Source: Ascidiella aspersa (Eukaryota). Taken from it: a stretch of 64,000 nt of DNA. Within the stretch, counting starts at the first letter, position 1; each line of letters begins with the position of its first letter. This document shows positions 1-64,000 of this stretch, piece by piece. The notes under the pieces are model-generated. The model did not search any database, was not told the DNA's origin, and saw only the letters and a list, made by a program, of their open reading frames with translations. Made by a program: the position numbers and the translations under genes. The stretch spans positions 26,040,001-26,104,000 of the forward strand of contig OZ004609.1 in NCBI GenBank assembly GCA_963924565.1. Direction: 5' to 3'.

Positions 1-14
1 GTACAAAGTTTTAC

Positions 15-3000
15 CAGAAAGCACTGAGTTTTATCCTTGATAGCAGCAAGGTAATTGGTGAGGCCAGTACATTCAGGAATATCCACCAGCCGGTCGGTGA
101 GATCTTTTTGTGCAAGTAATGGAGCTCGTTTTGGGTTGATACGTTTTACTGCAACTTCCTGACCCTCATCGGTTATGCTCAGAAAAACACTGCTGAAGTC
201 TGGCCTGGGTAAAGATAAAGCATTTTAACAATACTACCTTAAATAGAGAGCTGTGAAGAACGAAGTATGGTATGTGTGCTGACTGACATAAATAGGCTAA
301 ATTTCAGATTGTGACGAATTACATTCAAGTTCACCAAGACTGTTTTACAAAGTAATAATTATAATTCTAGCCAAATGAAAAGAAAAGAAAAATATGAAAG
401 ACAAAATATGAAAAGAAAAAAAATCAAGGTTAAAATTTTTAAACCAACCCTGTGCCGATAAGAAGGTGCTTCTGATTGTCACAAATGTAAACTGTGTGTT
501 CCTTATTTGAAGAGTCCAGCCACGTCAAACCTTTCAGGTCCTTTGTATCCATTTCGGACAAATCTTCAAAGCGGGGAGCCCAGCGAGGTGAAACGGGTAT
601 CCAAGGTATGTCACTATCCAAGTCACCAAAGCCATTGGTGGTGGAGTTGCAATTAATCATTTCTCCACCATTTAACGGGTTAGTCCTGTATGTCTCTGAG
701 AGCAAAGGCTCATCGGGACTGAGACAAGTTCGTTTCAAGTTACTCATGGTTGGACGCTTGTTGCCGTTGTGCTTCAGAGGTTGAGAATCCCTCTTGTTGG
801 TGTTCTCGTATGATACGAGTTGGTGCGAGAAGTGAACACTCTTGCGTGATCCCGAACCGATGCTGCAGTCCGATGAAGAAGAGCTCTGCCGTCGGCGACG
901 CGCTGTTACCACAGCGACATCATTCCAGCGGTTCTGAAGGGTGATGCGTTTCAATTCCTCGGCACACATTTCCTGAAAATCACAGAACTAATAAAGCAGG
1001 CTAACAACCATTATTTACTAGCACAGTGCTCTTCAACGGTGTGCACGGTGCACCCTAGGGTGCATCAAAATATGCATGGCGTGCAACAGTACGAAAAGGT
1101 ATAGGTGCATCACAAACTTTTAATAACTATTATTATTTGACATACAGGATAAAAAAAAATTGTTTGAATGCTGTTTTATGACATGCAGTAGTACTCGCAA
1201 GCAGCCTGCAGCCATAATCAAACTCTCATCTGTAAAACGTTGTCAGCTCCATTTGGTTTAATTGGCATGATGATATTAAAATGCATAGTGATTTTTTATA
1301 TCACATTTTACCACAGTTTACCTTTTAAGTAAACAGGGTGCACGAGTTCGTCACAACAACTTTAAGGGTTCACCAAACCAAAAAAAGGTTGAAGCATATA
1401 TTTTTCTCTTATCATTCAGAAAACTTGTTTAACATTGAATTCTCACTTGCTGTGGGGTGGTTTCTTTTTCTTCAGGCACCTTCTTGGTGTGCTGCGAAGG
1501 AGAGTGTTTTCTGTTGGCATGCTTTTTCTTGTTCTTTTTTCCTTTCGACCCTTGACTTTTTAATGATGCAGAGTGATCGTCGTGGCCGTTGGCAAGGTGT
1601 GAATCAACAGGTGCATGGCAAACAGAAGTTTTTGGGTCTAAGACTGGTTCCTCTTCATGTGCTTCATCTTGAATGTTTTTAACCAGGTCTTCTTCCAAGG
1701 TATCAGTACAATGTTCATCGCTGACGATAGCACTAACGGACTTGTTCCTTTTTCCCCTTGATTTCCTTTTGTGCTTTGGTTTTGCCGTGGCCAGTTCGGC
1801 ATCGTTAAGAAGCTCGTTCTCAAACTTGCGTCTTTCTTCTTCCATTGCTGACCTTTGTCCTCTTACAATCTGCAAACAAACAAACAAACATTCTATGTTT
1901 TAACATCAGGTTTGGAAATGTTTTTGAGTGCATACCGATTTCCACTGTGTGGGGTTGAAAATCTTGGGCTAAATATGTCATTTTTCAGCTTTTAATTCTG
2001 ACAATTAAAACCTTGTAAAAGTCGCACTATCACTAACGTTTAACATTGTAATAACCCAACGGTTCCTGTTTGATAGATTTTATTATTTAATTTAGCTTAA
2101 TTTAAAAAAAAAAAACAGATTGCGCATGAACTTTTAGTAATAAGTTTTCTTTGAGGTTTAAAAAAATGGAATACACTTGGGCATACATCCAATATGAACA
2201 CAAAGTTCAAAAACAAACCTTCAAACAACGTCTCATGTTTCTGTTTGACGAGTTTTTTACCAACAATGGTTGTCGCATGATTTCTTCAACTTCTTTGCAA
2301 AACAAAAGCTCACGGTTGGCTTTAAATCTGGAAATTTAAAACAAAATATTAGGAAATAATTTACTATAAGCCTTGGAAGCCACTACAGAATAAACCACCC
2401 TGACCTGTTGATTAAATCCAAATGTCCACATTGTATGGATCGGACCAAACATTCACCACTGAAAGGAACACCGAAATCCAGCAGCATATGTGCAAGTGAC
2501 AGATTATCATCTAAGCTCCTTTACAAAACACAGATTAAAAAATCAATGGTGTGTCAATTGCAACAAGTCATTAAAGTGAGATACGAGATTAGTGGGGATA
2601 GGATTTATTTACTTAATGTTTACTTGTAAATGTTTAGCTTAAATACAAAGACCTAAATGAAAAATGTTTATTGCAGAAATGGTTAATGTAAAACAAAAAT
2701 CTATTGTTTCTTACATTAAAAGAACTTTCTTTTCATAATCTGACGACACACTGCGTAGCAGAAATCTGTAAAAAACAAAACAAATGTCACACCTGTTACC
2801 AGTACCACAACTCGAGACATTACAAAATTTGGCAATAAAAAAATACCTAATTAGATGTTTACTTCAATTATTTCAGGCTTGAAAACTAGGCAAAGAAACC
2901 AACCCATTCAAGTCATTTGCAAAATAACTTTAGTCTGAGTCAAATTTTAATGTTTCTTAAATCAACAAATAACAATTTAGTACAGTATTTAGCAATTGAA

Positions 3001-5822
3001 CACATAAGTCAGCATAATGATAGCTTGATAGGTATTTTTCTGTTACCTTGCGACACATGCATCTTGTCCAGATCTTAACTGATGCTTCAGCAGAAAGAAG
3101 ATTATTTTCCAAGTATTATTTTTGTGTTCTGAATCTGTGGCCTTCATGTGGCTTCCAGTGTCTAAAAAAAACAGGCAAACAAACTATAAGCATTTTGTCA
3201 AAAGAAAAATGACCACCAGAGCAATACAAAATGGTTAAGATTTCTCAAAAATAAAAAAATTAAGTTTGAAAGCCCTACCTTCACAGGGGATTTCATATTC
3301 TAATAAACTCTTCAACAGACGACCGATTTTCCCCATATCATCAATGGTCATTGGCCTGAACTGTTCCATAAGATCTGACCTAAAAGGTATAATGGTATTG
3401 CGATATTTACTAATGGTGTTCTCGCAATATTCTGTGATTCAATCATTTAGCAGAAAATGGAAGACAAAACTGGTTCTGTTGCAAGATGATAACAAGAAAG
3501 AAGAATATAACATCCTTACATATATAAAATACCTTACAAATTAAGTTAAAAATTAAGACATGAGCTTACCGAACATTAAAGTTTCCAATTAGGATTTGGA
3601 GAATCCTCATCAAACCAACAGCAGACTGCAGAACCTCAGTCAGGGCCTTTTTTTGCAAACCTCCATGCTTCTGTTGCTGCTCTTCTGCTAACTGGCGCAA
3701 GAGCTCAGCCCAGTTGAAAAACTTTACCAGGCCATGGGCCGTCTGAGTTTAACATACAAGATGCTGTGTTTTAAAACAATAATTAACCAAAACGTTATAT
3801 TTTGCCATAATGCCTTAGGTTAGCACAGTGGTTCCCTAAACTGGAAGTCATAAAAGATTGTCTGGGGCGTCGCCCAGTAGTATTTATAAAACAAAACGTT
3901 GACCAGTAAAAAGGAACAATATAAACTGAAAATTTACCGAAAAGATAAAAAATAATCGCCAATCTGGCAACTGTGCTACTAACATTTGCTTAAATCAGTC
4001 ATGCTTATGACAGCACAATTACTCTTGTTTTCAATCGATAGCCAAAACAAAGCTTCGGCCTAATCGCCTTGGCAAAATTAAATACGAAGGGTGAACATTC
4101 GACCACTAAAGACTTATTTTATGACACTCAATTAAACATTTTAAACAACAATTGTATTTATAGTATGCTAAGGCTCTAGAGGGCTAAATAAATCAGGGGA
4201 CCATTAGGAATATTTTATGGTCAACAGTAATTTAAAATTCAGTTTTTAAATCAACTACTATTCCATTCTTAAAAATATATTTCATATGACTTTATATTGT
4301 CTTACATCCTTCTGTCGGAGTTTGCTTAAATCCAGTAATGTTTGTGCAGTCCTGATGAAGTCCTTGCTACGGGCAATGCTGTATGCCCGGCATAGGGCAT
4401 TGAGAAAGTTCTCTTCACAGAAAACAACAGCTATATGCTCTGGGCAATGAGTAGCATATACTCCAACAGTGTATACAGCCATAGGGTTGGCAAACACAGT
4501 CAGCTCACAGAAGAGCTATAAGATGAGATATAAAACAAAAACAGAACACAGTTTTTTTATTAAATTAAACATTTATGGTTAGGTGTTTTCCTTATGTTTA
4601 CCATTAAAACATACTTAAAATATGTGGTATATTTGTAAAGCTTTAAAAAAAACAGTTTTCAATGGAGGTCAGTATGAGATTTACGTACAGCTTCATAGAT
4701 CACACTTGGACTTGAGCTCTCAGCATTATAATCAGCCAGCACTTGAACTACAGATTTGTATGCTTGATTCTTAGGGTGATCAATATTGTGGGGATAAGCA
4801 TGGTGCAATGCTTGTGAAAAAACCTCCCAGTTCTTGAACAGAACTTTGTCCTGCAAGTTTATTTCCTGATGTTAAAATTAATAAATAACAAGGCCGTTTG
4901 ACGACAACTAATTATCATGTAGGAAATCAAAGTAGAAAAAAACATTAATAAGAAAACATTTTAAAAACAGTGTAGCTGTGTTAAAATGAGTACTATGTGT
5001 ATTTATGTTACGAAATCTTTTTAAAATTGAAAAATATAGGTAATTAGAAAAAAATATAAGAATAGGCTGATTGTTCAATGAAATTTTCATAAAACATTTG
5101 TACTTTTATATGATGGGGATGTTAGTGATTTAAAACAACAAGTGACAGTGGCAAAAAGCTTTTTCTTACCCCAGGTTTGGCTGTATAAACCAAGCTTGCC
5201 CCTGCTTCCAAAATACATTGGACAATTTTGGCATGGCCTTGCTGAGCAGCCAAAAATAAAGCACTCTCACCTTGCTAAAATTTAAACAATAGGTTTATGT
5301 AATTATTTGTTTTTGATTCTTAAGCCTTTCAAATGTGATCATGCGATCTGTTAATACTTTTTTAAATATTAACATGTTAAACACAAAAACCTATATATAA
5401 CAGTCATGCAACACAATCTTGCCGCTCAATCATATATTAGAAAAGTGTTTACTCTCAAATATAAAAACATACAGTATATACACTACAAAGTTATTTAAAT
5501 TTGTTCATTTATTTGATATAACAAACCTTGCAGCGATAGTTTATATTGGCAGACTTCAGCAAAAGTTTAACCACTTCTAAATGTCCTTCATAAGCGGCAA
5601 CACACAAAGCTGACATTTCCTGCAAATTTAAGGTTGATAAAGTGACTTAATGTTGTGCAAATTACCAATGTTGTACATAATTTAAATTATGCTCCAAGTT
5701 ACTTTTCCATCTTTAAGGTTTCCAGTAACGTTGATATCAATTCCACCTTCAATTAATTTTGTGATCTTAGATACATTTCCTCTCTGACATTCTTTAAAAA
5801 AATCTTGTTCAGAATCACACAT
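15..5822 (-). CDS. Ankyrin-repeat protein with IRE1/RNase L-like kinase domain (3' end lies outside the window)
   Basis: 14 GT-AG exons in consistent phase: 5822-5703, 5619-5527, 5274-5170, 4865-4689, 4515-4306, 3742-3570, 3379-3279, 3161-3047, 2765-2715, 2518-2405, 2327-2219, 1869-1447, 972-449, 204-15 (about 835 aa visible). N-terminal ankyrin repeats (SALCVAAYEGHLEVVKLLL; ESALFLAAQQGHAKIVQCILEAGA), helical middle, charged/basic linker, then WIPVSPRWAPRFEDL...IGTGPDFSSVFLSITDEGQEVAVKRI (kinase subdomains I-II resembling RNase L/IRE1-like kinases). Confidence 0.8.
1024..1395. mobile_element. Degenerate hAT/Charlie-like MITE (similar remnants at about 3826-4205 and 14660-14915)
   Basis: CAGTGCTCTTCAAC...GGTTGAAGCA terminal-repeat-like ends inside an intron. 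Confidence 0.45.
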
Positions 5823-8207
5823 GTTAAAAAAGTTTTGTCTTTTCTAAAATTAGAAACAAATAAATTTGAATAAAATAGTAACAATAACATGCAAACAATG
5901 AGAATATATATAACTTGAGATTATTTCTATTTATGGACAAAGGTGCATTTTGGTATCCTATGAGAAAAAAATTTCTTCACTCAGGTATTTGATATAATAT
6001 TGTTTAATATGCCCTAAGTGGAAGGTGTCAAACTGATATATAAGAATATGTTTGATATGGTCACAAATCCTGCCTTGATTGAATAACTTATAATCTTCTT
6101 TTATAATCTTCACACCAATGTATTACAAAGCTTTAAACTTGTAGGTTGGTCACTCTATAAATTACAACACCTAATATTTAAACACAGCAAAAATGTTAAG
6201 GGTGCCAACAAAACTGGATGGTTATCTTGGCAAATGTTTTGTATCAAAAAGCAAATTAGTCAGTGTTGTAATATTTTAATTTCGTAAATTGACTTTGGTG
6301 TTTGGTGCATCAAGTTTCATACTTTGTTTAAACATTGCACATGCGTTTTTTTAAAAATACCTTTAACTTTTCTCTCTTGCTTTATTTCTTAATATTGCAC
6401 ACATAAAAAAGACAGTTTGAAATGAAAAGGTTCAACAATTTTTTATAGTAGCAATAATTTGACTTGAACTTGGCATTGTCAATTGAAACTTGCCCAATTT
6501 GAACTCTGTATATTACTGGTAGCGTGATTGCATTCCACTGACTTGCCGCCGGAGATCTTTGGTGTGGAATGCTAGCCAAAATTATGCCAGTGACGTCATT
6601 TGGCGTGGAATAACAAGTGAATTTACAAAAACTAATTGTTGTGTTTCGCGTATAATTATTATATTGTCCTATTTTGGCGTAGGATTTTAACCGAAAAAAA
6701 TCTTGGCATAAATCTTTGGCGGCCACAAAATATAGAATGCAGTCAGGCTGGTTAGCAACATTAGATTTACTAATAACATGGTAAACTGCTAAGAAAATGA
6801 CCAATTAACTTGTTTAACACTATTCAAAGTCAAATGACTATACTGCTCAAGGTTTAAAGCCAATTTGTTGATGATCAGTGCATCCAAATCTATTTTGACA
6901 GGCCCAACATGGGCCCAAAACCAAATAGATAATGTATATACTTGTGTCTATGTTAAACAAAAAGATGCCCTTTTGAAAATTTGGTGCAACAAGTTAACCT
7001 AATGTTTTTTGGACGCACTAACAAATTCGATTTTCATTATTGACCAGAAGTTTATTTTGTCAAAACCTTAAAACAGCCACTTGTATTTCACAGATTATGC
7101 CTTTATTTAAACCATTTGCAAGTTTACTTTTCCACATTTATTTTGCATTCAGGTATTGGTGAAATTATATGATTGATTGGTTAAACAGGCCAGAATGTAA
7201 ACATTCAATAGAAAACGCCATGGTTGCCTTGCCGCAGCCAAAGCTAAACAATAAGCTTTTTAAACATTTAGATAAAAATGTGTATGAAATGATAGTGTTA
7301 AAATACTGTTTTCACTCGTTTTGTTTTATCGCCTAGTCTCAGCATGACTCGTAATGACTGTTAGCTAATATGAAGCTGTTGGTAAATTATGGACCACGTG
7401 TTGGTTGGCATAACCTAAAGGTTAAACCTACCTAAAGCTAATCCGTTAAAGAGTGCAATATAAAACAAAAACAATAAGACAACACTATTCCAATTGTATT
7501 TTTTGGTTTGAACACGCTTATCCGATTTTAGCACACCATGCAGCAGCAATTCGTGATTTACAGAAATGACTCGGCATATACTACTGTAAGTTCACGGTCT
7601 GGTAAAGCTATTTGAACGCCATTGCTTGTCGACTTCGGCATTTTATTCCAGAAAGATCGGTCGAGGTATTTCATACAACAAAGACAGCGATAAATGATTT
7701 GCGTCGTATTGAGCATACACTTACTCGTACCCTAATAATTATATTTATTAAACAACAAAAGTTCATATGCCTAATATAAATACGTTTACTCGAGAAAGTC
7801 AAATGTGGATTACAATTTTCTAACATTCGAAGTAGCCTAATAACCTTTTTTTCAAGTCAAAAACTCTAGAACAGTTACAACTTCCAATTCGATTTCGCAC
7901 CGGAAAAGGAACTCATCACGTTTAGGCAGGCTACAAGAAAATCAGCGTCATATTTAAATATCGACAGGCAATCGGACATGTCATGACGTGGTAAAACATG
8001 ATTTATACGAAGTCCTGCGTTAAAGAACAACGCGTGAAAGAATCTATGAGGTAAGAGTTATTCTAATAACAACCGACGACATTATAGCCAGCAATAAGCG
8101 GGTGACAAATTGGCGATATAATAAATACGCAAGATATTGATCGATTCAAGTTTATAAGGTAATTCTGTAATAATACACCTATTTTGTTTCATCCACTATC
8201 GACATAG

Positions 8208-11200
8208 TTATCCCCTGCTGCAACATAGATTGTACTTTTGACACATTTCCGTCTTTTGCTTAGTCACTGAAATATAAAAACGTTAATGGTTAGCTATAAT
8301 TATATACATTACAGCGTCAATCCTAGGAACAACCAAGCTATAGCATAAACTAAAAAGGGCTAGAAGGCTCGCGACATTCGATTCCCTTTTTAATTACGAC
8401 CAAGCAGCGATCAGGCCTTTATTCTTACCGTAAGAAGGAATTGCGGCTGCCGGGCACAGGTAGCGCACTTCGTAGTCCTCGCATATCTTGTCGGACTGTT
8501 CGTGGTTGGTGCAGCGGAATCCGGTGCGGGGACTTGACTTGGTGATTTCGCCGGTTTGCGATGCCGGCACATGACCGCGAACTGTTCGGGCCTCGATGCC
8601 GATGGGGCGGCTGCAACACAAATTCGGAGGTTAATACCAGTGACCAGTGTTGTACAAGTCGTTTTGAAACGACCTGATTAACAGCCGTGTCATTTGCGAT
8701 AAAGTCGTTTAAGTATTAGTGCAGTAGTGCACGACATTGTCGCAGCAAGTCAAGTAATTTTACTATTAACAGTTTGACAATCATTTTATTAGCAACTGTT
8801 TTACGTGTAAAACGGCCGAGAAAGCCTAAACGGAGCCGGAAATTTTCAAATGGAATAAAATTTCATTAAACGTCTGATAAAAATACTGTGTGCAGCTATC
8901 ATTTAAATAATTTAGTTTTCATCGCAAGCTAAGCTTAAGTCAACTTTTTAGCATACATACAGCTATAGATAGCTATTGTTAAGGATAACGAAAACTCAAC
9001 ATACTACGTATTTAGCTGTTATGGACCACTTGGGATTGCTGACGTTGGCCGGGTGATAGTAAGCTAAGTATTTATAGCATGCTAATGTAGCATTATTTAC
9101 CTGCAAATACCCCTGTTCCACCTTCGTGCCCTGTACAGATATTCCATGTCGCCGGTGACGTCAGCTGTGTCCGTGCTTATCCAAGCTGACCAGGTGGAGC
9201 CCTGTTGGGGGGCCTCGGTCGTGGTTGGAGGGGTGGTGACTACAGCTACTGGGGTATCTATCGAAAACGTTTAGTGTAACAAACTGGATATGCGAAAACA
9301 CCTTATTGTTAAATTGTTCAAATTATGTATGCTCAAAGGTTACACATATTAAATGGAGTGTAAATATAGAATGATAACCGAAAATCGAACTTAAGTACTA
9401 TCGCGGGCCGGATAACTCAAGGACTATAGCGATTGTAAATATATAATGATAACCGAAATCAATACCTTCTCCTTTTCTGCACAAGTATCGGACGCGGTAG
9501 TCTTGGCAATTTCCAGCAGTCTGATGGGCGCCGCGACACAGCAGTCCCATTTGGGCGCTGAACTCGGCAAACACGTCGCCAGTTTCTCTTGCTGGAACCT
9601 ATAGAAAAACAATAATCAAATGTAAGGAAGGTAATACTATTTGTAAATTTGAAACGCCTGGTATGTTTGATGCAAGCACAATAGCAGTGTTCTTGTTTCA
9701 AACGATATGACTTACTCCTTGGACGGTTTGGGCTTGAATTGCAATTGGTTTAAAACAAGTTTCAGTTGCCGAAACCCTCAGTTCGTCGTCGTCCTTTCTA
9801 CTGCGGGATGGCGTCGATTTGTCGGACCACCGAGTCCAGAAAACTACGAATAATAGTTGCCCAACGTTTATTTACAGACTCATGGCGTTGATAATGGATA
9901 CCCTTATAGGTTTGGTCCGCGTTAAATAAAATAAAGTAAAATATGACTTACACATTGGAAAAGTACGTTTCGAAAAATGTTCTAACAAATTGCATATTAT
10001 GTTAAGTGCTATTATACAAAGGATATAAAACAAAAAAATAAAGTATCATTGCATTTATCTTGTCTGCGTTATATACATTTCAAAGGGGTTAAAAATATCT
10101 GCGTTAGCCTATATACAGTGCAAAAAGGCAAAATAAATAAAAATGCTGCCAGTGTGGTCTTCTTTATGAGTTCTTCGCCCCCCTGTTTACATTTTATGCC
10201 CCTAGGGCAACGTGGCGGTATAATTTTGGGGCCATTTTACACAACGGATAAATAACGTTTTTGTTTGTTTTTTTACGTGCAAATATTCCTCAGTTCACCA
10301 ACCTTCTTCAGATTCGATGCGCGGGAAATCGGAGATCCTTATAAGACCAGGTGGGCACTGGTAGCGAACTTGCACCCTGTCGTTTACCAATCGTTCCTCG
10401 GTGTCAAGCACCTGGTTGCACACCTCGTCCGGACGGTGACGCAGCAGATGATTCAGCGTTTCCGCGGCAGTCAGCTTAACAGCGCCCCTGGTGGAAGTTG
10501 GAAACCAGGCAGTCCACTGAGAATCTGCGAGCGGAATAATATTGGTTTATACTCGGTGAATTAAACCCAATCATCAATTTGTCATAATAATTTTACTCCT
10601 AGTTAAACTACTATTTAATTGTACTTATAAATAACAAGGACGCTAATAAATTTAAACAGTCATCAGATATCAATTGAAAAAAATGAAACGGTTGATTTAA
10701 AAAAAATCATTCTGCAGGATTGAAACTTACTGCCCCTGAATAAACTCCTTATAACCGTTGTAATCAGCATAGTTAAAAAAGGATGTTCTTATAAAATGTG
10801 AATAAATAGTTCTGTGGTACAAAAAGATTAGCGTTATGTATCGATGTGAATCGAAATGACGACGGCGAATAGTAACTTTACAACATATAGCCAAGAAAAC
10901 TTTTAAAGTTCTTATTGTTTTGGCTTTATTAAAATAGTTGAAAACTCAACTTTATGCTTTAAATACTCAAACCGGGAGATTTCGCTATTTGTCGAACAAG
11001 TAAAAAACGTCATCCCTTTATACCTTTCTCCTCGTTCTCCCTGCCGTCCGCATGGTAGCGCACGGGAGCGCCGTCGCGCCAAGCCTCCAAGTCGAGCGTG
11101 GGAAAGTCGGAGCAGGACTTCCGGGGATTGTCGCTCGAAACGATCTGCATCGGATTGGCTTGCACGCTCAGCATGTCCGGCGCAATGTCGCACAGGATTC

Positions 11201-14200
11201 TCGAATAACTGGTCGCCCGGATGCTGGCCAGCTGGTCTGTTTCGAACACGAAGTGAAATATGGGTCAGTCAGTCGCTATAGTCGTGACAAGTGGGTTTTG
11301 TAAACATGAATGATAAATCGCGTCGACAGAGCGCGGAGTTTAGACAGGACAGGCAAATGAGCAAATCAATTTGAAAAGCCGCGGGTTTAAAATGACTTGA
11401 GTCGCTTACAAACCTTTTTACAAAATTACTTGATAAAGTCCAGTCAAGTCACGAACTCTAGGTAGGCTACACTAAACCAATAAATTACAACTCAAATTTC
11501 CGGTTATTTTTCACAGGGTCGCCGCCAAGGCCAGCCTCGAGCCGTCGACGAAGGACATTTAAAAACACAGGTCAAAAACTCTATTTTACTAACTTTTTAG
11601 CGTAATTGCAACTTAAATTGCTCCTCGAAGCTAACTAGGCAAAAAGCAAAAATGTTGACTCCCAAGTCATGCCCTCAAAGAAAGTCAATTCATTTATTAA
11701 ATAATTTAGGGCACAGGGAATTTCCCAGTTTATTGTACCACTATATTTACCAGTGTTCTATAAAGTACCTTCGGTAAAATACTGGAAAACACCGCCGTTC
11801 TCGTGCCAGAATCGATCGCCCTTCCTGATGTCCCTGAACTGGTATCCGATGATGCAGGCGAAGGTGGGGCCGATCACGCCTCCTTCTACCGCCGTCTCCG
11901 ATATCGCGGCGATAAACAGGTCAATGTCGTCGACGTTGCTGCGAAAAAGCAGAGGGGGTTAACTTTGTAGATCAGACTTGTCAACATCTTTGGGCTATTT
12001 TAGATTGTTCTGCATAAAACCGAAAAGTACTTTTATTATGAGTTTTACGATCTCCGCCTATTCAAACACTAAGGGTTTGTCTATACGCATAATTCCTTAA
12101 ACCCAAATTATGAAGGCCATGCGTGAAGTAATGTTATGGCACGATTGTAGCACCATCTCATGTTGCAATACGCAACACACTGCTAGCTTTAACACTTTTT
12201 TATTTCCCTCCATAAAAAAACATAGCCATCATGTTATTGTCATTTACATTAAACCAATCGTTTGTAGAAAAACATGTACAATAAGTTTTTTTCAATCCAC
12301 AACATATAAACGCCAAAATTATAAAGAATTAGTTTGATTTGTATTATGAGTGATTTCACTAAATCAGTAAACTGCTCATGTTTAGTATTGAGTGTAATAT
12401 TTTTCTTACCGATTAACTGAGTCTGCTAGCTTGCCTTAAGCATGCAGTACACGTTTTTATGACGTTGTTCCGGACAAAAAAGTGAAAAATTCATACCCGT
12501 AAAGTCTGCGAAGCTTTTCCCGGTATTCTGGTTCGATCTCATCCAAGTCGCTGAAGCTTCGCGCCTTTTTCAGTCCGCAGAATTCTCTCCATTCGTTGTA
12601 GGACGGAATGCCGTGGTCGCGACCTCGCTGTATGTTGATCGCCATCAGGTCCAAGCCATATTGCCCTTCGGGATAATTGATGGTTAAATGTCGACTGCAG
12701 CTAATATCTCTCTTATTCCGTGCGCTACGTTTTCAATCCATGGCAATGTGGCTTCCTTATGCAAATTTTGCCTGAATGTCACATGCCTAACATTCGATTT
12801 AAATTCTTTATGAAAATTGCCATCGGCGAAAACTAACTCTGAAGTTTGATACAAGGGAAAGTTTACCATTCCTACTATACTACTATATTGGGAAAACAAT
12901 GGCGCTGTATATTTAATACCAGGCTCAGCGAAGAGAAAGTTTCCCAAGTCTTCAACAAAGGTTGAATCGACGTGCATGGCCGGATCCTTGGTGAATCCAC
13001 GGGCGATCGCGTTCATTCCACCACCAGTCTCGTTCAGGAACGGTTCGGTGTTGAAGAAACTATAAAGAAACACGATAATTTTTGTAATGGAATTGCGCCA
13101 GGTTTCTGAAAAGAGTGTTGTTTTTTAAATTAAATTAAACAACGATTATAGTATGTTAATATGATGGTCAATGTGGCGCAAATATAGATATATTTAGTTA
13201 CCAATCACGGAAAACAACTCTTGTTATAACAATATCACCGAATCGGTAGACCACAAGTGATTATTTTTTTCTATGTACGAGTCTGGTTTTAATTGGCATA
13301 TGCCAATTAAACTAAGCATATGCCAATTTAAACTAAAAATAACACATTCAATCATGAATTATGCCTCATGACAAATCAATATGAATAACCTATACACAAC
13401 TTTGACCGAAGGTATTGATAGAAAAGTTTTGCGTGTATAGACCTTGTATGTATGGTTTGTAAATTAAATGAATTTAACTATAGGCCTACTCCATTAACGA
13501 TAACCGAGGTTTCGTCGTAGTTTTGTATTTTGTGGAGCAGGTGTGGGCAGCATTTTCTATAGGGACTTTACGCATCTTATTCTAACCGCAACGTCAGTTA
13601 ATCAGGGATAAAACTAGGATATTTTGCGATTTACACTCAATGGAGGATCAAGATTAACGCAAAGCGCAAAAAAATATTTGCTTTTTCGTAGTTGAATCAG
13701 CCAAAAAATATAAAGAATGGCCTCGTGTCCAGTTTGTAAAATAGGTCGCTGGCCGGATTATTTGCGTTGGCGGGCCGAATTTGTCCTGCGGGCCGTAAGT
13801 TGCCACACCCCTGTTATAAAGATTGCGTTAGATCCACGGCTCAACCGAAAACGACATTTCAATGATCGCGATAACTCAAAACGCGCAAACATGTCCAACA
13901 AAGTTGGGTATTCGCCGCCGAATTTTTCTTAAACACGTAAAATGCAAAAAAATACCTTTCGCGAAGTGTCATAGGCCTTCCTTGTTCTTCATTCCAGCTC
14001 GGCTTGGGCCTAGTAAGCCGGTGCGTGATCATGCTGTGGCCGAAGCGGAAAGCGGCAGTCGCGAAAACGTTGGCCGTCGTTCCGTCGTAAGTCGCGTCGT
14101 AACCGTACCACAGGCCCTGCGTAAAGTAAACTGCCTTTGAGTATTTATGTTTTAAAACTACTATTATAGGTACCTACACCTGTCTTCTGTAACGAGATTT

Positions 14201-17200
14201 TGGGTAATCTGACAATAACTTTGTTCAAAGACGTTAGAGTTTAAAAGAAAAAATACAAATTCTCGTAAAATTTTGTTTTGCGGTTTGACAAAGACACACA
14301 ATTGTACCATTGAAACAATGCCTGGCAGCAACAAACATATTCAAAGACACACATGTCGTTCAAAACAAAAATATTAATTTTCGGACACTTTACGACTATA
14401 TCTTTGTATGGCTCTTAACCTCGGTTAATCGTTGAAGAGAGCAATGCGTAACAATATCGGTTGATGTGTACCCACCTTTTTGACAAGGTTTAACTGGAAG
14501 CGTTCCATAACCTTCGGCCCGAGGACGACTGGCAAAAAGTGATCGTACGTCACGATCTGCTGCAAAGCCGTCACGATTGATCGCGCTGTCTGTAACAAAA
14601 CACAAAATTTAATTAAATGGATAAACAAATTTATCAACCTAAAATAAACCGAGTCAGACCAGTGATTCTCAAACGTTTCGTTCTGCCACTTCGGCACATG
14701 GAGCGTGAAACAATTTTTTTTGTTTGTTTATTTGTATATTTATATCACAAAATCAATTAAATTATTGTAGCTTTAGTAACGATGATTTTGAATGCACATA
14801 TCTGAAGAGCAATATTTCCCAGTATTTTATTACTGTCATTGGGTTTAGATACTATCGTTGCGACGGTTTTTTATGTTGAAACGACGCACCAAGGTCTCGC
14901 AATTTGAGAACCTCGGGATTCGACCAAACGTATATATATTGTTAAGGGCCAGCATTGACTCTTAAGTAGGATGGAAAAGTGTTTTGTCTACTGTAAAGTA
15001 GCAGGTTTCGAGATTCCTAAGTGTCAACCAACCTTGAATATGAGGCCGCCTCCCCACTCGGGATTTATCTCATGGAGGTGCCTGGCAATCTGGTTGTGCT
15101 TGATCATCCAAATGGTGTGCTGAGTGGCCAGGGCGCTGTTCTCATTCACTCGAGTATCGCCTGTTGAAAACCAAACTCGTTATCAATCTGAAGCAGCAAT
15201 ACTTTTCCAACATGTTCTTAAGCGTTCGAGAGCAAAAAAACGTAACCAAATACCAAACTTTCTGATGACATAACCTGCTGATAAAAGTGTTCAATATCCC
15301 CATGCTGATGTCAAGAGTGTTATTTTAGATTGGCAAGGCAAAGTGTATACCGTTTCGTAAGACGGTCTTTGTGTAAAAATAAAAAAAAAGTTCTAATAAA
15401 ATTATAGATTTTATTTGTAAAATAAATTGAAAAAAAACTGAGGTTAAATATTCGATTTCGGCTGAACAGATTTGGAAACTTGTAATCGTTTACCGTTTTT
15501 AAATGACAACGGAAAATGTCTATTAACTCTATACTAGCAATTAACTACATGCTCACCAGCAACAAAGCAGGGCACGTCCTTGGGTTTGTGGATTGCGATC
15601 GGACACGACGTTTCTCTGGCGATCGTGTTGTTGACCTCGCTTTGCAGGGGAAGATGCGGGACCTTGCCGTGGTACCTCAACTTTTGAACTTTCAGTTCGC
15701 CGATTTCTGCACAATAAAACAACAAAACGGTTGATGGGAATAAACTTCAGATAGACCCAAACGGCGTATTGCAATCGGAATGGACGTTCTAATAAAACAA
15801 TACACAAATTCTAGGCCCACGTTTAGATGTAACGCCCCCAATCTTTATAATCAATCATGAAAGCCGAAATATCTCATCTAATCGAAGAATCATCGAGCAG
15901 CAGTTTATGAATTTCCCGGAAGGTTTGCTTTGTGACCTTCATAGGGGAAACTAACTTTTCCTTTCATACGAGAAAACTAAAACGTAAGCGCAATGACCGT
16001 CACAAAAAGACATCCCAGTCGGCTCTGGCCGAACATGCGGTTAAATTTCGACACGAAATTGATTGGCTATAATTGTAAAACGTTAAACCTGAAACCGCAC
16101 TACTACAAAATACGGTTCATTTAATCATTTCGTATCAACAAAGGTCATCATAACACCATGGACAATTATTCCACTATTTTTACAGTACTAAAACTGGCTA
16201 ACGAAATCGTTTTAATTGTTTACCCAAATGAGGTCAGCTGGTATCTGCTGCCGTAAGGTTGAATAATAACTTCATTTACATCAGAAGAAAAGTTTTATCT
16301 ATTGATATGTTGCCCGGTGAAGAAAATTCTAATTTCCATGTTGTGTGAAATGTACAAAGGAAAATAAAGTGTGTAATAATATAAGTAGTGTGGTAGATAC
16401 CTGACTCAGGGTCCAGAAGCGCCCTCAAGTGTTCTTCCGACTTGCCGTAAACGGTTCCGACGTCTATATAACCGGTGATCTGGTTCAGCTGCTGCCTCAC
16501 GGTCGTATCGCCTGAGGTTAAAAAATTACGGTTTAAATGCCAACATTTCAGGTATACTACTTTAAAAGCGCTCTAGAATTAATATGAACCCGGTTTGTGT
16601 TATGTAACGAAAGAAAATGCAAAACAAAGTGGTCTATAATGTCCTCGCCTTCAGCCATATCACAACAACCATGCAAACAACAGGTCAGCACATTTGTAAA
16701 ATTCGACTTGCAGTTTTTGGAAGCGAAATTTCGGGATTAATATTGACATCTTTATAGGTCATAATTGCTACCAACATTTGATTAACAATTGTTTTTATCT
16801 TTGCCCTGAATGTTTTTTTGAAACCATTACCAAAATTTTGGCCAGTAATTTATATGAATTTGACAGACTTCTGTTCTCAAATCACTTAGTTAGCGTCAGT
16901 TTTGCAGCAACAAGATTGGATTAACAAAGCAGGGAATTTTAGATTATTATTAATGTTAGTAGCCTACGTCAGTTTTAACTGAAAAAAAAACATAAATAAG
17001 CTGGAGGTGGACATAACAATAAAAACTTGGGGAAAATAACAATCACATACGTTTTTGCCATTAGTCACTTCCAAAACTCCTGTTACCCACCCGTTATTAT
17101 TCCACTGTCATCCTTCTTATTTGTCGGATTGTAAATGGCCGTGTTTCTCTCATTCTAACTAGGTTAATCAGGTGGCACTATATAATGATTTTCTACTTTG

Positions 17201-19539
17201 AACTGACGAAGCGCGGTGGTGAGAAAGCTTGTCAAGGTTGCAATACAATTTGTCTTTAAATAGTTCCACCTGATTACCTTATTTGTCGGTTTGTACTCAC
17301 AGTTGTCGGTGTTGGTGTCGGCCACCGCTACGGCGCGCTTCACCTGGAAGCACTTCTTGCCCTCGTTTTGCCGCTGCTCGTCGCTGACCGGGATCTCGAT
17401 GTTGATGCACTCGGGCGAAGGATCGTCGCAATCACACATTACCGGCTGCCCGTCTGCGCCTGGATATTATCGTTTTGCGTTACACGTTATTATATGTATG
17501 TATTAAAAGTAAGGATAAAATCGTGCACCACCCCAAAAGCACTTATATGTTACTTCGCATTCTGTAGCAGTAAAAAAGTTTGCTTGAAATAGGCCTTGAC
17601 GATAAAAAAAATGTTTTTTAGAATACTTTAGCAGTTTAGCTGCTTTTATTTGTTGGCAAAAGTACAAGTCAATTTTATCAAAAAGCTTTCTTTAACCTGG
17701 GCATGGCATGCAGCCATGGTAAAAAGCTACTAACGGTGTTACGCGACCAATACAAGGTTGGTAACCACTACCGTGTGTCATTGCATATTTTTTACGCTTT
17801 TCATACAGCCAACAAATAAAAAAAACTGCCACCATATAGGGCAAGGCCGCTCACCTATGTTGAGCACCGGAGTGCTGGCGATGTCGTGCGCGATGTACTG
17901 GCCCCATAGTGGAAGAAGGTGAGTGGCCGAGGTCGAGCGTTTCGACACCGAGTCCGCCATTGTCCTGGATATGAGGCGAGCAGAGGGCAGGGACCGGCCA
18001 TTAGATCGGGCGCGTGGCGTTCCTGTGTTAAACAAACGCGTCAATTTGGCTTCTGACATGGAGTGCGTGGGCTGCGATGTATATTTTAATGGGGGAACTG
18101 ATGCCGTCGAAAATTGTGTAGGTCTGCACTGTGAGGATAGTGTGGGCAAACACAGTTTAGGTGCTTAAGCTTCGATTAGGCACGATGTGGCTTAGTGGCC
18201 GCCTAATTGTCGCCCCGGGTGTTTTACACGATAGCATTTCGGCGACTTGTGGATCAACTCCAGCGGGTTCACTTGCATTAATATTATCTGCTATCGATTT
18301 AACGGCAAATCTGCACTCGGAAATGCATAAATTCAAAAAAACAAAACGAACCTGTTTTGTCGGCGTAAGCGGCTGGCAACAGTCTCTTGTACGACCTGGA
18401 CGCCCTGCCTCTGTTCTTGTCGACGCGGTTGTTGCAAGTTCCGTCGAACGATACGAATCTGCGTTTCAAAGAAAGCACGTTAGGTAAAGAATGCCACCCA
18501 AAAATCACATTGTCATATTAAATGCAATCTTTAGATTGGGGACATGAAGACATCGTATTTCTGGGCACTCAAAATGCAACACGCTGCACAAACAAATTGA
18601 TAAACATATGCTTTTAAACTAATAACGCCTGAGTTCGACTTGGCACGCTATATCTGTACAAATCAGAACTCTGGTTAACCTTGTATTACAAGTTCATATT
18701 GTAATGATACATGGCGTTACTTTGCTGGAGGAGTTTGACGTGCTCCTTTCCGTAAATAAGCAGTAAAATCAAACAGAAAAAAATAGACACTATTAAGAGT
18801 TTAATCGCTAATATCAGATTAAAGGATAGTGCCAAGCAAAGTAAACGTTATTTTTTCATTTGTCATAAAAACCTCCAAACAGTGAATTGCCAGGATTATC
18901 ATTCACTTACTTGTGTTCGTGCACCGGAGGACATTCCGGGTTGCCGAAGCAAGCGCTCGTGTCAGTTGCCGCTGTCGGAATGTCGTCACTAGGTGGCCTC
19001 GTGGGGCGCTGCTTCAACGACGGTCGGCGGGAAAAACGGGAAAAGAACGAATCGATATTGGTCAGTCGAAATTCTGTAAACAAGAAAAAATAAACGCTGA
19101 TCAAATGGTGAAGGGAACCTTTGTTTGCAGAAAAACTGCTTTGCATATTTAGCAACCTTTCAACATTCAATTGTCTACTCCAAAAGCGGTAAACGTAGAG
19201 CAAAATCCAACTTAGGGCGGTAAAACTTGTTGTACGTGACCTATGTGAGCTTTCAACACCATGTACGTTATATGGCAAAACTGTTACCACGCCATCGTAC
19301 ATCCAGGTTACAATGGTTTAGAAAAGCTCTAATAACATGGTATGTTGAAAATGAATAAATAGTTATTCGAAACGTTCAAAATAATACCTACTTCTGTATG
19401 GGCTTTGATATTCCTACTACGTCTAATAACATATTTCCGTGTAATCCAGCGCTAGTGTATGCACACTTTGTGTTTTACCTGTGGCGAAGCAGCAATGCAG
19501 CAGTGCGCAGCAGAGACTTAGAACAAGAAATGTCTTCAT
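8208..19539 (-). CDS. Secreted animal heme peroxidase (peroxinectin/MPO-like) with three C-terminal WxxW (CILP/mucin CysD-like) modules, paralog A, about 964 aa
   Basis: 20 phase-consistent exons: 19539-19479, 19073-18911, 18458-18352, 18022-17855, 17459-17301, 16511-16401, 15706-15557, 15160-15033, 14589-14476, 14116-13956, 13059-12920, 12665-12497, 11938-11769, 11236-11024, 10524-10303, 9843-9716, 9598-9466, 9257-9101, 8610-8429, 8266-8208. Signal peptide [20 protein letters not shown]. Peroxidase motifs [53 protein letters not shown]. WxxW modules end in [14 protein letters not shown] and DYEVRYLCP. Confidence 0.93.
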
Positions 19540-19628
19540 TTTGTCGTGAAATCTTTGCCTGTATAGCCTTAACTTTTCCAAACTTGATGCCAAGTGGCGA
19601 ATGGTGGTGTCCACCTGCCCCCGCGCCA

Positions 19629-19636
19629 ATATATAT
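19629..19636 (-). promoter_or_regulatory. Candidate TATA box of peroxidase A
   Basis: TATATA on the minus strand about 90 nt upstream of the ATG, within a GC-rich proximal region. Confidence 0.5.
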
Positions 19637-22526
19637 CCGACAAATTAAATCGAACGCGTCACGTTTTCGCCGTAATCGCCGCTCAACAATGCGCGTTGTT
19701 TATGCGACCAGGATATTTACTAGTTGACGCAGCCGCTCATTTCGGCTAGTTAAGGGTCCGATCGGTTTTGGTGGCGGGCCTCCCACAATCAGCAATTATC
19801 CCAAATTGCTGGGAGCGCAGGCCAGACGATGGCCGCCGTCGCCCAACATCCAATTTACAAGAAACAACACGTTCCGGCATGTCGCTGATTACGTTTTAAT
19901 TGAACGGCTCGTCCTTCGACGTAGAATACGTCACAGTCTACGACAGCCCTTTCCGTAAGGCCAGGAACGCAGAAAATTAAAGTGTTGTTGTGCCGATGTA
20001 TATTTAATCGTCTACTTTCGGGGCTAGTGAACGTAAAACACGGTATCGTTTACTAGGACGAGGTGAAAATCCTCAATCCAATTTTAGTCGTTATCACAAT
20101 ATTTGGATCATGGCATTTCTCGTCGGTAAAGGCTAATCCAAACCAAACAGCAAAAATGTACGGCTGGTAATGTACTTTAAATTAGTCCTATTTTAGAAAT
20201 AAATCATATTTGTTTATTTACAAAATAAGACATTCCACAATTCTTGACAGGGATTCTTAACCTTTTCTTTAATACCCTTGGGGTATTTAGAAGAGATATT
20301 GAGGAATTGTTATTCGGCTATTCAAACCTCAAATTTCTAGTGGAAATAGAATTCACAGTATAAAAGTCGACTATATTACAAAATAATAAATTATGAAAAT
20401 CTAGAGCCGATGCCCAACGGCATGTTGCGATTTGTTTACATCATGCGGTGAACGGCATTCGCGATCGGAACACGGTGGAATAAACTCCGCCATTAAAGGT
20501 AGACAAAGTCGACAAAGATTAACAATGAGGCCAGGGAGTTGTTTCGTAAAACGTTTAGCAATATGTACTGAAGTAATTGTTTGTTGTAGTTGTAAACTAA
20601 GTAAGCGGAACACCTTAAAATTTTAACTTGCTTTATTTATATTGTTGGTATTTAGATAAAACATGTGTGACTCCAGTACACTATAACTTACACTTCGTGT
20701 GATACTGTTGCACAGGGTCTCATCTAAATTTCGAAGTGATTGCAAGCTTTCGCGCTGTTGGAAGACAAGGATATTCAATTAAAAAACACACATTAAAAGG
20801 ATTTGATTTACACTAAGATGAAATCAAAGTATGAGTTGCATACCATTACATAGCGTGGTAGGCCCAATAAGATTTTAAGTTTAAAAGGCAAGACGGATCT
20901 AAATCTATACACTAGCCTAAAGGAATCACATACAGGTATAGGCCTATAAATATTTGTGAATTAACCCCCAGATAGGAAGACATTGGTGTGCGTTATCGAC
21001 TCTGTAAGTTGCGCGTGTATTCAAGTTCACAGACCAAGGCTCCTGCGGCTTTAATAACAGCAAGCGAAGCAAATTTAGGTTTGTGTTTGTCTTGGCATTT
21101 AACGAACCGTCCCACCACCTCGCACGCGGTAAATGTTCGCTGTGTATTAATAGCCTGTGCCCAAATTGATTTGGACAAATGACGAGCGCAAGTAAGTTTT
21201 ACGCACACCAGAAGAGTGCACTACGCAAATTGTGAAAGAGCATCATAACACTTTAGGGCTCGTCAACCAAATGACGTCAACCAGATGATTAGCCCTTGGC
21301 CGAAAGCCAACAACTTTCCCGAGACGTTTTGTAGAAGAAAAGTGCGAGTCCGTCACCTTAAAGTCGATTTCCTGGAGCTGGAGACGCCTGTACCGCCTGC
21401 GTATAATACTAGTTTAATAACATCAAAACGATTTGCTTTGGTCGGGCTAAAATTCTCGCCGCCGGCCAGGATGAACACATTCCGCGTATTTTGTAATAAC
21501 CTCGATTTAAGTGGTAGAACAAAATCGATTAACTACATAGTTGCGATGTCCACTAAAATCAACTTTTAAAAATAACATAGGAGAAAACGACTAAGTGACG
21601 GACGCTTTTTAATAAATATGGAGATTTTTGCCCTAAATCCCTTAAGGAAAGTTTTCTTTGTTTGCCGTTAGCGTCTCTTGTGGCCGAATGGCGCGTTACA
21701 TCGGCTTTCTCTACACCATCCTATTTAAGCAGCAATTAAACCGGGTTTGACATTAAGTTGAGGACATTAATTCAAGTGCAAATCTAATTGGTCTGCCTTG
21801 TGTGTGGTATAAGTTAACCATATGGCCTCACAAATATTTGACGTGATCTCAAAGTCAAACGGTTTTCTAAAGACAATATAGACTTTTAGTATATGACCGT
21901 TGGACCTTATCTCAGCCATCTACTTAACAGTACATAATAAATCACCTCTCTATATATGTGTAGTTAAACACGCCAAAACAAAGCATCAGCGTCGTAGGCT
22001 GTGGGAACAAAGATTTATTTTACCTGGATGGGCATTGGTGCTGCATTGTGAGCTCTGTCTTTAAAATGGCGCAGCCGGAATTTTGTTTTACTGCCGCATT
22101 TTATTCAAAAAAATGATTTAACAAATAATAATATATGCGTCGAGGAAATTTGGCGAAATGCTCATAAACCGGGGCAATTATTTCACCCGCCCGTGCGGGA
22201 AGTCTATACTTAACCGCAAATAGATCGCCGCGCAAATGAGCAGAGAGGCCCGAAAAAACCCGCAACTCTTAAGCGTTCGCCGGGTCTCCAAAACATGTCA
22301 CGTCATCAGCTATTGGCTGCTGGCCGGGGTAGTTTCCCCGCTCTGGGACCGATAATTACGCGCCCGGTCTGATCTGGGTTTCGAAAGAGCGCAGTGACAA
22401 AAGGAACAACATGTATTTAAATTTAGACGCAAAGCGATCCACGTTCCGCGAATGCCTCTTGTTTTGGTTTAGGCTAATTATAGAAATCTGCAGCTCGCCA
22501 GATTTTTTTGCGCCGCGAACGCTCGT

Positions 22527-22532
22527 TATAAA
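22527..22532 (+). promoter_or_regulatory. Candidate TATA box of peroxidase B
   Basis: TATAAA at the downstream edge of a GC-rich block (about 22130-22560), 366 nt upstream of the proposed ATG. Confidence 0.3.
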
Positions 22533-22892
22533 CGATTTGCGCTCGGTATGGCAAGTCACTTGTGCAGAATACACAGATAGAAAGCAATTCTTTGCGTTTG
22601 TAATCAACAGAAAGATTTAAATTTGTAAAGAGCGAAGTGTGTGTGTTGCAAACTGACGTTGAGTCGATGCGATTTGGGTCGACTGTAGTTAGTCTTATTA
22701 CTAGAATGGTAGTAGTCCAGGGCTGCTTTAGGTTTTAGAGTTGCAGTTAAATTAAATACAGTGTCATTAGAATATTTTAAAAGTTTCTTGTGTTTTTGCG
22801 GTAGGCCCTATAAAAAGAATCTTACACCACGTCGTTCTTATTAACAATTACTCTATTGCAGTTATAATCAAACATATAAGGCGTAGGCTACG

Positions 22893-25800
22893 ATGCTGAC
22901 CCCAAAACCATTGCTACTTATTTTTCTTGTTTTAAATTCCAACGTCCCACAGGGTGTCGCCTTCGGTGAGTTTTGTTGATACTATATACATTTAGAATAG
23001 AGATTAAAAACGAAATGGATATCTTCTATTCTGACTTTAATTGTGACATTTTTATCAAATAAAATCGTTTTCAGATAAACTACTTTAGAACATGTTTAAT
23101 TTCTTAAATCTTTAAGTGGTTTGCTTTGGTTGATCAGTAGATGAAAGCATTGCGAACTCACCCGCCTTTATGAAACGCTTACCGTATATTTACCCCTATG
23201 ACTAAAAACCTACAAATATTGCCAAAAGAACTCGTTTACCAAAGCGCCCGTTGTAATTGTCGCGCAGATCCGTTCGACAGGTTCGTATTTAACTTTCGTG
23301 CGCCGGCGGACAACGCAACGACGGTCGAAGAAAGGCAAGGTGCCGGGTTTAATTTCCCCACAACACCACCCGGGTCCAGCCCACGCCCTGGCGCCGGACC
23401 ACGGCCCACGCCCGCGGTGGCCGGTTTCGTGATCAACACCAAAGATGTGGATTTCGCACCTTGCCCACACAAACCCTCGTGCCCCATCGAAGGAACGAAG
23501 TAAGATTAAGGCGATGTCCAGCATGTCTTCCGCCGTGTCATGCACCATACAAACTTGGACAACTAGATTTATTTTAGCTTTGTAAAATTAGATTAGAAAT
23601 AAAAGAGAGCATTTTAGTTTTTCAAAACTAGATTAAAATTAGATTTAGATCATTTTAGTTTTCTCAAATTAGATTACTGAATTCTTGAAAAAAATAGGTA
23701 TAAACTATAATTTGAACTAGAATTACATTTCATTCTTTACAATCAATTTAGTTTAAATCGCAATTAAATCTTATTAGAGTTTGAATTGCAAATATTTTCG
23801 TGCTGTTTTTACAGGTGTTGGTTTTTAGGCTGCACGTCTTCCGTCTTGTCATGTACTATATAGGCTCTGTATGGGTTATAGAAAACATATAGGCGCCAAA
23901 CCCTAAACACGCAAATAGTCAACTTTGGAACACGATACACGTTTTTTTTCAGTAATTTCAATAAAAATATCAAAGCCATAATATTCGATAAAAACGACAT
24001 TTCGCAATTGATGGCATACGTTATTGTTGAAACGTCTGTAAATTGCGAAATGTAGTTTTTATCGAATATTATGGCTTTGGTATTTTTATTGTAAATAGTC
24101 AAATTTACATAAAACTAGCCTACTTAAGCATTTGCTGTTGAAATTCATGTCTAAGGTGAGGAGTTGAAATAACAAAGTTAAAGTGGTTCCGTAGTGTATT
24201 AGGTTCCTCTGTCTTTATTGACGTCAACCTTAGCGTTGGATGGATATTTATAAAATAAGCTTCGGCCTCGGGTATTATGAATACCTTCTTCTTCTTCTTT
24301 CGTGTGTCAAATACGGAGCTCTGTTGACGAGAGCCATTTCAGAGTGTCATTGTCGAGGTCTCTGAGGCCTCGTTCCCCATGGGGTGGATGGTAGGTGGTA
24401 CATTCCTCCACGATGTGGTCCACAGTTTGGTGTTGGGCGCCACATATGCAAGCTGGATTGTCGGTCAAGCCCCACTTCAGCATCGACGCTCCGAAACAGC
24501 CGACTCCAGTGCGGAGGCGGTTAAGATTAACCCACTGTCGCCGTGGAAGGTCCAGGCCTGTTACTTCATAAGGGCTGTCTATGTAGCGATGTAATCTTGT
24601 TTGTGGTGCTGCTGACCGCCTCTCCGTCCACCGGTTCTTTACCCAGGTGTCCTTGGACATGCCATCTCTGACGACCTGTAGCATGAATACCTAAGCCTAT
24701 TCAAATCCTTGTATCCCGGGGCATTATCCCGTATGTTGCGTCTACAATAGTGAACTTCACTATTCCTATGAACAAAAACTTAATATTGAAATAGATAAAT
24801 TGTCGCCAAAATTTCAAATCAAATAAATTAAATTAAAACGCGGCCAATTCAGCTGGAAAATTTAATTAAATACCAATGAAACACATCGTACTTCTATAAT
24901 TAAATTTCCACATAAAGATACATCACAGGGGTTATTCAGAAATAATTTATACCTCAGGCCTTTTGCGGTAGCCTATAAGCGTCGCATAGCCTATCACTGA
25001 ATGTCGCGAAGATTAAAATCGCGATTAGTATTTGCTTTTAGTTGTTTAAAAGCGTTATCTTGCACTTTTGAGCTTAAGGGTAGTTACATAGTATTCCAAA
25101 TAAAATATGTCAAAGCGGCGTTAAGTGTTTTCCCTGCCTTCTCATGTCGATTTATAATTTTAAGGATTTACCGTCCCGATGGTTCATGCAACAACCCGAT
25201 CGATGGGAGCCGCGGGGCGGCAGAACAACCTTTGAAGAGATTGCTGCCTCCTGACTATGCCGATGGCAGAGGTAAGTTAAATTTAGCAGACAGCATGAGG
25301 TAAAAATATGTTTTTCAAGAACTATATTTTTATTATATAGCTAATCTCACCTAATCGGTCGAATTTCGTGCAGGGAAACCAAGAATCAGCGTAAACGCAA
25401 TTCCGCTGCCCTCCGCGCGCAAGGTTTCAAATGGGATGCAAGACACGACCATCCAGCGTTCCAGCAAATTCTCGCAGCTCCTTCCGTTCTGGGGCCAGTA
25501 CATCGACCACGACATGGGAAGCACGCCTTCCTCTCAACGTGAGTTTGTATAAGTTGTTGTTTATCTTAAATCGTGCACGGGCGGAACCAGCACAACACGG
25601 CAAGTGTCAAACATCAGAATTAAAAATCAGTAAACGGAAGTATACAAATACGCGATTCACAAGTCCTATATATATACACAGTTTTTAATAGTTGTTTGCT
25701 CAATCCTTGATTTCAAGCTGCTATAAAATATATTCATTGGTTATTTATCCTTGATAAATACAACCTACAAACCAACATACATGTGCAATAAGTTTGTTTA

Positions 25801-28800
25801 AAAGTCGGCCAGACGCATTTTGGCGACCAAAACGCAGATCTGATTATCAAACTATCAACGTCTTTCAGGTTCGACAGGAGTAAATTGTTTTTGCGGAAAC
25901 CGCGACCCGGCTTGCTTCAACATTCCACTCGGAGTACAAGACATTCAATTCCAGCGTGAACAAAGACAATGCCTTCCGTTGGTACGCTCATTGCCTGTAC
26001 CGGATTGTCATTGTAAGTAAAATTTTAATTAAATGCTGATTTCAGTAAAACGCACTTGTTTTTAAGTTTGAAAACAGAGGTAAATTCAATGAAAATATTA
26101 AAGCCGCAATAGTTCTGGCTTTAAAAACCCTTGTATTGTGTTCCGAGGTAAATTGTTTTGTCAGTTTTGTAGTCACATTTCTTAGTACGTGATTCACGGC
26201 ATAATCAAGCTGTTAAACATTACGACCACAGTGCCGAATGTTTCGTATTCAATATAGGTAGCACCAAAGTGAGACAACAGAGAAACGATATAACCTCTTA
26301 CCTCGACGCCGGAACAGTTTACGGAAACAATGATAAACACTACAGACAATTGCAGGACCCCAATTCACGTAAGGATAGCGAAATTGAATCATTGTATTCT
26401 GTGTAAGTTGTGTTAACTATATATAACTTACGTTCACGATGTTAAAGCATTTTTGTATTTATTGAACTGCCTTTACAGCCATTGGAAAACTGGTTACCGG
26501 AAACTTACGGGACCACGGTATTTCCATTCCTCGCGAGTCGCCCGTATTGCCCCTTACTTCTCAAATCGACGACAACGACGCCGCCAAATTCATGGCCTGT
26601 CCACGAGCCATTCACAAGCCTGCAAACGTACCTTGCTTTTTCGCCGGTAAGATAAAGACTCTATATTGTAAAGCTGTATTTACTGGCTTTTCAAAATTGG
26701 CTCAGTGGCCCTAGTGGTCCGTGTATAAATCTCATGGAGTCCGCGCAACATCTTTGAATTTAATTGCCTGTTGATTTACTTTGGCCAACGCACAGTCGCA
26801 CACCCCTTGTATTAGGTTTTAAAAGTGATAAATCATTTAACATTATTTATTATGTGTTTTGTATAAGGGCTGAATTAAACGCAGAAATTGCTATACTGTG
26901 ATTTGTTTTCTTTCCACATGGAAAGCAAGCAACAAGGAATGGTTATTTTATTGTAAAGTTTAATTTTGTCATTGCAGGTGACGAAAGAGCAAACGAAGTG
27001 CCTTCTCTTACTTCACTACACACGCTTTTCCTGCGACTCCACAACGACTTAGTGGAGCGACTCAGCAGATTGAATCCCGTCTGGGGTAGAACCAAACTCA
27101 TCGAGGTAAATGGGTACAAAATACGCCCAGTACCTTATCTATATTTATTAGGTCCGTATGAGGAGTTCAAGTTGGATAGCGGACTAGTCACGTGTGTCGG
27201 CTATAACCCGAAATCGAGTAACAACCTTATTGTAATATTTGTCACTTATGTTGAGTTTACCGAAAGAACAGCTAAAACATGTCATTGCTATTTTACGAAA
27301 ATTGCCGAGATGGTAGGTGATGGGAAACAATTCATTGTTAAAATTGTTTTCGTCATCGAAAAACACTCATTACCCGTTAACCGATATGTGAAAAATAACA
27401 TTATTAGCACCATTTAGAAACAGTGAGTAGTTGCCGAGCTTGATTTGTCCTCTAATGGCGCGAGCTGCGATTTTAGGACTGCCGTCCCAATTTGAAATGG
27501 TCAATCTTGCTCTTTCAGCCAAATTACTTAGGCTGGCACGTTCTTTGCGCGAAACGGGATGGAAAGCACACGTCCTTAAAATATGACAACAAACGACTGA
27601 CGATAGATTATTGCATCTGCAGGAAAACGCGCAACGATAATTACCCTACTTTTGCACGAAGGGGTCGTTAGGCTTGTTGCTGTGTATTTAAGAAGACGGG
27701 ATTGATTGCTGCCTTTACTGCACGACAATTTGTTTATAATTGCAGTGTACTGCGCAATAAATTAAATTCTGTCGTCTTTCAGCAAAAATTAAAATTTCAA
27801 TTTCGATACCGTTTGCCACAAAAGCATTTTATGTGAACTCTGATAATAATTATGCGAATATCAAAAACCAAAAACTTGTTCATAAAACGGAACAGTGTAC
27901 AAAGAAAATTTCACATAAGAATATATTATTATAAAACCTGTGCCCTGTTTTAGTGAATAACTAATTTTTGTGATACAGGAAGCCAGAAAGATTGTTGCGG
28001 CTCTTCATCAACAAATTACCTACAGGGAGTTTCTGCCAATAATCCTCGGACAAACCTACATGAAGCGATTTGGGCTTGAACTGATACAACAGGTAAACTT
28101 TCACGAATTCACTTTGGCCAACGTGTTAAGTATAGGCCAGGGTAACATAATAAACGTAGTACATGGTTTGGTTCCAGTGGAGTCTCTACAACCGTTGTTC
28201 CTAATCCGCAACTAAGTTGTTCTAACCCAGATGAGTCAGTGCAAATATTTTAAGCCGGCATAGAGTGCCGGTATTTACTTAACAGTAGGTGTTATTATGA
28301 CGTCTACCGTATTCCAATTTTAGTCTTGTGACTGAGCCGATTTACAGCTACCATTTATCCGAATCTACATAAGGGCGAGTCTATACCTTGTATTAAACAT
28401 TCAACTGTGTTTGATTAACTCCAGGGTTACTGGAAGGGATACGATCCATCGTACGATGCGACACTCGCGAACGTATTTTCTACAGCGGCCTTCAGATTCG
28501 GTCACACACTCGTTTCAGAAACCTTCGTGCCATACCTTCCATCGTGGCATCGTACTGGGCCGTCTTTGGCGCTGCGCAACAGGTAAACTGACTTTTTTTA
28601 GCTACAACGAACTCGGGCACATTTGCTACACTAGAGTGAAAAATGGTTAACTCACTGCCGTGTTCTCATTAAAATGTGGATAACTATAAAACGCATTATC
28701 AATCGAAGGTATCTTTAATCATTCCCAAACTAATTTAGGCTTAATTATCCGGAATAATTACCATTATACGATTTAAATTTATTGAATGCTTTTTATGGCC

Positions 28801-31800
28801 GTAGTAAGAAGTCATTTGGTATCGGGCGGACGTATATTTTGCTCAAAGTTTTTGGGAACCATCCTTCATAAAAAAAGATTTTCTATTTCGTCTACAAATA
28901 CCTAACAGTATTCCATTGAAACGCGGGAAATCATCAACCAAAATATTTTCCTTATGCAGTTTCTTCAACACTGAGCCGATTTTGTTTCACAATGGAGACG
29001 GCGCAAATCGGATCATTCGCGGAATCACCACCGAATCATCCCTCACCTTTGACTCCACATTCTCGCAAGATATGCAAAACTTTTTGTTTGCACCGACGGG
29101 TAATTTTTATTGATGTTTTAAAATCCCAACTATACCTCTGTCTTCTACGAGCTAGTCTTTTTTCCTTCATTTTTTATTTAAAAAACATTGTAGGCGACAA
29201 TACGACCCACCTAACTCTACACGAGACCCGAAAAATGTACAATGTAACAACCCGTTGATTTTTCACTCTTAAAATGTGTTATTTTGCGATCGTGTTTGTC
29301 AACGTGATGCGCGTAAAACGATTCGGTCACTAAGCGCGTATCATTGTGGGGAGAGGACAGAGATCAGCAAAACATGTATTTTATTTCTTAACAGGAACGT
29401 TTGGTCACGACTTGCTTTCCATTAATATTCAAAGAGGCAGAGACCACGGCATCCCGTCGTACAATGAATGGCGACAACTGGCCGGTTTAAGGAAGGCAAC
29501 GACGTTCGACGACTTTATCGAAATTCCTATTGACAGAAGGAACCGACTTCGCAACCTTTACAAGTAAGGCTGGTGGAAACACAAAGCAGACAGGGAATAA
29601 ATTAAAAGCCCTTAATTTTAACGCAGGCTTGACAGCAGTCTTGTAAATAAGTCATTTTGCAACGAATTAGTCCCAGTCAATTATTTGTAAAACAAAAAAG
29701 TCCAAGTCAAGTCTTTTGCTATAATAGGAAGTCCCAGTCTAAGTCATAAAATTCCCAAGTAGAGTCATTTTAAAAGCAAGTCAACTTTTAAGTTAAGTCA
29801 AGTCATTTGAAAACAGTGACTTAAGTCATTACAACACTGCTTGACAGCGCCTATAATATTAAACATGTGCCTGCATGTCAGCACTCCAGAAACTTAAATA
29901 TATTCAGTTTAATTATAGAAAATATGAACAAGATTTTAAACCGTTTATGCGCAGCTCTGCTGGTAGGCTACTCTTAATTCTGCAAATATATGTCCCAACG
30001 TTTTACCGGGCGCCGCATATTTGAGAGTGTAAACCTAACCTTTACAGCAACGCCGTCGACAACGTGGATCTCTACATCGGGGCGATTTCGGAGCGTTCTG
30101 TGCCTGGGGGCGTGGTCGGACCCACTTTTGCCTACATCATCGGACACCAGTTCCGCGACCTAAAGAGAGGCGATCGGTTCTGGTACGAGAACGGCGACGA
30201 CCAAACCTTTTTTACGCCTGGTCAGTTAAAATTTTACTCTTGTGCCCTAGTGTCGTCGTCACATTTATCCAATTGCTGTGGCGACAAAGCACGTTACAAT
30301 GACAGTTAGCCGAAGCGGTCATTGATCTTGTGTTATGGTCTCTTTAGGCCAACTCTGAGTGTCAAAAGTAGCGAAATGGGCATAAACGACTCTGTTGAAT
30401 AAGTTGTTGAACTTTTTATTGCTATTTATTTGATGCAAGCCCTACTCATATTTGGATTTTTTGAAGGCCACCCTTTGCCTGGCTTTAATTTTCAAGTGTG
30501 CCCAAGAAGTCTTTGCCAAGGGCCTTTCGCCATAAAGTGTTGTGCTTTTTTCTTAAAGCTGTCGCTTTTTACAGAACAACTTCAAGCCATTCGTCGCATT
30601 AACTTGGCGAACCTTATCTGCGACCAGATGAAAACCACACGAAGCATACAACCAAACCCGTTCTTACAAACCACCACGCCTGGCAACAGCCGTCAGCCGT
30701 GTAGCAGTTACGGGCATTTTGATCTTTCTGCGTGGGACCAAAATGGCTTTCAAAGGCCTGTTACAGGTAAGGTTTCGTAAAGTGAAATTACTTTTTATTT
30801 TGATAATATTTGAATTGCTTTGAAGATCAACATTGACCTTATTCAGCCGTTCCTTGAGGCAGTGCTTCTTAACCTAAGGGTCGCGACCCAAAATTGGGTT
30901 GCTGTTTGATTTGGTTGGTTGCCGCCTGAAGTAGTCGACTACAAATTTTATTACTGAGATCGGTGCAAAACAAAATGTCTTTCAAATTCAAGAAAACTAT
31001 TGGAGAAATACGAATGCATGGCTCATATTAATTAAATTGCAACTCATGTATGTTACTTGTCTTAAGGTTTGTTCACTTAATATGAAAATCACTGAAGGGA
31101 ATTTGGTCGCCAGCGTTTCTCTGTTATGTTTGAGCTTAGTATTTGTGTCGCCGCGAAAAAGAGGTTAAAAACTCTGCTTTTAGGGAAACTTATTGGAAAG
31201 GGTACAAGGGAAAAACGTCAAAAAATTTGTTTTTTAGGTTACTTTGCTTGGTATTGAGTAAAGTGCCGAAAACGACCACAAAATTGAAAACGGTTTCCTA
31301 TATTATTAAATAAATTGATATGCGACATCTTCTCTACGCAGGCTCCCCCTCGTTCGAGTGGACCCAATACTTTCCGCTAAACATCGGCAAAGAAGACAAG
31401 AAGCTCGACCCGATCGGACTGATGGACCATCTCAAGCTGAATAGACCCGACGATGTTTGTACGAGGCCGACAGGGTCCGAAACGCGAACAGTTAACGGCC
31501 GACAGCAAATGCGCTTCCGGTGTCCACCAGGCTCCCTCAAGTCGACTGTCTACCCTCCCGCGGACGTTAAGATAGGTACGCAAACTGCGAATCGTGTCAA
31601 TGGGTGTTTTGATGTGAGACCAGTATTTTTTTATAGATTTCGTAAGGTTACCGCTAAGAAATTTTAAGGGACAAAGCTTGTTTCTTTTTAAATAGGTATA
31701 TTTTAATCCTCTGCTGTATTGCCGAAATTATAGGCTCTATTCTGCCCGAGAAAATCTAAACGATCGTTGTGGTCCAAATCACCTAATGGGGCCATATACC

Positions 31801-34784
31801 GGGGTTTCGACAGTCCCAACCGTGTTTTATGTTAAACATGGCGTCTGATCTATTTAGTTGGCTTCATTTTATAATAGTCACTAATACATATTTCATGGTA
31901 CAAAAGAGTGGCGTTTGAATCACCTAATTTGGGAGATCCACAAATCACCTAATTATCCTATAGTAGGCTATAACTATAGATAGACCCATAACATGCTCGC
32001 AACTTTAGGAAGATGGACGGAATGGGAAGACAGGTCAACCCCGGGAAGAGATGACGACGAGTCTCGCGGACCAACGCACAGATGCCTTTCACCGATCGCA
32101 ATACAAGTGCAGACCCTACGCGGGGTATATACACATTTTTTTAATCAATTAACAGTTGTTAAAAGTGGTGTTTAAATGTATTTTTCGGACACAATGTTTC
32201 AAGATAGTGGGCTTCTTTTGACACAACGTTTAAATAAACAATCACAAAACACAACTTTTTAGAATGCGTTACATTCATGAGTATAAATCGACTTGAAACG
32301 AAAAAATGATAATCATATAAAAGCCGCTATACTTCCTAAGTGTTATTTCGCGTAGCAAAATATAGGTTAGTCGTACACCATTCGACTTTTCACTACGTTG
32401 AAATGCATTTTCAACAAATCTATTATCTTGCAGCAACCAGCAAGTGAAACGGGCAACGTGTTTGCGAAATTCGGCGTGTTCTCCGGATTTCTTTGTCGCG
32501 GAAAAGATCAGAGGTCGCGAAGATGCCGCGACTACAGGGTCCGCTATCTTTGCCGTGAGAGTAAGTTAATGAACTTATGGTAAAAAACCCAAAATCTATT
32601 AATAATTTTGGTCACGATCTGGATTTCGATACCGCGCTATTTGAAACGAGATCTGCGTTTTTCCGAAGCTAACTATCTGGATTTTGAAAAAACAAATGTT
32701 TAACGTTTAAGTCGAGTTTACAAATTCATGATCTGGATGATAAAAGCAAAAAATCGTAACAGTTTCACAAACACGGTTCGTTTTGACGCATTGCAAACTG
32801 ATAAGGGTATTTTTAGTTCGATCTGGACCTCTCAAGGACGACCCAGTGGATCCACCGAAACCATGCCGACCGACTCCACCGACTCCACCAACGCCCACAA
32901 GACCATCGGTTCCAGCAGGATTCAGATGGACTAGGTGGTCAAATCAGGGTAATCCATCTCCTGTAACTTTCGGCGACGACCAGGAGTTTCTTTTTTACGT
33001 CGGAAGCACGGTTGGATTTTGCCCGTAAGTGTATTATTACTGTTTGCTGGGATCGTAAAACGAAATTCCTATTTCTATACTGTAGCGAATCTATCTCTGC
33101 CAAAGTTTGGCAAGCGAAGGCTGGAACGCGTAAACTGAGACCTTATTTATCTGTTCATAAAATAACTTAATGATAATGTACTGTAAGATTTGGCTTATGA
33201 AAATTGATTAATTTAGGTGTTTTATATGTTAGTGAACACGTAACATATACTTAGCCGCAGAACTTTTTAGAAAGAGAGCTTGTTTCAAATTTTTTTTTTT
33301 TTCTTTGTTAATTTAACCCTTGTTTCTAATGCCAATGCTGTGACTAACCGCTATTTTTTAGAAATGACTTGACTTGGACTTAAGTCCAGAAAAAAAAAAT
33401 AAATAAAATGTCTGGTTTGTAACACTTTTATTAACAAATTTATGCCGTAAGGATACCGGTTAGTATTTTTTATTTATTTACGATTGCACTTGAAAGTCAC
33501 TAATTTTTCAAACCCGAAACAACTAGCAAGTCCAAATCAATTCATTATGCCTAAAAGACTGGAATCAAGCATTTTAAAAACAGTGCCTTAAATGCAATTA
33601 AGTCATTGTCATTGACATAATTAATTTCAACACTGGAGAAACCATTTAAAAAACACGTTGAGGTAATATTGTATCATAATTTTGATGCCGAGAAGTGCTT
33701 TTTGTTCATTCTGTAAGGTCTCCAACAGTAGGCTATCCCACCGAAAACACTAATTATAAAATCATTAAAATGGAGGATAAAAATATTTTTAGTTTTGCAA
33801 ACAATTTGCGAAAAAAATGTGTTTTTGCAGAAATCCAGTAAATATTGAAGTGAGAGAAGTAGGAACTAGAATACCAGCTGCTGCCACCGGCGACAGCATT
33901 CTGATTATGAATCGTGAGCAAGGATTTTACTGCCAGGGCGCCTCTCAACTCATCAGACAGACGTGTCGTAACTATGAAGTCCGATATCTCTGCAGGATAT
34001 CTGGTAAGTCAGGCAAACAGTTATCAGTTAATATGACGCAAAATAAAAACGTGAAATTCCATGGGTAAAAATTAAACCTAACAGTTGAATTAGACCTAAA
34101 AAGTCTATTTTTTTTCTGATAAAAGCCTTCTTTGCAGCACGATTAAAGCTTCCATGTCGGAACAGCAACAAAGTAAACAATTAGGCCGACAGAAATAAAC
34201 AGTTTTTTACCATAAAAAACATAAAACTTTTAAGCGCCTATAATTCAAACGAGTTTTTTAGAAAGGATATTTAGGATGCTTGACCTTCGGAAGCTAGTTT
34301 TATTGTTTCCAACTCTCGGATAGCTATATCGCATTCGCATTGTAAATATACGTTAAAATCTTTGCGTCACCTTTAGTACTATGCGACCGGCAAAACTGCT
34401 TTTCTTGTTTTGGTCATCATAATATTCTGAGTTGTACACTGTACAGGCCTGTCTTCAACAAGCTAAAAAACGTTTTTCCAGGGTCAAACATGAGAAACGG
34501 CCTTACCGCTTGTGGTTGAATTGGCATAAGGTTAAAATATATTTTTATGTATGATACAACTTAATTTCCTACATAAACTTTAAAGTAAACACGTGGGTAC
34601 ACTAGAGAGCCGGGATCGAAGCAAAATTCAGATTATTATGATCTCCGTTTTGCCAACATTGGTAACTTTTTCCTAGAATGCGAATTATATTCAACCGTTC
34701 GGCGACTTATTTATCACATATTTAATGTTTTTTTAAACAGATATTGTGAGGCGTCCTCCGGTGTTTGGTTTTCCGGGAGTGTGA
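22893..34784 (+). CDS. Secreted animal heme peroxidase with three C-terminal WxxW modules, paralog B, about 991 aa
   Basis: 20 exons with the same intron phases as paralog A: 22893-22965, 23268-23499, 25165-25271, 25374-25538, 25869-26012, 26258-26368, 26479-26646, 26978-27105, 27979-28092, 28425-28582, 28960-29099, 29395-29563, 30048-30220, 30575-30766, 31342-31575, 32009-32124, 32434-32560, 32817-33024, 33831-34003, 34741-34784. Motifs [75 protein letters not shown]. Exon 1 ([24 protein letters not shown]) and the last exon are the least certain. Confidence 0.92.
24287..24682 (-). mobile_element. 5'-truncated non-LTR retrotransposon (LINE ORF2 C-terminus) in intron 2 of peroxidase B
   Basis: Open frame [45 protein letters not shown] (CCHC zinc-knuckle-like ORF2 tail). 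(GAA)n 3' tail on the minus strand. Exact 10-bp TSD ATGAATACCT at 24277-24286 and 24683-24692. Confidence 0.9.
29636..29839. mobile_element. hAT-like MITE with internal AAGTC repeats
   Basis: TIRs CAGTCTTGTAA...TTACAACACTG and exact 8-bp TSD CTTGACAG (29628-29635 and 29840-29847). Degenerate relatives at about 11390-11450, 33360-33635, 42285-42470 and 44680-44920. Confidence 0.85.
30860..31176. mobile_element. hAT/Charlie-like non-autonomous DNA transposon remnant
   Basis: Ends CAGTGCTTCTTAACCT...AGGTTAAAAACTCTG with imperfect 8-bp flanks CCTTGAGG / CTTTTAGG. Confidence 0.6.
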
Positions 34785-34849
34785 AGGCTGTTCAACCAAC
34801 CGACTGCACAATCACGTCGACCATGTTATATTTACTTTGTACAGGAAAG

Positions 34850-34855
34850 AATAAA
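34850..34855 (+). terminator. Polyadenylation signal of peroxidase B
   Basis: AATAAA about 65 nt after the TGA stop. Confidence 0.6.
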
Positions 34856-35356
34856 TTCAAAAATCGAGTGAAACTTGTTTTGAGTGAATTGAAAGCAGCA
34901 ACAGGCATTCGTGAGGGCAAACGCAAGCTGATAGCCTATGAGTGTGTTAAGAATGAAAGGTAGCGACAAAAACACAAAACGAGCAGAACACATTTTTGAG
35001 TGGCTATTTTGGATTCGTTTCTACCCAACAAAATTAGAAAAGAGAGATTGAGCATTCCAATCACAATAAAACACTCGCATTGATGGCCAGAAATACACAG
35101 CGTTTAAACTTTAAAGGATGCCAGCAAACATAACATTTTACGCAACTACGACACAAAGCAAATAAGATTGGCAAACTATATTTTTCTACTTTATTTAAGT
35201 TTACTGAAAAGCATCAACTTATGTTCGAGATATAACTTTTCGCGCGTCGTTTTGTCAAAAGATAACACTACACAAAGTTGGGGCCTTCAAGGGGATAACC
35301 TAAAACCGAATAAAGTATTTCTACATAGACTTTGCAAGGTAAGACTTAAACAAAGA

Positions 35357-35441
35357 GCCTGCGGTGAGGTTCGAACTCACGACCTTAGCCATGCCATATG
35401 TCTCCCGGTGTGTTATATTCGTTTAACTCAAGCTATGAAGC
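35357..35441 (-). pseudogene. tRNA-derived remnant (tRNA pseudogene or SINE head)
   Basis: Minus strand reads ...AAGGTCGTGAGTTCGAACCTCACCGCAGGC, a perfect T-arm (GTGAG/CTCAC) with a B-box loop. The D-arm, anticodon arm and acceptor stem are degenerate. Confidence 0.55.
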
Positions 35442-37049
35442 TGAAGATCAAATAATCCAATTTGTCTCTTAATGATAACAATGACCTTGCTCGGTATTTA
35501 TCAAAGTAGTTTTCGAAACAAATATTGTACTCAGTTATAGGTATAAAATATCTTATTTGATAACTCTTTCTATTTGGCTGCTATCAAGGACATTTCTTCG
35601 TAAAACGTAACAAATATACAGTAAATGAGTTTGCTTTATTCAATTATGCTTAAACTTTCTTGTGTTAAACTTTTAAATAGACTGTTAAAGTTTTCTCCGG
35701 ATTCATAAAGCTCAAAGCTTGTAAAACGCGAACAAATTGCAAATAGTATGGTAACCTAAAAATGCTGGAAATCTTAGACCCCATAGTGAGTTAGATCAAC
35801 AGAGGTTGCCCACCATTTTAAAGATTCGATGTTTAGTCAAGTCTTGCGACCAATGCCTATTTTGTTGCATTAAAAGTTATGAAGTGAAATATTTCATCAA
35901 ACTACTCAACAAAATTGAAACAAAGAAACAAACAATCATAGGCATACAAAATAAATTACAAAAAGTCAAAAAAATAACATAAAATGAAGGATAAACTAAA
36001 ACTGCTGGCAAAAATTCCTGAAACGGTACGCTTGGGCAAAGCGCAAATAATCTGTTTAGTGAACGGTAATAGTAACGTTTTAATAAAAAATTGATCTGGT
36101 GTTTTTTTTGGGGGGAACCAAACTTTACTCTTTGCCGATAAATGATTTATATCAATTTCGTAGATAAACATAGCCTTATCTCAAATAAGTGGCCTTCGCC
36201 GAAGATGCAATGCAAAATGTAGTTTTCAGTTCTAAATTATACTCTTTCAAACCTTTGCCCTTTTGTCGGGTTTTTATCGGTATTACGTATATGTTTGAGC
36301 AAAGCATGTATTCAGACATCACATTTACATTATAAACCAAAAAGTATGCAATTTTAAATCGATGAGTAAGAATTTTTTTTTGTAGAAACTTGCATGCTGA
36401 GCCAATCTCTTGCGTGTTTTTCGAACCGAATTCGTAAAATGGTATCGATTTATTTGAAAACATCACCTTAACCTCGTTGTATAGTAGTGCACTTAATATT
36501 TTTCAAGAGAGACTCTGATGTTGTAAAGAAAGCCTAAATCAATAACCAAGTTTAGTCATGTAACGTTAAAGCTGGTGCCTTCCCACGATGTCATACAGCT
36601 GGGTCATGAATAAAAAACGTACAATTTATAAGAAAAATGCACTTGTGCACTTTAGGTTGGGTAACAAAAATCTTCTTTGTTTTCTGTCATGCTTAAGATG
36701 GATTGGTTAAACTGTGAATCATAAGTTAAAAAGATGCTTGCCACTGAAAACGTGTATTATATTTATATAGATATCAATGCAACAGTATTTTTTTCATTTT
36801 AATGAAAACAAACTAATAATGTGTTTAGCACTCCCGGATAAAACATCAACAAGACAATCACCTGTGCAAGTTTTCAGTAGGCTACGAACAACAGGTGCCT
36901 TGCAGAGCATAATTGTAACCAGAATAGCAATGCTACACCCTATGCGGATCCACCACGCCTGGCAAAATCGTCACGACTTGACACAGATCAGTTAGATAAA
37001 GTTACCCAGCGCCGTCACACCACCGAGTTTCAACGGGAATGACGGGTGC

Positions 37050-40000
37050 CGCCCTAATTGATCTTCCCACAATGCCCCCACTGTTGAGTGCCACAAAAGT
37101 CGCGCGGCCCGCCATTTTGCTTTTGTGGTCGGCCCTGGTCAATGGCGATCGGGTGACTTAATTGCTTCAACGCGAGCTTTTTTCGCGACGATCAACGGGC
37201 GCGCTGCTTTTCACTACTGATCTGAAAGCGGCTTTTTTCGAGCGAAGTGTTTCGGCTTGTTGGCGAAACACTTTAAATAACCCTGGCGCTGGCAAAAACA
37301 AACGACCTTTTCGACAGACGTTGGATACAGTTTGCGTCCCGAATGCAAAGCGAGCTTTCGGACGCGCCTGTTTAGCAAATTCGCGACAATGGGGTCCGTG
37401 CATTCAGCTGCCCTTCCATTAAACGCGATCTGTTTGTGGTGGTCGCCTGTGTGGGTGGAATAGCGCCACTTCTCCAGCCTTTTCGCTTGGAAATCGCCGC
37501 TTGGGCGACACACCTCGGCTATTCAAAGCGAAACGGATATATTTGGTGTGGAAATACGATAACCTGTTAGTTTGGCTACACATATATTTGAAAGAAAATT
37601 TGTTTCTGGTTGAGATCTACTTTTTATATAACTTCGTTTAACATTATGCGATGAAATAGTTTATAATTATGTTATTTTTGGCAGCACATACTTTTGGCAG
37701 CAACACAACAGTCATCGTAACACAAAAAATAAGTAAAACTATTGAAACACAGGTATTGTTGAATGTTGATATTGGTACCTAAAAACGTTTGCATCATTGT
37801 TAGTAATCATTCGCTATCGCTTAGGTTAGGCAACGCCTTTTTGCCCATTTTTTATTATTGAACGTATGTATAAACCAAAAACTTTTTCTTTTACAACTTT
37901 TACTTTTTCGCAATTTGTTTCTTTTACGTCATTTATAGTCACTATACAGCGAAGATATTAAAAGAAGTAAAGGTTTTTTTTTTCTGGATATTGGTTGGAA
38001 TAAGCTTTTTTTAACTTAGAATATTGGGTAACGTAAATAAAATACTAAAAAACATTGCTTCTCACAGATAAACGACGTGCTTTTGGGGTAGCGATAATAA
38101 TAATAAACTAAAATACTGCAACATCGGCCACCAATAATATATTGATCTAAGAATAATATTAAATTTAAAAATGTGTGTACCTTCATTTTACCCTTTATTA
38201 AAAAACTAAAATAGTTAAATTAATATGTGATGACTTACTAATTTAAACAGATCATTCATGCAGTTAATTTTTATTATTTTAATACGGAAGGCATATACCA
38301 ACATACCTCTTGTAATTAAATTTTGTGTCATAAAAGAAGTTAAAGAATCTAAATGCACCTGGGAAAATGGCCGCTTCGGAAAGCCGTTGTTTACTGCTAT
38401 TCGATTCATCAATGAGCCAGCCGCCAGCGCTTCCTTTTAACGGGTCGAAAGACAAGCGGGTCGGCAGAAAGGCCTTACACATTCACATCCCGCACAAGAG
38501 CACAATAGGTCGAAAAACATGAAATCGAGCACTGGAAAAACATTCTCGCCGATTCTTCGCCGACGCTTACAAGCTCGGCCACAAAGGCGAGTCGTCCCGA
38601 CAAGAACTGCGCCAACTTTAGCGGCAAGCGGCCGTTAACGGGCGGCGAGAAATTCCGGCGTCGGCGCAAAAACTCGGGTCGAACACGTGAGAAACATCGG
38701 CCCAATGCAAGGTGACTTTTGTGCGCTCCAACAATTGACAAGGACGAGCGGCTGTTAACAAGCCTCAACCCGCTGTCGGATCGTTGTAAAACACACGGAC
38801 TCGGCCGCTCAGCACCCCGCTGCATTCGCTAAATCGCGCAAAGGTTAGAAACAAGTGTTGGACACATGTAACTTTCATTGTGCAACCGGGCAAACAGCAG
38901 ATTGGCGTTTTTTTACATAAAAACATCTGATCTGTTTCGACCGTATAATGACGAAATAGCTGCCACTCAATATCCCTAAATTCTCGCATGCCAACGCATT
39001 TACAGAAAACGTTTACAAGCTGCACACTATAATATCTTCAAAAGCTAACTTAAATCATGGTCTTAAGTATAATTTCATATATATCCTGGCCATGGTTGCT
39101 TATGACGAAACAGTTTAGGTCTACGTGTACTCGGTGGAAAATACCTTCTAACAATGGCATCACGATCACGAGGTGAATAACATCCTAATTACAAACTCGT
39201 AGGCGGCAGCTATAGAAAACGGGGAAAATCTCCCGCGTCAGAGTGAAAAGTTCATTCCGCGGTAATATTCATTTTAATCGATAGCCCACAGAACGTAATC
39301 CTTAATCCGAACTTTATGCAATCGTATTTAAGGTATGTGCATCTTAAGGAATAAACTAATGCGATATGACAGATTACTTTATAGTCTTGGCGAATAGTTA
39401 AATTACAAAGCGAGCACAAATCAGTAAACAGATTTAATTTCTTTGAAAAACTTTGCAACTTGTTAACAAAAGAAATACACATGAGAAATTGTATCGACAT
39501 CTAAATCGAAAAAACCCACCGGTTGGTTTCAGCTATAATAAATGACAGTAGCGCACTATCGGTCACAATTGCACGAAGATTAAGTTTGATTTGAAAGGAG
39601 CCTTGTTTAAATTCTGGCTTTATGAATGTTTTTGTATAACCCGCCCCAAGGAATAGTTTTAGGTAAAATACTTAGAATCCGTTTCCACATGCATTGTTAT
39701 TTATGTGGACGATCACTAGTGTATATTTTATCTCACTGTATGAGGCTTTGGTTGAGTTATATGCTTGAAACACCTGTCTAAATGAGTTAACTGATTTTAT
39801 ATTGGCTGGGGAGCCTACGTTGATGTGGTCTCACTCGGGTGGGAGAGCAGCGACCATTTTAATATATCGTCAGATTACGCAGGTTAACGATGACACGGCG
39901 TTCTGTGTGGCGACACCTAGCGGCAAAGACTAGCAGCGGGGAAAAAGAGTTCAGATAGTTAAGCGAGCTTATATTTAGCGATTACATCGTCACGATGGGA

Positions 40001-43000
40001 GCACGCCCGGGATTTTCTGGATAAACAATAAAAGTGATGCATCAAAATTTATCGCCAAGTGGCGAACAATACCTTCTAAAAAGCGCGAACTACATAACAA
40101 GCTCTACATCTAATCAACAAAGAATGCCGACGAACAGAAAAGTGAAAAGATAATTTAGTAGTTATTTGTCATATATTATTTGTTCTTTATAATTAAAATA
40201 GTTGTGTTAGTTCTCATAATTCTTAACATTTGGTGATAATTCGAAACGCTAAATATTCTTGTGCTATACAATAAATGTTAAATTAAAAACCAAAACGACA
40301 GACACAAGTGACGAAAATTAAAGTTCTGCCGCTGCCTTTGATTTTGTTATTGTTTGGGTTGCGTCATGCTCGGGTTGTTCGGGGCTCGTCCTGCTGTCAC
40401 GAGTTCGCGCCCGACTGCGATCTCTGCGGCCGAGCGGCGTCAACGGCGGCTGGCCGAGGTCTAAACCCGTCTCATTGTGTACGCTTACCTGGGGCGGGGA
40501 CGTTTATATTTACGTTCGGCGAAACGACGAGAAAGTCAAGTTCGTGCTTAGTCGCGCACCGGCCCGGGCGTCGACTGACGTCCGTGTCTGTTTGCGATAA
40601 AGCGGGTGAGCGGAACTCGCGCGTAAACGCGGGTGCTTGCAGTCTAAATGCAGTCGGGCTGTCGCCTTTGTGCAGGCGTCGATCGCGAGATAGCGCCGTC
40701 ACGACTGTCCTTTGCCCGGCGTACACAGCGCGGGCTTTGGCTACCGGTCGACCTCAACTTGCGCGCGAGATTATCTTTGTTTCAGGCGAAATCATGCCCG
40801 GCCGCCGAAAACGTGCCGGCGCCGACGCTTGCAAGAGAAAGCGGGGTGCCGGATCCCCAGCGTGTTACCGATCTGCGGCCGTCCTCGATTAAGGTGCAAG
40901 CGGAAAAATCGTGAGCCTCCTGTCGTCCGGACGTTCTTTGCAAGGCGTTAATCTGTCGCTTTCGCGATAAACACTAACGCAAGATAAACACGGTTACGTA
41001 ACGTAAGCAAAACGGGAAACGGTTCGTGTTGTCGGGTGTCGGTTTTAAGGACGACTTCCCTGATTGGAAAACACGTGGTTCTTGTCTTCACTGATGACAA
41101 CCAGTTGTTGCATCATCATGTGGAAATTTTAAGTGATGGGTTTTTGTGCGAGCGATGTTAGAAGGAGGTTTAAAAATATTGGGCAAAACCAAAAGTTTAG
41201 AAAAGTATGATTTTTTTAAACCAAACCATATATATTTATTTTTTGATAAGCACGTCACTACAAATACGTGATGCGCACAGGCTAAAACCATGAATTCCTT
41301 TTTGTAGTATATTTATTATAAATGGTTATAACGTCAAAAGTGCGCAAACTGTTGGTATTTTTATCGAAATGCCAGTAACAAGCTGATCATTGTCTGTTTT
41401 AAAAACAAAGTTTGACTGCATAACAACAATGAAGCAACAGAAAGCCGTGTGGTGGATAGGGTTGACAGCCTAGCTGCGATCATATTGGATAAGATTACGT
41501 TGAGACAGTTCGTATATGACTAATTTGTTCGGCATCATTCTGGATGCCAATGTGGTTGCTCGTTTGTAATAAAAAATTAAGTTGCCCATAAATAGCAATG
41601 CCATTCGAACACGATTCATAAAGGAAGGAAAAAGTTTTATTTTAACTCTACGCTGTGGCAGTAACAGCGATGTCTTGGTAGTGGTAGAATTTTACCGAAA
41701 ATTTACCGTCCAAATTGTGACTTGCATAACGGTTTAATTGTATTTAGTGCAGTGGACGCCTTACACTTTCATTGAGCCAATTTGTCGCCGCTTTGTCGCA
41801 CTATTGATTAACCTTATTTTTTAATGGGTATTTTACAATATTACTTCAAAAACAATAACGATTTTTATACTCAAAACCTTAAGGTAAGGGCAATTTTATT
41901 GTCAAAAAACTTGTTTGCGTTTTGTTTCAAGTCTACCCACTCTGCGACAGACTAAAATAACGCACAAAGGGCACAAGGAGGCGCTGTTCAGCTGCGACGT
42001 CTGAATATTGTTAACAGGAGTGTAGCTTAATGGCTCACGGCTCGGGATCAAGGAATTTGTAAAATACTTAAAAATGTTTTGCCATTTTTTTCGACAAAGC
42101 CTCTTGCAATAATGAAAAATATTTAAAAGTTAGTCAACGGAAATCACCTTTGTAAATCAATATAGAACTGTAAACTCATGGCCTAGTTTTGGAAGGGCCT
42201 ATACACGTAACAAACAATATAGAGATTTGGGCTTAAATTTAGGCATATTGTTGTTGAAAAGATTTCTTTTTGTGAACTGAAAAACAGTATTGTCAACAAG
42301 TTATTTTGAAATGACGTAAGTCCCAGTCAAGTGAAGTCTTTTGAAATAAATAAATAAAAGTCAAGTCCCAGAATAAAAGTCAAGTCCCAAATAAAGTCAT
42401 CAGTTGCCCAAGTCAAGTCAGAGATAGAGCAAGTCAACTTCAAGTCAAGTCCTTTAAAAAGAAAACTTGAAACTATTAAAATTGGTAAACTATAATCCCA
42501 TCCTTGATAAGTTTTTCAAACACGTGTACTGTCACTCAGTATAAATTCAGTATAGAATGACTTCGTGGTATCAAAATATTAGGAAGAGAACATATATGTT
42601 TAACTTGCTTGACTTCGTAGACTGATCACTATAGTCAAACTTATAGACTTAGTTATTAACTTATAGACTTGGTTAGTCACGACTTTGGACTTTTACTGCA
42701 TTTACGGGAATTACTTGAGTGGTACTAAAATGATTTGTTGTCTGTGTTTCTGGAAATTTTTATAAATACTCCGTATAGGCAAGTTCCATACTGAATCCTA
42801 TTTTTACAGAATTAAGTGTTGATCACTAAAACATTTGAAATCTACTCGTGTTCAAAGTTTTCACTGATTAATGTAAGATCAAATTATTTTTGTTCCACTC
42901 AACTTATTTACTGTAGATCAACTTATAGACTTGGTTAGTCACGACTTTGGACTGGGACTGCATTTACGGGAATTACTTGAGTGGTACTAAAATGATTTGT

Positions 43001-46000
43001 TGTCTGTGTTTCTGGAAATTTTTACAAATACCCCGTATAGGCTAATTTTTATAAATACTCCGTACTAAAATTTATTTGTTGTTTGGATTGCTGGAAATCT
43101 GTGTAAATACTCAGTTTAGGCAAGTTCCATACTGAATCCTATTTTTACAGAATCAAGCGTTGATCACAAAAACATTTGAAATCTACTCGTGTTCAAAGTT
43201 TTTAAAAGCAAAATTTCCAATATTTGTCTGGTTCGATGAAAGCAGCTTAGGACAAACACATAAACAAATAGAATCCATCAGTTGACCGACAAATTTCGTT
43301 TTCAATAAAAAAAACAATAGCCGCTATACTAGGTCAGGTGTCAGGCCGTATCAACCGTCGTTCAAACCGCGCCACCAAAGGCGGGAAATTTCGACGGTCT
43401 AAATAACGAAGCGTTTTGATCGATGGCAAAAAATAGTGCTGAGTTGACAAAACTGGCCGCAATTTTGCTCAGCAAACTTCTGCCGGATTGCAGCGTCGAG
43501 CTCGTCAAAACAATAGCGCGGCCGAGATGGGCTCTTATCTTCTTCAGTAATCACGGAACGTCGGCAATAAGTTTATACAAACGTGGGCCACCGTAGAGTC
43601 GGTCGCACGCCATAGTCGCTGCTTACGGTTCGTCTTGATACCGCAAGCGAACCCTAAACATTCTCTTTAGATCTTTTGCTTGCCCAATTTTGCCGCATAA
43701 AAGTTATTGGCCGTCGGGCAGTCACGATTTCAACGGCTGCTTGTCGATCTGCATTCGTTGCCAGTTGACTTGTGCAACATGATTTCGATGCGCAACTTGA
43801 TTTTGCACCTTATCTGGCTCGTGCTGCTTTAAGGCGGCCGCACAGAACGCGTTTGCGTGCGACCTAGTGGGAAAACCAAGCTGCTGAAACCGAGGAGAAA
43901 CGCCCTTTCGTAAACAGGTAAAATGTTTCTGAGAAATGCCGCCCGTTAGTGACATTAAACTATTGGCACAACAATTTTTTTTTTAATCGCTTAAGTACAC
44001 ACAAAACATCAAATCGAAGAAAACTCAGTAAACTACTTGTAAGTTTATGGAGTAAACTGTGTGTCAGATTTTGTATTTGTGGACTATAGTCGAAATTAGA
44101 AACAACGGACAGGTTTGAGAACAGCAGGTTAGCCGGCATTTTTCATCTTTAAGTGCATTTACATCCAAGAGGAGACACTTTCAAGAATTCTATGTTTGGA
44201 AGATTTCAAGTGCGCCTAAAATTGTATGATGATTGGCGTTTTTAAACAGGCCAAGCTCTTTTGGCCTTTAACATTACGTTTTCCTTTCTGACAATTTTAT
44301 TTAAAAAAACTGAAGGACTCTTATATTCAGAATGCGTTGGCTGAATCATTTATCAATAAGCTATTGTGTGGAATTGAGAGATTAAAATGAGGAAAGTTTA
44401 CATGACGTGATGAGCCAAAAATGTTCTCAAAACTTTGAGCAAACTATTTATTTTGATTAGGAGACTAGATTAGAACTGTTTTTACCTGCTATAACTGCTC
44501 ACTCAAGATCAGTTATAAAAACATCAACCCGTATTTGTTCAACATCCATAAATACGCAATATAGTTCAACAACCTCGAAAACCACAAAAGTATGAAAGAA
44601 AGTTTGCCGCGTTGTTTTTATGGCGTTCATTCCACAAGTTACTTCAAAACGACGTCGCAGTAAAGTTATATGTCAACTAACATCAGCCAAGTCAAGCCAT
44701 TTTTAATAAATAACAAATCAGGTCCCAGTCCACGTCATAGCTATAGCCAAATCCCCATTCCAAAGTTTTTTACGTATAGGCCTAAACAACTGAATAACCG
44801 AATTTTTACGAAAATGTTTCTAATTAAAAGATTTATTATTAATGAATAAAATTTGACTAAATGACTCCATAAGTTTAGTCATTTGAAACAGTAACTTAAG
44901 TCAGGTAATGTCATTGATTAAATTCAGGAAAAGAAGAAGAAAAACTAAAAGAAAATTGAAAAGATTTGAAGTAAAGCACGAAGTTTGTTAACATCGGATC
45001 GGATCTCGGCTTGAGGCTATATTCTTATAAAAATGTATTTTTACATACTCGGTTTTAAGTTAAAAAAAATATTTTTGTAAACAACGAAAAAATTATGTAG
45101 CTCATAATTTACGAAAAGTGGATTTACGGCTAGTAAATCGTTTTTTTTTAGGAAAAAAACATAAAAACTTGTTTAAGTTGTCTTAAAGAGGTTCTGCTGT
45201 TACGACACAGTTATAATACAGTTGTTTGCAATCACGATAATGATACTTATTGTGTTTAGAAAAATAGAATGGAGCTACCCAAACACACACCTGAGCGCGT
45301 CCCTAAAAAATAAACAAAAGTCACAAGAAACACCTTTGCGGCGTGATATACGTCTTTGCCTTACAATAACAGGCCCATTTAAGGCGGTTCCAGTGAAGAT
45401 CGCGGTCGGGACTCGTGCGACTTTTTGTTTAACAACGCGATCACGTTTTCGCAACGCGTTCCAATGAAAAAGCCTTACTCGTAAACAGAGCCTGTGGTGG
45501 CCGAGGTGGCAAAGACAAATAACGACAGAGGTTTTGGCGAACGCACTTGCAAGGCCTTTATGCACTTGCAAATCTATACATGCAAGCGCGAGAACTATAG
45601 TGCTTGATTCAATACAGAAGTAATACATTTTTAAAAAATACCCAATATCCTTTATGTCATAAGTCTTCGTGTTTAAAGTAATATGAAATCCGATATAGAA
45701 AACGATTTGCAAGTAACCATTTCCTAAAGAAAAAAGAGGACTTTGCGTCGGGTAAATTAATATATTTAATTTAGAAGTTCCTCGTGACCAACTAAATGCG
45801 CCACAATCTCCCCAACGGCAAAAGTCCAGCTTTTAACAATAAAAAACAACACGTTGGCGTTGATTGGTATGAAGTTAAAACCGTTGGGAGCCGAGCGCAA
45901 GGTGACACTGTCGGGCAAAAACAACAACAACAAGACTCAAAAACCGGGAAAAGGCCAGGAGCAGTTGCCTTTGCGCCGATGTCGCGACTCTTGGGCGCAT

Positions 46001-47600
46001 CGCGACTGGGAGAAGCGCGATTTCTCTGAAAGGTCAGGACCCGCAGCCGAAGCGGCTCGATTCAAGCGGGAACGTGCCGCGGACCGGGCTCTATCTCTAT
46101 TTAGCCCACTGTCAAATCCTTTAGGAAAGATGCTAATCGTCCTGAGCAGAGCCGAAGAGGAGGCGGAAGAAGGACTACAGGGGACTTTTTGCCATGAACG
46201 CTGTCGCCCATTGAGTTACGTCAACACAGGGAACCATGCCAACACACCGGCATGCGCGTTGCGCAGCCAAGGGCTGTCACGAAGCGCCGTTGCAAATGCA
46301 CAGCGGTGACTCATGCCGGGGAATAAGTTTAGGCTCCTCTTAAAGGCGACGTGTGTTTTTGTTGACGAAACGTGGTGAATTTAATTTTATTTAGGAAGGG
46401 TTTGGGGCATTAGCGCACGCAAGCGGACGTGGAACACCTCGAGCCCACTCATTTCACGTTAACCGCAATTCACTTGTATCTGCGCCTTCGAAAACACATT
46501 AATAGATGCATATAGCTGGACGGGGCGGGACTTTTTTCGACATTTTCCGAATACATAATCGTTTTCCAATTTACATTTTATTGTTTGCGATTGGGTATGC
46601 CAAAAATCGGGTTTAAAAGAGCAAAAAGAAACAACAAACCCCACAAAATAACTATACACCTGCTTCTTTTTCGGGTTTTATTCCCTCAGCGCGAACGAAA
46701 AAGGAACATTTCTTACTACTACAGATATTTGTTGGAAAACAAACTTACGTGTTATATTACACATTTCCGCAAAGCGCAAAACAGAAGTTAAATCGTATGC
46801 ACTTTTAGTTAACAGGGTTGAACTTTAATCGTAGACTTTCAGACCGTCAAACCACTGCATCGCGACAGAGCCTCGTTTGAATTCGCTTTTTTTTTTAAAT
46901 GTAGGATATCTGAAACTAGGGTGTATGGATGGCGGGACCCAATACGCAACTCATAACAGTCAAAAATAAGGTTAGACTATCATACAACAAATAAAAGAAA
47001 AATGGCAAAGCAGCGTAAAAAATTGATATCGCTGAAAAGCGTTATTTTTCTCTTTATTCTCACGATTTTTTTCAACCAGTAATTGATTGGTGTCGGGTGA
47101 CGATAGGGTCCAAGTTAGATGGTATTTTTCAGACAAAAAATGCCCTTTCGCTAATGCAAATTTCTACGCAGCCGGGTCAGGGTTTCTTGGAACAAGCAAT
47201 GTAAAAATGTCACGAATCGCGATACAGTAACCGGGTGTGGCGGATGGTGGGTCTAATACTTTCGAGTTAATTAGGAGAGCGGCATATAAGTTAACGGTTG
47301 TCGTCTAACTCGCTAAGCTCTACCTGAAATCATAAAGCTGGCGCCGGCTAATGGCAGCCACGTGTGCCGCGGCAGCTCGCCGTCGGTGCGAGAGAATTCG
47401 GCAAAAAAGGGAAAAGCGGAAAACCAAGCTTTTTCCGTCACCAAAAAGAGCGACTCGCTCGTGTCGCGTCGCAAACGGCCAGGGCAGTTTATTGCAAAGC
47501 AGGTCTGACGCAGAACAGAAGCGACGCTTTGGTATCGGGATTAGCATATAATATAAGGATAAATCGGCTTAGCGCAGCCTCATAGCCTATTCAGCTGCGG
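37050..47600. promoter_or_regulatory. Gene-free Irx upstream region with multiple GC/CpG-rich non-coding islands (candidate enhancers)
   Basis: Islands at about 37050-37520, 38370-38850, 40330-41050, 43330-43950, 45800-46450 and 47300-47600, with no coherent spliceable ORF. Irx loci are known to sit in enhancer-dense regulatory blocks. Confidence 0.5.
42658..43202 (+). repeat. Local tandem duplication of an approximately 200-bp unit
   Basis: 42658-42861 is repeated nearly identically at 42920-43202, where the second copy has internal sub-duplications (shared strings TTGGTTAGTCACGACTTTGGACT and GAAATCTACTCGTGTTCAAAGTTTT). Confidence 0.9.
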
Positions 47601-47707
47601 GTGTGGTCGAAATTACATTTTGTTGTTGTTGTCTTCTTCAGGTATCCTTGTAATTCGAATCCGTGCAAAAACTGAAAGGCAGTGTTAAAACAGCATCAGC
47701 AGCGGAA

Positions 47708-50700
47708 ATGATTGTCGAACAGAGCACCTGCTTCGCGCCGCAGACGAGCGTAGAGGCCTACGTGGAGCGCAGAAGGTCGACAGCCGGGCAAGCGTCGCCA
47801 CAGTTTGCTGGGGCTTTCACGCCACAGCCAACAGCCTGCGGAATCCCTCTCTCGCCGTCCGGCCAGCAACCGCAAGTGGCGTCGTGCGCGATCCCGCATC
47901 GATACCAACGCGGCTTTCAAAACCCCAGCGCCTCCGCCGTCGCCCCCTACATGCCCACGGTAAGTGGAGTTGCTTGTTGCGAATAATAAAATAAGCATAA
48001 AAGCTTACGATTAAAACTGGGCAAAACAGTTTATTTATGGTGTTTTGTATTTTGGTGTTATTCAATTCGGCAAAACCCCTGTTTTGAAAAAGCGTAGTCA
48101 AAATTAGCGACATGATTTTTCAGACAATTTTACTTATTTGAACATACAGATTCTAATGTATAAATGACGTTTTGGGGGTTTTAACAGCCAACTTTTATCA
48201 CATTGCTTATTTGTTCTTGAGTGAAAGATTTATATACCAAATTTGAGAGACTCACCCGGCCGCATTTACCATAATCATTATACTTTACAACATTACCATG
48301 ATTTGCTCCTACGATTCGATTGCCACAATTTAAAACGATTTTTAGACGGGTGTTAAGTCATCGTTACCTACGCAATAAAGTCTGCCTCGCAGCGCCATCA
48401 ATTAGCATGTCAAAACACGGCGAAAAGTCCCCGGGCCGCCATCGGGCCACTTATTTAGAGGTGCCAGGGCGCCGCGCACGCCTCTCGAGCTCCGCTAGAT
48501 CCCTGATAATTATAGCCGTGGCCTGTTGTGATAGCAAGTTAATCCAACCAAGCTGCCTTGCGATCCGTCTTTCTAACCGACAGGCGCGCAAAAAGACCTG
48601 CCGCGTTGCAGACGGGCTGTATGTCCCCCAAAAACAATACACAAACCGATGGCATGCAAAACCGCGCCACACAAGATTGCTTGCCTGTCCCGAAAGAGGC
48701 TCGACTTCATCTCGCCGCCGAGCGCGCTTAACGATAAACACCCGTGCTACGGTAAAAAGCGAAACTAATTGAAATCGCGGGCGGCCGAAAGCTGACTGGG
48801 CAAATTAAAACGCCCCTGTTTTATCCACACTTTTCGACGCGAAGCCACAGGCCGCGGCGTAACTTGATCCTGTGGGGTCCACAAAGCGCTTTTGAAACGT
48901 CCACAGTAACGTGCGCGGAGAAATTAACACACACTGAATACAGTTTATTCAAAGTTGGCATAACTGCATTGCAGCACAAATTACCACTTTTTTACGATTG
49001 TAGACTCGTCCTTTTCCGGATCCAACGTTTCAGGTGGGCGGTATGTGGTACGACAACACTTTTTCGTCCGCCGCCCGCCAACAGCAACCCTACAACGGCT
49101 TTACATCGGCGCACACCAGGTACAACTAGATTACATTATTATAGGCCTAAACGCGGCGTGAGGATTTTTTACTGCAAAAACTTGTGTCATATAACCCTTT
49201 TATCAGCGAACTTTAAATTTTATTTAAATGGCTTCACCCAGCCCACACCAGGTAAACGACTCGACGTATGGTTTTAACGTTAAAACATTGAGGGATGAAC
49301 CATGTTTGTCTGTCGTTTTTTGCAAAGAGCTATAGAATTGCACGAAGTGTGTATGACCAGTGGTTTTCAGTATATCTTAATAGAACATAATCTTAAGGAA
49401 ATAATGGCAAATATACTAATAATTTGGAAAAAAAGATAACACATTACGAAAATGTAATATGGGATTTTCTTTCCACGTCCAAGTGTTATTTTCGAAAACA
49501 AGCGTTTTTTTAATTTTGCGACTTTACAACAAAACAAAAACATTGTTATCTCGATTAAAATACTGGGGTGATAAAATCGCTAAAAGAGAAATTAACCTGA
49601 GTATTATCCTAAAATATCGCTCGATTTTGACTTTGCACTATTTAAAAAATATTTTAACATAACCTTGCTGGGAAGCAAAAATTTTTTGGTCGACGGCAAA
49701 GACTGGAAAGACACACTTCTGGAGTTTCGTAATATCACTGTATATCTAAACGAATCGCATCGAATCTAATAACAAAAGTATAACCAAAACAATAACAATA
49801 TGCTAAAAAATACAATTAGTATCATCTTGAAATCCACATCGACAATGCTAAAAAACCTCCTAACATTTATTTTTACAATTGGACATAGTTGAAGATTTAA
49901 ACTGGACGGAATATCCGTGTTGTTAATTTAAGCACGTAACATTTTTTCTACCCGGCCCAGCAATATCTCACTTATAAACAAAGATTTTAAATTGTTAAAA
50001 TAATATTTAAAAAGTAAACAAAGTCAATTTAAGGAAACCACGTCCGCAATAATTAAGAAAAACAGTCCGAATCTTGGAAACTTTTTGAGTTATTTGTAAC
50101 GATTAAATAGTGCATTTTACTCCCCTAAACAGCACACCGCTTTTCTTATTCACCATTAGGTGTGTGGTCACATCATACTTATTTAAACAGCTTTACGAGT
50201 AATTTACAAATTAAATCATCGCCATTTTGCCGAGCTATTGCTCAGACAAGATCAAACCAATCCCTTTTATAATATACTCCAAAATGGACGTCTGCGAATC
50301 TATCCTTTTACGTAGGATACTATCCCAATTGCGAGTTAATCCTTGTGGTACGGCGCTCCTGAATATCGAGGAAATCAAAACAAACAAAGATGCCTCGTGC
50401 AAATCTGAGACGTCATCCGCTTAAAAAATGAAACCGCTCCCAAATCTCGAATGGACAGGGCCATTTAACCAAGTGATGACGTAACCTCCTGGCCCTCTCG
50501 AGTCCTCGGCATAAATGCATAGCATCAAGCATAAACATACGCAGGTTTGCGCTACCGGCAACATCAATATATTTATCAAGAGTTCATCAAGTGGTTCAGA
50601 CCTTAGCCGGTGTGTTGGCACAGGGCTTGGGCTCAGGCATGCCTCTGATTTAAATCGCGATGCCCGATTTGTTTGTCTGCACGGCGGTCACTCTGGCTTA

Positions 50701-53700
50701 CACCAGGCCACTGCGGCTACTGTCACACAGTTTGGTGTTTGTTGCCTTGACCAATGGTCGTGCTTCGCCGCGAACCATTTGCTCTTGTCAAGCGGTAAGG
50801 AGGACGACAGATTAAAAAGTAGAGTTCCCGACGGCCAGATACCCGTCTGTGAAGGAATTTGAATCGATGCGAGTGTGGGTGGGGCGATTCCCTTCAGGCG
50901 TTGTGTGTAAAAGCGAAGTGACGCGACGTCTGAGTGGACACCGAACAAGCGCTTGTTTAAATTGTCTTGATCTTGATGGTTACCTGATTCTTTGATATAT
51001 AATCAGTGTTATCTCTATTGGCGCATCTGAGCAACCAATGGCAAAATTTGTTTTTCGCGCGCATGCATCTATCTATTAAAATTCTGCAATAAACCTGAAC
51101 AAAATTTATTAACAATTGGGAAAGCACAAAAACAAGGATACCATGTGAGTTAAATATTAACATTTCGTGTTTTGGTAGAATTTTCTACTCTTTCTACTAT
51201 GTTTCACATTGTTTGTATTAGTTTAGGACTCTTTATCTTAAATTATTGTTTCTCACTAAAACACAATTTTTATTATAAAAAATCTCTTAATTACACGGAA
51301 CAGGTATTTCGATCATAGAGCTGTACACAAGTCTCATTACATTTTTACAGGATAAAAGCCATAAAGCCGATTGACAATAAGCGTGATTTGTTTTCCTATA
51401 CAGATACATTTCGACCAGCGCTCATAACGCAGCGATCCACCGCAAAAACGCCACCCGAGAATCAACCAGCACCCTGAAGACATGGCTTCACGAGCACAGC
51501 AAAAACCCCTACCCGACCAAAGGAGAAAAAGTGATGCTAGCCGTCGTCTCTAAAATGACTCTTACGCAGGTGAGTTTAAAAACATATTATTGCCAAATTC
51601 AACAACTGCAAGATTTACGACTCACATTTGGGTCATATTTTTATACTGATAGTTTTTCGAAATTTAACAGTTTATATACGGCCAGGTATCGACTTGGTTT
51701 GCCAACGCCCGAAGAAGATTGAAGAAAGAAAACAAAATGACCTGGGTGCCGAAGCACAAGCCGAGCGATTCATCAAGTCAACAAACACAGCCAATAGACG
51801 ATTGTTCCATTACAGGTAGAAATAAATTAGTAATTATTCCCAAAATTAGAAATCTCATTTTAGGACAAGCTTCTTTACCTTGATGCTGTCAGTCATGTTT
51901 GTTCCAATACCAAATCTAACGTTTATACAATCATGCAGTTTGTGAATAAACTGGTTAGTATAAAAAACAACTGACCTTGTCTGTTTCAGACGACGCCAAC
52001 GAAAGTACCCTTGACGCTGACGCAGATCTTTCCAGCAGTCTGTCCGAAAATCCAGTTACTAATATTACGAACATCGTCGATATTGGGCGACCTATGGAAT
52101 ATCAAGGCGATTCCCAGCGTACCATCACTTATTTCAAACCTGGATCAACTGATTTTTGCTTTCCCGCTAGCAGTAATCAGCAAATTACGAGTGCGACGTG
52201 CCTTTCAGCTACAGGTCGATCAGCATTTAACGCAAGTACGCTCTGCCAACAAGGACAAACTGAATTCCCATCCACACTGCCGGCAAACCCAGAAGAATTT
52301 GCGCCGTCCTTGCCATTTGCAAGTAGCTGCAGTTCTTACCAGGCCAACCCCTCTCGCCTTGCACCAATTAAACCTCAAGATATTAACTTCCATTTTCAAT
52401 CACAACAGACGCAATCCAGAAACTATTATGACATCATAAAGCATCAAGAGCCTTACTTTCAGTCTGCGCCAACCCAACAGACGACAGCAAATCATACAGA
52501 CTGGCCAAACAATCAGTCGCAATTCGGACCAGTGTATTCGACTCCTCCAATTTCCTATGCTGATGTCGGTTCACGTGGAAACGACAGAGCAACTTCAACT
52601 GGAAATTGCAGTGAAACCGCCAGCGAGCCAGCGGAGTTTTACTTCCCAAAATACGAGGGTGTGTACCGCATTTGTTTAGTTTGCACTTTTGTTATAAAGC
52701 TTGCGTTTAGGTTTTTTGGCCTTTGTTTTAGTTACGGAGACGCAATAACATTTACCACTCTTCAAACTAAAGCGAACAACCAGATAAAAAAATGATGTTG
52801 CACAACTAAAAATAATGAATCAATATTTTATTATTATGCATGGAAATCGCAAACCAAAAGCTTTAAACAATTTAGTCTGTTGGTCGTCAAATAAACAATG
52901 TAGGTTTGAAAACTACAAAAATGACCCTCTAAAGCACGTACAATGTCGTTTCAGGTAAGCATGTTTTATTCTTTCAGACTCGTCTCCAGAACCGCCACCA
53001 GAAACCACCTTTGCGCCAACAAAAAGGTATGAGAAACGGCTGCTACTGTATTCGTTATTTCAAACAGCGTTAGGAGGCTTTTCGGAGATCAGCCCCATAA
53101 AACCCGATAAGGATCTTTAGCTTCGGGCACAAATGCGGTGCACGGATTTCTACAAATCGGCCTTGCCTCTGTTTAGCCATCGCACCGGTAGCCGGCTTGC
53201 GACACCTCCAAAACACGTTCTGGCATCCGGTAATCCGCAGCTAAACGGGCGCAACAAAAGAGGCTCTTTTTAAGACCCGAGTTTCGAGAACTGCATCGGC
53301 CAAGGCGCCGCATTCGCCGCGGATAAGGTGCCGCAATATGCGCGCTTACCTAGCGAGAGGATTATGTGGCGGTGTTTGAGGCGAAACATGCGATTTAGCG
53401 CCCGCGGTTTGCGACACTTGCGGCCGGCTGTCAACGTTTCGTGGACTTGGGACCGCGCGTCGAACCGCTTAACTGTTGTTCCACCGGCAACTCAGCGATC
53501 GCGGGTCGCGAAAGCCCGTTGTTGTCGTGCACGCACAAAGTCAAAGTTGAGCGGCTTACCCGGGGCCGCCTTGTAATTGGCGGGCGATTATAGCGACGCG
53601 TTGCGACACCCGACTGTCCGAGTCACGTTTAGCAATCACTTTCGGTAATTGGGGCGAAACGAGAATGGCCAACGCAAAAGACAAAAGTTATCGGTCTTTT

Positions 53701-54147
53701 GCGACCCTGTCGCCATCAAAGTCGCCGCCGTGTCGGCGCTGCCACGTCTCGTCACGCGTACTTCAAGTGTGCATGACGTCATTACATATAAAGTAATTAC
53801 ATTTAAAGGCAATTTACGCTTAAGACGTTCCTAAAAATGTTATTCCCGCCGCGGTAAAAGACTAGCGTACATCGTGACTTCTTTAAAAAACAGTCAAATC
53901 AATCTTTCTGCCAAACTTTCAAGTTAATGTTTTTCTTTGCAATGTGGCATTCTAAATTGTCGCGAACATTTAGCCTATAGGTGGTTTGTGAGCAGCCATA
54001 CAGCTGCTGGGTCAATGGCCTAGCAACTTGTTTGCCAAAACCATATTTTTAAAATAACTCAAGCCACTCGTTTTTGTTTTCAGCATGTGGAGCGAGTCGC
54101 CAGGATTTCCAAACAACAACCTTACGACACAGCTACCGGTCTGGTGA
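47708..54147 (+). CDS. Irx: Iroquois-class TALE homeodomain transcription factor, about 471 aa
   Basis: Exons 47708-47959, 49034-49119, 51404-51569, 51686-51815, 51990-52658, 52978-53026, 54084-54147. Homeodomain [43 protein letters not shown]|[20 protein letters not shown] is diagnostic of Irx. An in-frame stop lies upstream of the ATG. Confidence 0.95.
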
Positions 54148-54430
54148 AAGTATAGCAACGTTCGTTCGGATGTTAAACTGGTCACAACGCAATGCTCGCC
54201 TTAACGTTTTGGTGGCGTATTTGACGACCGAGACAATCCCGCAAAGGAAAATCCGCGGGCTAAAGTGTACTGTACATGAAGAATCGTGCCCGCCATTTGT
54301 TTTTGTAAATTATCGGCGCTAACTGCTAGTTCCTGTAACATTTTCTATTGCATTTTTATCGAAATGTATTTTTTGTAATTTATTGTTGTTGCCGTTGTTT
54401 ATTCTGCTGGGTATAAGCTGTTTTGCATAT

Positions 54431-54436
54431 AATAAA
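54431..54436 (+). terminator. Polyadenylation signal of Irx
   Basis: AATAAA after a T-rich 3' UTR, about 285 nt past the stop. Confidence 0.55.
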
Positions 54437-56229
54437 TGTTTACAATAATTTCGTTTAACTTTGAATCATATGCATAGGCCTACAGTTGTGCTCAATATAA
54501 CAAATATCATGGGTGTAAAACCAGTGAAACATGTACAGTGGCATACATCTGCGTATGTGTCTTAACAACGTGATCTAGCCTTTCTGAAGCTGTTTTAAAA
54601 AACGATTACGGGAAGCGATTAGGTTACCAAAAGTAGAACTGTGGTGACAAATAAAAACGCTTTATACGGACGAAAGCATTTTGTAAAAGTAATTGATTTT
54701 TTTAATTAATTATTGCAAATCATGTTGTTCAAAATAATCTAAAGTTACTATTGATAAAGGCTTAACCACGGCCATGGCCCCCGCCAAACTAAAAAATATG
54801 TACATTTTTGTTACTTAATAGGCAGCTTATTTTCGCGTTTCCCTAGGTAGTATGGTCTATTTTCGCCAAAATAAGACATATTTTTAAGCTTTGTAGTGGT
54901 GTACGAGCTTATGGCGCCATATAATGAATATTTCAAAAAAATGGTAAAATTCGTTTCGCGCACTCGCGCAAAGCGGTGTTTTTCAGATTTGCAGAGACGG
55001 CTTAAGTGACCGTACGCTAACCTCGACTATATAATAACTAACTTATATCCAAGTTCAATTAAAAGCTTTTTTGTTGTTAATGCAAATCTGTATCAGAACC
55101 AGCCTGCCAATATACTTCATCCGGCCCGCCGCCTCTTTGACAAATTAGACACGAGTCCATTTTAAATACTTTTTGACTATTTTAAGTGTGTAAATGCAAA
55201 AAATTTTCGCGCTTTGCGCTAATGATCTTTATACATCCAGTGTGTTTACGTTTTGATGCTCTTTTTGAACTAGATCAGCGCTTCTTTACTGTTGCGCCGT
55301 GGAAAGCTGCCAAGTGCGTCGCGGACAAACGAAAAACGTATTCAAACATAATCGACAAATATTTTTTAACCATTTTTTTTTAAATGTAACAAAAACAAGA
55401 AATTTAAAAGAAATACCGGTATACCAAAAAAATCGCGCTCGCTTCGCTCGCCAGGTGTGCCCCAAATGGTTAACAAACACTAAAATAGATTAACTAATCG
55501 CGTTAAAATTTATCGCGTTTTCTCAAAGTAGTTTTATTACACGTTTTTAATAGTAGTAGGGGGATGGCGACGTGTGGACTCGAATTTTAAACCAAGTATA
55601 CGCTTTTTTAGCGAATTTGCGCCAAGACTTTACTGCCTCCTTAAAAGTAATTATAAACACGTTTTTAAAGTGCAAAAAAATCCGAGGCCCACCTGATTAA
55701 CATTTGTTATAAAGCTGTAATAACATAAAATCTCATTTAACATATGTTGTGCGGCCCGCAGAGACCTTTCTGAGTTTGCTTTTGGCCCGCGACTATACTA
55801 CACAAAGGTTGCCGACCCTTGTGTAAGGATTTTAATAACCTATCCAATGTTAGGATTAACTCTGCATAGAGTTTTGCTCATTTCAGCAACCTTATTTGGC
55901 AAAAACCAACTACAGTAACTTAAAAATTGAGAGAAGTGTCATGAAAAAACCACAGCTGACCGCAGCAGACAGCGCTATGGTTTTATTGCGACGTGGCCTC
56001 GGCGCTTTTTCGGTGGCATGTGCGGTTGCTCTCGCCTTTTCGGGAAAAAGCAAGATGTATAGATAATAGACATGGCAGCGTCTTTCAGCGATATTCTTCA
56101 TACCGGATCAAACTAGGAAACCGGCCCACTGTAGAGGCTAACCTTATTACTTTTTCGTGCTTTCAAAAGGTCTGTTTTTCGCGTTATTTTGCAGGAGTTA
56201 GTTTATTCGGCCAGCCGATGTTATTTTTA

Positions 56230-56349
56230 CCTAAATTATGACGTCACGCAATGGTATACTTTTGTGACGTCATATCTGAAAAAATTGTGACGTCATATCT
56301 GAAAAAAAAGCATGGCCCTCCCCAAACTAAAATCCTAGATCCGCGCCTG
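56230..56349. mobile_element. Probable DNA-transposon end carrying three TGACGTCA palindromes
   Basis: Ends in a TIR-like CTAGATCCGCGCCTG and contains a direct repeat of TGTGACGTCATATCTGAAAAAA. Confidence 0.4.
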
Positions 56350-57840
56350 GTCACGACGCTAGTATATTTGTCACATACAAAGTTTTCAAATCTATTGGGT
56401 ATGGGCCAACATTTCTTTAATTCTTATTCAACGTAGCGAAAACTGTAATTTCAATTGTACCGGTATTTACCTGACGCTATGTTTATGTTAAAGTTCGTAA
56501 AGTATTTATACTCAGTTAACATGCAGTAAAACGCATATAGGCCTACGTTGATTAAGTTATAGGAAGATTGACATAAATTTTGAAAAAGTTATGTAGCACA
56601 TTTTTGAGCGTTTCCTCGTTTCGGAAATCATGTAGCTTGCATTTTTGATTGTGATTGGAACTTGCATAGGGCTAACAATAAAATCTTATAAGAAAAAAAC
56701 AAAACAAATTCAAACGTAGAAATTTATACACACCTAGCTAGTGTGGAAATTAGTAATTAATCGACTAAGGTTGCAGTGTTTGTTAATTTTGTAACGATTT
56801 TTGGGCATTATGTAAATGTAAACAATTTTTAATTGAAATAATTTTGACAAATTTTGACCTAGCGTGTAAACTAAATTTTGACAAAATTTTGAATGTCAAA
56901 AAATAATCGCCCTAGTAGAAAAGAGCAAGAGCAAACGGTCTCCAAAATGACCATATCCCGTAAAACGTTTTTAAAAATAACCGTTTATCGACTACAACAC
57001 CGAAAAGCGCTTGATACAGGAAAATAATTATGTAGCGTTAATTTATGTTATTTGTTTACAAACATGTGTTTGCGTGGTCTTAGTTTTGTTGACAAATTTT
57101 ATTCATGATCCCACTAATGCGCGCAAGACCTAAGAAGTAAAGTTTACTGCTGTTTACTAATTATGTGGCCTAGGTTGTTGTGTTAAATTAAATATATGTA
57201 ATAGCCGGTGTAACTTAACACACCTCATCCATACCCCGGCAATTGAAAAAAAAAATTGGGAAGAAAAATAAAATCACTCATAAAGTGCACAAGTGAAATA
57301 TATTTTTTAAGGGTCCAAAAATTAGTTTAAAGTCCAAAAATGTGCTTTATAAGGTTGTTTTATAAAACAGTATATATAATAAGCGATCGAAAAATGTTTA
57401 TTTAAATTTAACAAAGTGATGACAATCGTTTTTATTTTAATTTGATTTCAGAATGTTCCTGAAAATTGCGTCATGTAAAAATCCGGACTCACGTTGCCAG
57501 AGGTCGGTTGCTAGCACAGGAAGAGCACATGGGTTAATGCCTTCAGTCGGAGTCATGCATGTTTCATATACGTTATTGGCGCAGTGTAATTATGCCATAA
57601 ATTTCATCATTAGTATTGTTAGACAAGTATCAACAAACTACCATTTTTTTAGATTGACATTTGTGTTAAGTTCGCCGAAGTTTTTGCACACGTGTAACTG
57701 ATTGCCGATTCATCATAATTTACGGTAGCTTTAAATCCGTTAATATATCGATTTTTCCCACACTAATTGTGTTGAACAAATTAGAGATTTAATTTTTAAA
57801 ACAACACATACTTTGGCGCTGATCTAGAAGGCTACCACGA

Positions 57841-57920
57841 GTTCGAATAATTATTAAATTACCGCATATTATTTGAGTTAAGGTGCGCGTTCATAGGTTT
57901 AGGTGGGTCAAGTATTATTA
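57841..57920 (+). mobile_element. Fragment of the same foldback family upstream of HSPA9
   Basis: TAATTATTAAATTACCGCATATTATTTGAGTTAAGG...GGGTCAAGTATT matches about 62851-62930. Confidence 0.7.
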
Positions 57921-58256
57921 TATTTATTCTTCCAGTTTCCAATTTACATTTTTACAACTGGTTTCGCTACTGTACCTAAAAAAGTGGTAGAATTCTAGAC
58001 CAACGCCCATACTTTTAGAAATAAAATCCAATTATGCAACCTCAACCAGAATGTTTGCTGAAAGCTGCAAACAAAAGCAACAAACATGTGGACCGCAACA
58101 TATCCTGTCATATTTATCAATAAAATAACATCTTAACCAGGTGCAAATGAATGTTAAGATGATTAAGGTATTCTCTCAATTGTAACCTTTAAATTTCAGA
58201 CATATTGTGTTGTAGTTTTCCTTTTTAATATTAAATTTATAATAAACAAAAACAAA

Positions 58257-60344
58257 ATGTTGTCCAGTGCAAGTCGCTCGTTTTTCCACCATCAGAAAAG
58301 AATATGCCAAAGTTTTCTGAAGAGAAATTCCCATATCAAAGCGGCCAATCTTCAAAAAAACACTAATCTTACCTCAATGTGTAATCGTCTCTGCAACACC
58401 AGATCCTACGCGTCAGATGCAATTCGGGGCGCAGTCATTGGTATCGATTTGGGAACCACCAATTCCTGTGTCGCTGTTATGGAAGGAAAACAGGCCAAGG
58501 TTTTGGAAAATGCCGAAGGATCCAGAACCACCCCATCCATTATTGCTTTTACAGATGAAGGTGAAAGATTGGCTGGAACCCCAGCGAGACGTCAAGCTGT
58601 TACAAATCCTGAAAACACTTTCTATGCGACCAAGCGCTTAATCGGACGAAGATTTGAGGATCCAGAAATTCAAAAGGAACTGAAAACATCCACTTTTAAG
58701 ATTATAAAGGCTTCGAATGGCGATGCTTGGGTTGAGGGAAGCGATGGCAAAAGGTACTCGCCATCACAAATTGGTGCATTTGTGCTAACTAAGATGAAGG
58801 AAACAGCTGAAAGCTACCTTAACCAACCCGTAAAAAATGCTGTGATCACAGTACCTGCTTATTTTAATGACTCTCAGCGCCAAGCCACAAAAGACGCAGG
58901 ACAAATTTCGGGCCTTAATGTTCTTCGTGTCATTAATGAGCCCACTGCTGCTGCTCTTGCCTATGGCTTGGACAAGACCGATGACAAAATCATTGCTGTG
59001 TATGATTTGGGTGGCGGAACCTTTGATGTTTCACTTCTTGAAATTCAAAAGGGAGTGTTCGAAGTAAAATCCACAAATGGGGACACTTTGCTTGGTGGTG
59101 AAGACTTTGATAACACACTTGTGGCCTTCCTTGTAAAGCAGTTCTTAAAGGATCAAGGAATTGACTTAAAGAAAGACAAGCGTGCCATGCAAAGAGTAAA
59201 AGAAGAAGCGGAAAAGGCTAAAATGGAACTCTCATCTTCACTTCAAACCGAAATCAATCTGCCTTATCTTACAATGGATGCGAGTGGCCCCAAACATATG
59301 AACATAAAAATGTCTAGGTCTCAGCTGGAGCAACTTGTTGGCGATCTTATCAAACGCACGATTAAGCCTTGCGAAAAGGCAATTCAAGATGCGGAGGTTT
59401 CAAAAAGTGACATTAGCGAAATCATTCTTGTTGGTGGTATGACCCGAATGCCAAAAGTACAGGAAACAGTGAAGAATGTATTTGGTAAAACCCCCACAAA
59501 GTCTGTTAATCCTGATGAAGCTGTTGCTATGGGCGCTGCCATCCAAGGTGGTGTGTTGGCTGGTAATGTTACAGATGTCCTCCTTCTTGACGTTACTCCA
59601 CTTTCCCTTGGTATCGAGACACTTGGTGGTGTGTTCACCAAACTTATTGAGAGAAACACCACAATTCCAACGAAAAAGGGTCAGGTTTTCAGTACAGCTG
59701 CCGATGGCCAAACCCAAGTCGAGATTAAAGTCCACCAGGGTGAGCGTGAAATGGCCTTGGACAACAAACTTCTTGGACAATTTCAATTGGTTGGAATTCC
59801 ACCTGCACCGCGTGGTGTTCCCCAGATTGAGGTTACTTTTGACATTGATGCCAATGGTATTGTGAACGTTTCCGCAAAGGACAAAGGTACTGGCCGTGAG
59901 CAGCAAATCGTCATTCAGTCGTCAGGCGGTCTTAGCAAGGATGAAATTGAAAACATGGTGAAGAAAGCAGAGGAGTATGCGGAAGAAGACAAAAAGCGCA
60001 AAGAAAAGGTAGAAATTGTAAATCAAGCCGAAAATGTTGTTCACGACACAGAAACAAAGATGGAAGAATTTAAGGATCAAATTCCCAAGGATGAGAGCGA
60101 AGCCATCAAGGGAGAAATCACCAATCTCCGAGAATTGTTAGCTGATAAAGACAATAAGGATGTGGAAGAAATCCGCCAAGCGTTTTCAAACGTCCAACAA
60201 AAGAGCTTGAAACTTTTCGAAATGGCCTACAAGAAGATGGCATCTGAGAAAGAGTCGTCTGGAGGTAGCTCTGAGACCAGCAACACTGAATCAAATGAAA
60301 ACAAAGATGATAATGATGATGATCAGAAGAAACAGAAGCAATAA
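58257..60344 (+). CDS. HSPA9: Mitochondrial Hsp70 (mortalin/GRP75), intronless CDS, 695 aa
   Basis: R/S-rich mitochondrial presequence ending RSY-AS, then [36 protein letters not shown] and [16 protein letters not shown] (mitochondrial/DnaK type). No EEVD or KDEL tail. Confidence 0.98.
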
Positions 60345-60851
60345 ATTGCCAGCAGATAAATACAAACTTGACTTTCCAGAGTCAAATACCACAATAATAT
60401 CCTGGTAGAAATCATGCCAAGAGGATATGAAAGCCAATTAATATACATATAGATTTTTGTTTTTGTTATGTCTGCACATGTGTTAAACTGTAATATTAGA
60501 TTAACTGGTAATTTTTCTGCTGTGTGCAAACTAGTTAATGCAAATTTCTGTTCTTGTTATTGTTAAAGCATTTCGTTAAAAATTATTGCATTGAACAGTA
60601 ATTCTAAACAACCAACAATATGTACAATTTGTTAGTGCTTTTTGGACTGTGTTTGTCAACTAAATGACAAGGAGTGCAAATTAAAACAATGCTGTTATAT
60701 TATTTGTATAGCGACCTATACAAGTTAAAATTGTGGACTGTATTTATTGTGCCTGTTTATTTCAGATGGTAGGACCTGTCAGTGTGACAGTGTAACAACA
60801 TAGCCAGTGCAGCTCTTAATTAACTTGGGCTATAAACCTAAAACTGGTAAA

Positions 60852-63564
60852 ATGCACAAGCATTTTAATATTGAAGTTTATTCTGTTGAAACTAATGAGG
60901 TATTCCCAATTAGTGGGGTATCCAGTTCCACAAAGATTGGAGATTTAAAAGTCCGACTTGAACTGATTGCAGGGATTCCAACACATTTACAGAGAATTAT
61001 GTACCTTGACCAAGGTAATATTGAATTCATCAAGTGCTAGGGTTTTGTGACAATGCTAAAATTTGTTAAATGTTACAGACTCTGTTAACTATATTGTAAT
61101 TATACACAAAAAAAGAAAACTGTTAAAGTTTTTTTGAAGTAACAGTGTAAAATAAAGGTAGTTTAAATTATATACTAAAAGCGACACAAAGTGAGCATGT
61201 CCTGTAAGAACAACAAATAACCTGTAACATGGATTAATGTTAACCCTTTGCATTTTTCATGATTATATACTTGAAAACATTGGGTAATTTTTTTACAACT
61301 TGTAACAAACTGAGATAGCAGGCCAATCACATGTTTTAGGGAACACAGAATAAGACCTGAAGCAGAAAAATCTATAAAACCACAGTATTTAAAAGAATGA
61401 CATAACAAAGCTGAATACGCCATAATACCTGCAACAGAATAAGTTCTACATTTATCGGAATAAAGCCTAATAGGTCAAAATAAGCCTCAAACTGTAGGGA
61501 GAGGGTATGGGACAATTGGGGACATGGGTCGGGCATCGGCTGTTATGGAGTCGATGCTTGGGCGCCCTAGTTTGAATGGCGCCGCTGTTTTGGCATCATA
61601 TTTTTTCGGGTTATTGATGGGTAATGGGTGGGGTTAGAAAATGGGTTAGATTTAGATAGATAGATGTTTTATTTGCATGTTTTGTAGTGATTTTGGAAAA
61701 CAAATACAAAGAAATGAAATAAAATAAACGTACAGGGTGACATAAGACCCGAAGGTCACCAAGTCAGCCACCCCGTTAGCATTGAAATTATTAAAGAAGT
61801 TGCGAGTTAGTGATGTACTTAGGGGTGGGGTTCGGGTCTAGCTAAAATGTAATATAGGCCTGATTCTGGCCATTTAGGTGGTATTTGGACAGGTTAAGGT
61901 CGTTTTTTTTGAATTACTACTATTAGGTATTAGTGCTATTTTGGTCTTATTCGGAAGTGTGTTTTATTCCGATATTGATGTTGTTTATTTTTTTGGTCTT
62001 ACGTCTGGAGTCAATGTTTTATTGTCAACATATATAATTTTAGTTGTACATTTTTCACTACCCAGTTCCCACTATAAATGAAAATGAATTTAGATGCAAA
62101 AACTACAAAAGTGTATCTGCGCTTTTAACATCGACCACATGTATTATACTGGCTTTATTTGGTTTGAAATACATATATGATGTAGGATTGAATTTAACAA
62201 TTATATCATCCTAGGGTGACCACAAAGGGTTAAAAGTCCTGTTTATTTACCTCAATTATTTTACAAAATAGTAGCAATCATACAAGAAATATATACAGTT
62301 TGTGCAATTTTTAAGTTAGAATATTAAACAGTTCTGTTGTTTTAGGTGATATGGAAGACAGCAGTACATTCAGGCACCATGATGTAGTAACTGGGGCACG
62401 TTTAACCTTAAATATTTGGAAGTCCTGGGCCTCGCTTATACGTGCTTGTGCCAGAGGCAACATTTCAGATGTAAGCAATTCCAACAAAAAATGTGCATTA
62501 TTTCACCCGATCCGTTAGAAATCAGTGCTTTTCTAAGCAAAAAGGTCTACGGCAATCAGGGCATCCAATGGCAGAAAAGTCTAGACTTTTAGACCTTGAG
62601 GTCCTGGCAATGCACTGATTTGGACCTTTAGGTAAACTTCCGGCGAAGATAAATTAAAAATATTCAATAAAAGTTCAGAAAATATGAGATAGGATTAATA
62701 ACACTTGACCCACCTAAACCCTAACCCAAATAATGTGCGTTATTTTTATAATTCTTTAAATGCTGGGGGAAAAAGCCCAAACTCGGATGGTTTCTCGTCC
62801 ATTGTATTTAAGATTATTACGTCACAAATTGAGGTATTGGGGCCTGAAGCGTTATAATTATTAAATTATCGCACATTATTTGGGTTAGGGCGCTGGTTAG
62901 CGTTTGGGTTTGGTTGGGTCAAGTATTGTTAAACTTAATCTACTTATGCACATTTGTTAATGCAAATTAGTGCATTGTCCAAGACCTCAAAGTCTAAAAG
63001 TCAGACTTTTTGATTCTTTGAATGCACTGATTGTCGTAGACCTTTTTGCTTAGAACTGCACTGATTTCTGACGGATGGGGTGATTATTTCTAAATAAGTA
63101 TATATTTTATATGTGCTACAGAGCTCTACCAAGCATAACTTGGTAACTGTGTGTCATAAAACATATTTTGAACAGACCCAACACAATTTGTTTTAATTTA
63201 TTTCAATTATCTTCTTTTTTTACTTTAAACAAAATTAAGATTAGATTTATAGTTAAAAGGGCCTGCAGTAAATTAGGTACAACTGGTAGGACTAAACTTT
63301 GGTAGAAATTAGTTGACACTTTTATGTCCTTAATAAATTGACAAGTGTAATATATAGGATTTGGTTTAATGTTTTAAAACTGTCCTTAATATGGCCAGGT
63401 CATGGAACTGGGAGTGACAGTTGACAGCAACTATCGAAATCCCAACATCAAACAAATGTTGCCAGAAGCAAAAAAGGAGTGTTTTCTATCCAGGGCAGCC
63501 ATTGCATTGTATGTTGCTGTGCATAGAGGCCACATTACGCTCATACAGGCTTTACTACAAACTG
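60852..63564 (+). CDS. ANKRD60: Ubiquitin-like + ankyrin repeat protein ANKRD60 (continues past the window)
   Basis: Exons 60852-61014, 62346-62470, 63399-63564 give LKVRLELIAGIPTHLQRIMYLDQG|DMEDSSTFRHHDVVTG...IW..W...|VMELGVTVDSNYRNPN...RAAIALYVAVHRGH, matching my recollection of the ANKRD60 Ubl-ankyrin sequence. Confidence 0.85.
62504..63082. mobile_element. Foldback/MITE element with long terminal inverted repeats
   Basis: Imperfect TIRs over 120 bp (CACCCGATCCGTTAGAAATCAGTGC...GCACTGATTTCTGACGGATGGGGTG), further internal inverted arms, and an exact 7-bp TSD ATTATTT (62497-62503 and 63083-63089). Confidence 0.9.
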
Positions 63565-64000
63565 GTAAGAACCAACTAATTCAAAAGCTTGCCAAGTCAT
63601 AAGCATTTTCCAGTTGATATGGCTGTGGTTAACTTGAATTTACAGTTCACATCAGTAGTTATTTAGTGCAGGATGGACTTAAGATTGCAACAAATAATTT
63701 CGTTTTTTGCTCTCCAAACACTATGAGGTCAAAACTCATTTGTATATATTTCCATAGTAATTATTTCTTTTGTTGAACTACGAAATATTTTACAACACCT
63801 TCAAACGGCCTGTGGATGAAAAAACTTGAATCGAACCCTAACTTAAGCTACCTATGATACCTATGGCTTGTCGGCCTCTGTTAAACACATTTCTGTTAGG
63901 TTCAAAATTTAGGCCCATAATACTTTAAAAATGTACTCTGCGAGTGTTGTTCAGCCGATTTTTCTTTTAATCAGTTTCTCTCAAAGGAAAATTAGAACCT

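Follow-up and report, generated by a model that had tools for sequence, protein, structure and literature searches.

In the window analysed here, a 64,000-nucleotide stretch of the Ascidiella aspersa genome, we identified two divergently oriented paralogs, genes A and B, each encoding a heme peroxidase domain joined to a C-terminal tail of WxxW modules. Both genes are intact, with spliced models that are open throughout. Gene A lies on the minus strand (CDS 8394-19539, 954 aa) and gene B on the plus strand (CDS 22893-34068, 988 aa), with ATGs at 19539 and 22893, 3354 bp apart. Each gene has 19 coding exons, all 18 introns are GT-AG, and the series of intron phases is the same in both (1,2,1,1,1,1,1,0,0,2,1,2,1,1,1,0,1,2). 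A preliminary description of this DNA had placed the start codons 3.35 kb apart and assigned 20 exons with identical phases to each gene; the distance and the phases were correct, and the exon count is revised to 19 coding exons each. Divergent paralogy, also proposed at that stage, was borne out by exon translations that pair one to one (35-60% identity) and by joined proteins that are 44% identical over 919 residues. Six exons are of equal length in the two genes.

Both proteins have the domain order that had been described, namely a signal peptide, a Pro/Thr linker, a complete peroxidase domain, modules M1 and M2, a Pro/Thr-rich stalk of ~20-25 residues and module M3, and both end in a short, polar C-terminus. 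The hydrophobic N-termini, the linkers and the stalk are evident from the sequence. Database searches were carried out with single-exon translations or with orthologs, and the joined models were used for local alignment, hhalign and the tree. The least certain acceptors are those of A exon 2, A exon 18 and B exon 18. The best matches of gene A were proteins of Ciona (P0288, 56%) and Clavelina (P0074, 54%). The features are as follows.

8394..19539, minus strand: gene A coding span; open spliced model, colinear end to end with Clavelina P0074 and Phallusia P0155
19479..19539, minus strand: A exon 1, ATG and signal peptide; hydrophobic N-terminus, phase-1 donor at 19479
18911..19073, minus strand: A exon 2, Pro/Thr-rich linker with a CxxxxC-P motif; predicted acceptor 19073 has the top splice score
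11024..18458, minus strand: A exons 3-14, heme peroxidase domain; PF03098 exon by exon
18458-18352, 18022-17855, 17453-17301, 16511-16401, 15706-15557, 15160-15033, minus strand: A exons 3-8
14589-14476, 14116-13956, 13059-12920, 12665-12497, 11938-11769, 11236-11024, minus strand: A exons 9-14
10303..10524, minus strand: A exon 15, M1, truncated 2-Cys module with WTAW; hhalign against M2 and M3
9843-9716, 9598-9466, minus strand: A exons 16-17, M2, 4-Cys WxxW/CysD module with WTRW; PF13330
9257-9101, 8610-8394, minus strand: A exons 18-19, Pro/Thr stalk and M3 (WSAW, 4 Cys); PF13330; stop codon 8394-8396
19540..22892, no strand: intergenic region between the ATGs, 3353 bp; candidate shared promoter region
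22893..34068, plus strand: gene B coding span, architecture as A; open spliced model, top match Phallusia P0155, 55%
22893-22965, 23268-23499, plus strand: B exons 1-2, signal peptide and Pro/Thr/Gly-rich linker
25165..30766, plus strand: B exons 3-14, heme peroxidase domain; colinear with P0155, 44-77% identity per exon
25165-25271, 25374-25538, 25869-26012, 26258-26368, 26479-26646, 26978-27105, plus strand: B exons 3-8
27979-28092, 28425-28582, 28960-29099, 29395-29563, 30048-30220, 30575-30766, plus strand: B exons 9-14
31342..31575, plus strand: B exon 15, M1 (WTQY, 2 Cys)
32009-32124, 32434-32560, plus strand: B exons 16-17, M2 (WTEW, 4 Cys); PF13330
32847-33024, 33831-34068, plus strand: B exons 18-19, Pro/Thr stalk and M3 (WTRW, 4 Cys); PF13330; uncertain exon 18 acceptor 32847, alternative 32817; stop codon 34066-34068

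The 3353-bp spacer has a GC content of 0.41 and a CpG observed/expected ratio of 1.26, and it is unique in the genome, matching only itself. An A-type/B-type head-to-head pair also occurs in Ciona (XP_026689400 and its divergent neighbour of 956 aa), showing that the pair is older than the split from Ciona. No DNA similarity was found between the spacer and its 2.3-kb Ciona equivalent; retention of the head-to-head pairing in Ciona is consistent with shared regulation.

Peroxidase domain and heme-link residues

Matches to An_peroxidase (PF03098), obtained exon by exon, cover profile positions 3-530. In gene A, where positions 3-529 are covered, most exons scored above the 25-bit cut-off (best E=1.6e-22 and 9.9e-20), and the domain of gene B is colinear with that of A and with Phallusia P0155. 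The distal Gln-x-x-x-His, the Arg and the proximal His are present in the catalytic stretches of both proteins (a 15-residue stretch and AAFRFGHS in A, a 15-residue stretch and AAFRFGHT in B), as is the Glu heme-ester residue. These residues and the predicted signal peptides support A and B as secreted, catalytically equipped peroxidases. Within the xGDRFW motif, the proteins have KGD (A) and RGD (B).

Among solved structures, the best matches of the peroxidase domain of ortholog P0155 were mammalian LPO, MPO and EPX (E about 1e-85). Residues conserved between these enzymes and the family are the distal Gln, His and Arg, the Glu of the ester link and the proximal His, together with the RGRDHG motif. 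However, LPO, MPO and eosinophil peroxidase have no accessory domains, whereas A and B carry the CysD tail. The heme of LPO and MPO is ester-linked through Asp as well as Glu; of these two residues, only Glu is retained in gene A and in the family apart from B. The Asp heme-ester position is Ala in A (WGQYIAHD) and Asp in B (WGQYIDHD); in every other clade member checked, annotated tunicate orthologs included, it is A, V, T, I or S. Among the members checked, the two-ester residue pattern of LPO, EPO and peroxidasin is thus found in B only, suggesting a loss of one heme ester link across the clade that was apparently reversed in gene B.

A single Glu heme-ester link is known for Dictyostelium peroxinectin A, which oxidises iodide and thiocyanate and is not known to oxidise bromide or chloride. 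This protist enzyme (PDB 6erc) is a sequence relative of the ortholog (E=1e-62) without a CysD tail; its single-Glu pattern would match gene A and most of the family, whereas gene B has Asp. The preliminary description had suggested that the two proteins might be halogenating enzymes. Absence of the Asp heme-ester residue speaks against halogenation beyond iodide or thiocyanate in A and nearly the whole family, and it makes chloride or bromide chemistry improbable for A. Gene B has apparently regained the Asp and may have a stronger, LPO- or peroxidasin-like halide chemistry. These chemical specificities are read from residues only. Loss of the link within the clade and its apparent reversal in B offer a natural experiment on the relationship between heme linkage and halide specificity.

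The CysD-type tail

The Mucin2_WxxW domain (PF13330, gathering cut-off 22.4 bits) was detected in the C-terminal halves of M2 and M3, with 33.2 and 52.2 bits in A and 35.6 and 44.5 bits in B. E values were 0.0032 (N half) and 8.9e-08 (C half) for M2 of gene A and 1e-13 for its M3, and 1.5e-08 (M2 C half) and 2.5e-11 (M3) for gene B. The expected matches to PF03098 and PF13330 were both obtained with exon translations, except for M1 (exon 15), which had no Pfam match in A or B. By hhalign, M1 resembles the N-terminal half of M2 (probability 95%) and of M3 (91%), and it is conserved in 29 of the 29 aligned family members. The WxxW motifs of M1, M2 and M3 are WTAW, WTRW and WSAW in A and WTQY, WTEW and WTRW in B, the second Trp having been lost from M1 of gene B. 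Acidic DDDE or GDxE stretches follow the WxxW motif.

The tail matched MUC5B CysD (8oer_I) in sequence (E=8e-6). In the AF2 model of the tail of ortholog P0154, the three modules have pLDDT above 90 and the stalk is disordered. The top Foldseek matches of this model were MUC2 CysD1, MUC5B and MUC5AC CysD (probability 1.00), with target-normalised TM of 0.62-0.75 overall (0.73-0.75 for MUC2 CysD1) and rmsd of 2.4-3.1 A. Together, the Pfam, MUC5B sequence and Foldseek matches, the last of these on the ortholog model, support the tail as genuine CysD-type modules.

CysD modules of gel-forming mucins are small beta-sandwiches with two bound Ca ions and possible C-mannosylation of the first Trp; carried on Pro/Thr linkers, they clasp neighbouring mucin domains. 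The tunicate modules and mucin CysD (MUC2 CysD1 6tm6/6tm2, MUC5B 8oer, MUC5AC CysD7 8ov0) are alike in PF13330, in the WxxW motif and in the beta-sandwich predicted for the ortholog tail, and a Pro/Thr linker precedes the module in both. However, mucin CysD has 10 Cys and is part of a polymeric mucin, whereas the tunicate modules are attached to an enzyme, lack the ten-Cys pattern and have four Cys in M2 and M3 and only two in M1, so the mode of binding may differ.

Other known peroxidases have accessory domains of different kinds. Peroxidasin is an LRR/Ig/VWC peroxidase that cross-links basement-membrane collagen IV (PMC3390340, PMC3533774). A and B would follow the same concept, as secreted heme peroxidases with candidate matrix-binding accessory domains that would act on the matrix around them; yet Pfam detected no LRR, Ig-C2 or VWC domain in A/B exons or orthologs, where the modules are C-terminal CysD. 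Likewise, the CCP and EGF domains of thyroid peroxidase had no Pfam match in A, B or orthologs, and the short polar C-termini are unlike its TM anchor.

A tunicate family and its transcripts

The architecture belongs to a single tunicate-wide clade with members in Ciona, Phallusia, Clavelina, Styela and Oikopleura. In the tree, 27 fusion rows and five short environmental rows formed one clade (SH-aLRT 98), apart from amphioxus and protostome peroxidases, and every named member was a tunicate. Gene A grouped with Ciona and Clavelina (SH-aLRT 99) and gene B with Phallusia (100). Orthologs include Ciona intestinalis XP_026689400.1/XP_078483095.1, Clavelina lepadiformis XP_076810669.1, Phallusia mammillata A0A6F9DB57, Styela clava XP_039255236 and its paralogs, and Oikopleura dioica E4YTE0/E4WT44. 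Annotated tunicate orthologs share PF03098, M1, M2, the stalk and M3 and are 54-56% identical to A or B. At least five further loci with the same exon order were found in the Ascidiella aspersa genome, which thus has at least seven in all, and Styela has at least eight family proteins. Pfam found no domain beyond PF03098 and PF13330 in full-length orthologs, apart from Lectin_C in one subclade. C-type lectin domains occur in a sister subclade, and fusions of C-type lectin and ZP domains to peroxidases were observed both within and beside the clade.

As far as seen, the architecture is confined to tunicates. A peroxidase domain was present in three of the 150 best WxxW proteins from a library of 1.84 billion proteins, and the two named ones are from Clavelina and Styela. 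The M3 exon of gene A used as query retrieved fusion orthologs, and a tail-only homolog search gave seven matches, although this word-index search says little about taxonomic range. Outside the tunicates, the closest relatives are peroxinectin- and chorion-peroxidase-like proteins of invertebrates. The 120 best full-length relatives included no vertebrate peroxidase and no tunicate protein under the name thyroid peroxidase. In the literature, CiTPO retrieved nothing but papers on other subjects.

The family is already present in NCBI and UniProt through automatic annotation, under names such as 'salivary peroxidase/catechol oxidase-like', 'lactoperoxidase-like' and 'WxxW domain-containing protein', and the finding is therefore less novel than initially thought. 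These entries also rule out the architecture as a peculiarity of this locus. The preliminary description had considered that its proposal would fail if the architecture were widespread and already characterised. It is widespread among tunicates and in public annotation; as to characterisation, literature searches found no description or functional study of a peroxidase + WxxW architecture. We confirm that the architecture is real, that it is tunicate-wide among the tunicates examined and that it is publicly annotated, with no published study found.

It had also been considered that the peroxidase and WxxW exons might belong to separate genes. In relatives they do not, as mRNA contigs, continuous or spliced, carry both. 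A 3820-nt Logan contig of one relative contains an uninterrupted 951-aa ORF with both domains, and comparison of a metatranscriptome contig with Oikopleura genomic DNA shows that it is spliced, one junction lying between its peroxidase and WxxW portions. In one same-species RNA run, none of 7.8 million reads fell on 8208-14207, the 3′ half of gene A, a count that gives no verdict on expression. No same-species read supports any junction, as would be expected if the gene models were an artefact, with the two sets of exons in separate transcripts or one copy a silent pseudogene. However, all 19 exons of each copy are open, their splice sites are canonical and their phases match between the two, both copies are colinear with full-length orthologs, five more loci in the same genome have an identical exon order, and the mRNA contigs of relatives hold both domains. 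We regard such an artefact as highly improbable.

Proposed tethered oxidation and alternative roles

Accessory domains often direct animal heme peroxidases to the place where they act (peroxidasin, TPO and Duox are examples), and a mucin CysD tail would represent a fourth design of this kind. Tunicates have three unusual secreted matrices (mucus net, house and tunic), whose proteins are iodinated and halogenated; to our knowledge, few of the enzymes involved have been identified, which makes the genes of this family concrete candidates. A and B are an intact peroxidase pair of a tunicate family, in which we propose that the CysD tail would tether the enzyme to a secreted matrix for oxidation in place, an explanation whose chances as a whole we regard as about even. 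By analogy with gel-forming mucins, in which CysD has a tethering role (PMC7599080), it is plausible that the tail would anchor the enzyme to a matrix of secreted glycoproteins, i.e., the pharyngeal mucus net, the larvacean house or the tunic. WxxW-repeat proteins could form such a matrix, and many WxxW-array loci are present in the Ascidiella aspersa genome. Supplied with H2O2 by a Duox-type oxidase, the enzyme would oxidise small substrates where it sits (such as iodide, thiocyanate or protein tyrosines), yielding antimicrobial oxidants, a matrix that is iodinated or cross-linked, or both.

The tail might instead serve for self-association or for Ca- and pH-dependent packing in secretory granules, as CysD does in mucin assembly, and the released peroxidase would then be a soluble, lactoperoxidase-like generator of mucosal oxidants. 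MUC2 needs CysD1 to assemble into filaments at Golgi pH (PMC7599080), and the solved structures closest to the peroxidase domain are LPO and MPO; both observations fit this role. However, the M1, M2, stalk and M3 tail is kept throughout the family, and peroxidases within the clade and next to it carry other domains that bind matrix or glycans (C-type lectin, ZP). Given that targeting fits these two observations better, we consider packing unlikely. A role as peroxinectin-like immune proteins appears less probable again; here, blood cells would release proteins with an opsonin or adhesion function, and CysD would bind microbial or self glycans for local killing. This role would agree with nearest non-tunicate relatives that are peroxinectin- or chorion-peroxidase-like rather than vertebrate MPO or TPO, with the lectin domains of the sister subclade and with the role discussed for house peroxidases (PMC3390340). 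The KGD and RGD sequences also point to it, but only weakly, because the motif around them occurs in all animal peroxidases (LPO has DGD).

Tethered oxidation also has a stronger version, to which we assign a smaller chance than to either of these alternatives. The family would then be the matrix-tethered iodinating/halogenating enzyme of tunicates, docked through CysD on a mucin-like substrate in the pharyngeal net, house or tunic that it would iodinate or cross-link. A and B, a pair kept since the Ciona split, would be co-regulated, and B would have gained stronger halide chemistry (bromide or halogenated aromatics) with the return of the Asp heme link. If true, a matrix-tethered iodinating family would represent an exocrine forerunner of the arrangement of thyroid peroxidase and scaffold protein.

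Peroxidase-domain proteins are already known from one of these matrices. Oikosins 21a,b (HE774610/HE774611) were found by mass spectrometry of the secreted house rudiment (PMC3390340). They share the peroxidase domain with the O. dioica fusion proteins CBY38729/CBY06830, and may carry WxxW modules or be the same proteins. A possible identity of an Oikopleura fusion gene with oikosin 21a gained no support, as the published oik21a in situ primers were absent from two O. dioica loci that encode the fusion (L002 and L003) and from the mRNA contig L004, even with 6 mismatches allowed, and also from L001. Expression of oik21a maps to the giant Fol cells, within the region responsible for the food-concentrating filter, and the giant Fol cells also make the WxxW/CILP-like oikosin 1 (PMC3390340).

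Structure of two divergent peroxidase genes and transcription in relatives

In the window, translated open segments at 8.4-19.6 kb (minus strand) and at 22.9-34.1 kb (plus strand) corresponded one-to-one, with 35-60% identity. Spliced models, obtained by a frame-aware splice search scored against tunicate homologs, defined two genes, A and B, with the following features:

19539 down to 8394, minus strand: gene A CDS, 19 coding exons, 954 aa
22893 to 34068, plus strand: gene B CDS, 19 coding exons, 988 aa
exons 3-14 of A and B: peroxidase domain
exon 15 of A and B: M1, a 2-Cys WxxW module
exons 16-17 of A and B: M2, a 4-Cys WxxW module
exons 18-19 of A and B: M3, a 4-Cys WxxW module

The preliminary description had counted 20 exons per gene, one more than the coding exons modeled here. 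Its divergent paralogs about 3.35 kb apart with shared intron phases were recovered: the ATGs are 3354 bp apart on opposite strands, and both models share one phase series. All 36 introns are GT-AG, six exons have the same length in A as in B, and the joined proteins are 44% identical. Acceptor placement is least certain at exon 2 of A and at exon 18 of both genes. Family and fold searches used single exons or orthologs as queries, and the joined models were used in local scripts only.

At the N-terminus of each protein, a hydrophobic signal sequence leads into a Pro/Thr-rich linker with a CxxxxC-P motif. In an exon-by-exon Pfam scan, gene A segments matched An_peroxidase (PF03098) from profile position 3 to 529, and downstream segments of both genes matched Mucin2_WxxW (PF13330) above cut-off. 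M2 and M3 matched each other at 99.8% by hhalign, and a Pro/Thr-rich stalk of about 20-25 residues directly precedes M3. M1 had no Pfam match; it is conserved in 29 of 29 aligned family members and by hhalign resembles the N-terminal half of M2 (95%) and of M3 (91%), and is therefore a truncated 2-Cys WxxW module. The earlier observation of a secreted peroxidase with three WxxW modules per gene is borne out. In the Phallusia ortholog (P0155), the peroxidase domain matched LPO and MPO chains (E about 1e-85) and the last module matched the MUC5B CysD (8oer_I, E=8e-6). In an AlphaFold model of the tail of an mRNA-derived ortholog (P0154), the three modules are compact, with pLDDT above 90, and the stalk is disordered. 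With this ortholog model, Foldseek returned only MUC2 CysD1, MUC5B CysD and MUC5AC CysD7 as significant (probability 1.00; target-normalised TM 0.62-0.75, rmsd 2.4-3.1 A).

In relatives, the peroxidase and WxxW parts of the fusion share a single transcript. An ORF of 951 aa with both domains runs uninterrupted through a 3820-nt contig of a public run. When a 3420-nt metatranscriptome contig with a 1069-aa ORF is aligned to genomic DNA of Oikopleura, introns separate the blocks, and one junction falls between the peroxidase and WxxW parts. Because of these contigs, and of the intact frames and canonical splice sites in A and B, it is very improbable that the models wrongly join separate genes or that A or B is a pseudogene. 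A single RNA run of the same species label placed 0 of 7.8 million sampled reads on 8208-14207, which is no test of expression.

Distribution and origin of the fusion

The last exon of gene A had 635 matches among 1.84 billion cluster representatives. A peroxidase domain was present in 3 of the best 150: Clavelina XP_076810669.1, Styela XP_039255236 and one environmental protein. In a second search, the full-length Clavelina protein served as query and relatives were listed with their domains. Among these matches, peroxidase-WxxW proteins occurred as two types in Ciona (one with added C-type lectin domains), two types in Phallusia and at least 8 proteins in Styela, as well as in Oikopleura and in short contigs; no amphioxus, arthropod, mollusc, nematode or echinoderm peroxidase listed had a WxxW domain. 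In five further loci of the same genome, exons of M1 and/or M2 type follow peroxidase exons on the same strand, and a sixth locus has a partial peroxidase:

C3:26528575-26539210, minus strand: fusion paralog
C7:22757483-22767769, plus strand: fusion paralog
C7:22778387-22790329, plus strand: fusion paralog
C7:22810454-22817718, plus strand: fusion paralog
C7:22830247-22837646, minus strand: fusion paralog
C7:22820077-22822288, minus strand: partial peroxidase

With a tunicate-wide architecture and these loci, the uniqueness implied by the preliminary description was overstated. Fusion proteins of several tunicates are already annotated automatically in NCBI and UniProt, and no paper combining the two domains was found in the literature searched; A and B add two genes to this uncharacterised multidomain heme peroxidase variant, which is found across tunicates.

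In a maximum-likelihood tree of the peroxidase domain (57 rows, with own-genome paralogs roughly treated as chained tblastn matches), all fusion proteins and five short, probably truncated environmental rows formed one clade (SH-aLRT 98). Its sister was a Styela ZP-domain peroxidase, and amphioxus and protostome peroxidases fell outside. Gene A grouped with Ciona and Clavelina (99), gene B with Phallusia (100), and the C7 copies with the lectin-bearing Ciona and Phallusia subclade.

About 2.3 kb upstream of the Ciona A-type gene starts a divergent peroxidase gene (956 aa), which is 59% identical to P0155, 51% to gene B and less similar to the A type. The A/B pair therefore predates the split of Ciona and Ascidiella aspersa. 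Clavelina differs: downstream of its A-type gene lies another fusion gene in tandem. The 3.35-kb A/B spacer is single copy in its own genome, and no DNA similarity was found between it and the Ciona spacer. The conserved arrangement suggests that A and B may be co-regulated.

Other fused matrix- or glycan-binding domains were observed on invertebrate-chordate peroxidases: ZP in Styela, C-type lectin in Ciona, Phallusia and Clavelina, and lectin or F5/8C in amphioxus. WxxW was also fused to Kunitz/WAP/VWA in amphioxus and to trypsin or VOMI in other contigs (database proteins for these alternative fusions: P0228, P0158/P0180/P0306, P0218-P0235, P0035, P0047, P0058).

Heme-linking residues and predicted function

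A, B and essentially all relatives have the distal Gln, His and Arg, the Glu of one heme ester, the proximal His and the RGRDHG motif. LPO, MPO and peroxidasin have a second heme ester link through Asp, whereas gene A has Ala at this position; gene B alone among clade members examined has Asp, and all others have Ala, Val, Thr or Ile. Among these others are the B-type gene of Ciona, the tandem neighbour in Clavelina and all four own-genome paralogs where the motif was found. The sister Styela ZP-peroxidase has Ser, and Asp is the usual residue in relatives from amphioxus, arthropods and echinoderms. Loss of Asp at the origin of the tunicate clade, followed by its return in the B lineage, would be the most economical explanation. 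With the Glu link alone, neither A nor most of the family is likely to carry out chloride or bromide chemistry; B might differ.

CysD domains are Ca-binding beta-sandwiches on Pro/Thr linkers. They grip the VWD and C8 domains of adjacent mucin molecules, and mucus gels become stronger when CysD domains are added (PMC7599080). The Oikopleura house contains the peroxidase-domain oikosins 21a,b; Oik21a expression lies in the giant Fol cells of the region building the food-concentrating filter, and giant Fol cells also make the WxxW/CILP-like oikosin 1 (PMC3390340). Oikosins 21a,b are candidates for identity with the Oikopleura fusion proteins; the oik21a probe primers from that study had no match in the fusion loci and mRNA contig searched. 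From the mucin CysD role and these house peroxidases, we infer that the CysD tail would tether the peroxidase to a secreted WxxW- or mucin-rich matrix, where the enzyme could oxidise iodide, thiocyanate or tyrosines. The function proposed in the preliminary description is plausible as a hypothesis. Alternatively, the tail may serve packing or self-association, or the fusion peroxidases may have a peroxinectin-like immune role.

Many arrays of full-length single-exon WxxW modules were observed in the same genome, for example:

C7:27.48-27.53 Mb
C8:18.92 Mb
C1:23.32 Mb
C1:4.38 Mb
C4:9.81 Mb
C3:28.15 Mb
C8:10371658-10371924

The arrays probably encode matrix proteins of mucin or oikosin-1 type, and are candidate partners of the peroxidase tails.

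Additional features of the window

In intron 10 of gene A (about 13400-13800), word depth of DNA contigs climbed from a level of about 53 to one of 209-1180, and loose ends and several variant letters were seen; this pattern points to a high-copy repeat. In intron 15 of gene A (9891-10056), one contig from a DNA run skipped 164 bases, which may reflect a haplotype indel polymorphism. Intron 2 of gene B contains a 125-aa ORF (24307-24684, minus strand) with no match in a Pfam scan; its Cys/His-rich tail is reminiscent of how ORF2 proteins of non-LTR retrotransposons end at the C-terminus. Two further minus-strand ORFs (439-969 and 1429-1887) likewise had no match in a Pfam scan. An intronless 695-aa ORF (58257-60344, plus strand) encodes a full-length HSP70 (PF00012, E=6e-271) with an N-terminal extension of roughly 59 residues ahead of the domain, and may be an organelle-targeted form.
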